Virus record (IMG/VR): IMGVR_UViG_3300045988_148502
Direction: 5' to 3' (one strand)
DNA length: 64,000 nt
Source of the DNA: a virus
Under the pieces are notes generated by a model. It had not been told where the DNA came from, searched no databases, and saw only the letters and a list, made by a program, of their open reading frames with translations. How positions within the stretch are numbered: position 1 is the first letter of the stretch; the number at the start of each line of letters is the position of its first letter. The translations under genes and the position numbers were made by a program. This document shows positions 1 through 64,000 of this stretch, piece by piece.

Positions 1-57
1 TAAGGCAAATAGATAAGCCACAATCAACACAAATACGAAAAACGATACTTTTATCAT
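1..57 (-). CDS. 5' end of a small hydrophobic protein gene that runs out of the window (MIKVSFFVFVLIVAYLFAL...)
   Basis: ATG at 57-55 on the - strand, 28 nt downstream of the stop of the 86-424 ORF, same orientation. Hydrophobic N-terminus. Only 19 codons are visible. Confidence 0.25.
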   Translation of the reverse strand, partial: MIKVSFFVFVLIVAYLFAL

Positions 58-85
58 CTTAAAGGTTTGAACGCTTTAAAACGGA

Positions 86-424
86 TTATTTACGTTCGTT
101 CACCTGTTTTGATTTAATCAATTCATTGTAGATTGTATGGGCAAACTCCCCTGTGAAATATTCTGCCCAATTCTGATAAGTTAGGCAAATACCGGTTCGA
201 GGGTCTTCATAATCCATGGTTTCCCATATATCTTCCAATTCTGCATAAACCTCATTGGGATTATTCCCAAGAGTGTCCACCACTTCTTCGGAATAACAGT
301 TTACCAATGTATCTATCCAATCTCCACAATTATCACAACCATCTTTGTAGATAGCATTGAATGCGGCTTTTTTCAATTCATCCATAAAAGGCTCTGTTTT
401 ACAATATGGGTACTCTCCGTTCAT
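86..424 (-). CDS. hypothetical acidic protein (112 aa), last visible gene of the repressor operon
   Basis: ORF track. ATGA start/stop overlap with the upstream lipoprotein gene (421-424). No recognisable motif. Confidence 0.6.
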   Translation of the reverse strand: MNGEYPYCKTEPFMDELKKAAFNAIYKDGCDNCGDWIDTLVNCYSEEVVDTLGNNPNEVYAELEDIWETMDYEDPRTGICLTYQNWAEYFTGEFAHTIYNELIKSKQVNERK

Positions 425-1068
425 TGCTTTTCTAATGTGCCGATATTTTTATGTTCAGGAGATAATTCTGTTAACCTACATTCGTTACCATCAAGCGCGG
501 CTTCAAACATATAATCACTATTTGACAAAGTTATGCTTCTACCATTGCTTTTGCAGGAGAATACTCCCTTGTAATTTTCTGTCTCTGTATCTTGTTTGGA
601 ATATTTTTCTCCAATTGGTTCAGTACGTATTAGTGTAAATTTTTGAAGTTTACAATATGGATATCCGTTGACCGTAATAGCATTTTCTGATACTTCAATC
701 ACTCCGTAAGTTCCCTGCTTAAAAACATATTTATATACATAAGTTGCCTCAAACATTTTATCTGTTCTTTTTTCTGTTTTTATATACAGATCAGCTTCGG
801 ATTCTTGCATGATTAAGTCGTAAGTAGTTTCTGTCTTCACAGTGTAATCACCAGCTTCTATAGGCTCTCCTTTTCCTACTTCCACTTTTTCAAACTCAAC
901 ATTATGCAATATGACATCAGAAAAAGAATCTTCCGGAGTAATAGCATCTATAGCCTCCATACTCAAAAATACACCCGAATAGCGTTCAGCGCCTTTCTCG
1001 TCATCTTCACTGCAAGCACATAACAGTAAAGAAGTAATAAGACATATTATTCCAACTATATATCTCAT
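421..1068 (-). CDS. lipoprotein (215 aa)
   Basis: N-terminus MRYIVGIICLITSLLLCACSEDD is a signal peptide plus lipobox-like L-L-C-A-C. Start overlaps the repressor gene stop (1065-1068). Confidence 0.7.
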   Translation of the reverse strand: MRYIVGIICLITSLLLCACSEDDEKGAERYSGVFLSMEAIDAITPEDSFSDVILHNVEFEKVEVGKGEPIEAGDYTVKTETTYDLIMQESEADLYIKTEKRTDKMFEATYVYKYVFKQGTYGVIEVSENAITVNGYPYCKLQKFTLIRTEPIGEKYSKQDTETENYKGVFSCKSNGRSITLSNSDYMFEAALDGNECRLTELSPEHKNIGTLEKQ

Positions 1069-1439
1069 TTTTTTCCCTCTACTAACTTTTCATAAACCTT
1101 AATCAACCTCTCCTTTTCAGCCAACAATTCTTCCAAATGCTTCACTCGTTCTACAAGAATAGCATCTGTGCCTACAGACACGTTGCCCATCATCGAAGCA
1201 GGACTAAAATCGCCGTTTGTTTCAACTGTATTATTTGATAGTCTTGATACTTCATCATCAAAAAAAATTCGTATGTCAGCTTTTAATAGAAAAGCAATCT
1301 TCTCTAAGTCTGCCGCTTGAATCTTATTGTTTCTAATGCATCTATGTAGATTTTGTTCGCTCATTCCAACATCAGCAGCAAGTTTCTTTAATCCACCACC
1401 TCTGTTTTCGCTCAATTTTCTAACAATTTCTAAATTCAT
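1065..1439 (-). CDS. HTH DNA-binding protein, probable CI-like prophage repressor (124 aa)
   Basis: LKKLAADVGMSEQNLHRCIRNNKIQAADLEKIAFLL fits a helix-turn-helix. C-terminal coiled-coil (LEELLAEKERLIKVYEKLVE). Divergent from the + strand early operon. Confidence 0.6.
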   Translation of the reverse strand: MNLEIVRKLSENRGGGLKKLAADVGMSEQNLHRCIRNNKIQAADLEKIAFLLKADIRIFFDDEVSRLSNNTVETNGDFSPASMMGNVSVGTDAILVERVKHLEELLAEKERLIKVYEKLVEGKK

Positions 1440-1580
1440 GATTTACAGGAACTTGAATTAGTCAACTAATATTTAATTTCGCATACACTAAATTTTATGA
1501 CGAAAATATTTGTTCGCCACGAATAAATATATTAGTTTTGCACTATAAAGTTAAACAATAACCCATAAAAAACAAATAAA
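1440..1580. promoter_or_regulatory. divergent repressor/early-operon control region with palindromic operator candidates
   Basis: ATTAGT-CA-ACTAAT palindrome at 1457-1470. Further ATTAGT/ACTAAT-like half-sites at 1487-1493 and 1531-1536. AT-rich 141-bp gap between divergent genes. Confidence 0.4.
1509..1540 (+). promoter_or_regulatory. candidate Bacteroides-type promoter for the + strand early operon
   Basis: TTTG at 1509-1512 and TAGTTTTG (TAnnTTTG) at 1533-1540, 20 nt apart, about 40 nt upstream of the ATG at 1581. Confidence 0.4.
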
Positions 1581-1772
1581 ATGGCAGAAAATCAAGTAAA
1601 AGTACGTCCAACTTTAACGGATTTGGAAGTAGGTAAAACGGTTACTTTCCCCATTGAAAAGACTAAGAGCGTCCGTGCTCAGGCTTCCGATCTCGGACTT
1701 ATCCTGAATCGTAAGTACCAGACAGAAACGGACCGAGAAAAGCGTATCATAACAGTAATCAGAATATCGTAA
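1581..1772 (+). CDS. hypothetical small protein (63 aa), first early gene
   Basis: ORF track. Position directly after the promoter candidate. No motif recognised. Confidence 0.5.
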   Translation: MAENQVKVRPTLTDLEVGKTVTFPIEKTKSVRAQASDLGLILNRKYQTETDREKRIITVIRIS

Positions 1773-1784
1773 TTTGTAATCATC

Positions 1785-1982
1785 ATGAACAAATTTGTAA
1801 ATATTTCACAACTGATACTATCCTGCATCATGCTTTTTGCGGTGGTTGTCAGCATTGTGGCACATATCATACTTGGAAACATCGCATCGTTCATTGGCTA
1901 TCTTGTATCAGCTGTATTCATCTTTCTCACATGGAAACTGGTACGTATATCATGGATGGAGTTTCAAAATGAAAACAAATAA
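1785..1982 (+). CDS. small membrane protein (65 aa, 2 predicted TM segments)
   Basis: Two hydrophobic stretches (ILSCIMLFAVVVSIVAHIIL and FIGYLVSAVFIFLTW). Confidence 0.5.
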   Translation: MNKFVNISQLILSCIMLFAVVVSIVAHIILGNIASFIGYLVSAVFIFLTWKLVRISWMEFQNENK

Positions 1983-2001
1983 CCTCTTAACTTACAATAT
2001 C

Positions 2002-2214
2002 ATGTCTATCAATTTCAAAAAATTAAATTCTCAAATCAAGCCTCTTAAACCGGAAGCAAGACACGTGGGCTACATCTTTATTGCTACAGACAAGCAAAAG
2101 AGAGAAAGTCTGGTTGACTCTATTGCCAAGCCCGGTTCTAAACGTTCCCTAATAAAAGTGCTTACATATTTCATTAAAACCGATGAAAATTATCGTGCAG
2201 AGTATTCACTTTAA
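2002..2214 (+). CDS. hypothetical protein (70 aa; alternative start 1969)
   Basis: Downstream part of ORF 1837-2214. The upstream part overlaps gene 1785-1982 and looks non-coding. ATGs at 1969 and 2002. Confidence 0.4.
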   Translation: MSINFKKLNSQIKPLKPEARHVGYIFIATDKQKRESLVDSIAKPGSKRSLIKVLTYFIKTDENYRAEYSL

Positions 2215-2225
2215 TCCGTAATCCT

Positions 2226-2495
2226 ATGCTCACTATTGATTTTCCCGATAAATCCGTTACTTATGACACTTTCGTCCGCGATGTAGCGTCCTCTGTAGTC
2301 CGTATGCTTGCCGATACACACAATGATCCCGAAATGGTCAGCCAGCGAAAAGCATACGCTATGTTTGGGCGTGGCAATGTGGATAGATGGCGCAAGCAGG
2401 GTAAAATAACCCCCTGCAAGCGTCCGGGCAAAGTTGAATACCGCACAATCGAACTGCGTACACTACAAAGGTTACAACAAGACTATTTCAAATGA
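2226..2495 (+). CDS. putative HTH DNA-binding protein, excisionase/MerR-like (89 aa)
   Basis: QRKAYAMFGRGNVDRWRKQGKITPCKRPGK resembles the HTH_17/excisionase-type motif common in Bacteroides elements. Recognition from memory only. Confidence 0.4.
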   Translation: MLTIDFPDKSVTYDTFVRDVASSVVRMLADTHNDPEMVSQRKAYAMFGRGNVDRWRKQGKITPCKRPGKVEYRTIELRTLQRLQQDYFK

Positions 2496-2498
2496 TAA

Positions 2499-2585
2499 GG
2501 GAGGATAGCTCAGCGGATAGAGCGGCGGTACGTACCCAAATGGCCAAGATGCAGCAGGACACAGGTTCAAATCCTGTTCCTCCCA
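2499..2585 (+). tRNA. tRNA-like element (87 nt) with canonical acceptor, D and T arms but no foldable anticodon arm
   Basis: Acceptor GGGAGGA/TCCTCCC pairs 7/7. D arm is GCTC-AGCGGATA-GAGC. T arm is ACAGG-TTCAAAT-CCTGT. Discriminator is A. Intergenic position (2496-2615). The central 36 nt hold the palindromes GGTACGTACC and TGGCCA but no 5-bp stem plus 7-nt loop. Confidence 0.45.
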
Positions 2586-2615
2586 CTATTTTTTCACTAT
2601 TAAAAATCAAAGTAG

Positions 2616-4586
2616 ATGAAAGCAATTCAGCTAAAATCAATCACGCTTCGCAACTGGCGTGGAGAAAAAGAAAGGACAACACAGTTCCATACAGATGGCA
2701 CTGTTACACGTATCTGTGGTCGTAACGGTCTCGGCAAGTCCAGGCACATGGATGCGTTCTGTTGGCTGCTTTTCGGCAAGGACAGCAAAGACCGTAAAGA
2801 CTTCAACTTGCGCACCACAGACGAAAAGGGCAATCCCCTACAGCATTGTGAATGCTCCGTAGAGGGAACATTAGTCGTTGATGGAACGGAAATTACCATC
2901 AAACGAGAGTATAAGGAGCAATGGGTCAAACCTCGTGGACAAGTAGAGGAAGTGTTCAAGGGGAATGTCACCGAATGCACATGGGACGGCGTACCTGTTC
3001 GTGTCAATGAGTATAAGGAACGTATAAATGCCGAAATCATTGATGAGAACCTTTTCAAGATGCTAACCAATACCGAGTATTTCCTATCGTTAAAACAAGA
3101 TGTTCAACGTGAAGTGTTAATGTCCATTGCCGGAGCCAAAACAGACAACGAATTGGCGCAGGGAAATGCAGAATTTACCGCTCTCGTAGACATGTTGAGT
3201 GGCAAATCATTGGCGGATTATCGTCGGCAGATTGCCGCAGAGAAAAAACGTCTAAAAATGCAAGCGGATGAAATCAAGCCACGTATCGACCAAACGGACA
3301 AGATGAAACCAGAAGCCGAGGATTGGAACTCATTGGAAGAAATGCTCACCGACAAAAAGAAAGAGCTGGAAGAAATAAACGAACTTCTGCATTCTGAAGA
3401 TGCTCGCAAGCAATCTGCCATCGATAAAAAAGCTGCGCTGAACCGTGAAAAACGGCAAATCGAACAGCAACAGAAGGATATTCTTGCCGCAGAAAGGAGA
3501 AGTCGTCAGGAGGAAGCCGATAAGCAGAACGAAACACGTAATGAAATCGAGAAAGAGTTGAAGAATATTCATTCCGAACGATCGGATTGCAATATAGACA
3601 TTACCCGTGCAAAAGAACGCATCAAGTATTTGAACGAAGAAATAACTAGAACAACAAGCAGACTTGAAGAATTACGTTCCGAATGGGCATCCATTCGTGC
3701 CACACAGTACACCGGTGATAATATCTGTCCTCATTGCGGCCAGCCTTTACCCGACAATATGATACAAGACGTTCTCCAAAAGTTTGAAGAATATAAACAA
3801 AACAGGCTCAAAGAGAATCAATCACGTGGAAAATCCCTGTCGACACAAGTCGAATCATACCGAGAGGAATTAAACAGGCGTAATGAAGAACTTGTAGAGC
3901 ATTCCAAAAAGATTACTGCCATTGACGAATGTATTGCAGGGCTGTATGATCGTCTGAAATCCACCCCGAAAGCAGCACCGTCCGCCATCAACGAAAACGA
4001 GCTGCCTGCGTATGCAGCAAACCTAAAACGTTTGGATGAGATAGAAAAAGAAATAGCAAATATCACATATACTCAGACAGATACCGAACTGTCCGAACGT
4101 GCCGAGTTGGTGAAATCTGCTATTAAGAACTTGGAAATCCAACTAAACAACCGTACCATTATCGCCAACTATGATAAAGAAATAGAGCGTCTTGAAAAGG
4201 AAGGTCGTGAACTCGCACAGAAGATAGCCGACATAGAGAAACGTGAATATATAGCTGCTAAGTTTGCCAAAGCTCGCATTGATGATTGTGAGAGCCGTTT
4301 GAACTCGCTGTTTGGCATGGTACACTGGAAACTTTTCGATACCACTCTTGACGGAAACGAATACGAAGTATGTATCCCTATAATTGATGGTGTGTCCTAT
4401 GGTACGTGCAATACAGCAAAGCAAGTGAACGCAGGTATTGACATCACCAACACATTGGCAAGGCATTACGAAGTCTATGCTCCAATGTTCATTGACCGTG
4501 CCGAAAGCGTGAATACATTCATTGCTTCCAACGCACAAATGATATTCTTGCAGGTTACAACAGACAGTCAACTAACAGTAAAATAA
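2616..4586 (+). CDS. Rad50/SbcC-like SMC-family recombination ATPase (656 aa)
   Basis: Walker A GRNGLGKS near the N-terminus. About 400 aa of coiled coil with a central CxxC hook (CPHCGQPLP). C-terminal Walker B/D-loop-like MFIDRAES. Confidence 0.75.
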   Translation: MKAIQLKSITLRNWRGEKERTTQFHTDGTVTRICGRNGLGKSRHMDAFCWLLFGKDSKDRKDFNLRTTDEKGNPLQHCECSVEGTLVVDGTEITIKREYKEQWVKPRGQVEEVFKGNVTECTWDGVPVRVNEYKERINAEIIDENLFKMLTNTEYFLSLKQDVQREVLMSIAGAKTDNELAQGNAEFTALVDMLSGKSLADYRRQIAAEKKRLKMQADEIKPRIDQTDKMKPEAEDWNSLEEMLTDKKKELEEINELLHSEDARKQSAIDKKAALNREKRQIEQQQKDILAAERRSRQEEADKQNETRNEIEKELKNIHSERSDCNIDITRAKERIKYLNEEITRTTSRLEELRSEWASIRATQYTGDNICPHCGQPLPDNMIQDVLQKFEEYKQNRLKENQSRGKSLSTQVESYREELNRRNEELVEHSKKITAIDECIAGLYDRLKSTPKAAPSAINENELPAYAANLKRLDEIEKEIANITYTQTDTELSERAELVKSAIKNLEIQLNNRTIIANYDKEIERLEKEGRELAQKIADIEKREYIAAKFAKARIDDCESRLNSLFGMVHWKLFDTTLDGNEYEVCIPIIDGVSYGTCNTAKQVNAGIDITNTLARHYEVYAPMFIDRAESVNTFIASNAQMIFLQVTTDSQLTVK

Positions 4587-4613
4587 ATAGTTAAATCTTT
4601 AATTATTAGAATT

Positions 4614-5504
4614 ATGAACGAAAGACAAATCACACCGGTTACACATCAAAGTAACGTTCCTGTTGGCATCAACTTCTTTGACCCGACAACCATTGAAACG
4701 CTCAACCGTTTCTCCACCATGTTTGCCAATTCCAGTCTTGTACCCGAAAGTTACCGCATTGGCGGTGTTGTTGGCGGTAAGACCGGAGAAGGACCTAAAA
4801 AAACGGTCTCTGAAGCCGAAGCAGTAGCCAACTGCGTAATCGCATTCGATGTGGCCACACGCATTGGCGCATCCCCTCTTATGGTAATGCAGAACTTGTA
4901 CATTGTATATGGTCGCCCATCTTGGTCGTCCAAGTTCCTAATTGCCACTATCAATACTTGTGGACGCTTTGAACCACTGAAGTTTGAATTGACATCAAAT
5001 GGAGTTTGCAATAACGGTGTGGCAAATGTCAAGTGTGTGGCATGGACTACTCCTAAAGGTGTTACGCATGATGAGAACGGAAAACCGGTTACATCAAAAT
5101 CACCACTTGCCTTACGTGGTACAGCCGTTACCATACAAATGGCGATTGATGAGGGTTGGTATAGCAAAAACGGCAGCAAGTGGCGTACTATGCCCGAACA
5201 GATGTTACGTTACCGTGCCGCCTCGTTCTGGTGCTCTACATACTCACCGGAACTGTCAATGGGTATGCGTACCGTTGAAGAAAATGTAGAGGACGCCGAT
5301 TATGTCGATGTTACAGAACAGGTTGCGAAAGAAATTTCCACGCAAGCCAACAAAGGCACTATCAGTTTTGATGATGCAGTAGCTCCGGTTTCCAACGAAG
5401 TTCCGGCAGGTGTTGACCCTGAAACAGGAGAAATTAAAGAGCCCCAAGGTGAAACAAGTACCGAAAACCAAGCCTCAACCGAGGATGATGGACCGGGCTA
5501 TTAA
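4614..5504 (+). CDS. RecT-like single-strand annealing protein (296 aa)
   Basis: The core ...ASPLMVMQNLYIVYGRPSWSSKFLIA... resembles the RecT family. Acidic disordered C-terminal tail. Sits between the SbcC-like ATPase and the MBL hydrolase. Confidence 0.55.
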   Translation: MNERQITPVTHQSNVPVGINFFDPTTIETLNRFSTMFANSSLVPESYRIGGVVGGKTGEGPKKTVSEAEAVANCVIAFDVATRIGASPLMVMQNLYIVYGRPSWSSKFLIATINTCGRFEPLKFELTSNGVCNNGVANVKCVAWTTPKGVTHDENGKPVTSKSPLALRGTAVTIQMAIDEGWYSKNGSKWRTMPEQMLRYRAASFWCSTYSPELSMGMRTVEENVEDADYVDVTEQVAKEISTQANKGTISFDDAVAPVSNEVPAGVDPETGEIKEPQGETSTENQASTEDDGPGY

Positions 5505-5515
5505 TCCTATTTGAA

Positions 5516-6265
5516 ATGAAACTTCATGTGTTAGGTTCTTCATCATCAGGCAACTGTTACCTCTTCCAGTCTGAAAAGACTGGTGAGGTACTTGCAGTGG
5601 AAGCCGGAGTTAAGTTCAACAAAGTAAAAAAAGTTCTTGACTTCAATCTAAACAGCATTGTTGGTTGTATCGTCAGCCATGAGCATGGCGACCATGCCAA
5701 ATGTGTGGGCGATTTTATAAACGCCTGCATACCTTGCTATATGAGTCAAGGCACAAAACATGCGCTTGGTTTCTCTTCCAGCTATTGGGCAAAAGGGCTG
5801 TTGCCATTCGAACAAGTTGTGATAAATGGATTTAGAGTGATACCGTTCCCTGTACAACATGATGCTGCGGAACCTTACGGATACCTCATCCGTCATGAAG
5901 AGTGCGGAACAGTGCTGTTTGCCACAGACACCTATTTCCTAAAATACAAATTTCCCGGTCTTAACAATGTAATGTTGGAGTGCAATTATAGCAAGGAAAT
6001 TCTTGATGCAAATTTCACTGCCGGGCGCATTGACAAGAAACGCTACGAACGCACCATTAAGTCGCACATGTCCTATGATAACTGTCTCCTCACATTGCAA
6101 GCCAATGACCTGTCTCAAGTATGCAACATTCTACTCCTGCATCTGTCCGACAATAACAGCAATGCTACGGAGTTTATCCATGGAATAGAAAGATTATATC
6201 CAGAGATAGAAATAACAGCCGCTACAAATGGGCTTTCGTTAACATTTAACAAGAATCCCTATTAG
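5516..6265 (+). CDS. metallo-beta-lactamase-fold hydrolase (249 aa), probable recombination-associated nuclease
   Basis: HxHxDH motif (VSHEHGDHA). Further His/Asp ligands (PVQHDAAEPYGY, LLLHLSD). Confidence 0.8.
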   Translation: MKLHVLGSSSSGNCYLFQSEKTGEVLAVEAGVKFNKVKKVLDFNLNSIVGCIVSHEHGDHAKCVGDFINACIPCYMSQGTKHALGFSSSYWAKGLLPFEQVVINGFRVIPFPVQHDAAEPYGYLIRHEECGTVLFATDTYFLKYKFPGLNNVMLECNYSKEILDANFTAGRIDKKRYERTIKSHMSYDNCLLTLQANDLSQVCNILLLHLSDNNSNATEFIHGIERLYPEIEITAATNGLSLTFNKNPY

Positions 6266-6316
6266 CATTTGTGATTATGAGGAAAAATAATAGTAACCAG
6301 TAAATAAAGAAGTAAT

Positions 6317-6496
6317 ATGAGAATCTATTTTGATATAATATTTATTGTTTTGAATATCATCATTTTTGCTGTTAACTTTCATTTTGCTTTAGAATCCAAA
6401 TCCTCTAAAGCATATACGTATGCCATTTTAGGAATGAGTTTTGCCATTGCAGCCATCGTCCTACTTCTATCTGCGGATTTAAATCAAGAATCATAA
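6317..6496 (+). CDS. possible small membrane protein (59 aa)
   Basis: ORF below the track cutoff, read manually: MRIYFDIIFIVLNIIIFAVNFHFALESKSSKAYTYAILGMSFAIAAIVLLLSADLNQES. Two hydrophobic segments. Fills an otherwise empty 320-bp gap. Confidence 0.35.
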   Translation: MRIYFDIIFIVLNIIIFAVNFHFALESKSSKAYTYAILGMSFAIAAIVLLLSADLNQES

Positions 6497-6584
6497 TGAA
6501 AAAATCAGTTGAAAATACTCAATACAAAACTGAGAATTGTAGACCAAACAATAGTGATCTATCATTTTAATAAAAATAAAAACA

Positions 6585-6860
6585 ATGAGAAAAATTGAGA
6601 TCGTTGAACATGTTATCAACAATACGACTATTAGTCGCTCACAGGCTATTCAAGCCGTAGATTGTGCTTTTGATGCTATTGAGAAAGCACTTTGTAAAGG
6701 TGAAAGTGTCTATATACGTGGTTTTGGCACTATCAAGACTTATATCACAAAAGAAAGGAAAGCCCGTAATATCTACAAGAGAACAACGGTAATCATTCCG
6801 GCAAGACGAACAGTAAAACTTGTAGTCAGTAAACAACTCAAAGAAAAAATGAACTCATGA
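6585..6860 (+). CDS. HU/IHF-family DNA-binding protein (91 aa)
   Basis: Typical length and motifs: ...IRGFGTIKTYITKERKARNIYKRTTVIIPARRTVKLVVSKQLK (beta-arm with R-x-x-R-N and P). Confidence 0.85.
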   Translation: MRKIEIVEHVINNTTISRSQAIQAVDCAFDAIEKALCKGESVYIRGFGTIKTYITKERKARNIYKRTTVIIPARRTVKLVVSKQLKEKMNS

Positions 6861-7474
6861 TGCACACGTGGTTTGAATGTAAAATCCGTTATGAAAAGAC
6901 AATGGAAAATGGCATGAACAAAAAAGTAACAGAACCCTATCTGGTTGACGCGCTCAGCTTCACGGAAGCGGAAGCACGCATCATTGAAGAAATGACACCC
7001 TTTATTTCCGGTGAGTTTACAGTTTCCGACATTAAACGTGCCAACTATAGCGAGCTCTTTCCCTGTGAGGAAGACAGTGCCGACCGCTGGTTCAAGTGCA
7101 AGCTGTATTTCATTACCTCAGATGAAAAAAGTGGAGCAGAAAAAAAGACGGCTACCAACGTACTGGTACAAGCAGCCGACTTGCGTGATGCAGTAAATAA
7201 ACTGGATGAGGGTATGAAAGGCACAATGGCCGACTACCAAATTGCATCGGTAGCGGAAACTGCCATTATGGACGTCTATCCATATGCCGCAGATGAGTCC
7301 ATTACGGATACCATCAGTGAAAATGCCAATTCGCCTGTTGTACGAAATTTCATACAATCTCTCCCCGAAGGTTGCAGGACAACGATAACCGTTGGTGGGA
7401 AAAAAGTTGTAGTAGACAAGACCGGAAAAGACACCATTGTTACACCCGAAAAGCAAAGCGACAATGACACTTGA
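6857..7474 (+). CDS. conserved Bacteroidota protein, DUF4494-like (205 aa)
   Basis: The N-terminal WFECKIRYEKTMENGMNKKVTEPYLVDALSFTEAEARIIEEM segment matches my memory of DUF4494 proteins, which often follow HU genes. ATGA overlap with the HU gene. Confidence 0.5.
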   Translation: MMHTWFECKIRYEKTMENGMNKKVTEPYLVDALSFTEAEARIIEEMTPFISGEFTVSDIKRANYSELFPCEEDSADRWFKCKLYFITSDEKSGAEKKTATNVLVQAADLRDAVNKLDEGMKGTMADYQIASVAETAIMDVYPYAADESITDTISENANSPVVRNFIQSLPEGCRTTITVGGKKVVVDKTGKDTIVTPEKQSDNDT

Positions 7475-7877
7475 GGAAATGCTTCAAATGGAAAGGAAAC
7501 GAAAAAAGAAGCAAAAATATGACGATGAGGAACATCGCATACAATGCTCTTGCGTAAAGTGGTTCAATTTGAAGTATCCGAAGTTAAAAGGCCGGTTGTT
7601 TGCTGTGCCGAACGGAGGAAGACGTGATACTGTTACAGGTGGCAAATTGAAAGCTGAGGGCGTAACAGCCGGTGTATCCGATTTGATTCTGTTGAAAAGC
7701 AATCGTGATTATGGTGCGCTGCTCATTGAAATGAAAAAGAAAGGCGGCTATCAATCTCCATCACAAAAAGAATGGCAAAAGATAATATGTGAAAACGGAG
7801 AATACAAATATGTTCTGTGCTTTTCGCTAGATGATTTCATTCGTGAAGTGGATGATTATTTGAGAAATGAATTTTAA
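7464..7877 (+). CDS. VRR-NUC domain nuclease (137 aa; alternative start 7437)
   Basis: ...FAVPNGGRRDTVTGGKLKAEGVTAGVSDLILL...ALLIEMKKKGGYQSPSQKEWQ... matches the VRR-NUC pattern (G-x-PD/SD-L, E-x-K, S-x-x-Q-x-x-W). Confidence 0.75.
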   Translation: MTLEEMLQMERKRKKKQKYDDEEHRIQCSCVKWFNLKYPKLKGRLFAVPNGGRRDTVTGGKLKAEGVTAGVSDLILLKSNRDYGALLIEMKKKGGYQSPSQKEWQKIICENGEYKYVLCFSLDDFIREVDDYLRNEF

Positions 7878-7888
7878 AAAAGTCAGAT

Positions 7889-8689
7889 ATGGCACGAACT
7901 TTTAAAAAAGGTCTTGACTATTTCCCTCTGGATATAGATATATTTAACGACCTTAAAATAAGAAAACTAATCAAGTATCAAGGTGGAAAAGCTATAACGG
8001 TATATGCTCTGCTGCTCTGCAATATCTACAAGAGTGGGTATTATATGAAGTGGGATAAAGAGTTGCCTTTCATTTGCTCGGAGCTTACGGGATTTGAGGA
8101 GGCATATATATCAGAAGTAATCAAAACCTGCCTGACACTGGGGTTGTTTTCAAAAGAATTGTTTGACGCTGAAAAAGTATTGACTTCTAAAGGTATTCAG
8201 GAAAGGTATAGTCGTATATGCGTACAGTGCCGTCGTGTTTGCTATATTGGGGATTATAACCTAATCGAGAAAAGAAAGCCCAAACAAACTGAAAAACTGC
8301 CACGAAAGAATGACAATCCACAAACGATACAAGGTAGTACAACAGTGCAAAACGAACTGCAATACGAGCCTTACTCCATGACTATCGATGAAGAAATTGC
8401 CGAACTGAAAAAAGACGAGTGTTGGCTTGACCAATTACAAGTGCTTCATGCAACGAATATTTCCTCTTTGCGCAGCAGTCTTGACGACTTCCGGGTGCAA
8501 TGCCTGGCAGACGGGAAAGACCGGCATTCTTCCTTACAGGATGCCAAACAGCACTTCAACGCATGGTTGAGAATTGTAAATGATAAAAATAAAAGAAAAG
8601 ATGATAAAGTTAGACCCGAAAGCAGAAATCAACGCAGAGGTAATCTTCTCAAATCTGATGAAGAGAAAACATATGGTAACTCGTTTTAG
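7889..8689 (+). CDS. replication initiation/organiser protein, DUF4373 (Lin1244-like) N-terminal domain (266 aa)
   Basis: GLDYFPLDIDIFNDLKIRKLIKYQGGKAITVYALLLCNIYKSGYY fits the DUF4373/DnaD-like N-terminal pattern. Followed by a DnaC-like ATPase. Confidence 0.6.
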   Translation: MARTFKKGLDYFPLDIDIFNDLKIRKLIKYQGGKAITVYALLLCNIYKSGYYMKWDKELPFICSELTGFEEAYISEVIKTCLTLGLFSKELFDAEKVLTSKGIQERYSRICVQCRRVCYIGDYNLIEKRKPKQTEKLPRKNDNPQTIQGSTTVQNELQYEPYSMTIDEEIAELKKDECWLDQLQVLHATNISSLRSSLDDFRVQCLADGKDRHSSLQDAKQHFNAWLRIVNDKNKRKDDKVRPESRNQRRGNLLKSDEEKTYGNSF

Positions 8690-9323
8690 ATTGCCATATA
8701 CCGCCAAGCAAGTTTACGCTATGCTATATGAAGCGTGCCGGGTGGAAGTTGCTCATAGGCATAGGGAATTTAATGCCACCGAACAATACAAAAAGCACCT
8801 TTGGGACATTTCCAATTGGATTACATCGGAAGCCTCCACTTTCGGATTGTTCCTTTGCGGCGATGCCGGAAATGGGAAAACCACCATTCTGCGTGCATTG
8901 CAAAACCTTATAAACTACTTGCGCTCTGATGAGGGGTATAACAGCAATGCGGATGCATATCCGATACGCGGCTACATGATGGTATCGGCTAAAGAACTCG
9001 TCTTGCTGGCTAAAGCGTATAACAATCACACACGCGACAACACCTCCGATGTGGCACGCTACAAAAGGCTGCGCCAAATCGAAATACTCGCAATCGACGA
9101 ACTCGGCTCCGAACCGAAAGAAAGCATTCATTATGGCGATTACGTAACCGCCGCCATGGATATGCTGTCTTTTCGCTATGAAGAGCAGTTCTGTACGCTG
9201 GTCTCATCCAATCTTACGGCAAAAGAAATTGCAGAATATTACGACGAACGAATTGCAGACCGTTTCCGTGAAATGATGCTAATCATCAATTTCGGCAATG
9301 AGCAGTCATTCAGAAAACAGTAA
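8658..9323 (+). CDS. DnaC/IstB-like AAA+ helicase-loader ATPase (221 aa; alternative starts 8580, 8673)
   Basis: Walker A LCGDAGNGKTTIL and Walker B ILAIDELGSEP. Overlaps the end of the upstream gene. Confidence 0.7.
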   Translation: MKRKHMVTRFRLPYTAKQVYAMLYEACRVEVAHRHREFNATEQYKKHLWDISNWITSEASTFGLFLCGDAGNGKTTILRALQNLINYLRSDEGYNSNADAYPIRGYMMVSAKELVLLAKAYNNHTRDNTSDVARYKRLRQIEILAIDELGSEPKESIHYGDYVTAAMDMLSFRYEEQFCTLVSSNLTAKEIAEYYDERIADRFREMMLIINFGNEQSFRKQ

Positions 9324-9339
9324 ACTAATTAAAAACATT

Positions 9340-9525
9340 ATGACGATGAATACAGATTATAGTTATTGTTCGGGCGTTACCTGCTCAATCCGCAAGAGTT
9401 GTAAACGCTATTTGCCCGATCCACCCGATACACGTTTGCAATGGGTATGGCCAGCATACAATCCGGGAACAGACAAATGCAAGTACTATGAACCAACTAA
9501 AGTAGCAAAAACAAAAAATCCGTAA
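9340..9525 (+). CDS. small Cys-rich hypothetical protein (61 aa)
   Basis: The ATG at 9340 lies after the upstream stop. Five Cys residues (CSGVTCSIRKSCKRY...DKCKYY). Confidence 0.45.
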   Translation: MTMNTDYSYCSGVTCSIRKSCKRYLPDPPDTRLQWVWPAYNPGTDKCKYYEPTKVAKTKNP

Positions 9526-9527
9526 TC

Positions 9528-10850
9528 ATGGAAAAGAATAAGTTTACCCATGGTAGTTTGTTCAGCGGCATCGGTGGTCCGGAAATAGCTGCCGAGGAAA
9601 TGGGCTGGAAAAATATGTTCCATTGTGAAATAAACCCGTTCGGGAGAAAAATACTTGATTATTGGTTCCCAAACAGCAAAAGTTATGAAGACATCACGAA
9701 AACAAATTTTACAGAGTGGCGTGGAAAAATCAATGTCCTCACCGGAGGTTTTCCCTGCCAGCCTTTTTCTTGCGCCGGACAGCGAAAGGGAGCGGAAGAT
9801 GACCGCTACCTCTGGCCGGAAATGCTACGAGCGATACGGGAGATTCAGCCCGATTGGGTTGTTGGTGAAAACGTTGCTGGAATCCTCTCAATGGTACAAC
9901 CCGGCAGTGAAACTGCGTTGGGACGTGAAGAATCTCTGTTCGGAGAGGTTGACCGAAAAAGAATATTGCATCGGCAGGAATACGTTGTCGAAACAGTGTG
10001 TAACGACCTTGAACGTGAAGGATATTTCGTCCAACCGGTTGTTATTCCGGCTTGTGCCGTCGGAGCGCCGCACAGAAGAGACCGTGTCTTCTTTATTGCC
10101 CACCGTGCAGACGCAGGGGTTAAAGGTATGCAACGAAAATGGGAAGACAACATTCTATCCGGTAGGACTGCTTCCGACACCACGTGCCGTGGAAGTGGTG
10201 GAACACCCCATGAAAGCTGCTGCGAGAACGAAAGACAGAACGGGTACGAAACTCAACAACCTTTCGTCAGGGGCTGCGTTCGGGCTTCTTCCCACTCCGA
10301 TGGCGAGCGATGCAACAACCGGAGCGATAATTGGAAAGAACGACCAATTTGTTACGACCAGAAACGGGACTCCGAGGAGAATCAATCAGAACGGACAGAA
10401 CGGATGCGTAGGACTTGCGAGAATGGTTCGGTTGCTTCCTACTCCCAATGCCCGGGAAGCGGACAAGTACAGCAAGAAATACAATCCGAACAGTCAAATG
10501 GGCACAGCTTTGACAGCAATGGCGGTGAATGGGATGCTCCCTACTCCAGCAGCGAGGGACTATCAACCCTCCGTTTCCCCACAAGCATTGAAAAGAAAAA
10601 ATGGGAAAATGAGGACGGATGCTCTGTGCAACCTGCCGGTAATGTTAGGAGAGCATCATTCGCAGAACGGTGGAAAAACTTCCCAACTCAATCCCCTGTT
10701 TGTAGCCGAGATGATGGGATTTCCACCAGATTGGACGGTATTGCCTTTTCAAAGTGGCGGCAGGAATCGATAAAGGCATATGGCAATGCGATTGTCCCAC
10801 AAGTAATGTATGAGATATTCCAAGCTATTCAAGAAACTTATAATCAATAA
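9528..10850 (+). CDS. DNA (cytosine-5)-methyltransferase, frame A (440 aa) with a low-complexity middle third
   Basis: Motif I FSGIGG, motif IV GFPCQPFS, motif VI ENVAGI, motif VIII PHRRDRVFF, motif X YGNAIVPQV. Residues ~196-375 are R/S/G/E/N/C-rich with no hydrophobic core. Confidence 0.8.
   Translation: MEKNKFTHGSLFSGIGGPEIAAEEMGWKNMFHCEINPFGRKILDYWFPNSKSYEDITKTNFTEWRGKINVLTGGFPCQPFSCAGQRKGAEDDRYLWPEMLRAIREIQPDWVVGENVAGILSMVQPGSETALGREESLFGEVDRKRILHRQEYVVETVCNDLEREGYFVQPVVIPACAVGAPHRRDRVFFIAHRADAGVKGMQRKWEDNILSGRTASDTTCRGSGGTPHESCCENERQNGYETQQPFVRGCVRASSHSDGERCNNRSDNWKERPICYDQKRDSEENQSERTERMRRTCENGSVASYSQCPGSGQVQQEIQSEQSNGHSFDSNGGEWDAPYSSSEGLSTLRFPTSIEKKKWENEDGCSVQPAGNVRRASFAERWKNFPTQSPVCSRDDGISTRLDGIAFSKWRQESIKAYGNAIVPQVMYEIFQAIQETYNQ
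9799..10773 (+). CDS. overlapping +1-frame ORF (frame B; open from 9655) carrying LLPTP repeats and an NPLFVAEMMGFPPDWT motif
   Basis: Lies fully inside the methyltransferase gene. Four [LM]LPTP-x-A-x-[DE] repeats (first at 10165-10182). C-terminal NPxFVExxMGFPxxWT-like motif, known from phage methyltransferases (from memory). Normal globular composition exactly where frame A is low-complexity. Confidence 0.5.
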   Translation: MTATSGRKCYERYGRFSPIGLLVKTLLESSQWYNPAVKLRWDVKNLCSERLTEKEYCIGRNTLSKQCVTTLNVKDISSNRLLFRLVPSERRTEETVSSLLPTVQTQGLKVCNENGKTTFYPVGLLPTPRAVEVVEHPMKAAARTKDRTGTKLNNLSSGAAFGLLPTPMASDATTGAIIGKNDQFVTTRNGTPRRINQNGQNGCVGLARMVRLLPTPNAREADKYSKKYNPNSQMGTALTAMAVNGMLPTPAARDYQPSVSPQALKRKNGKMRTDALCNLPVMLGEHHSQNGGKTSQLNPLFVAEMMGFPPDWTVLPFQSGGRNR

Positions 10851-10855
10851 TAACC

Positions 10856-11293
10856 ATGGACAATTCAATTTATAAAAAATGCACAGAGTGCGGGCAAACA
10901 AAGCATATTTCAGAGTTCAGCAAATCATATCCTAACAGGTGTAAAACTTGTGTAGCAGAACACACGAGACAAATGAGAGCTGCTGAAAAACTTAAAGCTA
11001 AAGTAAAGGCTACCGGCGAGGTCATAGATGTTGAACCGTCAGGTACTATGCAGGTTTTATGCGGTTCATTCATAACGAAAGACGGTCGAAGAATGCCCGG
11101 AACAGCACTTGAATTTGAAAAAGCCATAGACTGGGAACAACGCAGATACGAGATTGCGAAAGAGATAATGAAAGGATTTTCAGCCAATTCACATAATCAG
11201 TGTGTGGATGCAAGTAGCGAAACGTTAGCCCAGTGGAGCATTAGCGGTGCTGATGCTCTTATTGCAGAATTGAAGAAAGGAGGTAAAGGATGA
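10856..11293 (+). CDS. hypothetical protein with N-terminal zinc-ribbon-like CxxC...CxxC (145 aa)
   Basis: KCTECGQ...RCKTCV at the N-terminus. Otherwise unrecognised. Confidence 0.55.
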   Translation: MDNSIYKKCTECGQTKHISEFSKSYPNRCKTCVAEHTRQMRAAEKLKAKVKATGEVIDVEPSGTMQVLCGSFITKDGRRMPGTALEFEKAIDWEQRRYEIAKEIMKGFSANSHNQCVDASSETLAQWSISGADALIAELKKGGKG

Positions 11294-12162
11294 AAGTAAT
11301 AGTTTCATTCAGTGGTGGCAAAGATAGTCTTGCATCACTTCTTTGGGTGCGTAATAACCTAACAAAAGATTTTATTACAGTATTTTGTGATACAGGTTGG
11401 GAACACCCATTGACCTATAAATATATCGAAGAAGTACAGGAACAACTTGGCTTAAATCTCATTACCGTCAAGTCAAAGAAGTTTAACGGTATGGTAGATT
11501 TGACAAAAAAGAAATCACGCTGGCCATCCTCGCAACGGAGATTCTGCACATCTGAATTGAAAACCATTCCGATGATTGACTACATACTCGATGAAGTAAA
11601 CGATGATGTTCTGATTATACAAGGAATACGTGCTGCCGAGAGTGCCAAGCGTGCCGAAATGTCCAAGCAATGTACGTACTTCAAGTATTATGTGCAGCCA
11701 TACGGTAAGGATAAGAATGGTAAGGACAAGTACCACACCTATCGTCGTAAAGATGTATTGGCATTTCGAAAGAAATATGCTGATGACCTATTGCGTCCGG
11801 TATTCGATTGGTCGGCACAACAAGTGATTGACTATATACTTGAAAATGGAATACAGCCTAATCCTCTCTACCGAATGGGCTACAAACGTGTTGGTTGCTT
11901 TCCTTGCGTGATGGCTTCACAACAAGACATTTACAATATCAGCGTACAAGAGCCAGAAAGGATAAGCTACATTGCAGGTCTCGAACAACAGTTCAACAGC
12001 AGTTTTTTCGGTCCTGATAAAATTTCATCTAAGTATTATAAGGGTGAATATCCTCTAATCAGCGATGTTGTTCGTTATGTACAAAGTAAACGTGCAGGTG
12101 GTTCTCTGTTCGACGATGATGTGGCAACAAGTTGTATGAGCTACTATGGGCTTTGTGAATAA
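11290..12162 (+). CDS. PAPS-reductase-like PP-loop ATPase family protein (290 aa)
   Basis: PP-loop SFSGGKDS at residues 6-13. The downstream ...RVGCFPCVMA motif is typical of phage PAPS-reductase-like proteins. ATGA overlap with the upstream gene. Confidence 0.8.
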   Translation: MKVIVSFSGGKDSLASLLWVRNNLTKDFITVFCDTGWEHPLTYKYIEEVQEQLGLNLITVKSKKFNGMVDLTKKKSRWPSSQRRFCTSELKTIPMIDYILDEVNDDVLIIQGIRAAESAKRAEMSKQCTYFKYYVQPYGKDKNGKDKYHTYRRKDVLAFRKKYADDLLRPVFDWSAQQVIDYILENGIQPNPLYRMGYKRVGCFPCVMASQQDIYNISVQEPERISYIAGLEQQFNSSFFGPDKISSKYYKGEYPLISDVVRYVQSKRAGGSLFDDDVATSCMSYYGLCE

Positions 12163-12174
12163 AAAAGGAATGGT

Positions 12175-12444
12175 ATGGCAAATATAAAAGACAATAAAAA
12201 AGGATTCAAGGTAATCCAAATAAGTAGGAAAGAACTTGTAGAGGAATTAGGACAATATGGTGCAATAGGAATTTGTGACTACTGCAACGAAACTGCATCT
12301 ACAGGCTATTACATAGCTGTGCTAAATCAATGGTTTTGCCCGAAATGCTATCAAGCATGGTATCATCGCGCTACTTATTATCCGGAAGATGCAAAGGTAG
12401 AAAACAGAAATTTTGAATTTTACAAAAATATTTTTGGATTATGA
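12175..12444 (+). CDS. hypothetical Cys-rich protein (89 aa)
   Basis: ORF track. CDYCNE...CPKC putative zinc site. Confidence 0.5.
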   Translation: MANIKDNKKGFKVIQISRKELVEELGQYGAIGICDYCNETASTGYYIAVLNQWFCPKCYQAWYHRATYYPEDAKVENRNFEFYKNIFGL

Positions 12445-12908
12445 CAAAAATAAAACTGAATTGGGCATACGCCAAAGGCGAATTAGATACTGATACATTG
12501 AAACTTATTTGCCTACCAGCACGAGGCAAACGCTTATTTGGTGCGGATGAATTGGATGCGGAACTTTGTATAAAGGACGGTATGAATTACCAAATAGCAG
12601 AAATCCACTTGGGTGATGTGGAAAGCTCAAATATTCTTTGTGAAGAGATCGCAAGGCGTTGGAATGAGCATGAAGAATGGCACGAATGCAAAGAGGACAC
12701 GGAAGACGTGCCACCAATTGGAACATATTGCATTTTAAGGGTAGAATATCTATGCTGTAGTAACAAATGGAAAGTAGATTACTTGACAGCTTATTACAAT
12801 AAATACGGGTGGACGGAAGATTATTTAGACCAAATAACCTGCAACTACAAGGACTACAAGATAACCCATTGGAAACCGATAAACAAACCGAAAGGAGTTG
12901 AAGAATGA
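12441..12908 (+). CDS. hypothetical protein with DUF551-like C-terminal region (155 aa)
   Basis: W-x-E-C-K...VPP...ITHWKPINKP resembles the DUF551 pattern (from memory). ATGA overlap. Confidence 0.5.
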   Translation: MTKIKLNWAYAKGELDTDTLKLICLPARGKRLFGADELDAELCIKDGMNYQIAEIHLGDVESSNILCEEIARRWNEHEEWHECKEDTEDVPPIGTYCILRVEYLCCSNKWKVDYLTAYYNKYGWTEDYLDQITCNYKDYKITHWKPINKPKGVEE

Positions 12909-13222
12909 AAAAAAACATCAAGGAGGCAATAAAGGAACATCTTTATGCAAATGAGTTTGCAGCAGACCCGAACAATCCGGGGTTTGTGGATAGATTTATT
13001 GAACACACTAAAGCTGCGGAATGGGGTGCAAACTGGCGCATCAATAGCGTGTGGCATGATGCAAAAGAATGTCCGGAAAGGAAAAGAAATTATCTTGCTC
13101 AATGCAAAAATGGTAGATTTAACGTAATCCCTGATTCGATGAATTGGGATAACTTTTACAAAAAAGCAGAAATTATCCGTTGGGCATACATCGAAGATTT
13201 ACTACCTAATATGGAGGATTAA
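12905..13222 (+). CDS. hypothetical protein, DUF551-like (105 aa)
   Basis: VWHDAKECPERKRNYLAQCKNGRF...IIRWAYIEDLLP resembles the upstream gene's domain. ATGA overlap. Confidence 0.5.
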   Translation: MKKNIKEAIKEHLYANEFAADPNNPGFVDRFIEHTKAAEWGANWRINSVWHDAKECPERKRNYLAQCKNGRFNVIPDSMNWDNFYKKAEIIRWAYIEDLLPNMED

Positions 13223-13225
13223 ATC

Positions 13226-13531
13226 ATGAAACCTATATTGAACACTGAAGACATTAGGAAATTAAAGACTGATGAACGCTTAATTGAATGTTCTTGCGGC
13301 AAAGTGAATTATTATAGATTCCTATGTTTCCACCCACGAAACACGAATTATGTAATTCTATTGAATCATTGCGAAGAGCCTGAAAGGTTTTTTATTCAAA
13401 ACCTTATAGACCGGTTCTATACAAATTATACAAGTCGTGATATAATCACTTATCGTAGAGATTACGCCATTAAGAAACTCAAAGAGTTTGAACAAGCGTT
13501 GTCTGAATTAGGAGATAAAGATGAGTTATGA
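13226..13531 (+). CDS. hypothetical protein (101 aa)
   Basis: ORF track; tightly packed in the operon. Confidence 0.5.
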   Translation: MKPILNTEDIRKLKTDERLIECSCGKVNYYRFLCFHPRNTNYVILLNHCEEPERFFIQNLIDRFYTNYTSRDIITYRRDYAIKKLKEFEQALSELGDKDEL

Positions 13532-13818
13532 GATATGCACTTAGAAATCAAGATAAGATTGCTGCTGCATATAGTTCCGAATACTTGAAAGAGCATATAA
13601 TCGGAAGCCTTGACAGTTATTTCAATGTTCCAAGAAGTCAAGAAGAGGTTGAGGATTTTATTTACAGTTCGTGTGTTTGTTATAGCACAAATCAAGGTAA
13701 CTACCCAATCATGCAAATTAATGACATTGCAGACGATAATGCCATGTTGGAATTTGCATGGATAGGAACTCAATATGATGTGATTAAACTTGCCTTTTTA
13801 GGCAGAATGAAAGGATAA
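13528..13818 (+). CDS. hypothetical protein (96 aa)
   Basis: ORF track; ATGA overlap with the upstream gene. Confidence 0.5.
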   Translation: MRYALRNQDKIAAAYSSEYLKEHIIGSLDSYFNVPRSQEEVEDFIYSSCVCYSTNQGNYPIMQINDIADDNAMLEFAWIGTQYDVIKLAFLGRMKG

Positions 13819-13822
13819 ACCA

Positions 13823-14014
13823 ATGAAAAATGTAACGAAACTCGCTAAAAAGTCCGCAGGGCTTAGCCAAAAATGTTCGATTTGTCCACTTATGCAAAGA
13901 TGCACTTTAGAAATCCATAGAGCTTGTTTTGACAGCTTTGTAGAGGGTTTCAAGAAAGGGACCAGAGCTGCTGAAAAAGAAATAAACAAGAAATTAAAAT
14001 CGGAACAAATATGA
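13823..14014 (+). CDS. hypothetical small protein (63 aa)
   Basis: ORF track; basic, Cys-containing. Confidence 0.4.
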   Translation: MKNVTKLAKKSAGLSQKCSICPLMQRCTLEIHRACFDSFVEGFKKGTRAAEKEINKKLKSEQI

Positions 14015-14265
14015 ATAAAAAAGAAGTTATACGAACCGCCAAAGCCTTTAAGAAGATTCTGAAAAAAGGTATTCCTCAAACAGTATGGAAATCCAGCTAT
14101 TGGGATATTCATGGAAAAAGATACACCGCCTATGAAATAGCTGCACGCTTTTTACGGATGAAAGGCTATAACGTGCGAATTGAGATAGGTGATAATACAG
14201 AGAATCCCTCTTATTGTTTCGGATACATACGGTTCTATAGGTATGTGGCAATCAGTTTTAACTAA
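14011..14265 (+). CDS. hypothetical protein (84 aa)
   Basis: ORF track; ATGA overlap. Confidence 0.45.
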   Translation: MNKKEVIRTAKAFKKILKKGIPQTVWKSSYWDIHGKRYTAYEIAARFLRMKGYNVRIEIGDNTENPSYCFGYIRFYRYVAISFN

Positions 14266-14282
14266 TAACAAAAATAAGAGCA

Positions 14283-14798
14283 ATGGAATTTAAATCGCAA
14301 ATATGTACTACCCATGAGCAGTCAAAAAGATTGCTCGCTTTGGGACTAAAGCCGGAAACGGCTGATATGGTATATCATCATACAAAGAGTAAGGTACCAG
14401 CTTTAGAGTGGGAGTTACAAACCAAGCCGCCTACATTGAGAGGTAAGTTTTGGACTCCTCAAAGAATAGCCAAACTTGCATTTCCTTTTCACAAGCATCC
14501 TGACGGATCGCCAATGGCCGGAGAAGAAGTATTTGATAGATTGTGGGGTGAGGATGTCCCTGCATGGAGTTTGTGTAGGCTGTTGGAGTTACTTCCGACC
14601 GAAATCAGAATAGGAACCAGTGAGAATGTTTTTGGCTTGCATCACGAAACAAGCGATGCTTGGTTACTCTCTTATCCCTATGTGAAATCCTTTGAAACCG
14701 CATCACCTGTCGAATCTTGTGTATTGGCTATTGATTGGCTGATTGCCAACGGACACTTTAATAAAGAATACTACAATGAAGAAAATAATGTTCAATGA
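14283..14798 (+). CDS. hypothetical protein (171 aa)
   Basis: ORF track; no motif recognised. Confidence 0.5.
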   Translation: MEFKSQICTTHEQSKRLLALGLKPETADMVYHHTKSKVPALEWELQTKPPTLRGKFWTPQRIAKLAFPFHKHPDGSPMAGEEVFDRLWGEDVPAWSLCRLLELLPTEIRIGTSENVFGLHHETSDAWLLSYPYVKSFETASPVESCVLAIDWLIANGHFNKEYYNEENNVQ

Positions 14799-15432
14799 TA
14801 AATTTGGCTTAACTCAAGCTGTATTGGAAGGGCGGAAGACTATGACGAGAAGAATAATCAAATGTCCAAGAACTTTTAGGGGAGAATGGGTCGCAGGATT
14901 CAATATACACAGACGCCATTCTGACAAAAAGATTGTTGATTGGCCTTGTATGTACGATGCTGATGAAAGAGAGTTTGATATGGGCGAGATATTGCCGAAA
15001 TATGAACTTGGAGAAGTTGTTGCCATTGCGCAAAGTTATATGGATGTTGACCGATTTCATAGAAAAGGGAAAAATGCAGCTTACTTAGAATACTTGGATT
15101 CTATATTGCCTGAACTGAAATTACATCCCGGTTGGACTAATAAAATGTTTGTGAAAGCCGACCTAATGCCCCGCCATATTGAATTTACAGATCGTAAGGT
15201 TGAACGCTTACAGGACATTAGCGATGAAGATTGCTTGAAAGAAGGGATATATGAAGATTCGGGTGATGATGAGTTTCCGCCATCTATATTTTATGAATTT
15301 GAGGGAAACAAAGACAATGGATTTGATACTCCACGTGAAGCCTTTGCCGCCCTCATAGATAAAGTCTCCGGTAAAGGCACTTGGGAAAGCAATCCCTATG
15401 TTTGGGCGTATGAATTTGAATTAATGAAATAA
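14776..15432 (+). CDS. ASCH-domain-like protein (218 aa)
   Basis: MKKIMFNDKFGLTQAVLEGRKTMTRRII resembles the N-terminal signature of phage ASCH proteins (xxILxGxKTxTRR). The start at 14776 is chosen to minimise overlap. Confidence 0.45.
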   Translation: MKKIMFNDKFGLTQAVLEGRKTMTRRIIKCPRTFRGEWVAGFNIHRRHSDKKIVDWPCMYDADEREFDMGEILPKYELGEVVAIAQSYMDVDRFHRKGKNAAYLEYLDSILPELKLHPGWTNKMFVKADLMPRHIEFTDRKVERLQDISDEDCLKEGIYEDSGDDEFPPSIFYEFEGNKDNGFDTPREAFAALIDKVSGKGTWESNPYVWAYEFELMK

Positions 15433-15434
15433 TC

Positions 15435-15596
15435 ATGAGCATTGCAGAAGATATTATAGACGGTTGGTGTTGCCAACTTTGTGGTGTGTACTTTGAAGAA
15501 GAACACGGTTACCCTGTTGTTTGCGAAAGCTGCTACAACGAACTATCAGAAGAAGAAAAGAAAGATTATCAATTAGCAACCCATAAAGAATTTTAA
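15435..15596 (+). CDS. small zinc-ribbon-like protein (53 aa)
   Basis: Manual ORF: MSIAEDIIDGWCCQLCGVYFEEEHGYPVVCESCYNELSEEEKKDYQLATHKEF, with CxxC...CxxC. Confidence 0.4.
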   Translation: MSIAEDIIDGWCCQLCGVYFEEEHGYPVVCESCYNELSEEEKKDYQLATHKEF

Positions 15597-15608
15597 TGTA
15601 TTTATCAT

Positions 15609-15812
15609 ATGGATGCAAAAACATTCTTTACCAAGGTAGTTCTGATGCGCAAAGCACAGAAAGACTATTTCAAGTGTCGCACCCAACAAAACTTGCGGAA
15701 ATGCAAGGCACTTGAAACGGAAATTGACGGAGAAATTGAACGTGTAAATAGTATTACCGGAGTTTCTTCCGTTTCCAAAGAACCCCGACAGACAAATTTA
15801 TTCACTGATTAA
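15609..15812 (+). CDS. hypothetical protein (67 aa)
   Basis: ORF track. Confidence 0.4.
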   Translation: MDAKTFFTKVVLMRKAQKDYFKCRTQQNLRKCKALETEIDGEIERVNSITGVSSVSKEPRQTNLFTD

Positions 15813-15822
15813 ATCATACAAT

Positions 15823-16059
15823 ATGAACTCAACTGTATTAAAAGAAATCATGGCATTCCTTTTCGGGCGCAAATATTATGCCAACATTGTAGCAACAAAA
15901 GGAACAACAAAGCAAGAAATCTGTTCTTACATTTTTGCAACAAAAGAAGCCGCCAACCGGCATCGACTGGAAATCGAAACAACTCTGTCATTCCGGTTTG
16001 TCGAAACAGTTTCTTTCCGTTCACGCCGGATATATTTCGATTCGTCTGTAAAAAGTTAA
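15823..16059 (+). CDS. hypothetical protein (78 aa)
   Basis: ORF track. Confidence 0.4.
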   Translation: MNSTVLKEIMAFLFGRKYYANIVATKGTTKQEICSYIFATKEAANRHRLEIETTLSFRFVETVSFRSRRIYFDSSVKS

Positions 16060-16095
16060 ACCATAATAATCTGTGAATCATTCTATTTTCGTATT

Positions 16096-16521
16096 ATGAT
16101 TATCAAAAAACTAAAAACATGGTGGCAGTCACGTAACTACTATGTGATTGCCGATGGTAACGACAATTCAATCACGCTATCCAAACGCTTGTTTCTCCAT
16201 ATCAAAGGTAAGGCGAAAAAGGGCGATGCAGCCCAAGTGTTTGTTTTCAGAATTGCCGGACAAGATTCTTTCGGCTTCACCGTCAATCCAAATATCGGAC
16301 AACCGACTCAACTATGCGATATTCAATATAATGACAAGTATAAGTGCATAGGCTTTGAAAGTCTGTGCCCGTCGGTCGGTCTTATGCTTTATGAGCATGG
16401 GTTACCCGGTGATAGTATAGTCAAACTGTCTGTGTCTATACATCATACAAGCAAAGGTCTCATCTATTATCAAATTGAAAAGCCCAATGGAAAGTATATT
16501 AGGAAATATAAGAAAGGCTGA
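16096..16521 (+). CDS. hypothetical protein (141 aa)
   Basis: ORF track. Confidence 0.5.
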   Translation: MIIKKLKTWWQSRNYYVIADGNDNSITLSKRLFLHIKGKAKKGDAAQVFVFRIAGQDSFGFTVNPNIGQPTQLCDIQYNDKYKCIGFESLCPSVGLMLYEHGLPGDSIVKLSVSIHHTSKGLIYYQIEKPNGKYIRKYKKG

Positions 16522-16855
16522 TATAGTATTCTATTCTTCGGGAAGAATAGACATTACATCTCATATAGCCAAGCAACTTCATCTCTCGCGAGGTGATGTC
16601 CTGGATATTATGAGTGAGAACGGAGAATTATATCTTTATGTCAGATACCGCTCACCAACCGGCGGTCGGCATGAAGCATGTGTGTTTCCATCCAATAGGC
16701 AAGGGAAACATTTCAGAGCCTCATCTAAAAGGCTGTGCTCCGCCATACTTGATGTGTCGGGTGTAACAGACAAGGCGAGATTATGCGTTGGAGAGCCTAA
16801 GGAAAGCCAATATCATGGCACATTGCTACCAATCATTACCAAACTCCTTTTGTAA
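16475..16855 (+). CDS. hypothetical protein (126 aa; alternative start 16487)
   Basis: ORF track. GRIDITSHIAKQLHLSRGDVLDI is faintly AbrB/SpoVT-like. Confidence 0.45.
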   Translation: MKSPMESILGNIRKADIVFYSSGRIDITSHIAKQLHLSRGDVLDIMSENGELYLYVRYRSPTGGRHEACVFPSNRQGKHFRASSKRLCSAILDVSGVTDKARLCVGEPKESQYHGTLLPIITKLLL

Positions 16856-16862
16856 GAAAGAT

Positions 16863-19559
16863 ATGATTAAAGAAATAAAATACAACGGGTATTCTGCCAA
16901 CCCATCGGACTATGAGTGCGCCGATGGGGACTTGGCAACATCGATAGGTGTTATTCCCGAAAACGGTGCACTTAAACCCATATTGCCGCCATCCGAAGTA
17001 TTACAATTCAAAGGTGGTGATTCGGTTATGTATATTCATAAATCGGCTAACTTCAAGCACTATATCATCTTTAACAACAATTCTATCAGTTGGTGGAATG
17101 GTTCTGACGCACATCAGCCTGTTTTTCTTCGTTCATTTAACGAGGTATATCAGGTAACAGCTATTGGCAATACGCTTCTCATCTTGTCAACTGACGGTAT
17201 GCATTATTTTCTATGGAAAGGAAATAATGACGGATATTTATATCTTGGTACAAAAATACCTGAATGCCCACTTTCATTTGGGTTGCAGGGTGAAATGGTT
17301 CGGACAGATGAATTTTCAATATCATTTGATGCTATTAGTGAAGGCAGCATTTGGAATGAATTCTCTGATAACAATAAAACGCGAATTACAGACCAAGTAC
17401 TTGCCCATATCAATAAATTTATTGCTGAAAGGTCTACAAATAAGGGCAAATTCATTTTTCCTTTCTTTGTAAGATACGCCTATCGGCTATACGATGGAAC
17501 ATTGACAATGCACTCGGCTCCGATTCTGATGATTGCTTCATCAGACCTTGCACCGCAAGTTTTTTGGACACACCTGACGGGAAAGGGAAAGTATACAGAT
17601 GCGCAACTTCGAATATGTGGAATGATACACGACCTTGATTGTGCCGTTGTTCTTCAGTCTCGCCTTGATATGCTTAAAAATTGGAAAGATATAGTTCGAT
17701 CTGTTGATGTGTTTGTTTCAAAACCTATTTATACTTATGACCAAAACGGAAAATGTACAAGATTTGCACAATCGGAAAACTATAATTCTTATTGTGTATG
17801 CAAACATATAAATCAAGCAGCTTCTACCTCCAAATTTCCAATTCGTTATCAACATCATACATTCAATAAACTATATGCCTTTACATTTGACCCCAACGGA
17901 CTGACTTATCCAAGTGGACGTTTGATGATTCCTCGTAGAAGTATTGATGATGTAAAAGAGGATATTCGTTCAACATCGCAATTCTACCTGCTTGAAAGTC
18001 TCCGTATTGAACAACTTTCCACTACACGTACAAAACTGGTAATCGAAGAAGATTATCTACAGTCATTGGTAACACGAGAAGTTATGACAGATGATTATGA
18101 CAGTCATGATAAATTGCTTCCACATTATTCGTTTGTTTATAATTCAAGACTTAACATCGCAAACATTCAAAAAGAATTATATAACTTGTATAACACAGGA
18201 GCGATGATTACATATACCAACGGATATGTTGCTAATTTTGATGGAATGTCCCCTACTTATTTTGATGGAACAATGCCTGTTTCTGTATACTTCTATATCA
18301 AGCAGGATGGTCGGGACATAGTGGTCAATGGAGAATCTTATCAAGCGTCAATATTGGATCCGCCATTGCTGTTTTTGTTCTACCCTAATATAAACGCATA
18401 CAAAGCAGTTATTGTGACGCATTATGGATTACCACAATATTATGAAGTGCCACTTGAACAGCACAAATTCCTTAACGGAGCTTTTTATTTTGCCGGTTGG
18501 GAAAATCCTCCGACAGGACTTAGTGATTATCCTACAGCAAGTCCCCGTGAACAGCGAATAATTGATTTACCGAACAAAATATACACATCGGAAATCAATA
18601 ATCCATTTCACTTTCCGGTTCTCGGTATCAATACAATAGGTACTGGCACTATTCTTGGTATATCTTCAGCTGTAAAAGCTTTATCAGAGGGACAGTTCGG
18701 TCAGTTTCCACTTTATGCTTTTACATCAGAAGGTGTATGGGCCTTAGAAGTATCAAATACGGGATCATACTCAGCACGGCAACCTGTAACACGGGAGGTT
18801 TGTATAAATACGAACAGTATCACACAAATTGATAATGCAGTGCTGTTTGCCACCAATAGAGGTATTATGCTGATAAGTGGTTCTACTGTGCAGTGCATAT
18901 CAGAAAGTTTAAATGCGGAAGATTTGTTTTCTATTTCTGATTTGCCAAGATCGGATAAACTTCTATCAGTTTATAATGGAAAAGCAAGCGAAAATGAACG
19001 AACGGCTCTTGACGATATTGCTATGATTCCGTTTTTTGATTTTCTTGCCGCTTGCCGGATGATATATGATTATACCAATCAGCATATCATTGTGTATAAC
19101 CCGGCTGTACGCTATGCTTATGTGTTTTCGTTGAAGTCAAAGCTTTGGGGAATGATGCTGTCAGACATAGTGAACAATGTCAATTCGTATCCGGAAGCAT
19201 TAGCAATGGCTGACGGAAACAGACTTGTGGATTTTTCTACATCATCTGCTGAAAACATAACGGCATTAGTGGTTACCCGCCCTTTCAAAATGGATGAGCC
19301 AGATGTGTTCAAGACGATAGATACCATCATTCAACGTGGATATTTTAAGTCGGGACATGTAGTACAAGTACTGTACGGTTCGAATGATTTGTTTAATTGG
19401 CATACTGTATGGAGCAGTACAGACAAATATATGCGTGGTTTCAGAGGAACACCGTACAAAGCATTTAGAATTGCACTCATTTGTACACTTGACAAATCCG
19501 AAAGCCTGTTAGGATTTAGTGTCCAGTTCAATCCCCGTATGCTCAACAGACTACGATAA
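16863..19559 (+). CDS. large hypothetical protein (898 aa), possibly virion-associated
   Basis: Long uninterrupted ORF. The start at 16863 (MIKEIKYNG) lies just after the upstream stop. Last gene before the converging late block. No motif recognised. Confidence 0.6.
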   Translation: MIKEIKYNGYSANPSDYECADGDLATSIGVIPENGALKPILPPSEVLQFKGGDSVMYIHKSANFKHYIIFNNNSISWWNGSDAHQPVFLRSFNEVYQVTAIGNTLLILSTDGMHYFLWKGNNDGYLYLGTKIPECPLSFGLQGEMVRTDEFSISFDAISEGSIWNEFSDNNKTRITDQVLAHINKFIAERSTNKGKFIFPFFVRYAYRLYDGTLTMHSAPILMIASSDLAPQVFWTHLTGKGKYTDAQLRICGMIHDLDCAVVLQSRLDMLKNWKDIVRSVDVFVSKPIYTYDQNGKCTRFAQSENYNSYCVCKHINQAASTSKFPIRYQHHTFNKLYAFTFDPNGLTYPSGRLMIPRRSIDDVKEDIRSTSQFYLLESLRIEQLSTTRTKLVIEEDYLQSLVTREVMTDDYDSHDKLLPHYSFVYNSRLNIANIQKELYNLYNTGAMITYTNGYVANFDGMSPTYFDGTMPVSVYFYIKQDGRDIVVNGESYQASILDPPLLFLFYPNINAYKAVIVTHYGLPQYYEVPLEQHKFLNGAFYFAGWENPPTGLSDYPTASPREQRIIDLPNKIYTSEINNPFHFPVLGINTIGTGTILGISSAVKALSEGQFGQFPLYAFTSEGVWALEVSNTGSYSARQPVTREVCINTNSITQIDNAVLFATNRGIMLISGSTVQCISESLNAEDLFSISDLPRSDKLLSVYNGKASENERTALDDIAMIPFFDFLAACRMIYDYTNQHIIVYNPAVRYAYVFSLKSKLWGMMLSDIVNNVNSYPEALAMADGNRLVDFSTSSAENITALVVTRPFKMDEPDVFKTIDTIIQRGYFKSGHVVQVLYGSNDLFNWHTVWSSTDKYMRGFRGTPYKAFRIALICTLDKSESLLGFSVQFNPRMLNRLR

Positions 19560-19612
19560 ATGAAACATATAGGTCAGTTATTTTTAAGGTTATCAGATTG
19601 TTTATAAGGAGA

Positions 19613-19645
19613 AAGAGCCGGTATGCGTGATGCACCCCGGCTCTT
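19613..19645. terminator. bidirectional hairpin terminator between the converging + and - blocks
   Basis: 9-bp GC-rich stem AAGAGCCGG (19613-19621) / CCGGCTCTT (19637-19645) with a 15-nt loop, between the stops at 19559 (+) and 19654 (-). Confidence 0.6.
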
Positions 19646-19653
19646 GTCTATTC

Positions 19654-20199
19654 TTAAAACGGTTTTAGTTTTCGTCTTATCTTGCCTTTTCGTGAAACAA
19701 GGGAAGTCTGTATCTTGATTCGGATATTTCGGGCTTTATCTTCCCAGTTGGCTTGGCTGCCTGGATTTGTTATGCTCATCCAGTCGGCAAGGACCTTGCA
19801 GACCATATATTCGTGTATCAGATGTTTCAGCAACTTCACGGTAGACAATGAAAATTCCACAGGCAAAACAAGGGTTATGAGGTATTCTTCCGGCACGGTC
19901 ATAACATTATCAAGGGGTTCCTGCTTATCGGAAATTTCTTCTTTCGTATAAGGAAACAACATTTCCACGCATTCAGAATGTACGAGGTTAAGTATTCTCG
20001 TAACTCTGTCCACATTACCGTCCTGACCGATGTCGAATACTTGATGTCTGGCGTGTTCATCTTCCGCTTGCATAATGTCGCCCTCTACAAAAGAATAATT
20101 CTCCGCATCGTAAAGCAGTTCTTCCCTTTTAAACACAAGTGTTACCGCTTTTGTTTTAGACTGGCTGTTTTGACAATATACCATAGGCTTGAACATCAA
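19654..20199 (-). CDS. hypothetical protein, paralog 3 of a tandem trio (181 aa)
   Basis: The C-terminal block ...VLADWMSITNPGSQANWEDKA...RKGKIRRKLKPF parallels the C-termini of the two upstream genes. Confidence 0.55.
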   Translation of the reverse strand: MMFKPMVYCQNSQSKTKAVTLVFKREELLYDAENYSFVEGDIMQAEDEHARHQVFDIGQDGNVDRVTRILNLVHSECVEMLFPYTKEEISDKQEPLDNVMTVPEEYLITLVLPVEFSLSTVKLLKHLIHEYMVCKVLADWMSITNPGSQANWEDKARNIRIKIQTSLVSRKGKIRRKLKPF

Positions 20200-20712
20200 T
20201 TAATCATAAGTCGGTCTTTCCGGACGGCTGCGTTTGTAGAGTGCACGCTTCACGTTTTCAAGACTCACCCCGGAGTGTTGTATATACGCATTGGCATCTT
20301 CCGGACTGGTTATGGCAAACCACTCTCCAAGTGCCATATCTACAAGATATGAATGTATGCCATTTCCCAGTGCGTCCGCCGAAGCGTTGTTATAGTTAGA
20401 CGGAAGCAAAAACTCCAATGAAAGTTTACCGTTATTATCTATCTCTTCATCCATCAGGTTATCGCTTGTTGTATTATCCTCATTGAGATACTCTCCAAGC
20501 AGACTTTTTAAAGAGGAAAAGGCATTGGCCAACGAACGACGTATCTGATAGCTGTTTTCATCGTCATCACTTGCTTGCATATTGGATGCGACTTGATAGC
20601 TCTTGCCGGCCGCTTCTCGTGCCTGTCCCGTCAAATACGCTTTGTTCTGAATATCATAGACAAGTTCTTTGACCTGTTGTGTCACGGTTAATGTTTTCTT
20701 ATTTTCTGCCAT
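20200..20712 (-). CDS. hypothetical protein, paralog 2 of a tandem trio (170 aa)
   Basis: C-terminal ...ALGEWFAITSPEDANAYIQ...ALYKRSRPERPTYD. Abuts the downstream gene with no gap. Confidence 0.55.
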   Translation of the reverse strand: MAENKKTLTVTQQVKELVYDIQNKAYLTGQAREAAGKSYQVASNMQASDDDENSYQIRRSLANAFSSLKSLLGEYLNEDNTTSDNLMDEEIDNNGKLSLEFLLPSNYNNASADALGNGIHSYLVDMALGEWFAITSPEDANAYIQHSGVSLENVKRALYKRSRPERPTYD

Positions 20713-20730
20713 AATATTTTGAATTAATGA

Positions 20731-21180
20731 TTATTCGTATGTCGGGCGCATGGGCTTTCTTTTGAAAAATGCCTTACGCATTATATCCTCCATATAGGTA
20801 GCAGCTTCCGTTGCATATCCGGCAGCTTCTTCCTTATTGGTAAACGTGTACCACTTTGCAGTGACATTCATCACGAAGAATGAAAACAAGCTACGCTGCA
20901 TACTTTCTTTTAGAGCTTCATCGAATGAATTCGACAGCCCCAACGAAAGCCTGTATTCACTGTCAGCTTCCGTTTCGTCAAGAAGCATTTTCTTTAAACT
21001 GTTGCATATGGTATTCTTACTCTCGCACCAAAAACGTTCAAGCATGCTTTTATCCTCATCCGTCGTAAATATACGATCGTAGGCAAGCTCATCATCCATT
21101 TTCGCACCGGTGTACGATGTGGTCTTTGCTACCTCTTCATATACTTTTTCCTTATTGACCGTTAATATAATATCTATCAT
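20731..21180 (-). CDS. hypothetical protein, paralog 1 of a tandem trio (149 aa)
   Basis: C-terminal ...VTAKWYTFTNKEEAAGYAT...AFFKRKPMRPTYE. Confidence 0.55.
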   Translation of the reverse strand: MIDIILTVNKEKVYEEVAKTTSYTGAKMDDELAYDRIFTTDEDKSMLERFWCESKNTICNSLKKMLLDETEADSEYRLSLGLSNSFDEALKESMQRSLFSFFVMNVTAKWYTFTNKEEAAGYATEAATYMEDIMRKAFFKRKPMRPTYE

Positions 21181-21182
21181 AA

Positions 21183-21731
21183 TCAGAAATCAAACAAATT
21201 ATACGATAAACCTACACTAAGACATGGAGAAAATTGCGGCGTTTCTCTCAGTGTTATTCCATATCCTACCTGTAGACTGATACTGAACTTTTTCTTCTTG
21301 GGTTTGGGATAATTACCTGTTACGGTCATTATATCACGCCCGGCAAAAAGTATCAGGCTGTCAAGTTGTGGATGAAAGCCACTTACATAAGCCCGATATG
21401 TGTCTGTTTCATACATCTTCTGCGTAATGGGGATTTCAACCTCAACACTGTCTTTGTCTTTATTTGGAGGTTTAGTCGTATCTGCTACGTCCGGAGTCTG
21501 TTTCGTACTATCCGGTTTTGCAGTAGGAAGAATCTGCGTGATGTATTTAATAACGGTACTATCCTTGGGTACAGGCTTGTAATAGGGTATGGTATCGAAA
21601 ACAGTTATTCTTGTGGTATCATTTATAGGTAACTTTTTATTCGATATGCAAAAACGCACATTAAAAAACAGTGATGTGAAAAATAATACCACAAACAATA
21701 TTGCTACAATATCTTTAAACCATTTTACCAT
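21183..21731 (-). CDS. membrane-anchored protein downstream of the endolysin, spanin-like candidate (182 aa)
   Basis: N-terminal TM (IVAILFVVLFFTSLFFNV). Pro/Thr/Lys-rich linker. Beta-rich C-terminus ending ...GLSYNLFDF (aromatic terminal residue). Start overlaps the amidase gene end. Confidence 0.45.
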   Translation of the reverse strand: MVKWFKDIVAILFVVLFFTSLFFNVRFCISNKKLPINDTTRITVFDTIPYYKPVPKDSTVIKYITQILPTAKPDSTKQTPDVADTTKPPNKDKDSVEVEIPITQKMYETDTYRAYVSGFHPQLDSLILFAGRDIMTVTGNYPKPKKKKFSISLQVGYGITLRETPQFSPCLSVGLSYNLFDF

Positions 21732-22320
21732 ACTTCTGAATATATCTGGTTATTGCCTCTACATGGGTTTTAACAATAGCTTGTTTGCCTTCTTCGGAAC
21801 AAAGGTACAGGACATCATCCTTGTTATCCTGAAAAAAGTTTTCCGTAAGTACAGCCGGGCATTTTGTCTTACTCAAAATATAGAAGTTTTCTTCCCAGTC
21901 AGGATCGTCGTCAGAATTATCTTTGCGTATTCTTTGACTGATAAAGTTTTTTTCAGCTTCTTCATACAAGAAAGTTGCCAGTTTATCAGCCTTTGTCTTG
22001 CCTTTCGATGTATAAGCGCTCCATCCTCTTGCGTTCATCCATTCTGCACCGTTTCCGGCAGCATTGCAGTGGATAGAAACAAGAACTACATTGGCCGTTC
22101 CATATCGTCCGCAAACTTCGTTTACACGCCTTGCACGTTCTGATAGTGGAACATCTACTGTTTCCCGAACAATGCGTTCGGCATCATAACCTCTTGCGGA
22201 AAGTTCATGTGCTATTCTATTTGCAATTTCACGTGCATAAGCATATTCACGCAACGAACCGTCAGGACTACGTTTTCCGGGAGTGTTTTCACCATGCCCG
22301 TTATCAATCAATATCTTCAT
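21715..22320 (-). CDS. N-acetylmuramoyl-L-alanine amidase (endolysin, Amidase_3-like; 201 aa)
   Basis: ILIDNGHGENTPGK, VSIHCNAAG and TENFFQDN correspond to the Zn-ligand and catalytic motifs of MurNAc-LAA amidases. Confidence 0.85.
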   Translation of the reverse strand: MKILIDNGHGENTPGKRSPDGSLREYAYAREIANRIAHELSARGYDAERIVRETVDVPLSERARRVNEVCGRYGTANVVLVSIHCNAAGNGAEWMNARGWSAYTSKGKTKADKLATFLYEEAEKNFISQRIRKDNSDDDPDWEENFYILSKTKCPAVLTENFFQDNKDDVLYLCSEEGKQAIVKTHVEAITRYIQKYGKMV

Positions 22321-22334
22321 ACTTATTTATTTGG

Positions 22335-22694
22335 TTAATATTCACTTGGTGGGACGCGGTCTGCACAACCATGTTTATTGCATTTCCGGAATTCCAGTGC
22401 TTGATTCTGAACGGCAAGCTCGCTGTTCTTTTCGCTTAGCTCGCGGATAGCGTCACGATACTTGGTTATCTCGGCGTAAAGGTGGTCAATTTTGGCGTCC
22501 AGTTCGACAACTCGCTTTTCCTTCTTCTCGTACAATTCTTTCCATTCAGCAGCATAAGCTGTGATGTTATCTGCTTCGGTTTTTTCAGCCTCGGCATCTG
22601 CCTTTTTCTTTTTGCTTCTAAGCAATAACAAGGGCAATATAACTAATGTGATGAGCGAACCGACAACTTGGATAATCGTGCTTAGTTGTTCCAT
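22335..22694 (-). CDS. N-terminally anchored coiled-coil protein, lysis accessory candidate (119 aa)
   Basis: TM segment VVGSLITLVILPLLLL, then a KKKK stop-transfer and a long coiled coil. Lies between the holin candidate and the amidase. Confidence 0.45.
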   Translation of the reverse strand: MEQLSTIIQVVGSLITLVILPLLLLRSKKKKADAEAEKTEADNITAYAAEWKELYEKKEKRVVELDAKIDHLYAEITKYRDAIRELSEKNSELAVQNQALEFRKCNKHGCADRVPPSEY

Positions 22695-22927
22695 ATTAAA
22701 GTTCCTTCTATTAGTTGTCCTATCATTGCTCCGGCTACTGTAAGACCAAAGTCAATCCAATCCCATCTACCGCCATGCACCTTGTCTTTATATTCCAAAG
22801 CACCTGCTGTCAAAACTCCGGCATACATTGCGGTAAACCAACCAAATGCAAAAATGCCGATAATCAGTCCTCCTATGAGGTGTTTCCACCTGTTACTCAT
22901 TCCGAGCCATTCAATCAACTTTTTCAT
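22682..22927 (-). CDS. holin candidate (81 aa, about 3 TM)
   Basis: Small and hydrophobic (LIGGLIIGIFAFGWFTAMYAGVLTAGAL; FGLTVAGAMIGQLI). Immediately upstream of the other lysis genes. Confidence 0.45.
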   Translation of the reverse strand: MKKLIEWLGMSNRWKHLIGGLIIGIFAFGWFTAMYAGVLTAGALEYKDKVHGGRWDWIDFGLTVAGAMIGQLIEGTLIWNN

Positions 22928-23417
22928 CGTTATTACTTTTTAAATTAAATACCGTCCAATCCACTTCATCCTTTTCTTTCCACCCTTCCTGAACAGTCTT
23001 TATCACATAGGCGCACGCTGCTTGGGAGAACGCAATAAAATCATCTGCATTCTCGAAAGTATGATAGATGGGCGTACCATCTTCCTGTTCATTGATTTTT
23101 AGAATAAGCGGATAAGGAATCTTTTCACTACGTTCTATAGCGGAAAAGTTTAATTGGTTTTCGGGTGAAAGATATACTGCTTTCCCGTTCCAGACAAAGC
23201 CGTTTATAATCTTTTCCTCCGTAGCCGTGTTTATAGCGGACACAACAAGTTCCTTGACTTCGGAAAGTGTGGGTTTATGGTCGAATGTATGCCGGTACTC
23301 CCAGCCATTCTCACTATTCTCATCATCTTTCCCGAAGCCATAAAACAGTATCCACTTGGAGCGTCCTGTACGTACAAGACAATCCTGCCGCTTCTTTGTG
23401 CCGTAAATCTTTTCCAT
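22911..23417 (-). CDS. hypothetical protein downstream of the DGR reverse transcriptase (168 aa)
   Basis: ORF track. Mixed alpha/beta-looking sequence, not Avd-like. Confidence 0.55.
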   Translation of the reverse strand: MEKIYGTKKRQDCLVRTGRSKWILFYGFGKDDENSENGWEYRHTFDHKPTLSEVKELVVSAINTATEEKIINGFVWNGKAVYLSPENQLNFSAIERSEKIPYPLILKINEQEDGTPIYHTFENADDFIAFSQAACAYVIKTVQEGWKEKDEVDWTVFNLKSNNDEKVD

Positions 23418-23484
23418 TGCATGAATTTTGATTTACGACAAAAGTAGCGGATACCGAGCGGATTAGTATGTTATCTTTTTCCCG

Positions 23485-24975
23485 TCAGGTAAAATTGTAT
23501 TTTCGTTTGCCTCCGTCAAACATTTCACATTTGAGAACTGTTTCAAATGGAAAGCCGTCCTCAATATCGCTGATTTGGTCAAGAATACCTTTCATCTCAA
23601 CCGATGCAGTAAAGAACTTTCCCCATTCTTGAGTCCTGGGATTGCGGAACGATACCAGATAACGGTCTTCCCCCTCTTTGGTGTCTATTCCTGTTTCAAA
23701 ATCATGTATCTCAATTGGAATATTTACGATGTCGCTCAAACGCATAACCTTGCCGGGAAAGCGTTTTTTTCCATCTGCTGGAGTGTACGTAACACCCATT
23801 TCGGAAAATTTCTTCATGTTGTTCTTGGTAAGTATATAAAATAAATGTTTGCAATCTGCATGGCAGGCCATACCCTTGAATGAACCGATTATTTGCTGTC
23901 TCCGTTTCCGTGATTTAATCTTGGAAAGTTTTCGGGCTGCATTTACTTTTGTCCGTTTTCGTAGCAATGTATAGTCGCCGTAGTTGACAAAGCCAAGGGC
24001 ATCCATACCGGAGGATATGGGAGCCACTTTTTCGCTTGGTTTTATTGTCAGCCCTATTTGAGCTGCTTCATAGTGTAGTTTGTCCCGCAATTTCCACAAA
24101 TCACGTTTACTCTCACCGAGAATAAAGATGTCATCACAAAAACGGAAGTAATGTTTTGCACCATATTCATCAATCATCCGGTGATCAATATCATTATGGT
24201 AAAGGTTTCCAAAGAATTGTGAGGAACGCAGTCCTTTGCTTATGCCATGCTTCCCGTTGGGATATAGTGCTTTGACAAAATTTTCAAGAATAGGCAATAA
24301 GACAGGGTCTCCGACATATCGCCTGATTGTGGAGATTAATATATCATGGTCAATACTGTCATAATATCCTTTATAATCGCTTTGATAATAATAGTGTATA
24401 TTGGGGTTCTCTGCCAATGTATCCTGCACCTGATGGAACAGACCATGCGGTCCGCGTCCTTGTATGGATGCAGCCGTTGTTTCTATCAATAGGGGTGAAA
24501 GATGCTTTTCCAACGGCTCCATAATCGCATTGCTTCCAATACGCTCTATGACTGACGGGGCTTGCACAATTCTTACTTTCGGTCCGTCATCCACAGTAAA
24601 CGACTTGAGGTTCTTTATACGGAATGTGCCGTTACCTATCTGTTCTTTCAGCGCATCAAGTATCTTATGCTTGTTTTTTACATAACGGGCCATTCTTGGT
24701 GAACATTCAATGCCATCTATTACAGCTATCTCTCTTTGCCGATTTCCGCTTCGGGTATCTGCACTTCTCAGATTTGCCATGACACGCTTGAATGACCTTT
24801 CCAAATTCTCATCGGATATAATCTCCGGTATGAGATTATATAACGGATAACAGACCGCAGTTGCAGCTACGGCCGGTTGGAATAAATCGTATATATCGCT
24901 GACCGCCTTCCGGTCTCGTGGGGAGTGGTCCAACCTCTCCCCACATGTGGTTAAAGATATGTTCCGGCTTTCCAT
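23485..24975 (-). CDS. DGR reverse transcriptase (496 aa) with about 150-aa C-terminal extension
   Basis: RT motifs: YYQSDYKGYYDSIDH, GLRSSQFFGNLY (the SQ motif typical of DGR RTs) and RFCDDIFIL (YxDD-type catalytic box). Lies 103 nt downstream of the TR. Confidence 0.9.
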   Translation of the reverse strand: MESRNISLTTCGERLDHSPRDRKAVSDIYDLFQPAVAATAVCYPLYNLIPEIISDENLERSFKRVMANLRSADTRSGNRQREIAVIDGIECSPRMARYVKNKHKILDALKEQIGNGTFRIKNLKSFTVDDGPKVRIVQAPSVIERIGSNAIMEPLEKHLSPLLIETTAASIQGRGPHGLFHQVQDTLAENPNIHYYYQSDYKGYYDSIDHDILISTIRRYVGDPVLLPILENFVKALYPNGKHGISKGLRSSQFFGNLYHNDIDHRMIDEYGAKHYFRFCDDIFILGESKRDLWKLRDKLHYEAAQIGLTIKPSEKVAPISSGMDALGFVNYGDYTLLRKRTKVNAARKLSKIKSRKRRQQIIGSFKGMACHADCKHLFYILTKNNMKKFSEMGVTYTPADGKKRFPGKVMRLSDIVNIPIEIHDFETGIDTKEGEDRYLVSFRNPRTQEWGKFFTASVEMKGILDQISDIEDGFPFETVLKCEMFDGGKRKYNFT

Positions 24976-25002
24976 TAATAAATATATATTATCATGCTGT
25001 TG

Positions 25003-25022
25003 CCGAGGCTCGAATCCCTCGG
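25003..25022 (-). other. hairpin in the TR-RT spacer
   Basis: CCGAGG-CTCGAATC-CCTCGG: 6-bp GC-rich stem with an 8-nt loop, inside the 103-nt spacer that should be part of the DGR RNA. Confidence 0.35.
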
Positions 25023-25078
25023 AGAATGGCGGTGGTAATCTCGTACCTGTGCAGGGTCTCCGATTAATTTAACCAACA

Positions 25079-25194
25079 GAATTTCAGACGCGCCCCGTAG
25101 TTCGTGTTCGAGTTCGATGAAGCGTTGTTCGCGTTCGCATAAGCGAGACCGCTGTTCGCATTCGAGTTGTTGCCGGACCGCAAAACACAACGGC
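25079..25194 (-). repeat. DGR template repeat (TR), 116 nt
   Basis: Matches 26091-26206 at 99 of 116 positions. All 17 mismatches are A in the TR sense strand. Non-coding position between the antitoxin gene and the RT. Confidence 0.95.
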
Positions 25195-25221
25195 GCGAGG
25201 GATTGTCCGCCTTTTATTTTT

Positions 25222-25533
25222 TTAAAGAGTTATGCTTCCTAAACCGGAAATACTCAAAGACGCCTTCATACCCATGGCCTTAAACACTCGCGCAATGGTG
25301 GAAAGGGTCAGATTACGTCCGCTTTCTATCTTGGATACTTGTGAACGCTGTACACCGATTTTTTGTGCCAATTCCTCTTGGGTCATGTTTTGGGATTTAC
25401 GGGCTTTTTTTATGGCTTCCCCAATCAAAAATGATTGCAATTCAGCTTCATACTTATCCCTGTGCGGTGTACCGACCTCACCTATATGTTTATCCTTAAC
25501 TTCATCAAGGGTATAAAATTTAATTGCTTCCAT
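25222..25533 (-). CDS. XRE-family HTH antitoxin, HigA-like (103 aa)
   Basis: QNMTQEELAQKIGVQRSQVSKIESGRNLTLSTIARVFKAMG is a classical XRE HTH. Lies 4 nt downstream of the toxin gene. Confidence 0.75.
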   Translation of the reverse strand: MEAIKFYTLDEVKDKHIGEVGTPHRDKYEAELQSFLIGEAIKKARKSQNMTQEELAQKIGVQRSQVSKIESGRNLTLSTIARVFKAMGMKASLSISGLGSITL

Positions 25534-25537
25534 ATAC

Positions 25538-25882
25538 TTATTTTTTTGAGTTGAAATATAATATTCTGACGGCTTCCGCCTTGTTTATCTCTTTGCGTGG
25601 GGTCTTTTGTGTTTTCTTCACAAATCCATGCGTGGCAATGACCAACGTTTCCGCGTCGGTGTCCCAAAAAGCCAACAGACGATATTGAATACCTTTATAC
25701 AGGGTGCGAAACTCCCAAATGTCAGTATCATCTAATTTCTTGAATAAATCTTTGTCCATATAACCATTGGCTACCTTATCTACATTATAGATAATTTTAT
25801 CCTTAACGTCTTGGCGCAGAGTGTCAAGAAATGCATCGGCTTCACTCGACATTATTACTTTGAATCTCGTTTTCAATTCCAT
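25538..25882 (-). CDS. RelE/ParE-superfamily toxin, HigB/Gp49-like (114 aa)
   Basis: ...DIWEFRTLYKGIQYRLLAFWD...LVIATHGFVKKTQKTPRKEINKAE... matches the Gp49/HigB pattern. Toxin-first gene order. Confidence 0.7.
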   Translation of the reverse strand: MELKTRFKVIMSSEADAFLDTLRQDVKDKIIYNVDKVANGYMDKDLFKKLDDTDIWEFRTLYKGIQYRLLAFWDTDAETLVIATHGFVKKTQKTPRKEINKAEAVRILYFNSKK

Positions 25883-25902
25883 ATCTTATATCATTCACAA
25901 TG

Positions 25903-25910
25903 CAAATATA
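25903..25910 (-). promoter_or_regulatory. possible -7 box (TATATTTG on the - strand) for the toxin-antitoxin pair
   Basis: TAnnTTTG match about 20 nt upstream of the toxin ATG (25882). No convincing -33 TTTG. Confidence 0.25.
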
Positions 25911-26006
25911 GTGAAAATGTTCTATATATGGAACGTTTTACAGACAAAAATACAACCACATAAAAATTAGTTTCAAAAATCGACTCGCTTACGCGAGAAA
26001 AAGAAA

Positions 26007-26032
26007 GAGGGAGCAGCCTACGGCTCTCCCTC
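26007..26032 (-). terminator. hairpin plus T-tract downstream of the VR-bearing gene (terminator and/or DGR cis hairpin)
   Basis: 11-bp stem with one bulged C (26007-26018 / 26022-26032) and loop TAC. On the - strand it is followed by TTTCTTTTTCT. Lies 32 nt past the stop at 26064. A second small hairpin, CTCGC-TTAC-GCGAG, sits at 25984-25997. Confidence 0.55.
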
Positions 26033-26063
26033 CAACGCTTTTTTCGAAATCGCGAGGTCCGCT

Positions 26064-29000
26064 CTATTCAATTATAACGAATTTTCCGCGGAAGGCCAGA
26101 CGCGCCCCGCAGAGCGTGTCCGAGCTCGATGAAGCGAAGTACGCGCCCGCAAAAGCGAGACCGCTGTACGCATACGAGTTGTGGCCGGACCGCAAAACAC
26201 AACGGCCTCGGCTTCCACTTATCCAAAATCCTGCTGCATAATGTGTTACATACATACTTGTATCTCCCTTGTGTACTCTGCTGGGCAATACATCGCACTT
26301 GGCACCATGTACTATGCGCACGACACAATTTCCATTGGAAGCGTCAACTGTTTTAACAGTCCGTTCGGTTTTGTTTACGGGGTCATAAATATGCACTGTA
26401 TAATCTATTGGATATGAACTGTCGTTCTCCGTGCATTTTGCCTTGTAGAACGCTTCATAGCTCGGCACATTAAAAGCGATATAGTCCATCCATTCTGAAT
26501 CACAACCCACATAATGCTTCAATCCAAGTATGGAGTTGAGCGTATTGCCGGTATTATTGCTGTCAGCCATGCCGATGGAATCCAGTTTATTCAGAATGCT
26601 GTCATGTCCGCCATTGCCCACAACCGACTGTTCGTTGGTTGTTCCGCTCAAAGCCCACCATAGATTGCTAATCTCTTTATGCTGTTCGTAATCCTGCAAC
26701 TGATAGCCAACTCCACGTAAGCGGCAGATGTTTTGGAAATCCTTTGCCGTGTAATTCAAACCGCCGATAGGCATCTCAATAGGATTACCCTCACTGTCGT
26801 ATTTCCATTCGTTAGATGTAACGGACGTCCCGTTGCCTTTCTTCGAACGTATATCACCGGAAAGGCTGCGTGGCATCTTCAAACCGTCAACGGTAATAGG
26901 ATATACACCGACCAGACTGTCGTTGTCGCCAACCGTGTGTTCGGTCCATTCAGGTTCTATGGCTTCAATACTGCTGCTGTCTACAACAAGGCACTCTATG
27001 TCGCCAATGTCACGGAAAGAAGTGAAATAAAACCATTTTGCACCGTTAGGTATGTCACAGAACACATAATCACCGATGTTGAAGTCAAAATAGGTATGGC
27101 TTACAGACATGATGAACGTACTGAGCACACGGTTGTTTTCGTCAGTGAACACGCCTCCAAGCCGGGCATGGTTCAGACCGGGCCATCTTACCTGCTTCAT
27201 TCCTCTCACATCCATCTTGTAGCTGTTCGTATTGGATGCGGTGGTTATGACATCCTCGCCTATGACTTCACCGACAACGGCATCAATCGCATACACTCCG
27301 GTATTTTCCATATATAGCAATTCCGACAACAGGGATTTTCTGCTATGCAATGCAGTTGAGAGCGGTTCGGTCTCTGTTATAGAAGGGAAAAAATACTTTA
27401 CTTGGTTCTTGTAGTCGTTCACTCCCTTGTACCAATGGTGCGGAGCATGCCAGAATATATCAAAGCCCTCTCCGGCGGTGTCCGTTATGTCAAAGCTGCT
27501 GCCGTTTTTCAGGTAGTTGAAATCCGTATCGCTTAACTGCACGCCTTCCATCTGGTTTTTCTTCGTGTTGAATGAGCATTTATAGGCATGGCATCCTTTC
27601 TTGATGGCAAGGGTATGCCCGCTTGGAATATATGTGTTGCCATAATCCGCCCCCGTCTTATTTTCGGGATTGCTATACTTCTCACACGAATCATTGTCTA
27701 CCGTATCGCTGATTTTCACAATAGAGAACTGCGAATTATGAAGTTCAAGTTGGGGAAAATACCGGACAAGCTCTTCGATTTCGTTCTGCTCTATCAGTTC
27801 GACCAATATCCATCGTCCGGTTATTCCGCTACACTGTCCTTTTTCATCGTACGCATTACCATTCGCATCCAATCCTATAGCCCCACCGTTTTTTATGGAA
27901 CGAAGCATTTCAACACTCGCCGTAGCATTTACGTTGGGAATACGGACGGTTTTCAATTCACTTGCATTGACCACCTGTTCCAACAGAGTCATCGTATCAA
28001 TATACGGACATTCATTCACGAATATTTTTGTAACCTTACTGACACCACCAAGAGAAAGCCCGCCGGGATAAGTCAGATTAGGCAGATTGTTCAATACAAG
28101 TTCAGTGATAGTACCGGGAAGGGCAAGCGTACTTATCGGAGAAGTTTCAGCAAACGTTATTGCAGACAAAGAAGTATTATCGGCATGCACACTCTCCATT
28201 CGTGGACACTTTGAGCAATTGACGGTTATAATTTCCGTGTTTCGAATATCCAATGTAGTGAGAAACGGCATGTCTCCTAAATCCAAATTGGTAAGAAATC
28301 CGGTGTTTCCAGGCGACATTTTCCATTCCTTATGATTTTCACTACCGAGATACAGTTCCTGTAGCAACGACATTTTTGAAAGGGTATTCCCGAATTGAGG
28401 GTCAATACTTACTTCACTTAAATCTATCATGCTCATGCGGTCTGCCTGATATATGTACAGCATGATGTTTTCCCCATGCTGGAAATCTGTGAATGTACCG
28501 CTTTCCCCTGCCTTCAGAAAGATTCCCTGTGTAATGTTTCCACTATCGTTACCGATACCGAAATACCCACTCTTGGCCGCTTTAAATCTGATGACTGCAC
28601 CTTCTTTTGCACCGATACGTCCACCAATATAACCGCTTTCCGCCTTGAAATCCCCACAGCGGTAGTATCCGTCACGGATGCGCCAGCGTTGTTCTATAAA
28701 AGCGGGAAGAGATGTCAGCCCCAGTCCTTGCAATGCATAGAAATAGAGGTCGTTGTATCCTGTATATTTGATATACTTCCGTTCTCCGTCATAACTTGAA
28801 ACAACCTTAGGCCATTTTTTCATTATCTGTTTTACAAAATAATAGTCAGCTCCCTTGGGAGAAAACGGTCCGGCACCGATTCCAAGTGTATCGGGAAGCG
28901 AACGCATCGTATCTGCTATTGCAGGCAATGTAATTGTATTGGCATTTTGGTCTACATCCATAGTCTGCTGACCACGTATATCATTCCAAAGCACGCTTCC

Positions 29001-32000
29001 TCTTCCGGCGTATGCACTGTTTGTCAGATCACCGGGGTCAACTTCCGGGTCAATGGTTTGCCCGCCGTCATTATCCTTACCGTTGCAGGTATCACAGTCA
29101 TAAACTTTATTAAGGTACATTCTTCGCGCTTCCATACCGTTTGCTCCGCTATAAACACCGTCCTTGACGCTACAGCCGTCTTCAAGGAAGAACATCGGTT
29201 GCATGTTTTTCGCCTGTTGGTCGACAGCGGCAAGATAATCGGTGAAAAGATAATAGGAAACCAACGAGTATGGATTGATGTATTTCCACATCTGTGTCTT
29301 CCAAATTTCCTGCCATTTCCCTGCGAGCTCTTCCTTGGCATAATCGCAACTGTCGCAGAATTTCAGTACTTGGTACAGGTCGAACGGTACTTTCCGTCCC
29401 ATGGCCAGGTCTATCTGTAACTGGTCATCGTCAATCATGCACTCGAAGTAACGTGTCCACATCGGGTAGGTTTCCTGTCCGAGTTTGAGTTTCGTTACCC
29501 ACGAGGACTCTGCGGTAGTAGGTTCCATCATGTCTTCAACGCTGCCAACCCCTTGCCACCAGTTCATTCCATCATATGTGAGCAATTCGTAACCGCTTAC
29601 CGGATTAAGGACCTTGCCTGTAATCTTCCACTTGCCGTTTTCCTGCTTCATCTCTCCGGCTTGTCGCGTCCACTCTCCCCGTTCGTATGACATAAACCGG
29701 TAGTCCTGCCCGCAATATAGGGAAAGAAGATAAAGCTTTTCTTTATCGGTGGTAATATCATTCTTGAAACGTGTTTCTATCTGGTCGATGCTTTCGCCCT
29801 TTTGTCCGAAATATTCCACAAAATCTCCATAGTTCACGCAGCCTTTATTGTAACCGGGAGTATCTTTAAACCCAAGCGCAACCTGTTCTCCCTTATCCTC
29901 CTTCCAGTTCCCTTTTGCATGAAACCATGCGTCTGTCAAGCTTTCCTGTGTAGCACGGAATGCGGCAATGGGATGATTGGCTGTCGAGTGATTCATTTCC
30001 AATCCCTTTAATGATATGTCACTCTTTGCCCAAGTTCCATCAAATGAACGCTGTGCGGGAGTCAGGTAATTACTTCCGAGTGCACGAAATGTGGCGTTCA
30101 TCAAACCGCACACACCGCAGTCGTTGGCATTGGAGCTGTCGGAATAATCCACTTTCACCGTTATTATTTTTACCGGAATAGAATCTTCGCCTACACGGAC
30201 ATAACCTATTCTCATCAGTTTATATGATATTTGAGCATCTTCACTGTCATAATCCGGATAAATAGGAGTTACCTCCCAGCCATCATTCTTTTGAAGATAG
30301 AAACGGTCGTTCTTGATAGGCCGTTTTGCCGAAGTGGTTCCCTGCCTGCGCCATTGCACATTGATAGCCTTAAAACTTCTCCACGGCATAGTCGGATGAT
30401 AATAGAACAACGTACATTTGAACTTCTTGCTTGTATCAATATCACCGTCAAACGTGTCAAAAGTTTGCTGGTCTGACACGACCACATAATAAGGTATGCC
30501 TTTTGCGGAAAGGGCTTCTATTGTCGGACGATTCTGTGTATCAAGCACATTCTCCGCTTCATACTCCTGTATCATTGCTGAAGTATCAGTCAACTTGCAC
30601 AAATAGTTTCTAAAAGCTTGCGCCCATTCATAATGACTGTTGTAGGCAAGTACATAATACAAATACAAGTCTCCTTCCGTTCCGTCAAATGTTATGGTTT
30701 TTGAATTAAGGATAGCACCGCTATTACTGATATATCCTATACAGCCGACCTCTTCACCATTCAAATACAGTTTGATACAGGAATAATTGCTTCCCCCACG
30801 TGATACATAAATGGTAGATGGTTCTACAACTACGGCCATGGTAATTTTTTCACCTTGTCGGAATGAGCGTTCCACCAAAGCCGGTTGTCCGGTCTTGCAG
30901 TATATCGCAGCTTTATTTCCACAGACATAGAAACCGGCTCCGCTATCAGGGTCATAGCATTCTATCAGCTTTGAATCAGCTTCCTTGATATTTTTGGTGG
31001 CAAAGGCAAATTGGATGGCACATCCGCTCGTAGTTTCCACTGATGCGTTTCCAAAAGGATGGTAATCCAATATTTCAGCTGTTACATTTTCTGCAATACG
31101 CAAAGAACGCTCCTTAAGAAAGTCTACAAATCCGTTGCTTGACCAGTTTGCACCTCGTACATCCATTGTCACTCCGTTATGTGTGATAGTATGATCGCTC
31201 TCACTGTTGCTACGTGTAGAAAAATCATATCCGAACAAAGCACCGTCCTTGATCGCTATATCAATGGCACTCCCTTTTATCGTAACCTTGATTTCATTGG
31301 TGGATACACCGCCACTTTCGGCATGTACGGTAATACTTTGGCTTCCGTCCGTACTATATCCGCTTATCTGCTTGTTCACTGTAACCGTTTCGGCAATCAT
31401 AGCTTCCACAGCTGTAACTTTCTCCTCGCTGTAGAAAACATCTACATGCGTTTCAGTCTTGCCGGGAGTATACGCAGCCACCTCTACGGTAAGGTTGTCA
31501 TATAAACGTAACGTGCCGTTGTTCTTGTCATTGAACCTGATGGCGACGATGGGAGTATTACTGTTTTCGTCCACACACATGATAGCGGAATAGATGGTGT
31601 TTCCCTTTACTCCGGATTTCTTCTCCGTACCGTATATTCGTACAGGATATGCGCCATGCGAAAGTCTTTCTCCGCCACCGAATACATTTGTTGGATTGAC
31701 AGAGATGCCTTTGGTATAACTGTCGCTTACCGTTGCTTCACCAAGTTTCTTCCATTCTCCATTATAGAACATCTCCACTACTGCAAGAATGGATGAAGTG
31801 TTATTAGGGAATTTATAGAATTGTCCGATATTTTTTGCCGGACCACCTGCAACAAGGATAGTATCACTTGTGTAATTCAAAGCCATGGGTTGTTCTACGG
31901 TAATATCCACAGCCATAATGGTAATGGCTTTTTTCTTGGTATTTCCATCCGAATCTGTAGCTTGCACAAAGAAGCTTTTGCTGGCGGCACTGCTGAAATA

Positions 32001-34001
32001 ACTTGTGAAGTCAAGTTCAAACTTGTAATCGGTCGCACTTGCAGAGCCTACAGTGTTCATATCCTCACTGGATAATGTCAGTCCGGTGCTTGCATCAATA
32101 ATAGTGATGTTACGAATGACACCAAGCACCTCGTTACCATCAGGATAGCTGACACTACGCAAAGCTACATTGATTTTTATCTCTGAGCCGAATGCCATAA
32201 TAGGAGCGGCTTCCTCGAAGTAGATAGACAATGTACTATCCTCACTGGAGCCGCCACCACCTCCATTTTTGGGTATTTTAAGCACAATATCCTCTATCTG
32301 TCCGCCATTCAGATTGGTGGCTTTGTAGTAAATGTAGTCTTCATCACTTTCTTCATCAAATCCGCCGATAGCTTTCTCCTGCATTATGTATGCCCCGCCT
32401 GTGGAAAGGGCATCTTTTCCTCCCTCTGCCGGTTTGTCGGATGTTTCCACCTTGCTTCCGCCACTGCCGAATGCTACCCACGGTTTCAGATCATCAGGGC
32501 TGATGTCACTCTTATCGCGTGTGAACTGATAGGCAAGCCATACAGGTGCGCCATTTTTATCACTTTCCGCAGTCTTGAATGTAAGGACGATACCGCTTTT
32601 CAAATAAGAGAACCCGCTTTCTTTCTCAAGGTCAACAACAGCTTTTATGGCTGTTCCCAAAGTATATTCTCCATCTCCGCAAAGGTCGTTCACGTTGATG
32701 GTGTTGCCTACGTTTCCACCACCGGAAGTCCCGAAATCCGTCCAGTTGCTTTCTTTACTCCAATCAGAGGTATTTGTCCATTGTTTTGAAACCCATCCGG
32801 CTTCTGTAAGGAATATCAAGACAACACCCGGAATCTGCAAAGCAGAAGCATATTCAGAAGTCGCACACCTGTCAAGTGCTACGGAAAATGTTATCTCCCT
32901 ATCTGAAAGGTCAAACAGATGGTTGACATTCACAACGCTACGCGATACGACTTGTTTATTGAGTGAAAGTATTGCCTTCTTGTTTTCTTCGACCTGCTTC
33001 ATATCTTCCTGTAACTTCGCACCTTCATCACCGGGGAATGCAGTAGAGCTTGTATGTCCGAGAGCAAGGTCGGAGCCAATTGAAGTCAGTTGTTTACCGC
33101 TCCAACGATAACTTTTTCCATCTTCTTCACATAGAAAGACTTTGCCGGAAGAGGGTATTCGCCCGTTTGTACTTGCCGTACCGAAAACATCTGCATCCAA
33201 CCAGTTGTTATAATAAGTAGCAGTCTCGGATTCTCCGATTGTCGGAACGTATGCAAGCACAAAGCAACCATGTTCCTTATCATATACAACTTTACAACCC
33301 TCATCGTTGGAATTTTTGTCTATGGATTCATTTTTTACAGTAATGCCTACGGAAATGCCATAAAAATCTACCACGTCATCAATGTATCCGGGCAAATGTC
33401 GGCTCGGTACTTTCCCTTGTTCGTCAAGAGGGGCGATTCCTCCGTTTTCACCTTTTGATTCTTTGAAAGAGTTCAGTTGGCTTCCAACTTCATTCGCCTT
33501 GTTGTTTGCCTTGTTTGCGGTATCCTTGGTCGTGTTTACTTGGTCTTGCAACGAGTTGACACTATCACCAAGCGTGGTGAGGTTGGTGTCTTGCGCTTTG
33601 TTGCGGGCTTCTATATCCGTAATGTCGTCCTGCAGTTTGGTAATATCCTCTTGCAGTTTTTCTACGGCTTCGTTATACTGACCGCTGTCTATGGTCGGGT
33701 TGCCTCCACTCTGTCCGGTCGGGACCCATTCTCCGCCATCGCCCACATATATGGGAGCTGGTAAGGAAACACCCACAAGTGCCCACCATCCGTCATGTGG
33801 TAAAGGATAAGCCGCTTTCAGTTTTTCGATGGTCGTGAACAGTCCTTTGCTCACTCCCTTGATATTTTTTGCCTCAAGCCAGCCGTCCACCATTACGTTT
33901 CCTTTCAAGTGGGTCTTTCCCTGAACGGTCGCGTCACCACCTATCGCTGTATTGCGACCAACGGAGACATCACCGTCTATATGTTTTGATTCGTAACTCA
34001 T
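26064..34001 (-). CDS. giant tail-fibre / receptor-binding protein (2645 aa), DGR target
   Basis: The N-terminus has a beta-helix-like repeat, a coiled coil and GIAPLDEQGKVPSRHLP (a common phage-fibre motif, 33378-33450). LRR-like block around 27950-28320 (LTNLDLGDMPFLTTLDIRNTEI...). The C-terminal VR reads ...GRCVLRSGHNSYAYSGLAFAGAYFASSSSDTLCGARLAFRG, as in C-type-lectin-fold DGR targets. Confidence 0.85.
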   Translation of the reverse strand: MSYESKHIDGDVSVGRNTAIGGDATVQGKTHLKGNVMVDGWLEAKNIKGVSKGLFTTIEKLKAAYPLPHDGWWALVGVSLPAPIYVGDGGEWVPTGQSGGNPTIDSGQYNEAVEKLQEDITKLQDDITDIEARNKAQDTNLTTLGDSVNSLQDQVNTTKDTANKANNKANEVGSQLNSFKESKGENGGIAPLDEQGKVPSRHLPGYIDDVVDFYGISVGITVKNESIDKNSNDEGCKVVYDKEHGCFVLAYVPTIGESETATYYNNWLDADVFGTASTNGRIPSSGKVFLCEEDGKSYRWSGKQLTSIGSDLALGHTSSTAFPGDEGAKLQEDMKQVEENKKAILSLNKQVVSRSVVNVNHLFDLSDREITFSVALDRCATSEYASALQIPGVVLIFLTEAGWVSKQWTNTSDWSKESNWTDFGTSGGGNVGNTINVNDLCGDGEYTLGTAIKAVVDLEKESGFSYLKSGIVLTFKTAESDKNGAPVWLAYQFTRDKSDISPDDLKPWVAFGSGGSKVETSDKPAEGGKDALSTGGAYIMQEKAIGGFDEESDEDYIYYKATNLNGGQIEDIVLKIPKNGGGGGSSEDSTLSIYFEEAAPIMAFGSEIKINVALRSVSYPDGNEVLGVIRNITIIDASTGLTLSSEDMNTVGSASATDYKFELDFTSYFSSAASKSFFVQATDSDGNTKKKAITIMAVDITVEQPMALNYTSDTILVAGGPAKNIGQFYKFPNNTSSILAVVEMFYNGEWKKLGEATVSDSYTKGISVNPTNVFGGGERLSHGAYPVRIYGTEKKSGVKGNTIYSAIMCVDENSNTPIVAIRFNDKNNGTLRLYDNLTVEVAAYTPGKTETHVDVFYSEEKVTAVEAMIAETVTVNKQISGYSTDGSQSITVHAESGGVSTNEIKVTIKGSAIDIAIKDGALFGYDFSTRSNSESDHTITHNGVTMDVRGANWSSNGFVDFLKERSLRIAENVTAEILDYHPFGNASVETTSGCAIQFAFATKNIKEADSKLIECYDPDSGAGFYVCGNKAAIYCKTGQPALVERSFRQGEKITMAVVVEPSTIYVSRGGSNYSCIKLYLNGEEVGCIGYISNSGAILNSKTITFDGTEGDLYLYYVLAYNSHYEWAQAFRNYLCKLTDTSAMIQEYEAENVLDTQNRPTIEALSAKGIPYYVVVSDQQTFDTFDGDIDTSKKFKCTLFYYHPTMPWRSFKAINVQWRRQGTTSAKRPIKNDRFYLQKNDGWEVTPIYPDYDSEDAQISYKLMRIGYVRVGEDSIPVKIITVKVDYSDSSNANDCGVCGLMNATFRALGSNYLTPAQRSFDGTWAKSDISLKGLEMNHSTANHPIAAFRATQESLTDAWFHAKGNWKEDKGEQVALGFKDTPGYNKGCVNYGDFVEYFGQKGESIDQIETRFKNDITTDKEKLYLLSLYCGQDYRFMSYERGEWTRQAGEMKQENGKWKITGKVLNPVSGYELLTYDGMNWWQGVGSVEDMMEPTTAESSWVTKLKLGQETYPMWTRYFECMIDDDQLQIDLAMGRKVPFDLYQVLKFCDSCDYAKEELAGKWQEIWKTQMWKYINPYSLVSYYLFTDYLAAVDQQAKNMQPMFFLEDGCSVKDGVYSGANGMEARRMYLNKVYDCDTCNGKDNDGGQTIDPEVDPGDLTNSAYAGRGSVLWNDIRGQQTMDVDQNANTITLPAIADTMRSLPDTLGIGAGPFSPKGADYYFVKQIMKKWPKVVSSYDGERKYIKYTGYNDLYFYALQGLGLTSLPAFIEQRWRIRDGYYRCGDFKAESGYIGGRIGAKEGAVIRFKAAKSGYFGIGNDSGNITQGIFLKAGESGTFTDFQHGENIMLYIYQADRMSMIDLSEVSIDPQFGNTLSKMSLLQELYLGSENHKEWKMSPGNTGFLTNLDLGDMPFLTTLDIRNTEIITVNCSKCPRMESVHADNTSLSAITFAETSPISTLALPGTITELVLNNLPNLTYPGGLSLGGVSKVTKIFVNECPYIDTMTLLEQVVNASELKTVRIPNVNATASVEMLRSIKNGGAIGLDANGNAYDEKGQCSGITGRWILVELIEQNEIEELVRYFPQLELHNSQFSIVKISDTVDNDSCEKYSNPENKTGADYGNTYIPSGHTLAIKKGCHAYKCSFNTKKNQMEGVQLSDTDFNYLKNGSSFDITDTAGEGFDIFWHAPHHWYKGVNDYKNQVKYFFPSITETEPLSTALHSRKSLLSELLYMENTGVYAIDAVVGEVIGEDVITTASNTNSYKMDVRGMKQVRWPGLNHARLGGVFTDENNRVLSTFIMSVSHTYFDFNIGDYVFCDIPNGAKWFYFTSFRDIGDIECLVVDSSSIEAIEPEWTEHTVGDNDSLVGVYPITVDGLKMPRSLSGDIRSKKGNGTSVTSNEWKYDSEGNPIEMPIGGLNYTAKDFQNICRLRGVGYQLQDYEQHKEISNLWWALSGTTNEQSVVGNGGHDSILNKLDSIGMADSNNTGNTLNSILGLKHYVGCDSEWMDYIAFNVPSYEAFYKAKCTENDSSYPIDYTVHIYDPVNKTERTVKTVDASNGNCVVRIVHGAKCDVLPSRVHKGDTSMYVTHYAAGFWISGSRGRCVLRSGHNSYAYSGLAFAGAYFASSSSDTLCGARLAFRGKFVIIE
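26091..26206 (-). repeat. DGR variable repeat (VR), 116 nt, encoding the C-terminal ~39 residues of the fibre protein
   Basis: Counterpart of the TR. Lies in-frame at the extreme 3' end of ORF 26064-34001. Its 3' boundary (aaa to gcc) could be mutagenesis or IMH/IMH* divergence. Confidence 0.95.
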
Positions 34002-34636
34002 ATTAATACAGATTTAGCCAATTCGTTCAATGCGGCACTTTTTTCCGTATCGCCGAATGTCGTTAATACTAATGCAGCTATGGTATATATCACAGCATCA
34101 TAACATTTCTCACAGATTTCTACCGCGCCATATTTGTCTATTTTCGGGTAAGGCAGATATACAGCACGGCTCACTTTCGCTTCTGTCGTTTTGCAAGAAT
34201 AAAATTCCATCACTCTTCCTTCTGGCCGTATGGATATGGCGCATACAGGCCGTTGACATGTTCCCCTTATGCCTTTAAATCGGGAAGACTGTTTTTCATA
34301 TTCAGGGTCATCGGTGTTTATGGGATTAAATACCGCACGCTCCCAATCGTTCATTTGGAAAACGACAAAACGCATGAAATCTTCCGGCAGTAATATCCAT
34401 CCGCTTTCATGCTCTTTCCAATATATGGCATCACCGAAGTTGTGTCCGCCGTCAAGCAAATAGGACGGTGCAGAGCTGTGCACACGCTTTACTGCTTCCA
34501 AAATCTTTGATGCAATGATGTCGTCAAGTGCAAGAGTGTCCACATCGCCTATAATCTTCAACGTATCGCTGTTCATGTTTTGGTCCAGGGCGGTGCGTAC
34601 ATCCTCCTGTATTTTGTTCTTCTGATATACAGCCAT
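33998..34636 (-). CDS. hypothetical virion protein (212 aa), translationally coupled to the fibre gene
   Basis: ATGA overlap with the fibre gene start (33998-34001). Lies between the capsid-side genes and the fibre. Confidence 0.6.
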   Translation of the reverse strand: MAVYQKNKIQEDVRTALDQNMNSDTLKIIGDVDTLALDDIIASKILEAVKRVHSSAPSYLLDGGHNFGDAIYWKEHESGWILLPEDFMRFVVFQMNDWERAVFNPINTDDPEYEKQSSRFKGIRGTCQRPVCAISIRPEGRVMEFYSCKTTEAKVSRAVYLPYPKIDKYGAVEICEKCYDAVIYTIAALVLTTFGDTEKSAALNELAKSVLI

Positions 34637-34648
34637 AAGCCCTTATCT

Positions 34649-35182
34649 TTATTCCAGACCTTCAAACTCAATTCCGTTTGCTGCTGCCTGCTCCATGATT
34701 GCCTTGGTCGAGCGCATGGAAGTGCGGCTGATACCGAAAGTGTCTGCAAGGTAATCTTTTGCACTTGCAATGTCGCTTACTTTGACTTTGCGAGATGTCG
34801 TATTGTTATCCCCTGCGTCTTCTTGCGGCATTTCGTCCTGTCTGCCGGTTTCGTTGGCAGGCGTGTCTTCACCATTGTGCGTACTTTCGGCATGAAGTTT
34901 TTCAGATGAACCGTTTTTAGACGCTTTTCCGGCTGTTTCTACTGTCTCGGATTGCCCGTGCACAGAATGAAGTTTGAACAGTTTGCCAAACTTGTAATGG
35001 TTCTCTACAGACTTCTGTATGTCCTCGTTGTCGGTAGTGAATACACTGCTTCCGTTTGACAATGGAACGAATGCGATATGCAGGTTCTTCTTGCTCGGAA
35101 GTACCACATTAATACTGATATTGGTATTCGCCTTGTAGGTTTTCGTAATCATATTCTTAAAAGTAAAAAGGGGACGGGACAC
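34649..35182 (-). CDS. hypothetical protein downstream of the capsid gene (177 aa)
   Basis: ORF track. Disordered middle region. A decoration or head-associated role is positional guesswork only. Confidence 0.55.
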   Translation of the reverse strand: MSRPLFTFKNMITKTYKANTNISINVVLPSKKNLHIAFVPLSNGSSVFTTDNEDIQKSVENHYKFGKLFKLHSVHGQSETVETAGKASKNGSSEKLHAESTHNGEDTPANETGRQDEMPQEDAGDNNTTSRKVKVSDIASAKDYLADTFGISRTSMRSTKAIMEQAAANGIEFEGLE

Positions 35183-35226
35183 CTTATCCCATCCCCGGTA
35201 ATTAATAATTCTTTATGAACTCTTTA

Positions 35227-36669
35227 TTATGCCGCATTTAAATCTTGGGCGGGTGCTTTAGCCAGTCTCATACGTGCATGTGCCTTTGCATAGCGCAGAT
35301 ACAGGCAGCTCACCTCTTGGATAACTACCGCATCGGTACGGCGGATACCGGCCTTTTGCAAGTCGAGTACGTTACGTGCCCAAGACACATGTGTTTTTTT
35401 GGAAAGATATTCCGGATCCATTGCAAAGCCGCAATCACTCATTCCGTTTACATCGAACAGTTCATGATGTATGGTTAATACTTCTCCGAAATCAGTATCC
35501 CAAGATTTGAATTTCAAGTTCCATACCTCCACGGTATCTTTCAAGCGGAATTTTTCGCTCTTTATCTTGGAGAATGCAGAGAGCATATCACTTCCACAGA
35601 ATAAAATCTTACGCTTGTTACCGATGCCGGTACCAACAAAAAGGTCTTTGGTAATATCCACAAGGTTTTCATCGGTAATTATGGCGCATTTCTTGTCAGT
35701 ATCCCATTCGCCCACCTCGATGTCCTTTCCGGCCATCCACCAGATACCACCTGTAAACCAAGTGTTCATGCCGTCCTTTGCAATGTGCTTGATAACCTGC
35801 TTCACACCGAACAGATAAGTATTTTCCATTGCGAGGCGCATATCATATACACCGTCTTCTTCAATGTCTGAGAAATTCCAGTTCACTTCTTTGGCGGCAA
35901 TCTTGTCAAAAGTTGATTGCTCTACCTGAATCATGAAGTTCTGACAATACTGGGTTTCAGGCATAGGGATATTATTGAATCGTCCTGTCTGAACATCCAA
36001 TTCCCCACATGCTTTTCCCATGCGTACAAGCGTTGTTCCTTGTGGAATTTCCGGAACAAGAATCGGCTGTTTGCTTGAATCATCCATTTTGCCATTTACG
36101 GCATACACTGTAGGAAGATTTGTTGAGCTGTCCTTTCCGCACACACAAAGCACGAGGTCCGGAACGTTGCTGTCATCTTCCGTATATTTCGTTCCGTCCG
36201 GTTTGGTGATGGCGCTGACACCGACTACCCTAATGGTATCATCCAACGTGAACATATTCAAATCATCTACCGGCAACGACACGCTCGCACCGCTGAGCAT
36301 AGCTTCCAGCTTTTTGTTGGTACTGCATTTGATTTCACGTGTACCCACGCTGTAATACTTCACTTCAAATGAATTGGTGGAGCTTGATTTTGCATAACGG
36401 CTGATTTGGTCAATTGGAGTAGCCATCGGACGGATTTTCACGATGCGTTTGTCCACATCACTCAAATAGAAATTTGGGTCGCCGGTTTCACGCCCTCCTG
36501 TTTCAGTGGAAATACCGTCTGTTCCACCCGTACCGTCCGCACCGGCTGTTGTTTTACCCGCATCAGGCAGGTTCGATGCTTCTGCCATCATGACACCGCT
36601 TGATGCACCCGTCACAAACGCCAATATCATCAGCGTAATGCGACAAAAGAAACTCATTGTTTTCTTCAT
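35227..36669 (-). CDS. putative major capsid protein (480 aa; alternative start 36591)
   Basis: Right size, and follows the scaffold-like gene. Sequence features (...LAMENTYLFGVKQ..., ...TGGIWWMAG..., ...FGEVLTIHHELF...DPEYL...) resemble HK97-fold capsid families from memory. The first 26 codons look like a signal peptide and may not be translated. Confidence 0.55.
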   Translation of the reverse strand: MKKTMSFFCRITLMILAFVTGASSGVMMAEASNLPDAGKTTAGADGTGGTDGISTETGGRETGDPNFYLSDVDKRIVKIRPMATPIDQISRYAKSSSTNSFEVKYYSVGTREIKCSTNKKLEAMLSGASVSLPVDDLNMFTLDDTIRVVGVSAITKPDGTKYTEDDSNVPDLVLCVCGKDSSTNLPTVYAVNGKMDDSSKQPILVPEIPQGTTLVRMGKACGELDVQTGRFNNIPMPETQYCQNFMIQVEQSTFDKIAAKEVNWNFSDIEEDGVYDMRLAMENTYLFGVKQVIKHIAKDGMNTWFTGGIWWMAGKDIEVGEWDTDKKCAIITDENLVDITKDLFVGTGIGNKRKILFCGSDMLSAFSKIKSEKFRLKDTVEVWNLKFKSWDTDFGEVLTIHHELFDVNGMSDCGFAMDPEYLSKKTHVSWARNVLDLQKAGIRRTDAVVIQEVSCLYLRYAKAHARMRLAKAPAQDLNAA

Positions 36670-36710
36670 TGCTCGAAATTTTAAAAGTTAAAAATGTAAT
36701 TGGTTTATAT

Positions 36711-37502
36711 TTATCTGTTTATCGCCTTGCGTTTTTCACCGCCACGCTCCCAAATGTTCTGTGTACCATCATAACGCCCGATTGCACCGAGGTCAGGCAT
36801 CTGCCGTGAACCGCCACTGCCGCCACCGTTTTTACCGGCAAGGTCGGCTGTACCGTCATTTTTGCCTGCTTTGCGTAGTTTTTCTTCAATCTTGCTGTTG
36901 CGCCCCTTTACTTCACCCTCGTGTCCGGCAGCTTCCACATCGCTGTCGTGCCTGATTGCTTTTATGGCCATTTCTATACTTTCACGTGTAAACTTACCCA
37001 TGATTCCGTCACGTACAATGCCTACAAGGAAATCCATTGCGCTGTCGATGTCCTCATCCGGCAGTCCTTCTTCCTGTTGCATGGTTTCAAGGGTGGTCAG
37101 GGTTTCGTCGAGGTTCTTCTGATACTCTCCCTCGTACTCTTTCTCTTGGGCGATTCGTTCCGCAAATTCCTTGTTGGCGGCTGCAAGTGCCTCCTGCTTT
37201 TCGGGGTCTTCAAGTGCGGCCTTGAAATCATCCCCGAATTTGCGCACCATACCGATGATAGGGTCTTCGCCTTTTCTCCAGTCAGTAAGGAAAGCGGCAC
37301 TTTGCGGGTTGCTTGCAAACAGGTCGGACAGTGCTTTTTCACGTTCCTTGTAACCGGACAATTCCTTGTCGTAACCATCGTAATCGTCATTGATTTGACC
37401 GAATAACGCTTCATCATCGGCAAATTCTCTGTCCGGATACTTTGCTTTCAATCGCTCTGTGTATCGCTCGCGATTGCTCTTAACTTCCGTATTATTAGGC
37501 AT
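36711..37502 (-). CDS. putative scaffolding protein (263 aa)
   Basis: Highly charged, helical and low-complexity. Sits immediately upstream of the capsid candidate. Confidence 0.5.
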   Translation of the reverse strand: MPNNTEVKSNRERYTERLKAKYPDREFADDEALFGQINDDYDGYDKELSGYKEREKALSDLFASNPQSAAFLTDWRKGEDPIIGMVRKFGDDFKAALEDPEKQEALAAANKEFAERIAQEKEYEGEYQKNLDETLTTLETMQQEEGLPDEDIDSAMDFLVGIVRDGIMGKFTRESIEMAIKAIRHDSDVEAAGHEGEVKGRNSKIEEKLRKAGKNDGTADLAGKNGGGSGGSRQMPDLGAIGRYDGTQNIWERGGEKRKAINR

Positions 37503-37622
37503 AATTCAAAAATTTAATTTATAGTCAGATTCTACAAGACAAAAATAGGCAGGGAAAGCAGGATGTCATGTTTATCTTTTTACGCTCCTATTGGTAACTT
37601 TGGTACTATAACGGGAAGAAAA

Positions 37623-38057
37623 ATGAAGCATAAAGGAGCAGTTATGGAATACTCTATGGAGCGTATGAACGACTTGATGAGAGCATACGATGAATACATT
37701 TCATCGTGTGATTATATCCGTATGCCTGAAGTGTATAAAGTAATTGTAAACATGCCGTCCCGGAGGTTTTGGGTCAGCGATATTCGTGCAGCATTGGTCG
37801 TTTCCGCCATGATGAGGGGTGAGAACGATTTAAGCGGTATGTGGCCGTTGAAGAAAGAAATGTATGAGGAGATTCATACAAGGGTTGTCGCTCTCAAATC
37901 AGAATACCCGGAACTTACCATTTCTGAACTGTGTGCTAAAGTGATTGCTCAACCCGCACCGAAATTCTACCTCACGCCGGGTAGTGCCAAGATGATGATA
38001 TGCAAGGCTAAAAAACGATGGATGCAAGAAAAGTTGAGAAGATTACGGCTCTCCTGA
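37623..38057 (+). CDS. hypothetical protein at the head of the packaging block (144 aa; ORF open from 37563)
   Basis: ORF track. Its position, two genes upstream of the large terminase, makes a small-terminase role possible but unsupported by motifs. Confidence 0.45.
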   Translation: MKHKGAVMEYSMERMNDLMRAYDEYISSCDYIRMPEVYKVIVNMPSRRFWVSDIRAALVVSAMMRGENDLSGMWPLKKEMYEEIHTRVVALKSEYPELTISELCAKVIAQPAPKFYLTPGSAKMMICKAKKRWMQEKLRRLRLS

Positions 38058-38536
38058 TTTCTGCCATGATTGTGTGTTTGTCATTTTCAGGAGAATGGGA
38101 TTGGCAAACTGTCGGCATTTACGCTGGAAGTAATATGCCAGGACGCTTGCTGTATCCGTTTTTCCATACGAATATGTTTCATGCCTTGCTCAATTCATGG
38201 TGTTTATTATCGATTATTTTCATTTACGATATTGGGATAGGAAGATTGCTGTCAGCCTATATGATTGCCGTTACAGTTCCAGTTGATACCCTTGGATATT
38301 TCACGACAATGGATTCGCCAACGGTAGGATTGTCCGGATTGGTTTTCGCCCTGTTTGGTTCAATATCGTTTGAGGTATTACGTAAACGGTATTATCAGTT
38401 ATGGATGCTGTTTTACCTTGTGGCAGGCTTCCTGTTTCCGGGCATAAATGCCGTATTGCATCTTTGGTGTTATGTATTGGGACTCATCATGGCTCTGCTA
38501 AACAAGCCTGTTAAAATCATGCACCATGAAAGATAA
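38018..38536 (+). CDS. rhomboid-family intramembrane serine protease-like protein (172 aa; alternative start 38066)
   Basis: FFHTNMFHALLNSW (rhomboid H-x4-H-x3-N motif), TVGLSGLVFALFG (GxSG with the catalytic Ser) and AVLHLWCYVLGL (candidate catalytic His). Several TM segments. Confidence 0.6.
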   Translation: MDARKVEKITALLISAMIVCLSFSGEWDWQTVGIYAGSNMPGRLLYPFFHTNMFHALLNSWCLLSIIFIYDIGIGRLLSAYMIAVTVPVDTLGYFTTMDSPTVGLSGLVFALFGSISFEVLRKRYYQLWMLFYLVAGFLFPGINAVLHLWCYVLGLIMALLNKPVKIMHHER

Positions 38537-40622
38537 GGCCATCAAGGACATATTGACAGAGAATGAACGCCGCAATGCGATTGTATATGCAAAGTTCAAT
38601 CCAATTACCGGAGAAGGTTCTGTCGGTAAACGTGTAAAGTGTACCATCAGTGACTTTCCTATACATACCCAGTGGTTACCGGAACGTATCATGAAAGTAC
38701 CGCTTGTACGCCAACTCATCGAAGCCGGTTCTATTTCCAAATTCCTCACGGACTACATGGGTGTGGAAGACAATCAGGATGATCGCTTGAAGGTCATAGA
38801 GCAGTTTGTACGAATACGCAGCCGCGAGGATTTTCCGTTTTGGGCGGCAACATTTGTCTATATCAAGGCCAAAGGCGGTGGTGAGGATGTCCTGTTTCGT
38901 CTGACAAGACCTCAACGGCGTTTTGTGGATCGGCTTGAGAAATTGCGTATTGCAGGGAAACCGATACGCATCATCCTGCTTAAAGCACGGCAATGGGGTG
39001 GTTCCACCACTTCACAGCTTTATATGGCATGGTTGCAGTTGCTTCACAAAACCGGCTTAAACTCACTTATCATTGCACATCAGGGCGCAGGCTCCGATGA
39101 AATCAAGGATATGTTCGACCGGATGATTAAAAGTTATCCTGTCGAAATGCTCTATAAAATTGATGAAGCCTACAATGAGAACGAGCCGAAGATTGTAGGA
39201 GTGGGAAAATCGGGAAGTATATCGCGCATTCCGCAGCGTAACTGCAAAATCAAGATTGGTACGGCTGAACGCCCGGATTCGTGTCGTGGCGGTGATTACA
39301 ATCTTGTACATCTCTCCGAAGTGGGAATATGGAAGGCTACGGAGGGAAAGAAACCGGAAGACATTGTGCGCTCCGCCTGTTCGGGTATTCTCCTCAAGCC
39401 CTACACCATGATTGTTTATGAAAGCACAGCAAATGGCACCGGGAACTTCTTTCATCGCGAATATACTGCCGCAAAAGAAGGGAAATCCCAGTTCGAGGCA
39501 ATGTTCGTTTCATGGTTCGACATCGAGCAATATACACTCGCTTTTGATTCGGACAATGAAAAATGGGATTTTGCAGAATGGCTTTATCAGAATCGGGACA
39601 ATGAAAATACAGATTCCGAACGTGAGGAATGCGGTAAGTATCTTTGGTCGCTGTGGGAAAAAGGTGCTACGCTCGAAGCTATCCATTGGTACATAGCCGA
39701 ACGCAGGAAGTACAATGACCATGGGCAGATGGCTGCCGAATTTCCGTCTGATGATGTGGAAGCCTTCGTACATTCGGGAGCACGTGTGTTCGACAAATAC
39801 AAGGTCGATGCAATGCGCAAGACCTGCAAGAAGCCTAAATATGTCGGTGAAGTCTGTGCCGATGCGGATGAGGGCAAGAACGCTTTGCAGAACTTGCGTT
39901 TTGTGAAAGACAAACAGGGATTGTTGCATATTTGGGAGTTGCCGGAAACAGATGAAAAGGAAGTTGTTACAAATCGTTACCTCACGATTGTCGATGTGGG
40001 TGGACGTTCCAATAAAGCAGACTTCTCTGTTGTTCTTGTGCTTGACCGTCTGTTTATGATTGATGGTGGCAAGCCTGTCGTAGTGGCACAATGGTACGGA
40101 CATTGCGACATCGACCAGCTTGCATGGAAAGCGGCACAAATAGCGGCTTTTTATGACAATTCACTCTTGGTGATAGAAAGCAACACCTTGGAAACGCATG
40201 ACAAGGAGCGGCAGGTAGATGGCGACCAGTCACAGTTCATCCTTAATCAAATCAAAGAGATTTACCCTAATCTCTATGCACGTGGTCAGTCCGAAGAAGC
40301 CGTACGCGAGGGATTGCCTACCAAATACGGCTTCCATACCAATGTCTCAACCAAACCGATGATTATATCAACCTTAGTCAAGGTTATTCGTGAGAATTTA
40401 TACACGGAACGTGACGAACGTTGTCTGGACGAATATTTGTGTTACGAGAAAAAACCGAACGGAGCTTTCGGAGCGATTACCGGTAAACATGATGACTTGC
40501 TAATGACAAGAGCCATAGGCTTGCATATATGTTTCTTTGAAATGGAAATTCCAAAGATTGTGCTTCGTATCGGACGATTTGTTGTCAAAAAGAAAAAAGC
40601 TGTTTCAGCAGCTACAATATAA
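38526..40622 (+). CDS. terL: terminase large subunit (698 aa)
   Basis: Walker A-like LKARQWGGSTTS, Walker B-like YNLVHLSEVG and coupling motif YESTANGTGNFF. C-terminal RNase-H-like nuclease region (LTIVDVGGRSNKADFSVVLVLD ... HDDLLMTRAI). Confidence 0.8.
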   Translation: MKDKAIKDILTENERRNAIVYAKFNPITGEGSVGKRVKCTISDFPIHTQWLPERIMKVPLVRQLIEAGSISKFLTDYMGVEDNQDDRLKVIEQFVRIRSREDFPFWAATFVYIKAKGGGEDVLFRLTRPQRRFVDRLEKLRIAGKPIRIILLKARQWGGSTTSQLYMAWLQLLHKTGLNSLIIAHQGAGSDEIKDMFDRMIKSYPVEMLYKIDEAYNENEPKIVGVGKSGSISRIPQRNCKIKIGTAERPDSCRGGDYNLVHLSEVGIWKATEGKKPEDIVRSACSGILLKPYTMIVYESTANGTGNFFHREYTAAKEGKSQFEAMFVSWFDIEQYTLAFDSDNEKWDFAEWLYQNRDNENTDSEREECGKYLWSLWEKGATLEAIHWYIAERRKYNDHGQMAAEFPSDDVEAFVHSGARVFDKYKVDAMRKTCKKPKYVGEVCADADEGKNALQNLRFVKDKQGLLHIWELPETDEKEVVTNRYLTIVDVGGRSNKADFSVVLVLDRLFMIDGGKPVVVAQWYGHCDIDQLAWKAAQIAAFYDNSLLVIESNTLETHDKERQVDGDQSQFILNQIKEIYPNLYARGQSEEAVREGLPTKYGFHTNVSTKPMIISTLVKVIRENLYTERDERCLDEYLCYEKKPNGAFGAITGKHDDLLMTRAIGLHICFFEMEIPKIVLRIGRFVVKKKKAVSAATI

Positions 40623-40646
40623 GTTTAACTATAAAAACAAGGAACA

Positions 40647-41000
40647 ATGAACATTTTCAGAAAAATCAGAGCTTCGCTTCGTTTACGTGAAGCAGTCAGA
40701 CAGGCAGACGAAAAACACAAAGAAACTGGAGAACGTTACTACGTTATGCCTGCCGGTGGGAAAAAAGGTCAACTTATCATTATGGATAGAAAGAATTTCC
40801 GTAAGTTGAAACAGAAAGGCTACATCAATCATAATACGTTTGTGGGCGACCTTGAACGCGAATGCTTCTACTGCACGACTTATGGAAACGGTTCAGCTAT
40901 GCTTCCTTCTGCTGTTATTGCATTGAAACGAAAACAGTATTTCTCATGGCTTGATTCATTTTCAAATCCCAAAGAGAATGGGAAAGTACGGAAATATTGA
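40647..41000 (+). CDS. hypothetical basic protein (117 aa)
   Basis: ORF track. Confidence 0.5.
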   Translation: MNIFRKIRASLRLREAVRQADEKHKETGERYYVMPAGGKKGQLIIMDRKNFRKLKQKGYINHNTFVGDLERECFYCTTYGNGSAMLPSAVIALKRKQYFSWLDSFSNPKENGKVRKY

Positions 41001-41199
41001 TGGCATTGCCACACTTACCAGTGACCCGCTCGCACTTGACAATATCAACAAGTTTAACATCGGAGACCGGGTGATGTGCAATGATAATGGGAAAAGCGGT
41101 ACTGTATTAGATATAGATACTGATAAATACGGTTGTACCGTTCGTTTTGATGATACTGAAGGAACATGGATTGAATGCGACCAATTATCCAAAGAATAA
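40978..41199 (+). CDS. hypothetical small protein with SH3/KOW-like C-terminal segment (73 aa; ORF open from 40951)
   Basis: GDRVMCNDNGKSGTVLDIDTDKYGCTVRFDDTEGTWIECDQL looks like a small beta-barrel. Confidence 0.4.
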   Translation: MGKYGNIDGIATLTSDPLALDNINKFNIGDRVMCNDNGKSGTVLDIDTDKYGCTVRFDDTEGTWIECDQLSKE

Positions 41200-41201
41200 A
41201 G

Positions 41202-41233
41202 AAAGGGGCATATCTGTGATGATGTGCCCCTTT
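41202..41233. terminator. bidirectional hairpin terminator between the packaging block (+) and the portal gene (-)
   Basis: 9-bp stem AAAGGGGCA (41202-41210) / TGCCCCTTT (41225-41233) with a 14-nt loop, flanked by A- and T-runs. Confidence 0.65.
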
Positions 41234-41236
41234 GGT

Positions 41237-43210
41237 TTAAGTTCTCATTGCATTATGTAACTGATTTACTGCATCTATATTTGCACCTTGTTCGACCTGT
41301 TGAAGCAATTGAGGAGAAAGACCGTCGGGCACTTTGCCCTGCTCCAACTGTTCCTTCTGTGATTTGATACTTTGCAACAATTCATCTGCAAACGGGAAAT
41401 CTCCATGCTCAAGCAGCTGCTCTACACTGATTGCCTGAGACTGGTACAACTGCATAAGCATATCGTTAGCAAGATGCCTGTATGCCGGTGTTGAAGTGCT
41501 TTCGGTAATGCTTAAATCAAATTCTACATCACGTATTTTCTTCGGGTCATATTCGATTTGTGCACCACTCTTACCTGCAATATTGAATACACGTTTGCTA
41601 TCATAAAACTGCTGCATATTCTTCACATCCTTATATGCTCCGTCCACTACAAAACAACTGAAGCATTCAAGCAGGTCGAGCAATGACTTCGTGGCGTTTT
41701 CTGTCTGTTGGTTATAGTGCGATGCACTTTCACCGGAATACCCGGGCTTTCCTTGTAATGCGCCCGTAACTCCCGATATATCTTCAAAAAATTTGAGTTG
41801 CATGTTAAGCAGTTCCGCAATGCCTATATTTGTGGAATTATTGGCCACCTGTTCCGGCACTTTTCCGCTTTTGCTCGGCTTGTATACGATGACACCGTTA
41901 AATTCCGTCCAGCTCTCTGCAATATCGTCAATGCTCACACCATCAGGCAAGCAGTCTTCGGGCATCATCAGCACGCCTTTGGCACTCGCACGCATTATCC
42001 AGTCATAGAGAGTTATCAATCGGTTGGTATATCGCTGTTGGTCGATTACATCAGCAACGAATGAATGGATTTCACCATCAATGAACGGATATGCCTTGAA
42101 AACATATGGATGGCTTCCATGCTCGTAAGGCGTTTCCCCCTCCCTCAATATGTCGCCAAAAGGAGAAAGGTAATAGAAATACCAATAATCGTCCACAAAC
42201 CAAGTAGCTTTTATCAACGGAACCTCATCTTCCGGCATACCGGCTTCCTTGGCCATACGCATACGTTCTTCATTTTCAGTAAGCACCACTTGTGCGTAAT
42301 CTTCTTCGTCTATTTTGAAAATATCGCCGTTTTGGTAGTCATGGCAACGGTATCTCGGTTTTTGCTCCTTGCGCCATATCTCTATCACACGACATCGTCC
42401 CGGCTCGCTTGTGAATAGAAAATCGTAGTTTTCCAAGCGGCTATACCCGAAACGCTCCGCGTATGTGGTTATGTAATCTTTCCTTGCCGCCCACTTGTAA
42501 ATGTCACGCAATTGTCTGTATTCCTGCGGACTTGATGCGAACTGTTCACACAACTGTCCGAAAGAAATGTCGTGAACTTCTCCAAGCACGGAAACATCCC
42601 AACCTCTGAAATCTCTCATGTTGTTGTCGATAAAGAAATTATTGGGTTGTACATAGTCCGTCCAACAATCCTCTTTTCCATTACGCCAACCGTACGATTT
42701 ACGGTGAACGATAAAACCGCTTATCAGGAACTCTTCCATAGTTCGGGCATATACATCGTTCATTCGGTTAAGCTGCATGTTGCATTGAAGTATCGTACTC
42801 ATCGTTTCACCAAGTTTCTGTTCATCCCGATCACGTGCGGTACAAGTCGGTTCTTTACTTTGGCTTCGATACACGCCAAGCACGCTTCGCACAAGCCTAC
42901 GGATAAGGTTGTTTTTCAAAGGCACGTTGCCTTGACTTTTAATGTATTCTTCCTCGCTCATGGATTTTCCGTCCACACAAATCATATCGTCCCATTGGAA
43001 ACCATAGGTATAGCGTTTGTTTCGCTCCCGGTCTTTCCGAAAGTCGTCCATCTGGCTCCAATAGTATTGTGCTTCCATAAGAATGTCAAATGCCCTGCGG
43101 TCACCATAACGTTTTGCAGAAACAACAGTATCTATCTCGGCGGCATCATTTCTTCCCGGAGCTATACGGCTCATTGGCAGCAATTTTCTTTCGCTTTTAT
43201 TTACATGCAT
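41237..43210 (-). CDS. putative portal protein (657 aa)
   Basis: Size and position (next to the terminase block, downstream of the internal-protein gene). The N-terminal ...MEAQYYWSQMDDFRKDRERNKRYTYGFQWDD... resembles the portal 'Y-x-G-x-QW' region. No homology search was possible. Confidence 0.55.
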   Translation of the reverse strand: MHVNKSERKLLPMSRIAPGRNDAAEIDTVVSAKRYGDRRAFDILMEAQYYWSQMDDFRKDRERNKRYTYGFQWDDMICVDGKSMSEEEYIKSQGNVPLKNNLIRRLVRSVLGVYRSQSKEPTCTARDRDEQKLGETMSTILQCNMQLNRMNDVYARTMEEFLISGFIVHRKSYGWRNGKEDCWTDYVQPNNFFIDNNMRDFRGWDVSVLGEVHDISFGQLCEQFASSPQEYRQLRDIYKWAARKDYITTYAERFGYSRLENYDFLFTSEPGRCRVIEIWRKEQKPRYRCHDYQNGDIFKIDEEDYAQVVLTENEERMRMAKEAGMPEDEVPLIKATWFVDDYWYFYYLSPFGDILREGETPYEHGSHPYVFKAYPFIDGEIHSFVADVIDQQRYTNRLITLYDWIMRASAKGVLMMPEDCLPDGVSIDDIAESWTEFNGVIVYKPSKSGKVPEQVANNSTNIGIAELLNMQLKFFEDISGVTGALQGKPGYSGESASHYNQQTENATKSLLDLLECFSCFVVDGAYKDVKNMQQFYDSKRVFNIAGKSGAQIEYDPKKIRDVEFDLSITESTSTPAYRHLANDMLMQLYQSQAISVEQLLEHGDFPFADELLQSIKSQKEQLEQGKVPDGLSPQLLQQVEQGANIDAVNQLHNAMRT

Positions 43211-43275
43211 ATTTTTATCATTTTAATGATTGCTCGGAACAAATATACTGCTCCGGGCAATCATCCTATGTTTAA

Positions 43276-46200
43276 CTATTTACGGGTTTTGTTCATTTCT
43301 TCTATCATTTCCTTTTTGAGTTCGTTCAACTCGGCTTCAATATCCTTGCGTTCCTCGTCACTGATTGCTTCTTTTAATTCATTGTAGAGGTCGTCAATGT
43401 CTTCACGGTAATCCTCGAAGATTTCGTAACGCTCGTATTCGGGTGAATTGTAAAGGAAATCAATCTTTTCCGCATAGTCAAATATGTCGTTGTCGGTATC
43501 TTCTTCATAGTGCTTCAATCGGGATTTCAACCGGTCATGCTCCTCTTTCAATCGGAAATACTCATTGTTCACAGCCCTGTACTCGGTGCGTTCGTCCCCG
43601 GCTTTGACCAGCCTGTTTGCCAACAAGAAGCTGCGAGGGTCGTACTCACGGTTGCCTGTAACGGTTTCTACCATCTTGCTCAACTTGTCGATTGTTCCGA
43701 ACACGCCACCGAAATAACCGTTCAGCATATATTCAATCTTTGCCGGATTAAAGTCAATCGTTCCTTTTGTATATGGGTCTCCACCCGTAGCTTCATTCAT
43801 GGCATTGGCCAATCCGACAATGTATTTATTGGCACTCTTATACGCCTTTGTCCATTCGGGCATATCTTTGTTGTAAGGTGTGTCTTTATAAAGTGGCATA
43901 CCCGTCCAACTCTTTTCTGCAACGTAGGCTTCCCACAAGGGTTTGTAGGCACTCGGTACAAAGGCATTCAATCCTCCGCCGCCCTCCAAGAAATCAATAG
44001 GTAATATCTGTGTAGCCTGTCCTGTTATGGCTTCGGCAATTTCTCCGTCTGTAAGATGTTCCTTTCCGTTAAGGACGGAAATCATCAGTTCGCCCATACC
44101 GTAAACAGCCCTGTATTCTACCGGAAGAGGAATTGATACCCAACTGTTTCCTGCCCTGAAAAGAATATTGCTGCGCCTTACATATTCGGGAAGATTATAG
44201 TATGCGTTCTTGTCATCATCGTCATCATCATCGCCACCCAAGTAGGCAACAATGGCACCAAGAAGGAACATCGCCGCAATACCTGTAAAAGCTTTGGCAG
44301 GATGGCGTTTCATCTGTCGTCCAAAGTTTGCCGTACCTTGAATGGCTGCATTCCAAAACACATAGCCGCTACGACCAAGTCCCGATACCAATGCACTGGC
44401 ATTACCAGCCTTTGTCTGCCCTGTACTGTCATAGAATTTTGCTCCGCTGCCTTTCTTGTTGAAGTTTACGCTTATCTCCTTTGCATCATAGATGGCTCTG
44501 TCAATGCTCCGGCCCATTTCGCGTGATGTCATGAAAGCGGCAAAACGGGCGCAGTTCTCAACGGCTCGGTTGTACTCATCGAAACGTCCGCCCAACAAGT
44601 CCCATGCTTTTTTTACAGGAATCTTGCCGTTTGATTTTTTCAGTTCCCTGCGTATGTCGTTCTTATGTTGTTCAATGTCCCGGATATTGGCATAGCCTGT
44701 TTCTCCTCCGTTCATCATGAACTGATGAAACATCGCTTCCGTCTTGTTACTCATGTCAAGTGTCCCTTTGCGGTGCTTTGCCAAGAGTTGCTTTATCCTT
44801 ACAGGATTGGCATACATATAATTGCGATGAAAACGAAGTGCGTAGTTCGGGCTTTCCCTTATCCAAGTCATGGTGTTGGTGTATAGCATATCTCGCATGA
44901 AGTTCGATACGATGAAGTCCGGGTTGCGTGTGGTATAGAACGCACTCAACTGTCGGTTGATGTTTTCACCGGCACGGAGAATGGCCCCGATTGCCCCCGA
45001 CATATCGTTGTCGGGATTTGTCTGTCCGTTCAATGCTTGTGCCGCACGTGGATTGCCGTTTATGGTAATCACATAGTCCCTGCCGCCACGCTTCACTACA
45101 ATTTGGTGCTGCCTCATATCCCGGCTTTCCACAATACGGTAAGGAATATTCACGGTATCTTTGCCATGCTTGTACCGGTCAGGATATTGCTGTGCCAATG
45201 ACTCCATTTTAGTTTCAAAGTCCAGCATCTTCCGTTCCACCACTTCGGGAGTATCTGTACTGTCTATGTTGTCAGGAAACACTGGCTTCCATTCGTCGGC
45301 CACCGTATCGTATTCTACCCAAATGTCGCTCACACTGACAAGGTCGCTCGGATGGTTGAGGGCGAAATTAAGGAAACGCTGTTTTACCAATTTGTTCCGG
45401 TTGCCCTGCATGATAGCACCTTCTGCCATTGATTGCAGGTTGGCAAACGGGTCATCCGCTTTCGACCTGCGTCCTTCCGCTTTCTTGATAGGAGCATTGA
45501 ATGCACTTTGCTTGTGCGTCAGATATGCGTATGCTTCAGAACTGGTCTTTTCGTCAAAACCACGTAGCGGAATGTAAAAATCATACATATCTGAAATTTT
45601 ATCAAAGGTCGCTTTACTCATCATGCCACATTCGTATGACTTTGAAAGTATTGCTTTGCTCGCGGCATTGACTTTTTTCCAAAGGTCGGTAGTGTCGTGT
45701 GCCTGTTCGTAATCGTTAACCATTATCTGTGCTTCCGTTTCGGCATCAGCAACATTATCCATACCTGTAAGGGCTGTAAGTCCGGCATAGTCGGTTTGGT
45801 CTGCATCGGTTGCTCCGTTATTGATTGCTTCATTACGCATATATGTATTGCGTTCAAGGCCGTGTTTCGCCATCATGTAATCAGTCAATTCCTCACGCTC
45901 TGCCTCAGTCCTGGCAAGTTTGGCAACCTCATCAAGCATGGGCTTGAACAGGGTGTGGGCAAACGCATCGGCTTCGGCTTTGTTCACACTTGACAGACGG
46001 TTTTCTCCCAAGTATGCGTTTTCAAATCCGTCCACATCCTCAATGTTTGTTTCCTTGCCAAGGATTGCAGTCATGGCTTCTTTCAAGCCGAGCATACTGT
46101 CCTGTAATGCTTCCTGTGATTGGAACATACCGCTTTTTACACGCCTTTCATAACGGTCACGAGCCAACTCCCTTTCATGTATTTCCGGGTCACCGGTACG

Positions 46201-49200
46201 GTATAGTGCATCATCACTTTCTGCAACAGTCTGATGATGTGGGTCGGAAACCGCATAATTTCCGACTTTCAGTTCATACTGCTTTGCCACATCAGCGGCT
46301 TCTCCCAATATGTTTCTGTATCTGCCCGGTTCCGCAAGGTTCTCGTAACTGCGCCACAAGATGTAGCGAAGTTCGTTGTCCGATAGAGTAACCCCTCTGA
46401 AATCCTCAAAGCCTATCTTATGAAGCATATTCAAGAAGAAATCCTTTATCTGTTGCCACCAACTTGCGTTGATGTTCTCAAATTCAGTATCTTCTGCAAG
46501 CGAAGCAAGATATTCTTCGGTAGCCTTATGGAAATCCCAACCGTTTTTTGCAGCCATATCTACAATGCGTCTGCGTATGTTCTCATCGGCATTGTTGAAT
46601 ACATTATCAAGGAATGTATCAAAATGTTCTCCGAACAACTGGCGCAAACCATAGTGCGCCACAGCCTCATGCAGCAGTGTCTGTTCAACATCAAACGTAC
46701 TTGTATGGTTGGGAATAACAATGGTTATCTTCCCTGTACTCTTCGAGTAGAAGCCTTTTGCACGCTGCTTCTTTCCATCCAAGACGGAAGCATCAGTAAC
46801 AACCTCCACATTGTCAAGATGCAGTTTCTCTGCAAGGCTTTCCACACGTTCTGCCATTCTTTGGCGTTCACGCCGTGCAAATTCCCTCCGCTGCTTTGCC
46901 GTTCTCCTTGACTGACCGAGCAGCTTTGCCACTGGGTCATTCTCATAACTGACTTCATCATCGTTATATGCACCAATGCCGTTACGTTGGAGAATATCAG
47001 TTGTGTCATCCTTTACTTTTACGCCTAATTTGGCAAGTTCCTTGACAACTTCTATTATGCGCTCCTCGGGAATATCCGCACGCAACTTTCCTCGGTAAGG
47101 GTAGAAGTTTCCACCTGCGGCACGAAGCAAGGTTTTGTTCTCGTAGTAAACCGCACCGTCTTTCTTTGTCTTTGGAACAGTGAGGTAGAACATCTTTGCC
47201 CAACTGTTACCCATAATCTCGACCTTTCCATCGTGGCTTGTTATAGGAGTATAGTCTTTTATCTGTTGTAAACGACTGCTCAATGGAGCACCGCTCGTTT
47301 TCAGCATAGAAGCATTCCATTTGTCGGGCATTAAGATACCATCGTGAACATTACCGTCAATGTCTGTATAACTAATGAGTTGTCCAGGATAGCCTCCGTA
47401 TTCATCTTGTGTATCGGCTATAGCCTGCAAGATATTACCTGTCATAATGAAACCTGTCTTTCGTGTCTCACTTGGTATCTGACTATCCCAATTATCAAGT
47501 GTGGTGGCACGTGCAGCATCCCAATTATCATTGGTTACCTTGTCAATGCTTCGCAACGCATCAATCTGTGAAAGTTTAATTTCAATACGTCTGCGACCGT
47601 CAAGGGTAGCAAATACCGCAAGTGTTGTTGAGGCTGTAATCTTGCTATCCTTTGTTTTGTAGCCACAGAAGATAGCAGAAGTAGCAAAGTCGAAAATCAT
47701 TGACTCAAGGTTATCGGGCACAAGATAAGACTTGCCAACTTCAAACATTCTCAAGCGGCGCATCATCTGGTCGCTGTTCGTGTTGAGTCGCAAGATGTTG
47801 TCCTTATGCTTTGCCTCTACCTTTTCATTGGTCTCTGCGATAAAGTTATCTATGGCAACACGCTTTTCTTCATCGCTGCGTTTCTTCTGACCATTGATTT
47901 TTTCTGTCTGCTTGGCTATGTCGTCAATGGCTTTTGCCTTTGATTTCTCGTAGCGTTCATCTTCTGCAGCAATTCTAACTTCGTCCTCCTTGCGGATAGT
48001 TTCAATAACATTGTCAAGATAGGTATTCGGCTCAACACCCTTGTTTATCTGTTCTATTACCTTGCGTATCTCATCCGCTTTCATCGGCTTTCTCAACACA
48101 TCCATTTCCACCTTTTCAACAAATGAATTGCGAGCAAATGGATTGTTTCCATCAGGGTCTATGCCCTCAGAAGATATGCGTTTCTCGATAGTCGTTGCGC
48201 GGAGTGGCATTACAGTAATCTTTAAGTCGTTACTGCCGGTATCATTGAGATATTTAATCAATTCGTTATAACGCCTTACGACATCATCGTAAAACTCCTC
48301 CTGCTCTTTTGTTGCCAATAGAGCGACATAACCTGTAATCTTGCGTGCATCATCTTCTTGCGGTTTGTAATCTTCAAGTTCGCTTGCCTGCACACGACCA
48401 CCTCCGAGTCCTCCCTTTTTCAAAGGAGTACCCATTTTCTCGTATATATCTACATTATCACGAAGATACTCAACAACAACTTGACTACCATACTTGTTGA
48501 GTAAATCCGGTGCTTCCACATCATTACTTTCACTATCCTGTGAGGTCGTGGTATTAGCGTTCAACGATTTCAGTTTGGTGGAAAGCATCATCAGGAAACG
48601 GTTCTCGGCGGGTACAGGCAAACCGAGGTTGATGTAATAACCTCTATGCACCTGTCCTGTACGGTCTATACGTCCTATCATCTGCATATAGTCGTTAATA
48701 TCGCTCAGCGGCTGTGCTATAATCATAGAACGCTGACGTTGGTCGCTGAATTTCTCTGAAGCGTGCAAACTGATACCTGTTGATGCAGACTTGTTGAGGA
48801 TGAGGACATCAAGAACACCACTGTTGAACTCTCTCTGCATTTTCTTTTTGTCTTTGTCAGTTCTACGCTTGACAACGACACGTCCGTCATCGTTGCGCTC
48901 AACATACATATTACGTCCTGTCAATTCACCTACTTTGTATCCTTTCTTGTTCAGACGCTCGATAATGGCATCAAGTGGACTGATAAAGATATCGCTTGTG
49001 CTTTCACGAATGAAATCCTGCAACTCATAATATGCTTTTTCTCCTGCCGGACCTAATGCCTGTGGAGAATATCGCTCGTGGCGTTCGTTACCGTCCTCAT
49101 CTTTGACGGTGTACTGCATAACGGTGTCAAGTCCTTTCAGTAGGCTTGCACTGAATGTTGGCTCATCAATGATTTCTCCTGCGGCATAGTCCTTAATACT

Positions 49201-52200
49201 GCTCTCCATTGTGCTTTCCAACGCAATAACAGGGTGGCGACCTGCATTGATTTCGCCTTCCACTTCATCTGCAATAGCATTGACTTTGAGGGCAAGCATA
49301 AGCTGCTTGGTGTAGTTGTAGGTCTTGCTTGCAAATGGCACGTTCTCAACGCCCATTTTATCTGTGCCTCGCTTCACACCTGCGCTCTCTGCCATAACAG
49401 CAAGTTCCATATCCAATGCTTCAATCATCGGCTTTACGTAGTCCTCTTGGAATTTGATAATGGCATTGAATGCTGCTATGGTACGGTCGTAATTCTCTCT
49501 TGCACGTCTAACAGTTTCGGGGTCAGTGATTGTTTTCCAATCGGTAACAACATCGCTCATATCTCGCTCTCTGCGTACCATTTGCCCTGCATTAGTCAAT
49601 TCACGACTCATAATCTCTTGCAGAGTTACACCGCCTTTCTCAATGATACTAATCATCTTATCCGGATCAACCTTTGCTTGGCTCATCGCTGTACGAATTG
49701 CATACAAAGGCATTGTGTCGGGACGCTTTGCGAACGTAGCACTTGCAAATGTGGCGGCTTTCGCTCCACGAAGAATACTTTGCAGATAGGCACCTGTATT
49801 GCTCGAACCTGCCGCCGTATGACTTTCATCAAGGAACAGATAGTTATCCTTTGCAATGGCACGTAAGAATGTGGCTTTCGGGGTAGCCTTGCCATTCTTC
49901 ACGTTCTTGCTTTTCTTGGTGCGTGCGCCACTCTTTTTGGCAGCTTCCTCCATTTCTTGCTGACTGACAACATCGCCAGTGTTTACCTGCGAATAGGTGA
50001 GTACAGCGAAGTCATATTCTTCGGGCAATGCTCCCGATGCAAAGACTTTTGCCATTTCTGCGGAAGATAGAGGTTTGTGTACTGTATTACCTTTGCTATC
50101 AACCATAGCACCGTCAGAGTTGAATATAAACGGCACGAGGTCTCCACTTCCAACATCTACCAAGTCTCGGTAAATATCGGAGAACAAGTCTGCTTTCTGT
50201 GTGATGAATACAGGTTTCTCACCTCGTTGCACTGCCCAACGAATAAGTGCTGCCATTTGGCGCCCCTTACCAACACCAGTTTGGTCGCCTATAATAAGGG
50301 CTTGTTCCTGTTTCATCTGATAGATTGCCATAGCGACACTGTCCATCTGCTCGGCGGCAAGTGCTTGATACGTTTCAGCAATGGTATCATATCCGAGTTC
50401 TGTCTTGACAAATTCATCTATGCTGCCGTGCTGTGCTTCAATTTGAGAAAGCACTTTATCCATTGCCTCGACCATAGCTGCGGGGGCAACGCTTTCAAGT
50501 CTGAATGCTGTATTATGAGGACGATAAGGAAGTTTTTCTTCAGTCAAATCTCTTTTCTTGGGTTTTCCTTTTAATCCCAGTCCGATTCGTTGAACGTCCA
50601 CTCCATCCACTGGCTGAGGCTCATTTCCCACAGTTCGTTGTTCAAGTCCTCTTCCGTCAGTTGAAGGCTTTCCAATGGTATCAGTTCCTCTCCCGGTCTC
50701 GCCAACTGTATCATTCTGTCCACGTTTTCCCAATACAGGTCGTTGGCCGCTCTCAGAGTTTCCCTCCAATCCGGTTCTTCCTCTCCGTTCTGTTTGGCTT
50801 CCACTCTCATCATCCGCCTCAGATTGTCTATTATGTCCTGCTCCGTCAGTTTCCCCGGATGCGTTGTCAGCGACAGACAGATGTCGCCCTCCTTGGCTAC
50901 GTAATACTTCTGTTCCATTTGTCTTTTCATTAAAATTCAATACTTCGTTAATAATCTCGTACAGGTCGTCAAAACTTTCAGCCTTGCGGATTGCTTTGTT
51001 CTCCACAGGAGGGTATACGGCAGTCTGCGCCCGTTCCTCATTGGTTCTGCGGCCATCTATCAGTATCATACGAGTGGGGAATGTTGTACCTTGCTTCGCA
51101 TACAGTCCACCGCCCATGTCAATAACGCCTTTCACGTTATAGTGGTCATATAAGTAGGTGAAAAATGGTTTCATGCTCTTTATAGCACCATTGTTCGCAT
51201 ACTCCATATTTCCACCGATGATGATAGCGGCTCTGCCGTCATCTTTCATGCTTGAAAGAGCGTTCAATGTTATTTGCGGGTCAAGTCCCGGTATCTTCTT
51301 TCCATCATACTCAACTGCCTCACGCTTTCCGAATGGGGGATTGGCGATAACAACATCATAACGCACATCGCCATCGAATGGCTCTGTCGCATCCTGCTGT
51401 GTTACTTGTGCAAATCCCTGTTCACGTAGGTTGTCCAGTCGTGTTTTGTCAAGTTCATTTACATGAACCTGTCCGACTGGAATAGTGAAAACTAACATCC
51501 CATTACCCGCAGTTGGTTCTAACACGCTTCCGTCTGCTTTGTCAGCCATTGCAAATCGGCCGGCAATCCAAGCCATAGGAAGAGGCGTGGAGTACTGCTG
51601 CATCTTTATACGGTTGCTGCTTCGTGCCGAAATGGTTGGTTGCATTTCATAAAGTTTGCAGATTAAATCGTATGATTCTCTGCTAGCACTTCCTTTACGT
51701 TCAATAACCTCACGTGCAGCTCTGACCAATCCGTCCTCAACAAGTTCCTGCAACAAAATATCAGTTCTTCCATCATTATCTACCTCCATTCCCAACTCAC
51801 TTGCACGCTTGCGTAGGTCTAAAATGCTTCTGTATGGCTTTGTCCCATTGTCAAGAGCCGCAAGCATATCAGCCTTTACTGTCATTGCAAATTGGCGATG
51901 CAGTTCTGCATCAGCCTTGTCATTTTCAGTAAGTAAATCACCAAATAACCCACCTGTTTGATTCCGTGAATTTACTGCTTTTTTCTCATTCTTCTTACGT
52001 GCAGGGCGACTTTTTTTGATACGTTCCTGTGCAATCTCTGCCTCTTGCTCCACCTCGGTCTCTCTTGTTACGGTTTCGGCGGTAGCAAGCGCATCAATAC
52101 TTTTCTTATCGAAATTCGCCACATCGAATTGTTGTACCTCATCGTATGGAGTCATGTCTGCATCCAGTCCGTTCTCTGCCACCTCCGGCAAATCTCTCGC

Positions 52201-55200
52201 ACCATTGTAAAATGCTTTAAGGTAAGGGCGTATGGCATCGCCCAAGTCTGCAATCATGGCCGTTGCATACTCGGCAAACTTACGTGAACCTTTCTCCAAA
52301 TGGTAAACAGCCATCTCTGTTCCAATGGCAAGAATCTCAGGGTCTATACCTATATTCATTTGACCGAGCAACTTCTTACGCATACGCTCACGAAGTTCTG
52401 CATAACGCTCATCAGTAACAAGACGGTTACCACTCGCTTCAGTCTTTTTCTGCGAATTGTCTTGTTGTTGCTCACTCCGCATATCGTTGATAAGAGTTCG
52501 GACTTCATTAGCAAACTTATCTGCACTATCTTTAGTCAGGAAAATAATATTTCCTTCATGATAAACGTCTCCACCACGCTTCTCTCCTAAATCCATCACA
52601 GCCTGTTTTTCCGCATCAATCATCTTCATCAAAGTACGAACAGAATATCTGTTATCCATTTCCTTGTCAACAACGAAATCTGTCCTTTTGTCACGAATTT
52701 CATCCTTTGCCTTGCGATCAAGTTCTCGGGTCTTAATTTTATTTTCGAGCGAAATGCCAACTGCATCCAAAACTTCTTGCATACCGTTCTGAGGATTGCG
52801 AAGAATGTCTAACATTTCCTCTGGACTGTTGGTTGTCTGACGAAAACGTGCATCACCAATAGGTATGGAACCGCTCACATCATCACGACTTAATGTAGTT
52901 TCCCCTGTTTCTTTATCAACAAAAACAGAGTATTGCCATATAGGAGTATATTCCTGCCTTTCCTCCTGCTTCGTGGCTTTCTGTTGTTGAGGTTCTGAAA
53001 ACTGCACATTGCCGTCATTTACTTCTGACAAATCAGACAAAGACAAAGGTGGTTGTGATTGTGCATCGGTTGCATATTCTGCCAAGCGTTCAGCATCTTC
53101 CTTGCTCCGCATCATGAAGCCTTGCTTTTCCTTGTCCCACCAGCCTTTCAGTTGTTTGGCAAACATTGTGGTGTGCTTCCGAACAGTATCTCTTAATTCA
53201 TTATTGAACTCCACAAGGTGCATATCCAACACCTTACCTCTTTTGGTGGTGTACTGTGCCGGAGTAATGGTGTATGCAGCATCAGTCGGTGTTGTCGTTT
53301 CTTCATTGGAATTGCTTTGTTCTAACTTCCGCTGTTCAGCAAAGAGGTCGTTTATTTCGGAAATAATGCGGGCTTCCTCAAATATATCACTCTGAACATG
53401 TGCGGCTTCTTGTTCCTTGTGCAGTTCTTCAATGCGTGACTTGATTTCAGAAAGTCTGTCGACTTGTGTACCTGAACTCTGTTCTTCAACACTTTTGACT
53501 GACTTGTATTCTGCAAACGCTTTTGTCTTCCGGTGGCTACTATCTATCCATTTCTCGAAATCCTCCAAGTTTACGGCAGTTACCACTGTCTTGTGATTAT
53601 TTGCCCAGTCGCTGTCATAATTCGCGAAGTAAGCTGCCTCGGCATCGTCAGTCTCATTGAAACCAAGCATTACCTTATGCTCATCAAAGCTGCCGTCCTC
53701 ATTATACTGGTCCACCACGAACACCCTGCGTCCGTTCCACCCGTCAATATCATCAGAGAGGAACACGTCTATGTGGTCTCCATCCACGCCCTCCGTGCCA
53801 CGAATGTAGCCGTAGGTGTTCTGCATGATCGTTTCCCACTTGTTGCCCTCTGTGTCTATTCCACTACGAACGGATCCTTTCGGGTTCTCAATGGTGATAT
53901 TGAATGTACCAACCTGCACATGACCTTTCTTATAATTGCCAGCTTCTTTCTGTTTCTCCGTAGGAGTAGTATCGGTTTCTTTCTCTGCCACTGCAACAGC
54001 ATTGGCTAAAGACAAAGATGCATCAATATAATTAAGAACATCCAATAAGTCTCCGAATGTTTGACCGTCATACTCATAAGCGCTACCTATATAATTACCT
54101 TTCGTATCAGGTGCATCAACTTTTATAACTTTATGAGTACCATCAACAATAATTGTCTGTTTATAAGTATCGCCATACTTTCCGCTTTCAATCCAATCAT
54201 CTTCTTGAACTTCAATACGTCTTGCTATTTTTGCACTAAGTTGATTGTCAGTATCATCAGAAGACAGCATTTCTTCTTGTGATAAAGAAGATTCTATTTC
54301 GCTTTGTCCACCAATGCTTTCAGTTCTTCCTGTATCATCAGTTGTCCCATTTCCGTTCTCAACTCGTTCTCTTGGCGCAAGAGTTCCATTGCTTCCTTGC
54401 TGCCCTCGTTGGCTTGTTGCAGTATCGCCAACCAATACATTGCTTCGTTGTTGTCCATTGTAATCTAAATTTAATGCTTCTTTAATAGCCTGTACGAGCG
54501 TCCGAGGGGTATTGTCCGGTTGTTCGAACAGAGTTTCTTCCTGTGTGCCTTGTATAAGGTCATAAATCTTGCCGAATGTATTTTGAATGAAGCTTTGGCT
54601 TTCACCTTTATACATTGCGGCCAAATGCAGGACAAAGTTACTGAAATTATCAGCAGGGAGATAACTTTCCCCAGTGACATCATCCATTTGATACTGGCGT
54701 TTCCAACTTTCTACGGCAGTACGTGCTTCCTTGAAGTTCTTTGCCTCTACAAACATTTTATCTTGGGACAAAGCATAGTAAGCACGAACGGAATTCTGTA
54801 TCTCATCTACCATTCGTTCACTGTTCGGACTATCATAATCACGAAAAGCAGTGGCAAGAATAGCCTTTTGTGCTTTTACCGGCAATACGTTGAACATTTC
54901 CTCCAACCGTGTACTACCGTCCTTGAAAATGCTTTGATACATGATACCACGCAAATCATTCTTGGATTCGGGAGTCAAGTTACCCTTGCTATCAAACGCA
55001 CTCTTGTATTGTGTGGGACTGATGAAACCTCTTTGGCTCATCCATTTTAGGACACTTGCACCGTTGGCATCCACAAGCCCGGCAAACGACACTTCATCGT
55101 CCGAGGCTCTGAGTAACAGGTTGGCAAACGAACGTACTTCGATTCCCATACGCTGTAAGGCATTTTTCGGTTTGATTCGTTCCACACCTCCGCTTTCGGT

Positions 55201-58200
55201 GTCCTGTGCTACGTATTGTCCCAGAGGAATAGCCGTAGCATCGTCCACATGAAGCATATTTACCAGCACCGGACTTTGTAGGGCAGCAATATCTTCAGCA
55301 CGCAAACCAAACTCTTCCGCATGGTCTTTCAGGTATTGCCTATATGCTTCGGCCTGTTCCGGATGGCTTTCCCACATCAGACGCAAGGCATCACTGCGGT
55401 TGTTTCCCTGTATAACTTCACCACGTTCGTTTACGGTCGGCGCACCGGTGTAAGCGGTAATACTCGATGTGATTTCTTCCGGACGAATGTTCCCGGCGAT
55501 TTTCCGTGCAGACAATACGCTCGCTTCGTCATTTCGTTCCTTGGGTTGCGCTTCATCAATAAAATGCAGAGGATTACGCACACCTTGGATATGGCTCGGT
55601 TGCAACAACGATGCGTCAATCACGGCCACATGACCGGGAGCCAGCACATCATTGCTGAACTTCACGTTCACCTCTTTACCTTGTACGGTCTGCAATGGTT
55701 CTTGCCTGTCAATCTTATGGCCGTTCACACGTCTGTACCCCCTTGCGCGGGCATCCTGCGGTGTATCATCCACCATGTCGGGAACTCCGTTAAGGGCTTC
55801 ACGCTCGACGCGTTCGGCTTCCTCACGCTCTGCACGCAGCTTTTCTTCTTCCGCTTTGCGTAGGGCGGCAGCTTCATCAGCCATTCGTTTGCGTTCCGCA
55901 TCCGCTGCCATTCTTCTACGGTTGGCAGTACCGGCTATCTTCTGCCAAGCGAGCAAATCCTGTTTGGCTGCATCAATCGCCGCTTTGCGTTCTTTCTCGG
56001 AAGCAATCTTTTCGGCAATGGAGTTGCCACCTTTCGATTTGGCTTTCTCCAACTTCTTCAAGGCTTCTTCCTTGTCGGCAACCATTCCATCGGCTACGGT
56101 CTGTGCCATATCCTCATCACCCTCAGTCTGCTCCACAATGGCATCCCAAGCTGTGTCGCTGTCGGCCTGCTCATATAGTGGATTTCCCTGCTCATCCTTT
56201 GGTATTCTCTGCATGGCAGGAATATTTTGAGGGGCATTGTTATCATTTTCGGGAATATTTTCCGCACCATTGTTGCTCTCATTTTCGGCAGGATGTTCAA
56301 ATGCCACTCCGTTATGCTCCAACAGCATATTGTCAAGTTCATCACGAGTGAACAGGTTCACACGTTTTCCGTTGATAGGAGCTTCGGTAAATACCTCATA
56401 CTTGCCGTCCGCATCGGCATCTGCTGTGATATTGCCACGGACGGTAACGCCGTTCTCATCGGTAAGCGAAACAATGTCATTGAGGGCGTATTGTGGTCTT
56501 TCAGCCTCTTGCATTTCCTGTTTCCGTTCGGCATTCTCAATGGTTCTCTGCTGCTCGAACTGCGCCACACGTGCCAAGTTTGCCGCATCAGCCTGTTGCT
56601 GTATGGTTTCTTTTGCCAACGGGAAGATATTCACGCCGTCCGATACGTTAACTGTGCCGTCCCCATTATCCACAATACCGTCTTCGTTGGCTACAATCTG
56701 AACCTGTATCTGTGCGTCATCTCCTGTAATGGTGTATGTATCGCCGGGGTTGAATGTAACCACACCGTCAATCTTGTCGGATGCTTCCTGTGCGAACTGT
56801 TGAATGATAGCCTCCTCCGCTGTCATTTTCTCATCGGACGGGTTCAACGGCTCATCAATGTTCAATACGGCATCGGGCGACACCTGTTCAAGTGCGCCTG
56901 TTTCCGCATCACGCACAATGATACTGCCGTCCGAAGCCCGGTTGTCAATGCCGCTGCCGTCTGCATACTGCACAAGGTTTCCACCCACCACATACACACG
57001 GCGGTCGTCCTGCTTCATCGTAGCCCCCTGTATCATGCCGGAGGTGCGGTTGGTGCGTGCGTCAACCATTGCGTTGCTTTGCTCCACACGTGCGTCTATA
57101 TCATCACGCACACGCTGAATCATGCCGTCATATACCTGTTTGGCATTGAGGTAGTCAATAACCGTTTCCAACTCGCTTTCTCCCCAAAGGCCATTGTTCC
57201 GCATTTCCTCCAATGCATTCATAGGATGTATATCCAAAAAGCCAAGCGTGTTTTCATCCACTATGGCAGAAACCCTCTGCCGCTGGTAGTCACGCATATT
57301 CTTGGCATCGGTCATTTCCTGTGGGTCTGCGAGGTTGTAACCGTCAATGTAGCTTTCATTCATTGACTGCACATCCTCGTCCTGTTCGCCGCCCCGCTTC
57401 TGTGCGAGAGTACCGAGGTTAAAGCCCCTCATCATCAACGAACGCTCCATATAGGTAAGTATTGCGGCTCTCTCATCGTCCGAGAAATCCTTGTCGTTCA
57501 CGATACCCTCTGCCACACTTCCAATGTCATCGTTGGTCGTAAGGTCTATTGTCGCCCTTAACGGCTCCCATATTTCTTTGCCAAGCAATTCTGTTGCACG
57601 GGCATCTGCCTTGTTTACTCCGTGCTTCATTGAAGCATACTGTACTCCCGACAAAGTAGCCTTACCTGCACCCATCAATCCCATAGAAAGAGCCATGCCG
57701 CCCCAAATGTCGCCATGGAATTGTCCTGTCGCAAGCAAATTGGTACGTGTGCCGTCCGGGTTCTGCTGATAAGCATCGTCGAGATTGAGCATGGTGCGCC
57801 ACAATTGCCCATAGTATTCTTCCGTTACCTCTCCGAAATAGTCGCTCACACCCATTTTGTTGAATAACTGATGTGTCTGTCCCATGATACCGTCCAACGC
57901 ACCTGCATCAGTCTTTGAAAGTACTGCACCGATACGCTTTGCACCCACCACATTGGCGAGTTTGCTCATATTTCCAAGAGTAACTACAGGGTCAAGGTGC
58001 GAACCGAACATTTCCGAATAGTTTTCAACGATGGCATTGGCTTCTCCTTGCCAAATGGCATTTCCCCAAGTCTTGTCGTTGGAAAAATCATAGTTTCCGT
58101 TCTCATCGACAACCACATCACCGAGTTTCCTGTCAATGATGTCGGCCGTGGTTTTCCCAGCCTGTACAGTGTTGGTCATCAGCGGAGCACGGAGAAGCAG

Positions 58201-59451
58201 GTCATCAGCGGTTGTTCCGAGAGCCTTGATAGTCCAGTTGGTGGCATACTGCCCCAAGCCTTTCACGCCGTTGTCCTTCACGTATGTCTTGAAGCCCTGT
58301 TTGGCCATTTGCTCTACCGTTTCTTTGCCAACCACCTTTGTGGCGGCTTTCGTTCCGGCTTTGGAAAGAACATTGATACCTTTGAATCCACCGCCTGTAA
58401 TGCCAAAGTCAAGCATGAATGCAGGCATGTGGCCGGTCATCATACCGGCTCTGTTCCAAAAGCCGGCGTTCCCGCCATACATCTGCTCCGCCTGTCCTTT
58501 GTTGTAGAGTGCGCCCATCATTTCATTGTAGGCTTCACGTTCTCCCTCTGTGGCATTCTCACCTTTCAGGTCATCGGCGTTCATCATGGTCAATGCGTCA
58601 CGCATATCGCTCATGCCGAAATCCCAAGTGCGGAAATCTCCTGCCACACGACCGAAACCACGCCAAAAGCCAACATCGATGCCTTGCTCACGGTCTTTCT
58701 GCTCTTCAAGGTCTTTGATAAGTTCCTCCGTTTGACGAATGGCGACATCCAAGGTACTGTTTTCCTTGTCGCTCATCTGACGAGGAACATAGGTATCTGC
58801 TGCAAGTAAGAATCCAAGAGGAGCTGTATTCTTTTTTGTATCTTCTTCCCATTGCTCATGCACTCTCTTGGCACTTGCCTCTCTTTTCTCTTGCAGCTCT
58901 GCAAGTTTCAGCATTGCACGGCGCAACTGTCCGTTTACAGACATATCAGCCGCCTGTCGGTATCTGAAACTCTCCATGTCGGCAAGTCCCTTGCTGGTGT
59001 ATCGGTTGCCGAGAGGGGTAATGTAGGTTTTCTCCAGTTTTCCGCTCTCCGGGTTGAACTGCATTTTCCCCTCTGCGGTCTGTCCGCCGCCCAACGGTGC
59101 GTTTTCGTGATACTCACGCATGGTTTCCATACGCTCGTTGAAGCCGTCTATCATTTGCTCCGTGCGGCGTTTCATCTGTCCTATATTTGCACTGAAGCGT
59201 ATTTTATCCTGTTCCGTCAACGGCATTTCTTCTGCTGAAGGAGTTACAGGAGTTTCAGGTGTAGAGTCCAGGGCAGATTGTTCGGGCTGTTGTTGCTCCG
59301 ACATGAAAGTCCTGTAGTCTGCCGACTTTACACGATATTTCTTCCCCTCACGCTCCATGATTGTAGAAGCATCGGGAAAGTCTTTCATAAAACTGTCAAT
59401 GTGTTCATCACGCACATTGTATTTCTTTCCGTTGTATTCAAATATTGGCAT
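43276..59451 (-). CDS. giant polyvalent protein (5391 aa): ParB-like, pyrophosphatase-like, N6-adenine methyltransferase, SF2 helicase and HExxH metallopeptidase-like modules plus a C-terminal membrane/poly-Asp region
   Basis: Uninterrupted 16,176-nt ORF. Methyltransferase motifs QQYSTP (51583-51600), VLEPTAGNGM (about 51497-51526) and NPPF (51331-51342). Helicase motifs GDQTGVGKGRQ (about 50255-50300), LFLDESH (about 49806-49840) and QMIGRIDRTGQ (about 48661-48690). HEAVAH at 46654-46671. ParB-like IDASLLQPS...VIQGNNRSDAL at about 55380-55640. Confidence 0.9.
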   Translation of the reverse strand: MPIFEYNGKKYNVRDEHIDSFMKDFPDASTIMEREGKKYRVKSADYRTFMSEQQQPEQSALDSTPETPVTPSAEEMPLTEQDKIRFSANIGQMKRRTEQMIDGFNERMETMREYHENAPLGGGQTAEGKMQFNPESGKLEKTYITPLGNRYTSKGLADMESFRYRQAADMSVNGQLRRAMLKLAELQEKREASAKRVHEQWEEDTKKNTAPLGFLLAADTYVPRQMSDKENSTLDVAIRQTEELIKDLEEQKDREQGIDVGFWRGFGRVAGDFRTWDFGMSDMRDALTMMNADDLKGENATEGEREAYNEMMGALYNKGQAEQMYGGNAGFWNRAGMMTGHMPAFMLDFGITGGGFKGINVLSKAGTKAATKVVGKETVEQMAKQGFKTYVKDNGVKGLGQYATNWTIKALGTTADDLLLRAPLMTNTVQAGKTTADIIDRKLGDVVVDENGNYDFSNDKTWGNAIWQGEANAIVENYSEMFGSHLDPVVTLGNMSKLANVVGAKRIGAVLSKTDAGALDGIMGQTHQLFNKMGVSDYFGEVTEEYYGQLWRTMLNLDDAYQQNPDGTRTNLLATGQFHGDIWGGMALSMGLMGAGKATLSGVQYASMKHGVNKADARATELLGKEIWEPLRATIDLTTNDDIGSVAEGIVNDKDFSDDERAAILTYMERSLMMRGFNLGTLAQKRGGEQDEDVQSMNESYIDGYNLADPQEMTDAKNMRDYQRQRVSAIVDENTLGFLDIHPMNALEEMRNNGLWGESELETVIDYLNAKQVYDGMIQRVRDDIDARVEQSNAMVDARTNRTSGMIQGATMKQDDRRVYVVGGNLVQYADGSGIDNRASDGSIIVRDAETGALEQVSPDAVLNIDEPLNPSDEKMTAEEAIIQQFAQEASDKIDGVVTFNPGDTYTITGDDAQIQVQIVANEDGIVDNGDGTVNVSDGVNIFPLAKETIQQQADAANLARVAQFEQQRTIENAERKQEMQEAERPQYALNDIVSLTDENGVTVRGNITADADADGKYEVFTEAPINGKRVNLFTRDELDNMLLEHNGVAFEHPAENESNNGAENIPENDNNAPQNIPAMQRIPKDEQGNPLYEQADSDTAWDAIVEQTEGDEDMAQTVADGMVADKEEALKKLEKAKSKGGNSIAEKIASEKERKAAIDAAKQDLLAWQKIAGTANRRRMAADAERKRMADEAAALRKAEEEKLRAEREEAERVEREALNGVPDMVDDTPQDARARGYRRVNGHKIDRQEPLQTVQGKEVNVKFSNDVLAPGHVAVIDASLLQPSHIQGVRNPLHFIDEAQPKERNDEASVLSARKIAGNIRPEEITSSITAYTGAPTVNERGEVIQGNNRSDALRLMWESHPEQAEAYRQYLKDHAEEFGLRAEDIAALQSPVLVNMLHVDDATAIPLGQYVAQDTESGGVERIKPKNALQRMGIEVRSFANLLLRASDDEVSFAGLVDANGASVLKWMSQRGFISPTQYKSAFDSKGNLTPESKNDLRGIMYQSIFKDGSTRLEEMFNVLPVKAQKAILATAFRDYDSPNSERMVDEIQNSVRAYYALSQDKMFVEAKNFKEARTAVESWKRQYQMDDVTGESYLPADNFSNFVLHLAAMYKGESQSFIQNTFGKIYDLIQGTQEETLFEQPDNTPRTLVQAIKEALNLDYNGQQRSNVLVGDTATSQRGQQGSNGTLAPRERVENGNGTTDDTGRTESIGGQSEIESSLSQEEMLSSDDTDNQLSAKIARRIEVQEDDWIESGKYGDTYKQTIIVDGTHKVIKVDAPDTKGNYIGSAYEYDGQTFGDLLDVLNYIDASLSLANAVAVAEKETDTTPTEKQKEAGNYKKGHVQVGTFNITIENPKGSVRSGIDTEGNKWETIMQNTYGYIRGTEGVDGDHIDVFLSDDIDGWNGRRVFVVDQYNEDGSFDEHKVMLGFNETDDAEAAYFANYDSDWANNHKTVVTAVNLEDFEKWIDSSHRKTKAFAEYKSVKSVEEQSSGTQVDRLSEIKSRIEELHKEQEAAHVQSDIFEEARIISEINDLFAEQRKLEQSNSNEETTTPTDAAYTITPAQYTTKRGKVLDMHLVEFNNELRDTVRKHTTMFAKQLKGWWDKEKQGFMMRSKEDAERLAEYATDAQSQPPLSLSDLSEVNDGNVQFSEPQQQKATKQEERQEYTPIWQYSVFVDKETGETTLSRDDVSGSIPIGDARFRQTTNSPEEMLDILRNPQNGMQEVLDAVGISLENKIKTRELDRKAKDEIRDKRTDFVVDKEMDNRYSVRTLMKMIDAEKQAVMDLGEKRGGDVYHEGNIIFLTKDSADKFANEVRTLINDMRSEQQQDNSQKKTEASGNRLVTDERYAELRERMRKKLLGQMNIGIDPEILAIGTEMAVYHLEKGSRKFAEYATAMIADLGDAIRPYLKAFYNGARDLPEVAENGLDADMTPYDEVQQFDVANFDKKSIDALATAETVTRETEVEQEAEIAQERIKKSRPARKKNEKKAVNSRNQTGGLFGDLLTENDKADAELHRQFAMTVKADMLAALDNGTKPYRSILDLRKRASELGMEVDNDGRTDILLQELVEDGLVRAAREVIERKGSASRESYDLICKLYEMQPTISARSSNRIKMQQYSTPLPMAWIAGRFAMADKADGSVLEPTAGNGMLVFTIPVGQVHVNELDKTRLDNLREQGFAQVTQQDATEPFDGDVRYDVVIANPPFGKREAVEYDGKKIPGLDPQITLNALSSMKDDGRAAIIIGGNMEYANNGAIKSMKPFFTYLYDHYNVKGVIDMGGGLYAKQGTTFPTRMILIDGRRTNEERAQTAVYPPVENKAIRKAESFDDLYEIINEVLNFNEKTNGTEVLRSQGGRHLSVADNASGETDGAGHNRQSEADDESGSQTERRGRTGLEGNSESGQRPVLGKRGQNDTVGETGRGTDTIGKPSTDGRGLEQRTVGNEPQPVDGVDVQRIGLGLKGKPKKRDLTEEKLPYRPHNTAFRLESVAPAAMVEAMDKVLSQIEAQHGSIDEFVKTELGYDTIAETYQALAAEQMDSVAMAIYQMKQEQALIIGDQTGVGKGRQMAALIRWAVQRGEKPVFITQKADLFSDIYRDLVDVGSGDLVPFIFNSDGAMVDSKGNTVHKPLSSAEMAKVFASGALPEEYDFAVLTYSQVNTGDVVSQQEMEEAAKKSGARTKKSKNVKNGKATPKATFLRAIAKDNYLFLDESHTAAGSSNTGAYLQSILRGAKAATFASATFAKRPDTMPLYAIRTAMSQAKVDPDKMISIIEKGGVTLQEIMSRELTNAGQMVRRERDMSDVVTDWKTITDPETVRRARENYDRTIAAFNAIIKFQEDYVKPMIEALDMELAVMAESAGVKRGTDKMGVENVPFASKTYNYTKQLMLALKVNAIADEVEGEINAGRHPVIALESTMESSIKDYAAGEIIDEPTFSASLLKGLDTVMQYTVKDEDGNERHERYSPQALGPAGEKAYYELQDFIRESTSDIFISPLDAIIERLNKKGYKVGELTGRNMYVERNDDGRVVVKRRTDKDKKKMQREFNSGVLDVLILNKSASTGISLHASEKFSDQRQRSMIIAQPLSDINDYMQMIGRIDRTGQVHRGYYINLGLPVPAENRFLMMLSTKLKSLNANTTTSQDSESNDVEAPDLLNKYGSQVVVEYLRDNVDIYEKMGTPLKKGGLGGGRVQASELEDYKPQEDDARKITGYVALLATKEQEEFYDDVVRRYNELIKYLNDTGSNDLKITVMPLRATTIEKRISSEGIDPDGNNPFARNSFVEKVEMDVLRKPMKADEIRKVIEQINKGVEPNTYLDNVIETIRKEDEVRIAAEDERYEKSKAKAIDDIAKQTEKINGQKKRSDEEKRVAIDNFIAETNEKVEAKHKDNILRLNTNSDQMMRRLRMFEVGKSYLVPDNLESMIFDFATSAIFCGYKTKDSKITASTTLAVFATLDGRRRIEIKLSQIDALRSIDKVTNDNWDAARATTLDNWDSQIPSETRKTGFIMTGNILQAIADTQDEYGGYPGQLISYTDIDGNVHDGILMPDKWNASMLKTSGAPLSSRLQQIKDYTPITSHDGKVEIMGNSWAKMFYLTVPKTKKDGAVYYENKTLLRAAGGNFYPYRGKLRADIPEERIIEVVKELAKLGVKVKDDTTDILQRNGIGAYNDDEVSYENDPVAKLLGQSRRTAKQRREFARRERQRMAERVESLAEKLHLDNVEVVTDASVLDGKKQRAKGFYSKSTGKITIVIPNHTSTFDVEQTLLHEAVAHYGLRQLFGEHFDTFLDNVFNNADENIRRRIVDMAAKNGWDFHKATEEYLASLAEDTEFENINASWWQQIKDFFLNMLHKIGFEDFRGVTLSDNELRYILWRSYENLAEPGRYRNILGEAADVAKQYELKVGNYAVSDPHHQTVAESDDALYRTGDPEIHERELARDRYERRVKSGMFQSQEALQDSMLGLKEAMTAILGKETNIEDVDGFENAYLGENRLSSVNKAEADAFAHTLFKPMLDEVAKLARTEAEREELTDYMMAKHGLERNTYMRNEAINNGATDADQTDYAGLTALTGMDNVADAETEAQIMVNDYEQAHDTTDLWKKVNAASKAILSKSYECGMMSKATFDKISDMYDFYIPLRGFDEKTSSEAYAYLTHKQSAFNAPIKKAEGRRSKADDPFANLQSMAEGAIMQGNRNKLVKQRFLNFALNHPSDLVSVSDIWVEYDTVADEWKPVFPDNIDSTDTPEVVERKMLDFETKMESLAQQYPDRYKHGKDTVNIPYRIVESRDMRQHQIVVKRGGRDYVITINGNPRAAQALNGQTNPDNDMSGAIGAILRAGENINRQLSAFYTTRNPDFIVSNFMRDMLYTNTMTWIRESPNYALRFHRNYMYANPVRIKQLLAKHRKGTLDMSNKTEAMFHQFMMNGGETGYANIRDIEQHKNDIRRELKKSNGKIPVKKAWDLLGGRFDEYNRAVENCARFAAFMTSREMGRSIDRAIYDAKEISVNFNKKGSGAKFYDSTGQTKAGNASALVSGLGRSGYVFWNAAIQGTANFGRQMKRHPAKAFTGIAAMFLLGAIVAYLGGDDDDDDDKNAYYNLPEYVRRSNILFRAGNSWVSIPLPVEYRAVYGMGELMISVLNGKEHLTDGEIAEAITGQATQILPIDFLEGGGGLNAFVPSAYKPLWEAYVAEKSWTGMPLYKDTPYNKDMPEWTKAYKSANKYIVGLANAMNEATGGDPYTKGTIDFNPAKIEYMLNGYFGGVFGTIDKLSKMVETVTGNREYDPRSFLLANRLVKAGDERTEYRAVNNEYFRLKEEHDRLKSRLKHYEEDTDNDIFDYAEKIDFLYNSPEYERYEIFEDYREDIDDLYNELKEAISDEERKDIEAELNELKKEMIEEMNKTRK

Positions 59452-59453
59452 AG

Positions 59454-60635
59454 TTATTTGTTTTTACCGGGTGTATAATCAATCACATCATCATCGCCGC
59501 CACCGGGAACATAGTCCACGACCTCATCATTCAGTTCCGAGGTCATGGTGGCAGGGTCAAGTTTGGAGAGGGAAAGCATGATTGCAGAGGCTTTAGGCGA
59601 TTTGTGCCAATTCTGTTTTACATAGTCCTCTTTCTTCTGTGGTGTATCAAGTTTCTTCATTTGACGGTCAAAAGCCCTTTTCTCTTTCTCATCCTGTGGA
59701 GAGAGGTCGGCAAGCATAGCATCATACACCTGCTGCATCGAACCTTTCCAAACATTCTCGTAAATGGCTACTTGGTTTCCGCCGCCGTCAGAAAAACCGA
59801 GCTGCTTGCCACGTACACCACGTGCGGCTGTCGCTCTCGCTTTATCACGCTCTACAGCCACATTGTCATTATGTCTCTTTACTTGGAAATTGTAGGAACG
59901 GTCTGCCTGACGTTTGTTTTCATCATAGTTTGCTTGCCAACGCCTATCAGCTTCTTTGTCCCGACCTTTCTTGTATTCCTGTTCCGCATCATATCGGTCA
60001 TCTGTAATCTTCTCTCGCTCGTTGCGATGTTGAATGCCCTCATTGTATCTGTCATCATTCTTTTTGTCAAGACCAAGCTGCCTTTGCCACTTACGTTCAC
60101 GGTCATCCCTTTCTTCATCAGCGATTCTTGCCCTCATCAGCCCCTCATAATATTCTTTCTCCTTGCCTTCACGTTCTTTCATCAGCTTGTCATATCTCAC
60201 TTTGGTACGTTCTGACATGGTATTCTTACCGGTATACATATTTGGAGCGTACTGCGTGGTGAAGAACAAGTTAGAGAGTGCCGATATACCATCACCAATG
60301 GCTGCGAATATCTGTTCACGTTTCTGCTTCTTCTTTTCTTTAGCAAGTTCCTCGTCCGTTGGCGGTTTATAGGGATTGAGTTTTTTGTACAATTCAGCGT
60401 ATGAGAGACTGCCACCGTTCACATCGGCTTGTTTGGCCGGAGGTGCAGCGACCGTTTCAGATTGGGAGCCGGTAACGGCAGGAGCCGCAGCTGCTTGTTG
60501 TTCCGTCCATTTCTGTGTACCCTTTACCGGGGATGATACGGAAGGAGCGTCTTGCTGCTGTTCGTGCCATTCCTTAGAGCCTTTGAGCGGAGGCGTACCA
60601 CCTCCGTTTCCTAAAATATCATCCATTGTTGCCAT
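59454..60635 (-). CDS. low-complexity charged protein (393 aa), possible virion/ejection protein
   Basis: ORF track. K/E/R/D/Q-rich. Stop lies 2 nt before the giant gene start. Confidence 0.55.
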   Translation of the reverse strand: MATMDDILGNGGGTPPLKGSKEWHEQQQDAPSVSSPVKGTQKWTEQQAAAAPAVTGSQSETVAAPPAKQADVNGGSLSYAELYKKLNPYKPPTDEELAKEKKKQKREQIFAAIGDGISALSNLFFTTQYAPNMYTGKNTMSERTKVRYDKLMKEREGKEKEYYEGLMRARIADEERDDRERKWQRQLGLDKKNDDRYNEGIQHRNEREKITDDRYDAEQEYKKGRDKEADRRWQANYDENKRQADRSYNFQVKRHNDNVAVERDKARATAARGVRGKQLGFSDGGGNQVAIYENVWKGSMQQVYDAMLADLSPQDEKEKRAFDRQMKKLDTPQKKEDYVKQNWHKSPKASAIMLSLSKLDPATMTSELNDEVVDYVPGGGDDDVIDYTPGKNK

Positions 60636-60646
60636 ATTGAAATAGT

Positions 60647-61126
60647 TTAGAAAGGCATTTGACTTACCGCATTAGTTACTCCTTGTACAGCTCCCGATAT
60701 GGCATTGGCCTTGCCTTGCTCAATGGCGTTAAGCTGTTCCACGAAAGCATTGTCGTTTTGCATATAAGTGGCTTCGATATTGTCCTTACGTGCTTCTGCA
60801 TCAGCGGCAATCTGTGATGTTGCATCGGCAAGAGCCTTGTTGTTCGCTTCTTTGGCCGCTGCCACACTTTCATCAGTACCGCCCATGACGGCTGCACTAC
60901 CGGCAGCGGCTTTGTTACGTTGTTTTATACTCTCTTCAGTTTGCGTAAGGATGCGTTGTGCGTCAGCCCGCTGAGTGGCATCCTCGTTGTACCGCCTGTC
61001 GTACCAGTCCTGATTCTTTTGCCGTTGAGCCTCAACATTACGTTTTGCTTTCTTCATGGCCTTGGATGCCTTGATTCCACCGAAAATGCTGCCTACTGCA
61101 CCTATGGCACTTCCTATTAAACCCAT
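60647..61126 (-). CDS. hypothetical protein with Gly-zipper N-terminus (159 aa)
   Basis: MGLIGSAIGAVGSIFGGIKA followed by an Ala/Gln/Lys-rich helical region. First gene of the long - strand operon. Confidence 0.55.
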   Translation of the reverse strand: MGLIGSAIGAVGSIFGGIKASKAMKKAKRNVEAQRQKNQDWYDRRYNEDATQRADAQRILTQTEESIKQRNKAAAGSAAVMGGTDESVAAAKEANNKALADATSQIAADAEARKDNIEATYMQNDNAFVEQLNAIEQGKANAISGAVQGVTNAVSQMPF

Positions 61127-61223
61127 AAGACTTTAGTTTTTGATTATTAAAAGTTATACCTTGCGTGCGAAAGTAAGCCGTTATCTTCGCATCATCATTT
61201 TATCTTTTTACATACAGATCATT

Positions 61224-61523
61224 ATGGCAATAGGAAAAAAGACCGGAGGGCGGCAAAAAGGTACGCCCAACAAAATAACGGCACTGGCAAAAGGGATGAT
61301 TGAGAAATGGCTTGAAACGCACAACACTATACCCGAAGGAGATGTGATGCCACTAATAATGCAGGACTTCATGGAACTTGACCCCAAAGACAGGGTGAAA
61401 GTGTCGACAGAGTTCATTAAAATCATCATGCCTAAGAATATCAGCATAGACGATGGCGAGGTCAAACTCACCATTGAGGACAAGCTTGCCAAACTTGCCG
61501 GAGAAGAAGACGAGGAAGAATAA
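61224..61523 (+). CDS. small basic-N-terminus / acidic-C-terminus protein, possible DNA-binding protein (99 aa)
   Basis: MAIGKKTGGRQKGTPNKIT (basic, AT-hook-like) ... EEDEEE tail. Adjacent to the palindrome array. The ORF track entry 61140-61523 has an implausible hydrophobic leader. Confidence 0.5.
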   Translation: MAIGKKTGGRQKGTPNKITALAKGMIEKWLETHNTIPEGDVMPLIMQDFMELDPKDRVKVSTEFIKIIMPKNISIDDGEVKLTIEDKLAKLAGEEDEEE

Positions 61524-61654
61524 TCTATTACCCTCTACTTTAGATTGTCTTCATGTGTCAAGGGAACCCCAACCCGAAAAGGGGGCGATTTTACTGATTT
61601 GCTTTGAAGCGATGTTCGAGAGAATGTCGCTTTTTTCATGTCCAGACCGTAAAA

Positions 61655-62066
61655 TTTCTTCTGAAGAAAAGGGTATTTCTTCGGAAGAAATAGCAATAAA
61701 TGTACAATTATATCCCATTTCTTCGGATTTCTTCGGAAGATATTGCCTTAATTGTACAGGAAAGGGGTATTTCTTCGGAAAAAACACGCATAAATGTACA
61801 TTCTTGTACAGATTGAATTTTTTATGCGAAAATCAGCTCAAAAGTACCTCAAAAATCTTCTGAAATGGCTGAAATGAGCTATTTTTTGACATAATTTCAG
61901 AAGATATTACATTTATTTCTTCAGAAGAAATAACCATAAATGTACAGAAAAGGGGTATTTCTTCGGAGGAAACAGCCATAAATGTACATTTCTTCGGAAG
62001 AAAAGGGTATTTCTTCGGAAGAAATAGCAATAAATGTACAATTATATCCCATTTCTTCGGAAGATA
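61655..62066. repeat. array of at least 9 copies of the 15-bp palindrome TTTCTTCNGAAGAAA (and variants), interleaved with 5 copies of ATAAATGTACA
   Basis: Palindromes at 61655-61669, 61676-61690, 61728-61742, 61770-61784, 61916-61930, 61958-61972, 61989-62003, 62010-62024 and 62052-62066. ATAAATGTACA at 61696, 61790, 61936, 61978 and 62030. About 75-bp direct repeat at 61655-61727 and 61989-62060. Confidence 0.9.
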
Positions 62067-62160
62067 TACCATAAAATAAATATATATATCTACTACATCT
62101 ACCGCGCGTGCGTGCGCACGTGAAGAAATTTTCGATTTTAGGGCAAGAATAAAAATTGAA

Positions 62161-62200
62161 TAAAAAAGAAAGCCTACAAAGAAAAATACCTTGCAGGCTT
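62161..62200 (-). terminator. hairpin plus T-tract terminator downstream of the integrase gene
   Basis: AAGCCT..AGGCTT stem (62169-62177 / 62192-62200, one mismatch), followed on the - strand by TTCTTTTTTA. Confidence 0.45.
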
Positions 62201-62228
62201 ATATCATTTCGTGAAGTCACAAAAAAAA

Positions 62229-63710
62229 TCAGAATCCTTTCCCTTTCTGCCGTTGGTACACCACCGTCTGGTCTTTGTCGAGGTTGACGATTTTGAACAT
62301 CACCATTGAACGGTTCGGAATATCATCCGGCAGCATAGTTACGAGCCGGGCAATCACCTCGTCCACATTGTTGAAGCCTACATCGGTCAGTCCCGCCACC
62401 TTTTGCCCGTTGTGGTATGCAGCCGCATTCACCATATAGCGGTATGACAAGCGGAAATGCACATCCTCCTGTTTCTGCTCACGTACAGAAGCCTTACCGG
62501 AGAAGAAAATGAAATCAATTACTTTCTCGTTCAGTTCCCAAGCAGGGGAGAAGTCAATCTTGATATACCCTCGTGTTACGTTGTGTCCATTGCTATGGTT
62601 CATGCCAAACGCCACTTCCGAGATAGAGGCACGTACATCATTCTGAGCTACTGTTCCCCATGTATGCCGGAACGTGTAAGCCGAATACCACTCTTCCTTT
62701 GGCATTCCCATAGCCTTGCATAATTGCCTTATCCCACTGTTGACATTGGCGCAAAAACTGTCCGATGTAGTCATGCGCTGATAGAAATTGAACAAACGCT
62801 CATCATCTTTTGCCGTGTTCATGTACTTTTCAAATAGCGGCTGGATGATTGCTGGCACCCGCATTTCCATATACGCACCATCCGCACGGAACTTCTTCGT
62901 TTTGGCCCGTTGGTAATGGATAATTCCGTTCCGGTAATCCTGCTTTCTTAGATTGTACAGGTCAATCGTGTTGATTCCTGCAAGGCAAAGCACCATCATA
63001 GCAACATCACGCCCGAACTCCGTCTGTGGATATTTCATCTTACTTTCCGGCAGAGGGAATGAAAAGAACTCCCGACATGCTTCGGGGGTAATGGCAAGCT
63101 TCTCCGCACGATCAGCCGTTGGTATTTCCACTTTCACCCATGGGTTGACTTTGATACGGATTATACCGTTATCGTAATCGTTGTACTCCAACATGGCGGC
63201 TTTAAATACCTGACGCATACAGATTGGATACATTTCCTTTGCCCTATGTGTCTGTTCAAGCGACTTTATCCATTTGTTCACCTGCGTAGAGGTCAACTGA
63301 GCGAACATCACTTGGTTGGTTCCGATGAACCGTTCCAGATGTTGTAGGGCAAGCTTGTAGTTCTTGGCATTCCTTTCCTGCCCACGGTCAATCATTCTGT
63401 CGATATGCACTCTCGCATAATCCGAAAAACAAATATCGTCATTGCCGTTCGTAAGAAAATCCACCACTTCCTTGACCGTCCAATGTTCAATGTCTTTTTT
63501 GTTGAGCCGCTCGTTATATTCCACTATCCGCCCGGCACAATACTGAAGCACGTAGGGGTCTTCGATTTCTTTCGCTCTGGAAAGTTCTTTCTTCGTGACC
63601 ATCTTGTCGGTCTTCATGAATTGTGTCCCCCTATGGTGGGTAACTCTGATATAAACCGGATAAAATCCGTCCTTGCGTTCTTTTTGAACACACGCTTTAA
63701 ATGTTGCCAT
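62229..63710 (-). CDS. tyrosine site-specific integrase (493 aa)
   Basis: Bacteroides-type integrase N-terminus (MATFKACVQKERKDGFYPVYIRVTHH...). Catalytic region ...YTFRHTWGT... and ...GHNVTRGYIK (candidate Tyr). About 90 aa lie beyond the candidate Tyr. Confidence 0.9.
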   Translation of the reverse strand: MATFKACVQKERKDGFYPVYIRVTHHRGTQFMKTDKMVTKKELSRAKEIEDPYVLQYCAGRIVEYNERLNKKDIEHWTVKEVVDFLTNGNDDICFSDYARVHIDRMIDRGQERNAKNYKLALQHLERFIGTNQVMFAQLTSTQVNKWIKSLEQTHRAKEMYPICMRQVFKAAMLEYNDYDNGIIRIKVNPWVKVEIPTADRAEKLAITPEACREFFSFPLPESKMKYPQTEFGRDVAMMVLCLAGINTIDLYNLRKQDYRNGIIHYQRAKTKKFRADGAYMEMRVPAIIQPLFEKYMNTAKDDERLFNFYQRMTTSDSFCANVNSGIRQLCKAMGMPKEEWYSAYTFRHTWGTVAQNDVRASISEVAFGMNHSNGHNVTRGYIKIDFSPAWELNEKVIDFIFFSGKASVREQKQEDVHFRLSYRYMVNAAAYHNGQKVAGLTDVGFNNVDEVIARLVTMLPDDIPNRSMVMFKIVNLDKDQTVVYQRQKGKGF

Positions 63711-63797
63711 ATCGTTCTATGTCTTTATTATATTATTATTTAAATTTATTCCAAACAGCTTCCAATGTCTTAACTTTCTGTCATATCATCAATTACG

Positions 63798-63851
63798 GCT
63801 CTAAACACGCTCTAAACACCCAACGAAAAGCACAACAACATTCTCTAAACA
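63798..63851. repeat. three copies of CTCTAAACA (two as a perfect 11-bp tandem GCTCTAAACAC) upstream of the integrase; candidate arm-type or att-proximal sites
   Basis: GCTCTAAACAC at 63798-63808 and 63809-63819. CTCTAAACA again at 63843-63851. Confidence 0.5.
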
Positions 63852-63906
63852 TTTGCGTTTATTACGCTCATTTTCCGTGCGGAATGAACGTACCTTTTAA
63901 AAATAC

Positions 63907-63949
63907 AATAGGCGGTAAGCCTTTGTAAATGAAAAGCATACCGCCTATT
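63907..63949 (-). terminator. hairpin terminator of the converging gene at the right edge
   Basis: 11-bp stem AATAGGCGGTA / TACCGCCTATT with a 21-nt loop. Lies about 25 nt downstream (- strand) of the stop at 63974-63976. Confidence 0.55.
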
Positions 63950-63973
63950 TTATTGAGTATCAGCTATATCGTG

Positions 63974-64000
63974 CTATTCCTCGATTGCAGCCTGCGCCGC
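63974..64000 (-). CDS. 3' end of a gene entering from the right (…AAQAAIEE*), probably host flank
   Basis: Open - strand frame ending in TAG (63976-63974), followed by the terminator hairpin. Only 8 codons are visible. Confidence 0.3.
   Translation of the reverse strand, partial: AAQAAIEE

What the first reader, a model, noticed from the sequence alone, without database searches (positions are those of the whole stretch)
9528..10850. C5-methyltransferase locus is stop-free in two overlapping frames for over 1.1 kb, and both frames carry methyltransferase-family-like motifs
- Frame A (9528-10850) has motifs I, IV, VI and VIII in its first ~195 aa and motif X (YGNAIVPQV) at its end.
- Residues ~196-375 of frame A form a polar low-complexity stretch where a target-recognition domain should be.
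- Frame B (+1, open 9655-10773) is globular over exactly that interval.
- Frame B carries four [LM]LPTP-x-A-x-[DE] repeats (GLLPTPRA, GLLPTPMASD, RLLPTPNARE, GMLPTPAARD).
- Frame B ends in NPLFVAEMMGFPPDWT, a motif I remember from phage methyltransferase C-termini.
- The same nucleotides (10680-10773) encode FPTQSPVCSRDDGISTRLDGIAFSKWRQES in frame A.
- Each LLPTP in frame B reads as A-S-D-T / S-S-H-S type low complexity in frame A.
- Chance openness of a 372-codon off-frame is very unlikely, roughly e^-14 at about one stop per 25 codons.
- Possible explanations are two compensating frameshifts (A to B to A, either biological recoding or assembly indels), a genuine overprinted gene, or a family-wide dual-coding property.
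Basis: partly seen in the sequence, partly recalled or inferred. Interest (0 to 1): 0.7.

Follow-up and report, generated by a model that had tools for sequence, protein, structure and literature searches.

The report
Two-subunit methyltransferase from nested genes
About 1.1 kb of this Bacteroides phage DNA is read in two overlapping frames, one giving the catalytic chain of a cytosine-5 DNA methyltransferase and the other a second conserved protein carrying its missing motif IX; this layout was shown experimentally for M.EcoHK31I in 1995 and turns out to be conserved across very many phage and prophage genes.

Summary
Frame A (9528-10850, 440 aa) and frame B (+1; open 9634-10773, conserved ATG at 9685, 362 aa) are both stop-free, while the third frame has 28 stops.

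It is not an assembly artefact. The gene has 2 mismatches and no indel against an isolated phage, and the identical protein sits on at least 1000 public contigs.

It is family-wide. In 136 of 164 related loci, from Bacteroidota to Paenibacillus, Chloroflexi and archaeal MAGs, the A ORF wholly contains the B ORF.

Synonymous-codon shuffles rule out chance (median P 0.001-0.08 per region). Frame A loses synonymous variation exactly where B has conserved motifs and at B's start codon. The middle evolves as a B-frame gene, with A only kept open.

Frame A carries motifs I, IV, VI, VIII and X. Frame B carries an N-terminal domain, four LLPTPxAxD modules and motif IX.

Best reading: nested alpha and beta subunit genes of a heterodimeric C5 methyltransferase, the architecture published for M.EcoHK31I. 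Relatives with M.AquI-like and other splits act as natural controls. A programmed A-B-A frameshift is not needed and poorly supported, but not excluded.

Verdict: new member of a known but under-annotated kind.

The parts
9528..10850 (+). alpha gene (frame A), 440 aa: the catalytic chain of a C5 DNA methyltransferase. It is the only CDS annotated here in Bacteroides phage BS-TP4 (XPO95461).
   Evidence: ORF. Hits PF00145 at 1.6e-40, TIGR00675 residues 10-434 and phrog_363. Annotation.
9685..10773 (+). beta gene (frame B, +1), 362 aa from the conserved ATG. It lies wholly inside alpha and is unannotated in BS-TP4.
   Evidence: ORF. Hits phrog_1008 at 4e-29. The ATG at this alignment column is present in 44 of 54 non-redundant loci, kept by TAT at alpha Y53. 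The 362-aa product is called 'hypothetical protein' on 64+31 contigs.
9561..10085 (+). alpha motifs I (FSGIGG 9561-9578), IV (PCQPFS 9753-9770), VI (ENV 9867-9875) and VIII (PHRRDR 10068-10085).
   Evidence: These columns are invariant across 54 loci.
9799..10107 (+). Conserved beta N-terminal domain (MTATSG, LLVKTLL, LLFRLVPS, LLPTV), encoded on the same nucleotides as alpha motifs IV-VIII.
   Evidence: Synonymous diversity of alpha falls to 0.62 here against 0.87 outside (p=5.5e-7), with zeros at D92, V116, P170 and A175. It is the only part of beta that AlphaFold2 folds with pLDDT 65-87.
10113..10679 (+). alpha middle (residues 196-384): a polar, unconserved spacer that is only kept free of stops.
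   Evidence: Hydrophobic fraction is 22%. Amino-acid identity is 43% in frame A against 67% in frame B on the same columns. Substitutions per site at B codon positions 1, 2, 3 are 0.26, 0.20, 0.46. P(open by chance) has a median of 0.001.
10168..10560 (+). Four beta [LM]LPTPxAx[DE] modules (10168-10194, 10285-10311, 10432-10458, 10534-10560), presumed to be the target-recognition part.
   Evidence: The module count varies from 0 to 4 per beta in 54 relatives and tracks gene length (r=0.75). The consensus in the 124-sequence alignment is WPTPxAxD.
10687..10737 (+). beta motif IX (LNPLFVAEMMGFPPDWT). The same bases read TQSPVCSRDDGISTRL in alpha.
   Evidence: alpha synonymous diversity is 0.39 over residues 386-415 and about 0 at T387-G397. 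hhalign of the beta profile against a relative where this element lies 15 residues before GNAVVP in one chain gives probability 97%, E=1.6e-11.
10782..10805 (+). alpha motif X (GNAIVPQV), downstream of the beta stop codon (10771-10773).
   Evidence: Synonymous diversity is back to 0.90 after the beta stop.

Best explanation
The locus holds two genes on the same strand, one wholly inside the other.

**alpha (frame A, 9528-10850)** is the large catalytic chain of a cytosine-5 DNA methyltransferase.
- It has motifs I, IV, VI and VIII, then a ~190-residue polar spacer, then motif X.
- The spacer sequence is dictated by the other frame and only needs to stay free of stops.

**beta (frame B, +1, ATG 9685 to stop 10773)** is a 362-aa protein with three parts.
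- A conserved N-terminal domain, encoded on the same bases as alpha motifs IV-VIII.
- Four LLPTPxAxD modules where a target-recognition domain belongs.
- Motif IX at its C-terminus.

**Shown here:**
- Both frames are real, ancient and under purifying selection.
- alpha lacks motif IX and beta supplies it.
- The middle evolves as a beta-coding sequence.
- Openness of the alpha middle goes with motif X being in the alpha frame.

**Inferred**, from the published behaviour of M.EcoHK31I and M.AquI:
- beta starts translation independently inside the alpha mRNA.
- The two chains assemble into one active enzyme. alpha provides AdoMet binding and catalysis. beta provides the small domain (recognition modules plus motif IX) and, through its N-terminal domain, the grip on alpha.

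**Inferred from context:** the gene sits in the phage replication module with no nuclease partner, so it probably acts as an orphan methyltransferase that protects phage DNA from host restriction.
For: **1. Family-wide nesting.**
- The A ORF contains the B ORF in 136 of 164 loci spanning Bacteroidota, Bacillota, Chloroflexi, Alphaproteobacteria, Saccharibacteria and an archaeal MAG.
- It also holds in short 254-263-aa methyltransferases from Bacillus, Lacticaseibacillus and Methanomethylovorans plasmids, and in E. coli phages N15 and K1ind2.

**2. Openness is selected.**
- P(A open over the middle | B protein) has a median of 0.001 (permutation) or 0.0 (flank codon usage).
- P(B open over IV-VIII | A protein) has a median of 0.08 or 0.004, yet B is open in 127 of 128 loci.
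- The third frame is open in 0 of 128.

**3. Synonymous constraint in alpha sits exactly at beta's conserved residues and start codon.**
- Diversity is 0.87 outside the overlap, 0.62 over IV-VIII (p=5.5e-7) and 0.39 over motif IX (p=3.3e-5).
- TAT at Y53 preserves the beta ATG in 44 of 54 loci.

**4. The middle is beta-coded.**
- The substitution pattern over B codon positions 1, 2, 3 is 0.26, 0.20, 0.46.
- Amino-acid identity is 67% in B against 43% in A.

**5. Natural controls.** In Brevibacillus (L156, L164) and Mycobacterium phage 40AC, motif X lies in the beta frame. There alpha stops 8-13 codons after motif VIII and its frame is closed.

**6. The B frame closes just upstream of its start.** There is a median of 9 codons between the upstream stop and the first ATG. 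GGAGG-like sites lie 6-12 nt upstream in several Bacillota loci.

**7. beta is a large family.** It matches phrog_1008 (Bloom beta 6e-72). The profile finds 26,401 cluster representatives at E<=1e-10.

**8. [quoted passage not shown]
Against: - There is no direct evidence here that beta is translated, or that alpha and beta bind.
- Structure prediction was uninformative: beta mean pLDDT 51, alpha 36. Foldseek found nothing.
- A joint alpha+beta model could not be run.
- The motif IX assignment is strong only against a relative of the same clade. Against a canonical Vibrio Dcm, the profile aligns to the right place (IQSFPDHWD) but at E=0.82.
- Sequence homology to M.EcoHK31I itself could not be tested, because the paper and its sequences are not held.
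- For M.EcoHK31I the literature places the predicted TRD in alpha. Here the conserved variable-region modules are in beta.
- Reading A, then B, then A would rebuild the canonical order I-VIII, TRD, IX, X. A frameshifted fusion product is therefore an attractive alternative or additional product.
Confidence: 0.75

Rival explanations
1. Programmed recoding. Ribosomes start in frame A, shift +1 just after motif VIII, read the LLPTP modules and motif IX in frame B, then shift -1 back to frame A for motif X. This makes one canonical single-chain methyltransferase, alone or alongside alpha and beta.
For: - The cross-frame reading restores the canonical order I-VIII, TRD, IX, X in all three arrangements seen.
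- In the AquI-like relatives, alpha stops 8-13 codons after motif VIII, where a single +1 shift would fuse it to beta.
- In Megaera plasmids, motif IX is in the same frame as motif X.
Against: - Recoding does not explain why frame A is kept stop-free for ~190 unconserved codons (median chance 0.001).
- It does not explain why that openness disappears precisely when motif X is in the beta frame.
- It does not explain why frame B is open and under amino-acid selection ~140 codons upstream of the shift point, with a conserved ATG.
- No conserved slippery heptamer was found: only 24 of 54 loci have any X_XXY_YYZ in the last 40 beta codons.
- There is no local excess of synonymous constraint at alpha residues 187-195.
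- M.EcoHK31I and M.AquI work as two separate polypeptides.
Confidence: 0.08
2. Sequencing or assembly error. A conventional single-frame gene carries two compensating indels in this assembly.
For: Frameshift alleles of this very gene do occur in public assemblies. They include 1-nt deletions at 9820 and 10039, and a double-shift allele P0066.
Against: - The window gene has no indel against the isolated phage BS-TP4.
- The exact alpha protein is on at least 1000 contigs.
- The same two-frame layout recurs in 136 divergent loci and in dozens of independently sequenced Paenibacillus phages.
Confidence: 0.01
3. Frame B is an untranslated shadow. Its openness and apparent conservation are by-products of the strongly conserved alpha sequence and codon usage.
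For: Over motifs IV-VIII, alpha conservation alone gives some chance of an open +1 frame (median 0.08 by permutation, up to 0.77 in a few loci). Motifs such as FPASL mirror FPCQP.
Against: - In the middle, alpha is not conserved at all, yet beta is (67% against 43% identity, with a wobble pattern in the B frame).
- alpha codons are frozen at sites where the alternatives would not create stops but would change beta residues, for example A175, P170 and V116.
- Motif IX, which alpha lacks, is found only in B.
Confidence: 0.03
4. beta is translated but is not a methyltransferase subunit. It could be, for example, an unrelated DNA-binding or anti-defence protein overprinted on the gene.
For: - beta has no Pfam, NCBIfam or PDB match.
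- Its N-terminal domain has no counterpart in canonical C5 methyltransferases.
- Some relatives carry extra LPTP modules or long unrelated extensions, such as P0344 at 869 aa.
Against: - beta carries the one canonical motif alpha lacks, at the canonical distance from motif X when the frames are joined.
- In AquI-like relatives the same protein continues into motif X.
- beta has never been seen here away from an alpha catalytic region.
Confidence: 0.1

Closest known systems
M.EcoHK31I (E. coli; Lee, Kam & Shaw 1995, as summarised in PMC2836561 and PMC3404938)
   Same: - It is a natural two-chain C5 methyltransferase.
- beta is encoded entirely inside the alpha gene in another reading frame.
[quoted passage not shown]
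- Both chains are required for activity.
- The beta N-terminus mediates association with alpha.
- Sizes fit the short members of this family: alpha 309 and beta 176 aa published, against alpha 254-309 aa and nested +1 ORFs of 171-265 codons in L165, L166, L169 and K1ind2.
   Different: - The window genes are larger: alpha 440 aa and beta 362 aa.
- The conserved variable-region modules (four LLPTPxAxD) lie in beta, whereas the literature places the predicted TRD of M.EcoHK31I in alpha.
- The overlap reaches back over alpha motifs IV-VIII.
M.AquI (Synechococcus PCC 7002; Karreman & de Waard 1990, as summarised in PMC3404938)
   Same: [quoted passage not shown] Relatives of the window gene show exactly this division of motifs: Brevibacillus L156 and L164, and Mycobacterium phage 40AC gp84/gp83.
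   Different: In the window, motif X is in alpha and beta is fully nested rather than partly overlapping. Homology to M.AquI was not tested.
Canonical monomeric C5 methyltransferases (M.HhaI/Dcm type, PF00145)
   Same: alpha has motifs I, IV, VI, VIII and X with normal spacing and significant profile hits. Joined across frames, the order I-VIII, variable region, IX, X is canonical.
   Different: In canonical enzymes the variable region and motif IX are in the same polypeptide and frame. A Vibrio Dcm control has 33 stops in its +1 frame.
phrog_1008, and scattered annotations of the nested ORF: Paenibacillus larvae phages with a second 'DNA cytosine methyltransferase' CDS, and K1ind2 'putative Mte8-like protein'
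   Same: These are the same beta family. Bloom BLOOM_57 matches phrog_1008 at 6e-72 over residues 1-231. K1ind2 ORF28 is nested at +1 in ORF29.
   Different: They are annotated by similarity only, with no stated function or subunit model. The Paenibacillus phage genomics paper does not discuss them. beta is not annotated in BS-TP4 or BKO1-TP3.

Membership tests
C5 cytosine DNA methyltransferase (PF00145 / TIGR00675) | Motifs I (FxGxG), IV (PCQ), VI (ENV), VIII (RxR) and X (GNAxxP) in one chain, with a significant profile match | tested here: met
   Frame A has FSGIGG, PCQPFS, ENV, PHRRDR and GNAIVPQV. It hits PF00145 at 1.6e-40 and TIGR00675 at 1.8e-32, above the curated cut-offs.
C5 cytosine DNA methyltransferase (PF00145 / TIGR00675) | Variable (target-recognition) region and motif IX between motifs VIII and X in the same chain | tested here: not met
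   Frame A residues 196-384 are polar and unconserved. The motif IX-like element is in frame B.
EcoHK31I-type heterodimeric C5 methyltransferase | beta ORF lies entirely within the alpha gene in a different reading frame | tested here: met
   beta 9685-10773 lies inside alpha 9528-10850, in the +1 frame. The same holds in 136 of 164 relatives.
EcoHK31I-type heterodimeric C5 methyltransferase | alpha carries motifs I-VIII and X; beta carries motif IX | tested here: met
   The beta C-terminus aligns to the element 15 residues before GNAVVP in a single-chain relative (probability 97%). Against a canonical Dcm the match is positional only (E=0.82).
EcoHK31I-type heterodimeric C5 methyltransferase | Predicted TRD in alpha (as stated for M.EcoHK31I) | tested here: not met
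   The conserved modules between motifs VIII and IX are in beta. The alpha spacer is not conserved.
EcoHK31I-type heterodimeric C5 methyltransferase | Both polypeptides are made, and both are required for methylation | not testable with these tools
   Only indirect evidence is available: selection on both frames, a conserved beta ATG, and natural controls.
EcoHK31I-type heterodimeric C5 methyltransferase | Sequence homology to M.EcoHK31I alpha and beta | not tested
   The 1995 paper and its sequences are not held. There was no match by name in any output.
M.AquI-type split C5 methyltransferase | alpha ends after motif VIII; beta carries motifs IX and X | tested here: not met
   In the window, motif X is in alpha. 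The feature is met by relatives L156, L164 and phage 40AC.
Programmed ribosomal frameshift gene | Conserved slippery site; the zero frame closes soon after the shift; the new frame has no independent conserved start or upstream coding constraint | tested here: not met
   - Frame A stays open for 190 codons past the putative shift.
- The beta ATG is conserved in 44 of 54 loci, and beta is constrained upstream.
- A slippery heptamer is present in only 24 of 54 loci.
phrog_1008 | Significant profile match | tested here: met
   Frame B scores 4e-29. Paenibacillus phage Bloom beta scores 6e-72 over nearly the whole profile.

The most novel reading that the evidence does not exclude
The nested alpha/beta layout is not a curiosity of one E. 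coli enzyme. It is the ancestral, obligatory design of a very large clade of phage, prophage and plasmid C5 methyltransferases. The beta profile finds tens of thousands of 50%-identity clusters.

[quoted passage not shown] Three interconvertible splits of motifs IX and X exist between the two frames. The variable number of LPTP recognition modules in beta might set, or multiply, sequence specificity. I found no family-level description in the held literature.
Probability: 0.4. Interest if true: 0.7.

Novelty: new member of a known kind. Interest (0 to 1): 0.55.

Why it matters
**Annotation.**
- Gene callers report only the longer frame, so the beta subunit is missing from BS-TP4, BKO1-TP3 and RefSeq-style annotation. 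NCBIfam has no model that matches it.
- Where beta is called, it is named 'hypothetical protein' or mislabelled 'DNA methyltransferase'.
- Anyone cloning alpha alone to assign a methylation specificity may get an inactive enzyme.

**Overlapping genes.** For their study, this is a rare, clean case.
- Both products have recognisable roles.
- Both frames show measurable purifying selection.
- Natural variants (AquI-like and Megaera-like) show what happens when the constraint is relaxed.

**Phage-host biology.**
- The gene is on at least 1000 public contigs under a Bacteroidales-wide protein name. It probably shapes restriction evasion.
- The many frameshift alleles in public assemblies suggest that it is often lost or switched off.

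Tried and rejected
**Searches and models that gave nothing useful**
- Pfam, NCBIfam and PDB sequence searches with frame B returned nothing usable.
- AlphaFold2 of beta with a 124-sequence alignment gave mean pLDDT 51. Only the N-terminal domain was confident. Foldseek against the PDB gave no hit below E=1.
- AlphaFold2 of alpha gave mean pLDDT 36, because only homologues at 74% identity or above could be supplied. I disregard this model.
- A chimera-based alignment (A4) was abandoned, because MAFFT aligned beta N-domains onto alpha catalytic columns.

**Literature**
- The primary M.EcoHK31I and M.AquI papers are not held, and no supplementary files are held for the 2009 paper. Homology to those enzymes is therefore untested.
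- Searches for a family-level description, for 'Mte8', and for the Paenibacillus phage annotation gave nothing relevant.

**Ideas rejected**
- I suspected that the many A-to-B fusion proteins in the database were artefacts of frameshift-tolerant gene callers. The DNA really carries 1-nt deletions, so this was rejected.
- I looked for -1 slippery heptamers. None was conserved.
- I searched plasmids for an enterobacterial beta as a route to M.EcoHK31I and found none. Enterobacterial phage examples were found later.
Full report
**What is there**

The window matches Bacteroides phage BS-TP4 (PQ571277) at 99.9% over 9300-11000, and the record is in the opposite orientation to the window. Within the gene there are two substitutions and no indel.

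Frame A is an ATG ORF at 9528-10850 (440 aa). Frame B (+1) is an ORF at 9655-10773, stop-free from 9634. Stops within 9528-10850 number 1, 4 and 28 in frames A, B and the third frame.

Frame A hits PF00145 (1.6e-40), TIGR00675 and phrog_363. Frame B hits only phrog_1008 (4e-29), a phage family labelled 'DNA methyltransferase'.

**Chance**

- Keeping the A protein and permuting synonymous codons leaves the +1 frame open in 0.0002 of trials. With the window's own codon usage it is 0 of 5000.
- Keeping the B protein, the -1 frame is open in 0 of 5000 trials, with 24 stops expected.
- The next longest off-frame run in the whole window is 156 codons, against 379 here.

**Not an assembly artefact**

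The exact 440-aa protein is on at least 1000 public contigs and carries the name 'MULTISPECIES: DNA cytosine methyltransferase [Bacteroidales]'.

Searching with frame B brought up many 414-aa proteins that start in frame A and finish in frame B, with at least eleven different junctions. I first suspected a frameshift-tolerant gene caller. The DNA of two of them, however, really carries 1-nt deletions in short homopolymers, at 9820 and 10039.

These are minority alleles, decayed prophage copies or errors. They show up as long ORFs only because both frames are open. They say nothing against the wild-type layout.

**Family-wide**

The same nested +1 ORF occurs in several places.
- Bacteroides phage BKO1-TP3 has it, with beta 48.8% identical by tblastn.
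- Paenibacillus larvae phages have it too. Some records even annotate it as a second 'DNA cytosine methyltransferase' CDS, for example BLOOM_56 and BLOOM_57.

I fetched 159 further loci from viral and genome collections. In 136 of the 164 loci held at that point, the A-frame ORF (with PCQ, ENV and GNA) wholly contains the B ORF. The third frame is open for only ~10-50 codons. Hosts include Bacteroidota, Paenibacillus, Virgibacillus, Clostridia, Dehalococcoidales, Emcibacter, Saccharibacteria and a Methanosarcinales MAG.

Other examples extend the range.
- 254-263-aa 'short' methyltransferases on Bacillus, Lacticaseibacillus and Methanomethylovorans plasmids carry a 171-184-codon nested ORF with the same hallmarks.
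- E. coli phages N15 and K1ind2 carry it as well. In K1ind2 the nested ORF is annotated 'putative Mte8-like protein'.
- A Vibrio Dcm control has 33 stops in its +1 frame.
- A profile of 124 beta sequences finds 43,019 cluster representatives at E<=1e-3 and 26,401 at E<=1e-10 among 1.84 billion.

**Selection on both frames**

*Openness.* For 128 nested loci:
- The probability that frame A stays open over the middle, given the B protein, has a median of 0.001 (permutation) or 0.0 (flank codon usage).
- The probability that frame B stays open over alpha motifs IV-VIII, given the A protein, has a median of 0.08 or 0.004. Yet B is open in 127 of 128 loci.
- The third frame is open in none.

*Synonymous constraint.* In 54 non-redundant loci, normalised synonymous codon diversity of alpha varies by region.

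| Region of alpha | Diversity | p vs outside the overlap |
|---|---|---|
| Outside the overlap | 0.87 | n/a |
| Motifs IV-VIII | 0.62 | 5.5e-7 |
| Residues 386-415 | 0.39 | 3.3e-5 |

- Diversity is zero or close to it at D92, V116, P170, A175 and A177, and low at L95, V178 and H182. These sites encode beta MTATSG, KTLL and LLFRLVPS.
- It is near zero at T387-G397, which encode beta LNPLFVAEMMGFP.
- Several of these frozen codons have alternatives that would not create a stop but would change the beta residue. Beta's amino-acid sequence is therefore what is being kept.
- Y53 is TAT in 47 of the 50 loci that have Tyr there. In 44 of 54 loci the B-frame triplet at that column is ATG, corresponding to window 9685. 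The first B ATG lies 23 codons before PCQ in most loci.

*The middle.* Substitutions per site at B codon positions 1, 2, 3 are 0.26, 0.20 and 0.46. Amino-acid identity is 67% in B against 43% in A on the same columns. The A reading is only 22% hydrophobic. The middle is therefore a beta-coding sequence, and alpha merely has to read through it.

**Division of labour**

alpha has motifs I, IV, VI, VIII and X but nothing conserved between VIII and X. beta has:
- an N-terminal domain, the only part AlphaFold2 models with pLDDT 65-87;
- one degenerate and four clear LLPTPxAxD modules;
- LNPLFVAEMMGFPPDWT at its C-terminus.

The beta profile aligns that last element, at 97% probability (E=1.6e-11), to RLNPDWVEWLMGYPISWTD of a Megaera plasmid enzyme. 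There it sits 15 residues before GNAVVP in the same chain, which is the motif IX position. Against a canonical Vibrio Dcm it aligns to IQSFPDHWD, the right place, but not significantly.

**Natural controls**

- In Brevibacillus L156 and L164 and in Mycobacterium phage 40AC (gp84/gp83), the B frame runs on through motif IX and motif X. There alpha stops 8-13 codons after motif VIII and its frame is closed.
- In two Megaera plasmids that are 89% identical in DNA, motifs IX and X are both in alpha, while the LPTP modules remain in a 177-codon +1 ORF.

So the alpha spacer is kept open exactly when alpha needs to reach motif X. The recognition modules are in the +1 frame in every arrangement seen.

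The other exceptions among the 164 loci are decayed copies with in-frame stops or frameshifts.

**Mechanism**

The best-supported reading is two polypeptides. alpha is translated from 9528. beta starts internally at 9685. In Bacillota, the first B ATG follows the upstream B-frame stop by 0-2 codons in most loci examined, and GGAGG-like sites lie 6-12 nt upstream in several. The two chains would assemble into one enzyme.

This is what was shown experimentally for M.EcoHK31I. [quoted passage not shown] Both chains are required, and the beta N-terminus governs association (PMC2836561; PMC3404938). M.AquI is the precedent for the variant with motifs IX and X in beta.

Translation of beta, assembly and activity are inferred here, not shown.

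BS-TP4 annotates no nuclease partner next to the gene, which lies in the replication module. An orphan, anti-restriction role is therefore likely, but this too is inferred.

**Rivals**

It does not explain the selected openness of the alpha spacer, the upstream constraint and start codon of beta, or the lack of a conserved slippery site. I keep it at about 8%, possibly as an additional product.
- *Assembly error* is refuted.
- *An untranslated shadow frame* is contradicted by the B-frame substitution pattern in the middle.
- *A beta protein unrelated to methylation* is unlikely. It carries the motif that alpha lacks, and it fuses to motif X in relatives.

**Novelty**

The kind is known from M.EcoHK31I (1995), so this gene is a new member of it.

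What looks under-appreciated:
- the scale and age of the family;
- the recognition modules lying in beta rather than alpha;
- the three interconvertible splits;
- the systematic non-annotation of beta.

I found no family-level description in the held literature. That library is incomplete, and I could not test homology to M.EcoHK31I itself.

Noticed in passing
window 9820 and 10039; loci L004 and L005; proteins P0002-P0118, P0066, P0428, P0441: Public assemblies hold many broken alleles of this same gene.
- 1-nt deletions in short homopolymers fuse frame A to frame B at 11 or more different points.
- One allele is a double-shift A-B-A form (P0066).
- One has an internal duplication (P0428).
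- One has a replaced C-terminus (P0441).

They are a minority beside at least 1000 contigs with the intact gene. Even so, they suggest frequent inactivation in prophages, or error-prone assembly at this spot.
   Followed up: partly
L072, about 2900-3400 (IMG/VR UViG_3300045988_088788): An HNH-endonuclease-like segment of roughly 130 aa is inserted in the alpha C-terminus, between PVCRGNDGLP and TKWRQESVKGYGNA. It disrupts the end of beta. The same copy also has an in-frame stop at 2249.
   Followed up: no
L156, L164 (Brevibacillus); L174 (Mycobacterium phage 40AC gp84/gp83); L170, L171 (Candidatus Megaera plasmids): Relatives split the motifs differently between the two frames. In the first three, motifs IX and X are in beta and alpha stops after motif VIII (M.AquI-like). 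In Megaera, motifs IX and X are in alpha and only the LPTP modules lie in the +1 frame.
   Followed up: partly
L173 (Escherichia phage K1ind2, GU196280) 561-1490 and 649-1446: The nested ORF is annotated 'putative Mte8-like protein'. Its alpha chain is 309 aa, the length published for M.EcoHK31I alpha. I could not resolve whether that is coincidence or kinship, and I could not trace the origin of the name Mte8.
   Followed up: partly
L167 (Enterococcus casseliflavus plasmid dcm) 1483-2940: This is a canonical 485-aa C5 methyltransferase with motifs IX and X in its own frame. Its +1 frame is nevertheless open for 144 codons across motifs IV-VIII, ending ...LLSDILEEQVPKRFFLSQEK. Unexplained.
   Followed up: no
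window 43276-59451 (-) and 26064-34001 (-): There are two giant ORFs of 5391 and 2645 aa on the minus strand. The 144-156-codon off-frame open runs at 55.6-57.4 kb on the plus strand are antisense to the larger one.
   Followed up: no
window 11290-12162 (+): A PAPS-reductase-like gene lies one to three genes downstream of the methyltransferase in both BS-TP4 and BKO1-TP3. This hints at a conserved DNA-modification module.
   Followed up: no
proteins P0304, P0426, P0401, P0344 (beta-family representatives): Some beta homologues carry extra LPTP modules ahead of the N-terminal domain, or begin with a motif I-like FSGIGG. One (P0344) is 869 aa, with a long unrelated C-terminal extension. The family therefore has more architectures than the three described.
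   Followed up: no

Follow-up and report, generated by a model that had tools for sequence, protein, structure and literature searches.

We identify in a temperate Bacteroides phage of the human gut what is very probably a functional diversity-generating retroelement (DGR), and comparisons between genomes suggest that it was recently active and may be active still. The window, by which we mean the whole 64,000-nucleotide (nt) stretch of DNA analysed here, is a circular permutation of an almost whole phage genome. Its nearest isolate, Bacteroides phage BS-TP4 (PQ571277.1), is 99.65% identical to it overall (from a base-by-base comparison of 44.2 kb) and collinear in the rest, with a differing immunity region (431-1536 of the window). 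The template repeat (TR) is the same in the two phages (0/116 differences), the remaining genome diverges by 0.35%, and the variable repeat (VR) differs at 14/116 positions, every one of them a TR-adenine. Because so many adenine sites in the VR differ from a genome that is otherwise so little diverged, the last homing event would have been very recent.

The element itself is already known from this near-identical phage. The DGR of BS-TP4 was reported in 2025 (Gut Microbes) by means of myDGR, with gp14 shown as its target, and the phage was detected in 31% of 930 viromes (PMC12694917). The two DGRs are the same element: their reverse transcriptases (RTs) are 99.4% identical, their target is the same gene (gp14), and a toxin-antitoxin pair sits between VR and TR in both. 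The searched passages of that article (PMC12694917) contain no mention of the RT-3 RNA, of Avd or of the RT C-terminal domain, all of which we take up below.

The TR (25079-25194) and the VR (26091-26206), both on the minus strand like every gene and element whose coordinates follow, are 116 nt long and differ, on recounting, at exactly 17 positions. As the earlier note had claimed, all 17 are adenines in the TR, which has 28, and there is no non-adenine mismatch; the chance that 17 random mismatches would all fall on the 28 adenines is 2e-13 (hypergeometric). The translations of both repeats, the nine AAC codons and one AAT codon of the TR, the 103-nt gap to the RT start, the GLRSSQFFGNLY motif and the FCDD motif were likewise all recovered. 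An independent repeat search finds the pair as a 110-nt repeat (TR 25085-25194, VR 26097-26206), and the TR retains weak homology to the VR out to 25079. Its 25 mutable adenines lie in the 10 AAY codons and in AGC, TAT, TCA, ACG and TAC codons, a design that makes about 1.5e14 protein variants possible with no stop codon reachable. The VR supplies the last ~40 codons of the target gene, encoding residues ~2599-2637 of a 2645-aa protein. At the level of sequence the locus bears all the hallmarks of a DGR: its RT is of the DGR clade and is immediately preceded by the TR, the VR closes the 3' end of the target ORF, the divergence is adenine-specific, and the AAY codon design is free of stop codons.

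The reading of all 17 mismatches as products of mutagenesis holds for the 14 in the diversified tract but fails for the three at the 3' end. TR positions 110-112 are AAA in the TR and GCC in 28/28 VR variants, and this difference therefore belongs to the fixed boundary and did not arise by mutagenesis. That leaves TR positions 23-96 (VR 26110-26183) as the diversified tract, in which 14 of the 25 adenines are changed in the window. The fixed 3' end of the VR (26070..26109) is a candidate IMH, formed by a G+C-rich run, CGGGGCGCGTCTG, and then by sequence unlike the TR flank (GCCTTCCGCGG in the VR vs AAATTCTGTTGG in the TR by flank alignment). This boundary resembles a difference of the IMH vs IMH* type and, by analogy with BPP-1, may serve as the IMH. 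About 30 nt past the target stop codon, folding of the DNA gives a G+C-rich hairpin followed by a T run (26007..26032), which is probably the terminator of the target gene and possibly has a role like that of the cruciform downstream of the VR in BPP-1; the hairpin region as a whole folds no better than shuffled sequences (z = -1.2).

From related genomes we collected VRs with a search pattern whose anchors all lay in flanks without TR-adenines, which kept the search from favouring adenine sites. In the 28 distinct VRs from these genomes, 289/700 TR-adenine cells are substituted (41%) vs 11/1736 non-adenine cells (0.6%); 25/28 adenine columns vary vs 9/65 non-adenine columns (Fisher p = 4e-12), and all 25 TR-adenine columns of the diversified tract do so. 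The TR is identical in 33/36 related copies, and that of the window is this consensus. About 60 loci, with RTs that share 73-100% identity, repeat the adenine-only pattern. The earlier note had proposed to test, with reads mapped to the VR, whether polymorphism is confined to TR-adenines; approximated here with independent assemblies, variation across natural genomes proves to be essentially so confined, against an invariant TR. Against this stand two independent contigs that carry a VR without any adenine change. In three assemblies (L178, L179 and L018) the TR variants share changes with their own VR, and the ends of at least six contigs fall within the VR.

In some relatives (BKO1-TP3, L031 and L079) the VR/TR pair has collapsed and is gone, and not every member of the family is therefore active; in three further loci (L081, L083 and L086) the TR contains fewer adenines. 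These decayed cassettes lend some weight to a scenario in which the DGR was formerly active in the lineage and is now inert in this genome, the VR differences being inherited history. We consider that scenario unlikely: the RT open reading frame (ORF) of the window is intact with all family-invariant residues, its RT-3 RNA is full-length, its TR is the consensus sequence and its VR points to the very recent homing described above. It is scarcely credible that the adenine bias is an artefact of assembling or sequencing near-identical repeats, for although the three assemblies with TR variants could be chimeric and contigs do end in the VR, an isolate genome and dozens of independent assemblies all show the pattern, each with a different VR sequence, and assembly error would not select adenines.

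The RT (23485..24975; 496 aa) matches RVT_1 and consists of a core at aa 46-382 (window 23830-24840), a C-terminal domain and a disordered stretch of 39 aa at its start that overlaps the RNA motif. Its best match among solved structures is the Bordetella DGR RT 8ub7 (sequence E = 4e-21; Foldseek E = 1.5e-16), and hhalign against bRT gives 99.4% probability. D200, D281, D282 and S252-Q253 are invariant in the RT family, and GLRSSQ fits the [LIV]GxxxSQ motif; the claim of a DGR-type RT is thus upheld, its catalytic Asp pair (D281/D282) being intact and invariant on the family alignment. Neither NCBIfam nor PADLOC returned a DGR-specific family for the RT; both gave only generic RT matches (group II intron RT, Drt3a and UG4). 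Those matches are what favours an RT from some other retroelement or defence system (group II intron, retron or DRT/Abi) lying beside an ordinarily duplicated repeat pair, an account to which we attach almost no probability: the NCBIfam matches are all below curated cut-offs, the Bordetella DGR RT is the best match among solved structures in sequence as well as in fold, the neighbourhood of the RT showed no RNA domains of an intron, no retron msr/msd and no effector genes, and ordinary duplication cannot explain so great an excess of substitutions at adenines with an invariant second copy.

At its C-terminus the RT has a strongly conserved domain (aa 384-496; 23488..23826) that matches phrog_19665 (PHROGs E = 1.5e-19) and for which a Pfam search gives no family. 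This domain is more conserved than the RT core and is present in only 182 of 1.84 billion representative clusters; all of the full-length proteins examined (five, and further locus ORFs) are DGR-type RTs with the domain at the C-terminus. Its predicted strand/helix order is b-b-b-a-b-b, and it is possibly an OB-like nucleic-acid binder. The Bordetella bRT lacks this domain of ~110 aa. About 20% of DGR RTs are reported to end in an extension that is as yet unexplained and can reach 150 aa (PMC5758913; bioRxiv 2024.11.15.621889), a description that the window RT fits.

The structured RNA RT-3 (Rfam RF03068; 24902..25065) fills the spacer between TR and RT and runs on through the first 74 nt of the RT ORF. 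The match is full-length (74.5 bits vs a gathering score of 40.5; E = 1e-17), recurs in the same place in 12/12 related loci and reaches 112-145 bits in Hankyphage-type loci. The only in-frame start codons of the window RT fall inside the motif, whereas the Hankyphage RT starts after it. RT-3 may have a role in priming.

The earlier note had described the DGR as complete, which is borne out for the target, VR, TR and RT but not for Avd: no flanking ORF has an Avd match in Pfam, and a phmmer search of all 536 window ORFs with BPP-1 Avd as the query was negative. In the Bordetella system, Avd is indispensable. Its absence is normal for this Bacteroides DGR class; 29% of DGRs have no accessory genes, and those of Lineage 3 have no avd (PMC5758913). 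Directly after the RT lies the gene for a 168-aa DUF4376 protein (22911..23417; a weak Pfam DUF4376 match; phrog_19239 E = 6e-32), which is similar to the ORF after the Hankyphage RT (BLASTP E = 1e-16). The Hankyphage authors label that ORF 'Avd', and it has no similarity to BPP-1 Avd.

Two small genes occupy the interval between VR and TR. The first encodes a Gp49/HigB-like (RelE-fold) toxin (25538..25882; PF05973 E = 5e-18; phrog_2523), whose BS-TP4 orthologue is annotated 'Addiction module toxin RelE', and the second, which ends 27 nt before the TR, an XRE/HTH_3 antitoxin-like regulator (25222..25533; PF01381 E = 2e-15) matched by NCBIfam antitoxin families, all below their cut-offs. With the toxin first and the antitoxin 4 nt on, the genes have the arrangement of a type II HigB/HigA-like (Gp49 + HTH) pair, and we predict that they form such a toxin-antitoxin system in one operon.

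The whole cassette is, on sequence evidence, homologous to the DGR of Hankyphage (Bacteroides phage p00), an element whose activity has been demonstrated by experiment (PMC12135933). The RT of Hankyphage is 41% identical to that of the window over aa 48-496, C-terminal domain included, and the two elements have in common the RT-3 RNA between TR and RT, the DUF4376 ORF after the RT, a target of >2000 aa, repeats of ~116 nt, AAY codons and the lack of any true Avd homologue. Their backbones differ, that of Hankyphage being Mu-like and 43 kb and that of the window phage being of the integrase type and 64 kb, and Hankyphage has only a 64-aa ORF between VR and TR, without a toxin-antitoxin pair. 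The more distant BPP-1 element (mtd-avd-TR-brt) resembles that of the window in the order of target/VR, TR, structured spacer and RT, in adenine-specific mutagenesis, in a VR at the C-terminus of a tail protein and in a G+C-rich fixed VR 3' end; the RT core aligns with BPP-1 bRT residues 6-319. BPP-1, however, has Avd where the window has none, its spacer RNA is Phage_DGR RF03022 instead of RT-3, and its target has 381 aa vs the 2645 aa of the window target, which has no detectable similarity to Mtd.

Judged by published description alone, the window fits an Avd-less class of DGRs that has been designated Lineage 3/3A, with VR class CLec3 and target category f1 (Wu et al. 2018, PMC5758913), and 'domain group 3' (Macadangdang et al., bioRxiv 2024.11.15.621889). 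Members of this class have no avd, are confined to Bacteroides and relatives, and have targets of ~2000 aa that align lengthwise (PMC5758913; bioRxiv 2024.11.15.621889).

The target gene (26064..34001), orthologous to BS-TP4 gp14, belongs to the structural module of the phage, and its product has a full-length match to phrog_14959. The last 349 aa of this protein align over 96% of their length, at ~26% identity, with the part of the Hankyphage target that bears the VR; that Hankyphage C-terminus has been described as a C-type lectin (Benler 2018). Searches for a C-type lectin fold in the VR domain, by profile against the PDB and by hhalign against Mtd, were both negative, the AlphaFold model of that domain is poor (pLDDT 42), and Pfam did not detect in the window the CotH and Laminin_G_3 motifs of the Lineage 3/domain group 3 class. 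The target is a giant tail-associated protein whose tip is rewritten by the DGR and which, by analogy, presumably acts in host or surface recognition.

To our knowledge, the Bordetella DGR is the only one to have been biochemically dissected, and it is from the Bordetella and Hankyphage systems that the following scenario takes what it says of the promoter, of cDNA priming, of homing and of what the target does for the phage. The first step would be transcription of an RNA that holds the TR and, downstream of it, the RT-3 structured spacer, probably from a start in the toxin-antitoxin operon immediately upstream, since no terminator intervenes. The 496-aa RT would recognise this TR/RT-3 RNA and make a cDNA of the TR in which random bases are placed opposite template adenines. 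The cDNA would then replace the VR at the 3' end of the tail-associated gene, with the fixed G+C-rich VR 3' end setting the boundary, and the resulting variants, in ten AAY and five further adenine-bearing codons, would alter a ligand-binding surface, presumably for host or surface recognition.

More tentatively, the priming role of Avd may have been taken over by the RT C-terminal domain and the RT-3 RNA, with the DUF4376 protein perhaps contributing, and the toxin-antitoxin pair, lying within the VR-TR interval that can be deleted, may guard against loss of the cassette by VR/TR collapse or else drive or regulate TR-RT transcription; we regard this proposal as possible, though not probable. 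We found no description of a strongly conserved ~110 aa domain fused to the RT end, of a link between the RT-3 RNA and DGRs, of a toxin-antitoxin pair between VR and TR, or of relatives whose DGR has collapsed through VR/TR recombination.

Because the BS-TP4 DGR and the Hankyphage-type class are already published, the discovery in itself adds little. Its residual value lies in mechanism, in an abundant Avd-less class in which the candidates to replace Avd are the C-terminal domain of the RT, the RT-3 RNA and the neighbouring DUF4376 protein. The family also reveals a route of DGR decay, through recombination between VR and TR. Phages of this type are common in human guts. Near-identical members differ almost only at the TR-adenines of one 74-nt tract, and the element confirms that natural DGR activity can be read straight from public assemblies.

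We are highly confident that the window carries a functional, recently active diversity-generating retroelement (DGR). A template repeat (TR, 25079-25194) and a variable repeat (VR, 26091-26206), both on the minus strand and each 116 nt long, differ at 17 positions, and the TR has an adenine at every one of them. Given the 28 adenines in the TR, the chance that 17 randomly placed mismatches would all fall on adenine is 2e-13. Direct alignment thus bears out the adenine-only differences described in an earlier note, and an independent repeat search recovers the pair as a 110-nt repeat. The translations quoted there, the 9 AAC plus 1 AAT codons, the 103-nt gap to the start of the reverse transcriptase (RT), and the RT motifs GLRSSQFFGNLY and FCDD were all found. 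The same note counted 17 of the 28 TR adenines as substituted; the count stands, but its mutagenic reading fails for three of them. TR positions 110 to 112 (AAA) are GCC in every one of 28 distinct VRs and represent a fixed 3' boundary rather than mutagenesis, so the mutagenic changes number 14 of 25 mutable adenines. The codon design gives access to ~1.5e14 protein variants while excluding stop codons. A scan of the window with an adenine-masked TR for a second VR or a remote target returned the known VR as its sole match.

The components are arrayed on the minus strand in the order DGR target (2645 aa; 34001-26064; its final ~40 codons hold the VR), Gp49/HigB-like toxin (25882-25538), HTH antitoxin-like gene (25533-25222), TR (25194-25085 in this gene order), the spacer, a 496-aa RT (24975-23485), and a DUF4376 open reading frame (ORF; 23417-22911), with lysis genes further downstream. 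In sequence the region matches Bacteroides phage BS-TP4 (PQ571277.1; 64,274 bp; host B. salyersiae; from sewage) at 99% identity, and the window contains nearly the entire BS-TP4 genome in circularly permuted form.

Comparison among genomes shows where variation accumulates. A base-by-base comparison with BS-TP4 over 44.2 kb (99.65% identity) yielded 156 differing positions. The 116-nt VR accounts for 14 of them, each at a TR adenine, and the TR for none. To avoid an adenine bias, we anchored a search of public contigs on flanks only. One anchor was the 23-nt stretch that opens the VR, over which the TR is free of adenine, and the other was the 27 nt that follow the VR; the 93 positions between the two anchors were left free. 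This search retrieved 9 viral and 18 metagenomic contigs, which with the window and BS-TP4 provide the 28 distinct VRs. All 25 adenine columns across TR positions 23-96 are variable; substituted cells amount to 289/700 at adenines versus 11/1736 elsewhere, and variable columns to 25/28 for adenine versus 9/65 for non-adenine (Fisher p = 4e-12). Of 36 TR copies, 33 are identical, and the adenine-only pattern recurs in ~60 loci with RTs that share 73-100% identity with that of the window. The earlier interpretation of this locus as a DGR is right, supported by the kinship of the RT, the adenine-restricted variation of the VR, and the invariant TR.

Several individual assemblies depart from this picture. 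On two independent contigs (one holding both L011 and L021, the other L189), the VR carries an adenine, like the TR, at each of the 25 mutable positions and keeps the VR-type GCC boundary, as either a naive or reset VR or homing without mutagenesis would produce. TR variants occur in three assemblies: those of L178 and L179 match the VR of their own locus, including a non-adenine change (G58T) in L178, and the own VR of the third, L018, was not recovered. These variants could reflect TR-to-VR transfer of a TR polymorphism, VR-to-TR conversion, or low-coverage chimeric assembly. At least six viral contigs (L014, L016-L020) have an end inside the VR, 1132-1209 nt upstream of where the RT starts, as would be seen if assembly tended to break in a hypervariable or repeated stretch.

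The RT matches Pfam RVT_1, and its closest solved structure is the Bordetella DGR RT 8ub7, both by sequence (E = 4e-21) and in a Foldseek search with an AlphaFold model of pLDDT 75 (E = 1.5e-16). A family profile aligns to residues 6-319 of bRT, the RT of Bordetella phage BPP-1, with a probability of 99.4%. The catalytic aspartates, on whose presence the earlier note had made its reading depend, are present on alignment and, like the SQ motif, invariant in 27 relatives. A defense-system RT was considered and rejected, PADLOC having returned generic RT matches only. Residues 384-496 (23488-23826, minus strand) form a C-terminal domain of ~110 aa that bRT lacks. This domain is more strongly conserved than the RT core and matches phrog_19665; searches of Pfam and PDB sequences gave no match to it. 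It is found in only 182 representative clusters out of 1.84 billion, and each full-length protein inspected that carries it is a DGR-type RT with the domain at its C terminus. Matches of ~105 aa raised the prospect of stand-alone copies; the one checked (P0157) is an internal-methionine fragment of a fused RT, and a locus search with P0195 as query found nothing. The predicted secondary structure of three strands, a helix, and two strands may resemble the order of an OB fold.

Textbook DGRs encode the accessory protein Avd, whereas this one has no Avd homologue: none of the flanking ORFs matches the Avd Pfam family, and phmmer with BPP-1 Avd found nothing among all 536 ORFs of the window. The RT C-terminal domain is a candidate substitute for the missing protein. 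The DUF4376 ORF is homologous (E = 1e-16) to the ORF that follows the RT in Hankyphage (Bacteroides phage p00), which the Hankyphage authors label "Avd" and in which we found no similarity to BPP-1 Avd. It could be either a true accessory factor or a tail-fiber-associated gene; the corresponding ORF of L194 lies at 10045-10530. Such departures are not new to the literature: Wu et al. (PMC5758913) reported that 29% of DGRs lack any accessory gene, described a Bacteroides-restricted lineage without avd and with targets of ~2000 aa, and noted unexplained C-terminal extensions in ~20% of DGR RTs.

The structured RNA RT-3 (Rfam RF03068) is present at full length at 25065-24902 (minus strand; 74.5 bits against a gathering score of 40.5), spanning the TR-RT spacer and reaching 74 nt into the RT ORF. 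It occupies the same place in 12 of 12 related loci tested and scores 112-145 bits in Hankyphage-type loci. RT-3 was also noted at L013, L026, L031, L045, L050, L054, L061, L064, L073, L079, L090, L092, L096, L097, L100, L125, and L172. The BPP-1 spacer, in contrast, matches a separate Rfam family, Phage_DGR (RF03022), of which RT-3 looks like the counterpart. In the work of Weinberg et al. (PMC5737381), RT-1 to RT-19 are motifs found near RT genes; only RT-10 was tied to a DGR, a DGR role was put forward speculatively for other motifs, and RT-3 was assigned no function. At the start of the RT (24861-24975, minus strand), disorder is predicted for residues 1-39, and the coding DNA for residues 1-25 belongs to the RT-3 motif. 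By our reading of the sequence, in-frame RT start codons lie only inside this motif, with no other ATG, GTG, or TTG in frame between it and the conserved RT core, and therefore the RNA structure could affect RT translation. Some relatives (447-aa forms and Hankyphage) differ from the window in that their RT starts after the motif.

The 2645-aa target lies in the structural module, and its sole PHROG match is uncharacterized; full-length searches of PDB and Pfam returned nothing useful. Over its last 349 aa, the protein shares ~26% identity with the VR-bearing end of the target in Hankyphage, and Benler et al. classed that end as a C-type lectin domain. An AlphaFold2 model of the 349 residues from an 18-sequence alignment reached a mean pLDDT of 42, a profile of the C terminus gave chance matches only against PDB sequences, and hhalign against Mtd, the BPP-1 target, gave a probability of 0.6%. 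These attempts did not demonstrate the fold, so a C-type lectin domain is inferred from the Hankyphage homologue.

The element itself is already known, because the DGR of BS-TP4 has been published and the cassette is homologous throughout to that of Hankyphage. The BS-TP4 paper (Gut Microbes 2025, PMC12694917) reports this DGR with gp14 as its target, found with myDGR, and in culture the Hankyphage DGR has been demonstrated to act specifically at adenines (PMC12135933). We found no published description of the placement of RT-3 in such DGRs, of the conserved domain at the RT C terminus as a possible stand-in for Avd, of toxin-antitoxin cargo between VR and TR, or of collapsed variants; these are leads rather than results.

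Other features of the phage deserve mention. The only block of the window absent from BS-TP4 (431-1536) is a replaced immunity region, in which an HTH repressor-like ORF (1065-1439) and a lipoprotein-like ORF (421-1068) replace gp58/gp59, suggesting a heteroimmune variant. A single 5391-aa ORF adjoining the portal gene (43276-59451, minus strand), exceptional in size for a 64-kb phage, is an orthologue of BS-TP4 gp3, annotated as a hypothetical protein. At 61654-62082, at least eight copies of a unit around the palindrome TTTCTTCGGAAGAAA adjoin the integrase gene (62229-63710, minus strand) and probably serve as arm sites of attP for the integrase or excisionase. The VR-flank pattern also occurs in human-gut metagenome contigs of 124 kb to 2.5 Mb (L182, L183, L186, L188, and L189), and from contigs of such length it follows that this type of phage is also integrated in bacterial chromosomes; the BS-TP4 paper (PMC12694917) reported no prophage copy in NCBI genomes.

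The interval between VR and TR varies among relatives, with spacing classes of ~1010, 984, and 954 nt and a further class of 347 nt. The window carries its toxin-antitoxin pair here (25222-25882, minus strand); one inspected locus in each of the three longer classes (L026, L061, and L064) holds a toxin and HTH pair, divergent in sequence, and the interval of the 347-nt class (L050) is gene free. Because the TR follows the antitoxin stop after only 27 nt that contain no hairpin, the pair could, speculatively, provide a promoter for TR-RT. A sigma-70 promoter and terminator scan gave nothing informative, its consensus differing from the promoters of Bacteroides. In three loci (BKO1-TP3, also L013, at 13750-13900; L031 and L079, both at ~3780-3910), the interval is deleted and a single hybrid repeat remains: TR-type sequence without mutations forms the end of the target gene, and the 3' flank proper to the TR comes next, ahead of the RT. 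These hybrid copies are the product expected of homologous recombination between VR and TR. Such a collapse leaves the DGR without a separate template, and we speculate that a toxin-antitoxin pair housed in the deletable segment could select against it.

Follow-up and report, generated by a model that had tools for sequence, protein, structure and literature searches.

A giant polyvalent protein of Bacteroides phage BS-TP4 combines conserved terminal modules with an apparently exchangeable enzymatic cargo

In the window, the whole stretch of 64,000 nucleotides of viral DNA analysed here, a single gene (43276..59451, on the minus strand, as are all the coding features below) encodes a protein of 5391 aa (604.9 kDa, pI 5.0) that is almost certainly a polyvalent protein of the phage type. 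With 100% identity, the window matches the cultured isolate Bacteroides phage BS-TP4 (PQ571277.1), in whose record the gene is listed as gp3, a 'hypothetical protein', so that a quarter of the BS-TP4 genome deposited under that label can now be read domain by domain. Sequence comparison indicates that the anatomy of gp3 is new, with conserved N- and C-terminal modules surrounding swappable cargo, and we propose that the protein is probably made late, packaged and ejected, as a chassis with exchangeable effector cargo. The phage is among the most prevalent in its study survey, being detected in 31.3% of 930 Chinese gut viromes (PMC12694917).

The original prediction described one uninterrupted reading frame taking up about 25% of the phage, and this is what we find. 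The frame starts with ATG, its translation holds a single, terminal stop, no N is present in the window, and the gene accounts for 16176 of the 64274 bp of the phage (25.2%). Could a 16-kb frame nevertheless be an artefact, either an assembly chimera or several real genes fused? One metagenomic relative does have two ORFs in this slot (2312 and 2759 aa, with an 8-nt overlap), and many database copies are cut off at contig ends. However, the same sequence is present in the genome of the cultured isolate, an independent isolate carries a 5553-aa counterpart, and every module junction, including those at aa 1421, 2591, 4138 and 4400, is spanned by independent fragments from other assemblies with at least 98.5% identity. 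Moreover, from the base composition of the gene, a random open frame of 5391 codons has a probability of ~1e-140; the remaining five frames of the region contain 83-442 stops. We regard an artefactual origin as vanishingly improbable.

The size of the protein, which had been called unusual, is normal for its lineage. Among the 147 listed representatives that carry the C-terminal module (C module), the median length is 4806 aa, 66 measure at least 5000 aa, and more than 100 fall between 4000 and 6900 aa, which also speaks against an artefact. Giant size is thus the rule, not the exception, among the relatives of gp3. Membership of the polyvalent class is marked by three hallmark Pfam domains, LPD38 (132 bits), InPase (178 bits) and DdrB-ParB (85 bits), all far above cut-offs of 27-28 bits and all limited to phage-type polyvalent proteins in phage late-gene contexts (PMC5512222).

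The modular anatomy emerges from the comparison of relatives. The complete 2669-aa prophage protein P0041 consists of the counterpart of gp3 aa 49-1421 (its aa 64-1436, 84% identity) joined straight to that of aa 4138-5391 (97%). The gp55 protein of the sister phage BKO1-TP3 is collinear with gp3 over aa 64-2591 (78%) and aa 4152-5386 (62%), and an unrelated cassette of the SNF2 type occupies the slot between these segments. Further relatives carry MuF_C, PBECR1/2/5, RadC, LPD3/13/14 or Kinase-PolyVal domains between the same ends, and the points where similarity stops cluster at domain borders. The modules also differ in GC content (50.4, 43.4, 45.3 and 46.2%).

The N module, the first conserved part of the chassis (aa 1-1421; 55189..59451), opens with two tandem strand-strand-helix repeats (GKKYxV..., aa 1-52; 59296..59451), modelled by AF2 with pLDDT values of 77-88. 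No Pfam domain was found in aa 1-1270, the conserved core lies at aa ~220-720, and the 74 homologs matched are all Bacteroidales-type sequences. The model of the module (mean pLDDT 66) has no Foldseek match in the PDB at E<=1e-3. The module ends in a ddrB-like ParB domain (aa 1275-1399; 55255..55629; PF18763, 5.9e-24), which is 33% identical to aa 34-164 of P1 DdrB (BLASTP E 8e-17) and which is a predicted nuclease/NTPase.

The C module (aa 4138-5391; 43279..47040), the second conserved part, is far more widespread. It is found in 7237 protein clusters (E<=1e-3), and thousands of polyvalent proteins have it at their extreme C-terminus. Its 62 structural matches in BFVD are all of the LPD38 type, and the PDB gave no match by profile search or by Foldseek (E<=1e-3). 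The AF2 model has a mean pLDDT of 59.6; the models of both terminal modules are mediocre, with the lowest confidence in the most conserved stretches. An alpha/beta domain modelled with good confidence (aa ~4192-4345, pLDDT ~80), with a strand-strand-strand-helix layout and nothing similar found in the PDB by Foldseek, encloses a HEAVAH motif (aa 4261-4266; 46654..46671), of which H70, E71 and H75 are invariant in our alignment A2. This domain is possibly a metal-dependent hydrolase. The motif is of the HExxxH form, the canonical zincin HExxH being absent from gp3; Pfam MPTase had no match at E<=1, and hhalign gave a probability of 0.2% for likeness to the peptidase part of P1 DdrB. Because both the canonical motif and this likeness are missing, the idea that gp3 might be proteolytically processed is a conjecture. 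Downstream, a core (aa 4446-5260; 43672..46116) is common to Bcep22 gp75 (BLASTP E 1e-37), 933W p72 (E 3e-40) and Ralstonia and Vibrio podophages, and tblastn retrieves it from 338 phage records. Within it, a Kyte-Doolittle scan finds the sole transmembrane-like segment of gp3 (aa 5051-5073; 44233..44301), followed by a poly-Asp run and by the LPD38 domain (aa 5082-5264; 43660..44208; PF18857, 2.7e-38).

Between the two modules lie two cargo blocks. Block A (aa 1422-2591; 51679..55188) is common to BKO1-TP3 gp55 and missing in P0041. It contains a polyvalent-type inorganic pyrophosphatase domain (InPase, aa 1832-1969; 53545..53958; PF18823, 1.2e-52) that has a match in the C-terminal part of the Pa193 portal, a part not resolved in the structure (9b41_L, 1.4e-25); at its end facing the capsid interior, the Pa193 portal carries the homologous domain as a fusion. 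A second, unnamed domain (aa 2277-2442; 52126..52623) is 37.5% identical to a segment of Bcep22 gp75 (BLASTP E 2e-19), which sits there upstream of the methyltransferase.

Cassette B (aa 2592-4137; 47041..51678) comprises a methyltransferase, a linker, a Strawberry-notch helicase and a post-helicase region. The six motifs on which the enzymatic reading had been founded are all present, in the order given: QQYSTP (aa 2618), EPTAGNG (2645) and NPPF (2704) in the methyltransferase, GDQTGVGKGRQ (3055), DESH (3208) and QMIGRIDRTGQ (3590) in the helicase. A gamma-class N6-adenine DNA methyltransferase (aa ~2600-2850; 50902..51654) is supported, although single-sequence Pfam searches left N6_Mtase, MTS, Eco57I and UPF0020, all placed on the same motifs, below their gathering thresholds; the family profile retrieved only SAM methyltransferases from the PDB (1wy7, PH1948, 8e-5; EcoR124 HsdM, 0.003). 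The SF2 helicase expected to follow it is a SWI2/SNF2 ATPase of the Strawberry-notch type (aa 3028-3745; 48217..50370), and here both Pfam matches exceed their cut-offs (AAA_34, 1.3e-16, 60.8 bits against 27; Helicase_C_4, 2.9e-25, 90 bits against 30.5). In an alignment of relatives only 28-45% identical (A3), TP, motif I and NPPF of the methyltransferase are nearly invariant, and motifs I, II and VI of the helicase are invariant or nearly so.

The cassette had been described as a DarB-like core. The pairing of domains stands, but the helicase family does not: P1 DarB (2255 aa) has a methyltransferase followed by a classical SNF2 helicase (SNF2-rel_dom and Helicase_C), which, as far as the helicase goes, contradicts a reading of gp3 as an ortholog of DarB, of the same family and mechanism and incorporated into the head in the DarA- and Hdf-dependent way of the Dar system. 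What favours this reading is the common order of the two domains, a weak alignment of the methyltransferase motif region (gp3 aa 2617-2711 with DarB aa 88-187, 30% identity, BLASTP E 1.5e-5), the fact that darB, like the gp3 gene, adjoins the portal gene, and the label 'DarB-like antirestriction' attached to the BKO1-TP3 sister gene and to PHROG 10089. However, the similarity is confined to ~100 aa, BLASTP aligning nothing in the helicase or elsewhere outside these motifs, whereas Bcep22 gp75 aligns with DarB in three segments (1e-16 to 1e-20). Furthermore, a tblastn search of 50,697 phage records with the gp3 core did not recover P1. The TP and NPP(Y/F) motifs that mark the EcoKI/TaqI-like gamma-class methyltransferase of the DarB family are both found in gp3. 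LPD36, the helical domain N-terminal to the methyltransferase in the DarB family, had no Pfam match in gp3 at E<=1, and the A3 consensus has a conserved helical stretch ahead of the TP motif. P1 is a myovirus in which DarB shields the entering DNA in cis from type I restriction and needs DarA, Hdf, DdrA and Ulx for its packaging; none of these was seen around gp3, and the scanned neighbours contain no DarA, Hdf or DdrA domain. Orthology with DarB therefore seems very improbable, and 'DarB-like' labels conceal at least two unrelated helicase families.

Where would such a protein act? The gp3 gene shares its transcription unit with the portal gene and with two small genes upstream, the link to these two having been predicted. 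Upstream, the unit contains genes for a 159-aa Ala/Gly-rich protein with a glycine-zipper-like N-terminus (60647..61126) and, after an 11-nt gap, a 393-aa K/D/E/R-rich protein (59454..60635), separated from gp3 by 2 nt. The portal gene (41237..43210; P22-like, Pfam 6.7e-39, PHROG portal 8e-109) begins 65 nt downstream of gp3 and is the last of the unit; no internal terminator was found in the unit, and a 13-bp GC-rich hairpin (41202..41233) between the portal gene and the convergent gene 40647-41000 likely marks its end. A terminase gene, a scaffold-like gene and an SU10-type capsid gene lie nearby, and the relatives keep the order integrase, gp14-like protein, ~360-393-aa protein, giant protein, portal. 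The placement of gp3 between ejection-like proteins and the portal was thus right for the portal; 'ejection-like' went too far, as the 159-aa protein has one sub-threshold T7_gp14 match (E 1.7e-5, 25.3 bits against a cut-off of 27; one relative gives the same weak match) and reaches E 0.13 against T7 gp14 by BLASTP, and the 393-aa protein has no family match in Pfam or PHROG. The latter occupies the position of the virion proteins JC1 gp68, Bcep22 gp74 and 933W p71; the upstream proteins of gp3 have no sequence similarity to those of JC1, Bcep22 and 933W, and are alike in position alone.

The homologs of the C module point to the virion. Mass spectrometry of CsCl-purified JC1 virions identified gp69, by 51 unique peptides, together with the products of the two genes immediately upstream (PMC9144972). 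The LPD38 protein of Bcep22 is a virion component by mass spectrometry according to Gill et al., as cited in PMC9144972, and phi24B gp47, also an LPD38 protein, is abundant in virions by mass spectrometry and absent from the cryo-EM map (phi24B preprint). The gp3 gene is thereby tied to proteins already shown in virions of Burkholderia and Stx phages, and by analogy with them gp3 is probably virion-borne and ejected. Alternatively, it could stay unpackaged and do its work late in infection in the cytoplasm of the cell that makes it, where it might, for instance, methylate the new genomes ahead of packaging or remodel DNA to suit the terminase; its place in the head operon would then serve for timing only. 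Many phages have orphan methyltransferases that do their work prior to packaging, and on 664 plasmids the methyltransferase-Strawberry-notch unit functions in the cytoplasm as a gene of its own. The BS-TP4 source paper (PMC12694917) reports nothing on gp3. Against this cytoplasmic role stand the three virion homologs (that of Bcep22 through the secondary citation), the confinement of LPD38, InPase and DdrB-ParB to late-gene contexts, and the conserved N and C modules, 2700 aa for which a cytoplasmic methyltransferase would have no use; we consider it distinctly unlikely.

A second alternative is that gp3 is chiefly a structural ejection protein, building or extending an envelope channel like T7 gp14/15/16 or P22 gp7/20/16, its enzymatic domains being dispensable passengers and anti-restriction not its main role. 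Indeed, a small-medium-large triad by the head genes is also found in T7 (196/747/1318 aa), JC1 (196/510/4515 aa) and 933W, and the 159-aa protein has its weak T7_gp14 match. In P0041, the minimal relative, nothing but the N and C modules is left, methyltransferase and helicase being absent, and therefore the chassis alone must suffice for an essential role. The phi24B authors proposed an ejection-conduit role for gp47 (preprint), Bcep22 gp75 opens with an SLT domain like T7 gp16, and the one hydrophobic segment of gp3 lies right ahead of LPD38. However, gp3 resembles T7 gp15 and gp16 neither in sequence or profile nor in fold (hhalign probability 0.1-0.2%; Foldseek against the PDB), and neither terminal module resembles any solved structure, ejection proteins included (Foldseek E<=1e-3; profile searches). 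Moreover, the catalytic motifs of methyltransferase and helicase are all intact and conserved, which speaks for selection on the cargo. A chiefly structural role, which overlaps the best explanation instead of excluding it, thus appears unlikely.

Our preferred reading remains that of a packaged and ejected chassis with cargo. The 605-kDa protein would be produced in the late phase of infection, from the transcription unit that also yields the two small proteins and the portal, and a few copies would most likely be packed in the capsid and expelled with the DNA into the Bacteroides cell. The constant parts of the chassis are the N module, ending in the DdrB-type ParB, and the C module, with its HExxxH domain, long helical region, single hydrophobic segment and LPD38; their inferred task is encapsidation together with exit or passage through the envelope. 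The intervening ~2700 aa, comprising the InPase, the unnamed domains and the methyltransferase-helicase cassette, are exchangeable effector cargo. In this cassette, a gamma-class N6-adenine methyltransferase is fused to a Strawberry-notch-type SWI2/SNF2 translocase, a kind found stand-alone on many plasmids. It may track the entering phage DNA, methylating it in cis or stripping or blocking host enzymes before restriction cuts, which would be the job of P1 DarB done with another helicase family. For an action of the cassette against restriction we see an even chance.

More tentatively, and as something possible rather than probable, the N and C modules could by themselves suffice as a delivery chassis in podophages of gut Bacteroidales, such that whatever is inserted in frame is packed in the head and injected. 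The middle of gp3 would then be a plug-in slot, refilled by in-frame recombination at domain borders. This would explain why sister phages have non-homologous Strawberry-notch- and SNF2-type cassettes at the same position, and why a prophage relative has no methyltransferase-helicase cassette at all. If so, one could read from the cargo set which host defences each phage faces, and the chassis would be a natural platform for protein delivery into Bacteroides. Furthermore, gp3, the 2669-aa relative made of N and C modules and the cassette-swapped gp55 constitute a natural experiment in which a constant delivery part is set against exchangeable enzymatic cargo, and the idea of a packaged anti-defence effector therefore becomes directly testable in cultivable Bacteroides phages.

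How does gp3 compare with known systems? Like the polyvalent class defined by Iyer, Burroughs, Anand, de Souza and Aravind (2017, J Bacteriol; PMC5512222), it unites unrelated enzymatic domains in one giant polypeptide, with the hallmark phage-only domains, a methylase-SWI2/SNF2 dyad with a TP...NPPF methyltransferase and a late-gene, portal-terminase setting. It departs from that description in its ~1270-aa N-terminal region devoid of described domains, in its Strawberry-notch helicase, a subtype reported there in only 'a few instances', and in having, instead of a recognisable zincin MPTase, the self-processing hub domain of the class, only the HExxxH motif.

The small-medium-large gene triad of the gp3 locus, in the structural region of a podovirus-type genome, also recalls the T7 gp14/gp15/gp16 internal core, as do the weak gp14-family match of the small protein and a release presumed to precede that of the DNA. 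Closer are the 'DarB-like antirestriction proteins' of Lessievirus, Bcep22 gp75 and JC1 gp69 (4515-4602 aa), which share the C-terminal ~800-aa core with LPD38 and, for gp75, the unnamed domain of block A. Like gp3, they occupy 22-25% of a ~60-kb genome (22% for JC1 gp69; PMC9144972) and follow two smaller genes, whose products in JC1 are virion proteins. Bcep22 gp75 differs from gp3 by an SLT transglycosylase at its N-terminus, by a methyltransferase and SNF2 helicase that are genuinely DarB-like, and by LPD3; gp3, in which no lytic transglycosylase or SLT domain was found with Pfam, combines ddrB-ParB, InPase and a Strawberry-notch-type cassette with an N module of another kind. Moreover, the gp75 gene ends the morphogenesis module, whereas that of gp3 adjoins the portal. 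In the temperate ~60-kb podoviruses 933W and phi24B, p72 and gp47 (2806-2811 aa; LPD5, LPD1, MuF_C, LPD38) are likewise homologous to gp3 in the C-module core and are encoded just downstream of genes for a small Gly-rich and a ~420-aa protein; however, they are without methyltransferase, helicase, ParB and InPase, and their N-terminal part is unrelated to that of gp3 (hhalign probability 0.2%).

The closest counterparts of the cassette are the stand-alone methyltransferase-Strawberry-notch proteins of plasmids and integrative elements, which align end to end with gp3 aa ~2592-3790 (28-45% identity) and have kept every catalytic motif. The 664 matching plasmid records are annotated 'strawberry notch', with 253 on conjugative plasmids, whereas the unit is rare in sequenced phages (3 of 50,697 records); on plasmids and integrative elements it is a separate gene of 1300-2100 aa, and in gp3 it lies in frame within a virion-type chassis. 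Since gp3 also carries a DdrB-type ParB, one polypeptide therefore joins features that P1 splits over two Dar proteins. The polyvalent kind being known, and such sizes being normal in it, gp3 reveals no new kind of system and is best regarded as a well-dissected new member of an established class.

Our main new result is the division of the giant protein into a chassis and a cargo. In gp3, as the product of the gene at 43276-59451 (minus strand) is named in Bacteroides phage BS-TP4, an N module (aa 1-1421) and a C module (aa 4138-5391) enclose the cargo, which includes a cassette (aa 2592-4137) made of a methyltransferase, a linker, a Strawberry-notch (Sbno) helicase and a post-helicase region. 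Homologs were gathered through three regional searches. With gp55, the 5553-aa counterpart in the sister phage BKO1-TP3, gp3 is collinear over aa 64-2591 (78% identity) and aa 4152-5386 (62%); across the ~1560 aa between these blocks similarity between the two is undetectable, and the corresponding slot of gp55 holds a classical SNF2-type helicase. A complete Phocaeicola vulgatus prophage protein of 2669 aa consists of gp3 aa 49-1421 (84%) fused straight to aa 4138-5391 (97%). Elsewhere, the same ends enclose MuF_C, PBECR1/2/5 nucleases, RadC, LPD3/13/14, a PolyVal kinase or a helicase-then-methyltransferase unit. Moreover, among 460 homologs the similarity ends cluster at domain borders, at gp3 aa ~1825, ~2000, ~2825, ~2975, ~4150 and ~4400. 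This provides a clean natural dissection of chassis and cargo in a highly prevalent, cultivable gut phage.

The two ends of the chassis differ in their distribution. For the N module, whose first 1270 aa match no Pfam domain, just 74 relatives could be detected, every one of them Bacteroidales-like. The C module is found far more widely, with 7237 clusters at a threshold of E<=1e-3 and 2170 at the stricter E<=1e-30. The GC content by module is 50.4, 43.4, 45.3 and 46.2%. The N module (55189-59451), with a GC of 50.4% and a GC3 of 52.9%, stands apart from the whole window (43.4%) and the remaining modules (43-46%), which suggests a distinct evolutionary history or codon regime.

Structural modelling gave little purchase on either end. 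The AlphaFold2 model of the N module has a mean pLDDT of 66, falling below 50 in its most conserved stretch (aa ~340-600); that of the C module averages 59.6 and is confident over the first ~150 residues only. Foldseek searches of both models against the PDB returned nothing significant (we took the Tudor/SH3-like barrels that head the N-module matches as noise, at E >= 7e-3), nor did a C-module profile find any PDB sequence. Against BFVD, the C-module model matched 62 viral models, all of LPD38-type polyvalent proteins. Kinship of the N module with T7 gp16 or with the N-terminal parts of 933W p72 or Bcep22 gp75, two giant proteins of other phages that end in LPD38, was rejected at an hhalign probability <1%, as was kinship of the C module with T7 gp15/gp16 or P1 DdrB. 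The invariant C-module motif HEAVAH (aa 4261-4266) was not called a peptidase, because HExxxH differs from the HExxH of zincins. In the conserved N-module core, the motif order did not fit an SLT-like transglycosylase signature by eye, and there was no Pfam match to one. This most conserved part (window 57652-58437) contains Gly/Met hydrophobic stretches such as GDIWGGMALSMGLMGAGK, with pLDDT values of 25-45; such low values could reflect a fold that needs oligomerisation or a membrane to form.

The gene itself is, as first described, one unbroken ORF of 5391 aa; it starts with ATG and takes up 25.2% of the genome, where about a quarter had been claimed. The six motifs quoted at the outset are all present in the claimed order: QQYSTP (aa 2618), EPTAGNG (aa 2645) and NPPF (aa 2704), then GDQTGVGKGRQ (aa 3055), DESH (aa 3208) and QMIGRIDRTGQ (aa 3590). 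The chance of 5391 stop-free codons at the base composition of this gene is ~1e-140, the remaining five frames of the locus contain 83-442 stops, and self-BLAST found no duplication inside gp3. An assembly chimera or other artefact, a possibility raised with the original prediction, was looked for and is excluded because independent near-identical fragments cross every junction. The window is 100% identical to BS-TP4 (PQ571277.1, 64,274 bp, host B. salyersiae BG8), in which gp3 (604.9 kDa, pI 5.0) is deposited as a 'hypothetical protein'; the paper that introduced the phage is silent on this protein (PMC12694917).

Relative to PQ571277.1, the window is rotated and reverse-complemented, with ~274 bp of the record missing. 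That record is linearised within the 60647-61126 (minus strand) ORF, part of which lies at record positions 76-315, and its 'gp1' (240 nt) is a shortened form of this 159-aa gp14-like gene. A fragment from an NCBI Bacteroides ovatus isolate assembly (P0020, contig of 62,546 bp) is 99.9% identical to gp3 aa 3127-5391. The source paper reports no BS-TP4 homologs in NCBI bacterial chromosomes (PMC12694917), and the phage may be present in the B. ovatus assembly as a separate, almost genome-length contig. In a metagenomic relative (L005:1070-16280), the giant-protein slot is occupied by two ORFs of 2312 and 2759 aa overlapping by 8 nt, a layout that may reflect either a frameshift or a polyvalent protein naturally divided in two.

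The gene order is repeated in relatives: an integrase, a 159-aa protein, a ~360-393-aa protein, the giant protein and a P22-like portal, followed in conserved order by a terminase, a scaffold-like gene and an SU10-type capsid gene. The proposal of a single operon is reasonable, since the gaps among the three upstream genes are short (11 and 2 nt), no convincing minus-strand terminator was found between 61126 and the portal, and a strong terminator behind the integrase and a 13-bp hairpin behind the portal lie outside. The description of the neighbours as ejection-like proved weak: the 159-aa protein matches T7_gp14 at 25.3 bits, below the cut-off of 27, the 393-aa protein has no family match, and neither is similar in sequence to the Bcep22 and 933W proteins encoded at the equivalent position. 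Elsewhere in the window, the gene at 38526-40622 (plus strand) is deposited as a 'tail spike protein'. Its matches to large-subunit terminase families in PHROG (8.7e-11 and 5.2e-10) and a structure note in its record reading 'Terminase' make the large terminase its probable product. The start of this gene is overlapped by an ORF with a rhomboid domain (38018-38536), which is kept in relatives. A second giant gene at 26064-34001 (minus strand) encodes the 2645-aa BS-TP4 gp14 (phrog_14959, without functional annotation), a diversity-generating retroelement target according to the source paper (PMC12694917).

Is gp3 carried in the virion? The C-module core (aa 4446-5260) matches Bcep22 gp75 (1e-37) and 933W p72 (3e-40), and by tblastn it finds 338 phage records, from Stx, Vibrio, Ralstonia and Burkholderia phages; among the matches listed, the genomes measure roughly 57-88 kb, mostly near 60 kb. 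Another LPD38-ended giant, JC1 gp69, was found in CsCl-purified virions with 51 unique peptides, together with the two proteins encoded directly upstream (PMC9144972). Phage phi24B gp47 (LPD5, LPD1, MuF_C, LPD38) is plentiful in virions and missing from the cryo-EM map, and its authors proposed a role in ejection (bioRxiv 10.64898/2026.04.10.717836). For the family of gp3, the virion question is thus answered by homologs, and the virion-internal location given to gp3 in the original prediction is probable. The rival reading, a late cytoplasmic enzyme that is never packaged, has these detections against it.

On the best-supported reading, gp3 would be synthesised late, and a few copies would be packed and later expelled along with the DNA. 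Packaging and exit would fall to the N and C modules, and the cargo would work in the opening minutes of infection. Nucleic acids or nucleotides would be the targets of the ParB-like domain and the InPase; the methyltransferase-Sbno unit would translocate on the incoming genome, methylating or shielding it. A chiefly structural conduit protein is an alternative that overlaps with this explanation.

Four Pfam assignments score above threshold in gp3: ddrB-ParB (aa 1275-1399, 5.9e-24), InPase (aa 1832-1969, window 53545-53958, 1.2e-52), the pair AAA_34 (best stretch aa 3028-3103, 1.3e-16) and Helicase_C_4 (aa 3492-3745, 2.9e-25), and LPD38 (aa 5082-5264, 2.7e-38). By these matches, AAA_34 and Helicase_C_4 are the two halves of a Strawberry-notch-type SWI2/SNF2 ATPase, so that the SF2 helicase predicted after the methyltransferase is indeed there. 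As a single sequence, the methyltransferase gives only sub-threshold matches to N6_Mtase, MTS, Eco57I and UPF0020 (E 1e-3 to 8e-3) at the same motifs; phmmer of the 1390-aa core found no PDB sequence, and the methyltransferase segment by itself reached E 0.04 at best. A profile of 22 relatives (28-83% identity), run against 177,635 PDB sequences, matched SAM-dependent methyltransferases only, namely PH1948 (8e-5) and, at 0.003, the type I M subunit of EcoR124, which bears out the proposed gamma-class N6-adenine methyltransferase. Across the same alignment, variation is almost absent from the TP motif, motif I and NPPF of the methyltransferase, and absent or almost absent from motifs I, II and VI of the helicase, so both enzymes are probably active. 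Linkers poor in hydrophobic residues lie at aa ~1665-1741 and ~2850-2957, and the sole transmembrane-like segment (aa 5051-5073) precedes a poly-Asp run. An NCBIfam scan of gp3 gave nothing useful. At E 1.4e-25, the InPase aligns with the Pseudomonas phage Pa193 portal gp19 (PDB 9b41, chain L) over residues 637-760 of the latter, a similarity that clearly indicates homology with the C-terminal region of that portal; these residues lie past the portal barrel and have no cryo-EM density, and the Pa193 portal paper does not mention a pyrophosphatase domain.

The size of gp3 had been considered unusual. This argument from rarity fails, because carriers of the C module are commonly this long: the 147 representatives listed have a median of 4806 aa and a maximum of 6927 aa, with 102 of at least 4000 aa and 66 of at least 5000 aa. 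JC1 gp69 (4515 aa) occupies 22.1% of its genome, and Bcep22 gp75 has 4602 aa. The protein belongs to an already known kind.

Judged by its Pfam domains, which define the class, gp3 is a phage-type polyvalent protein (Iyer et al. 2017). LPD38, InPase and DdrB-ParB occur in phage-type members only, Strawberry-notch-type ATPases were noted in polyvalent proteins 'in a few instances', and the LPD36-methylase-SWI2/SNF2 dyad has P1 DarB as its archetype (PMC5512222). In PHROGs, phrog_14770 spans most of gp3, and phrog_10089 ('DarB-like antirestriction') matches portions. The original prediction thus had the class right and the likeness to DarB imprecise: the design, a methyltransferase followed by a helicase, holds as a pairing of domains. 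P1 DarB consists of N6_Mtase, SNF2-rel_dom and Helicase_C, where gp3 has the Sbno pair in place of the SNF2 type. A true DarB ortholog would have to be reconciled with a sole BLASTP alignment, gp3 aa 2617-2711 to DarB aa 88-187 (30% identity, E 1.5e-5), and none to the DarB helicase. Furthermore, when the 1390-aa core was run by tblastn on 50,697 phage records, only BS-TP4 itself and one Acinetobacter phage matched and P1 was not recovered, whereas Bcep22 gp75 matches DarB over three segments (1e-16 to 1e-20). On these comparisons, gp3 has the design of DarB in common yet lies outside its family. The deposited names follow the cargo: gp55 (L002:9392-26053) is 'DarB-like antirestriction' and gp3 'hypothetical protein' despite ~3800 aligned residues in common, and the gp55 label tracks its SNF2-type cassette rather than the common chassis. 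The methyltransferase-Sbno unit has matches in 664 plasmid records, including 253 from conjugative plasmids, with most of the unit aligned at 28-36% identity. In the wider protein collection, numerous proteins named 'strawberry notch family', 1300-2100 aa long, span the cassette end to end; by these matches the unit is a common stand-alone plasmid gene. As for the Dar proteins of P1, it is the ParB domain of DdrB that has a clear homolog inside gp3 (E 8e-17).
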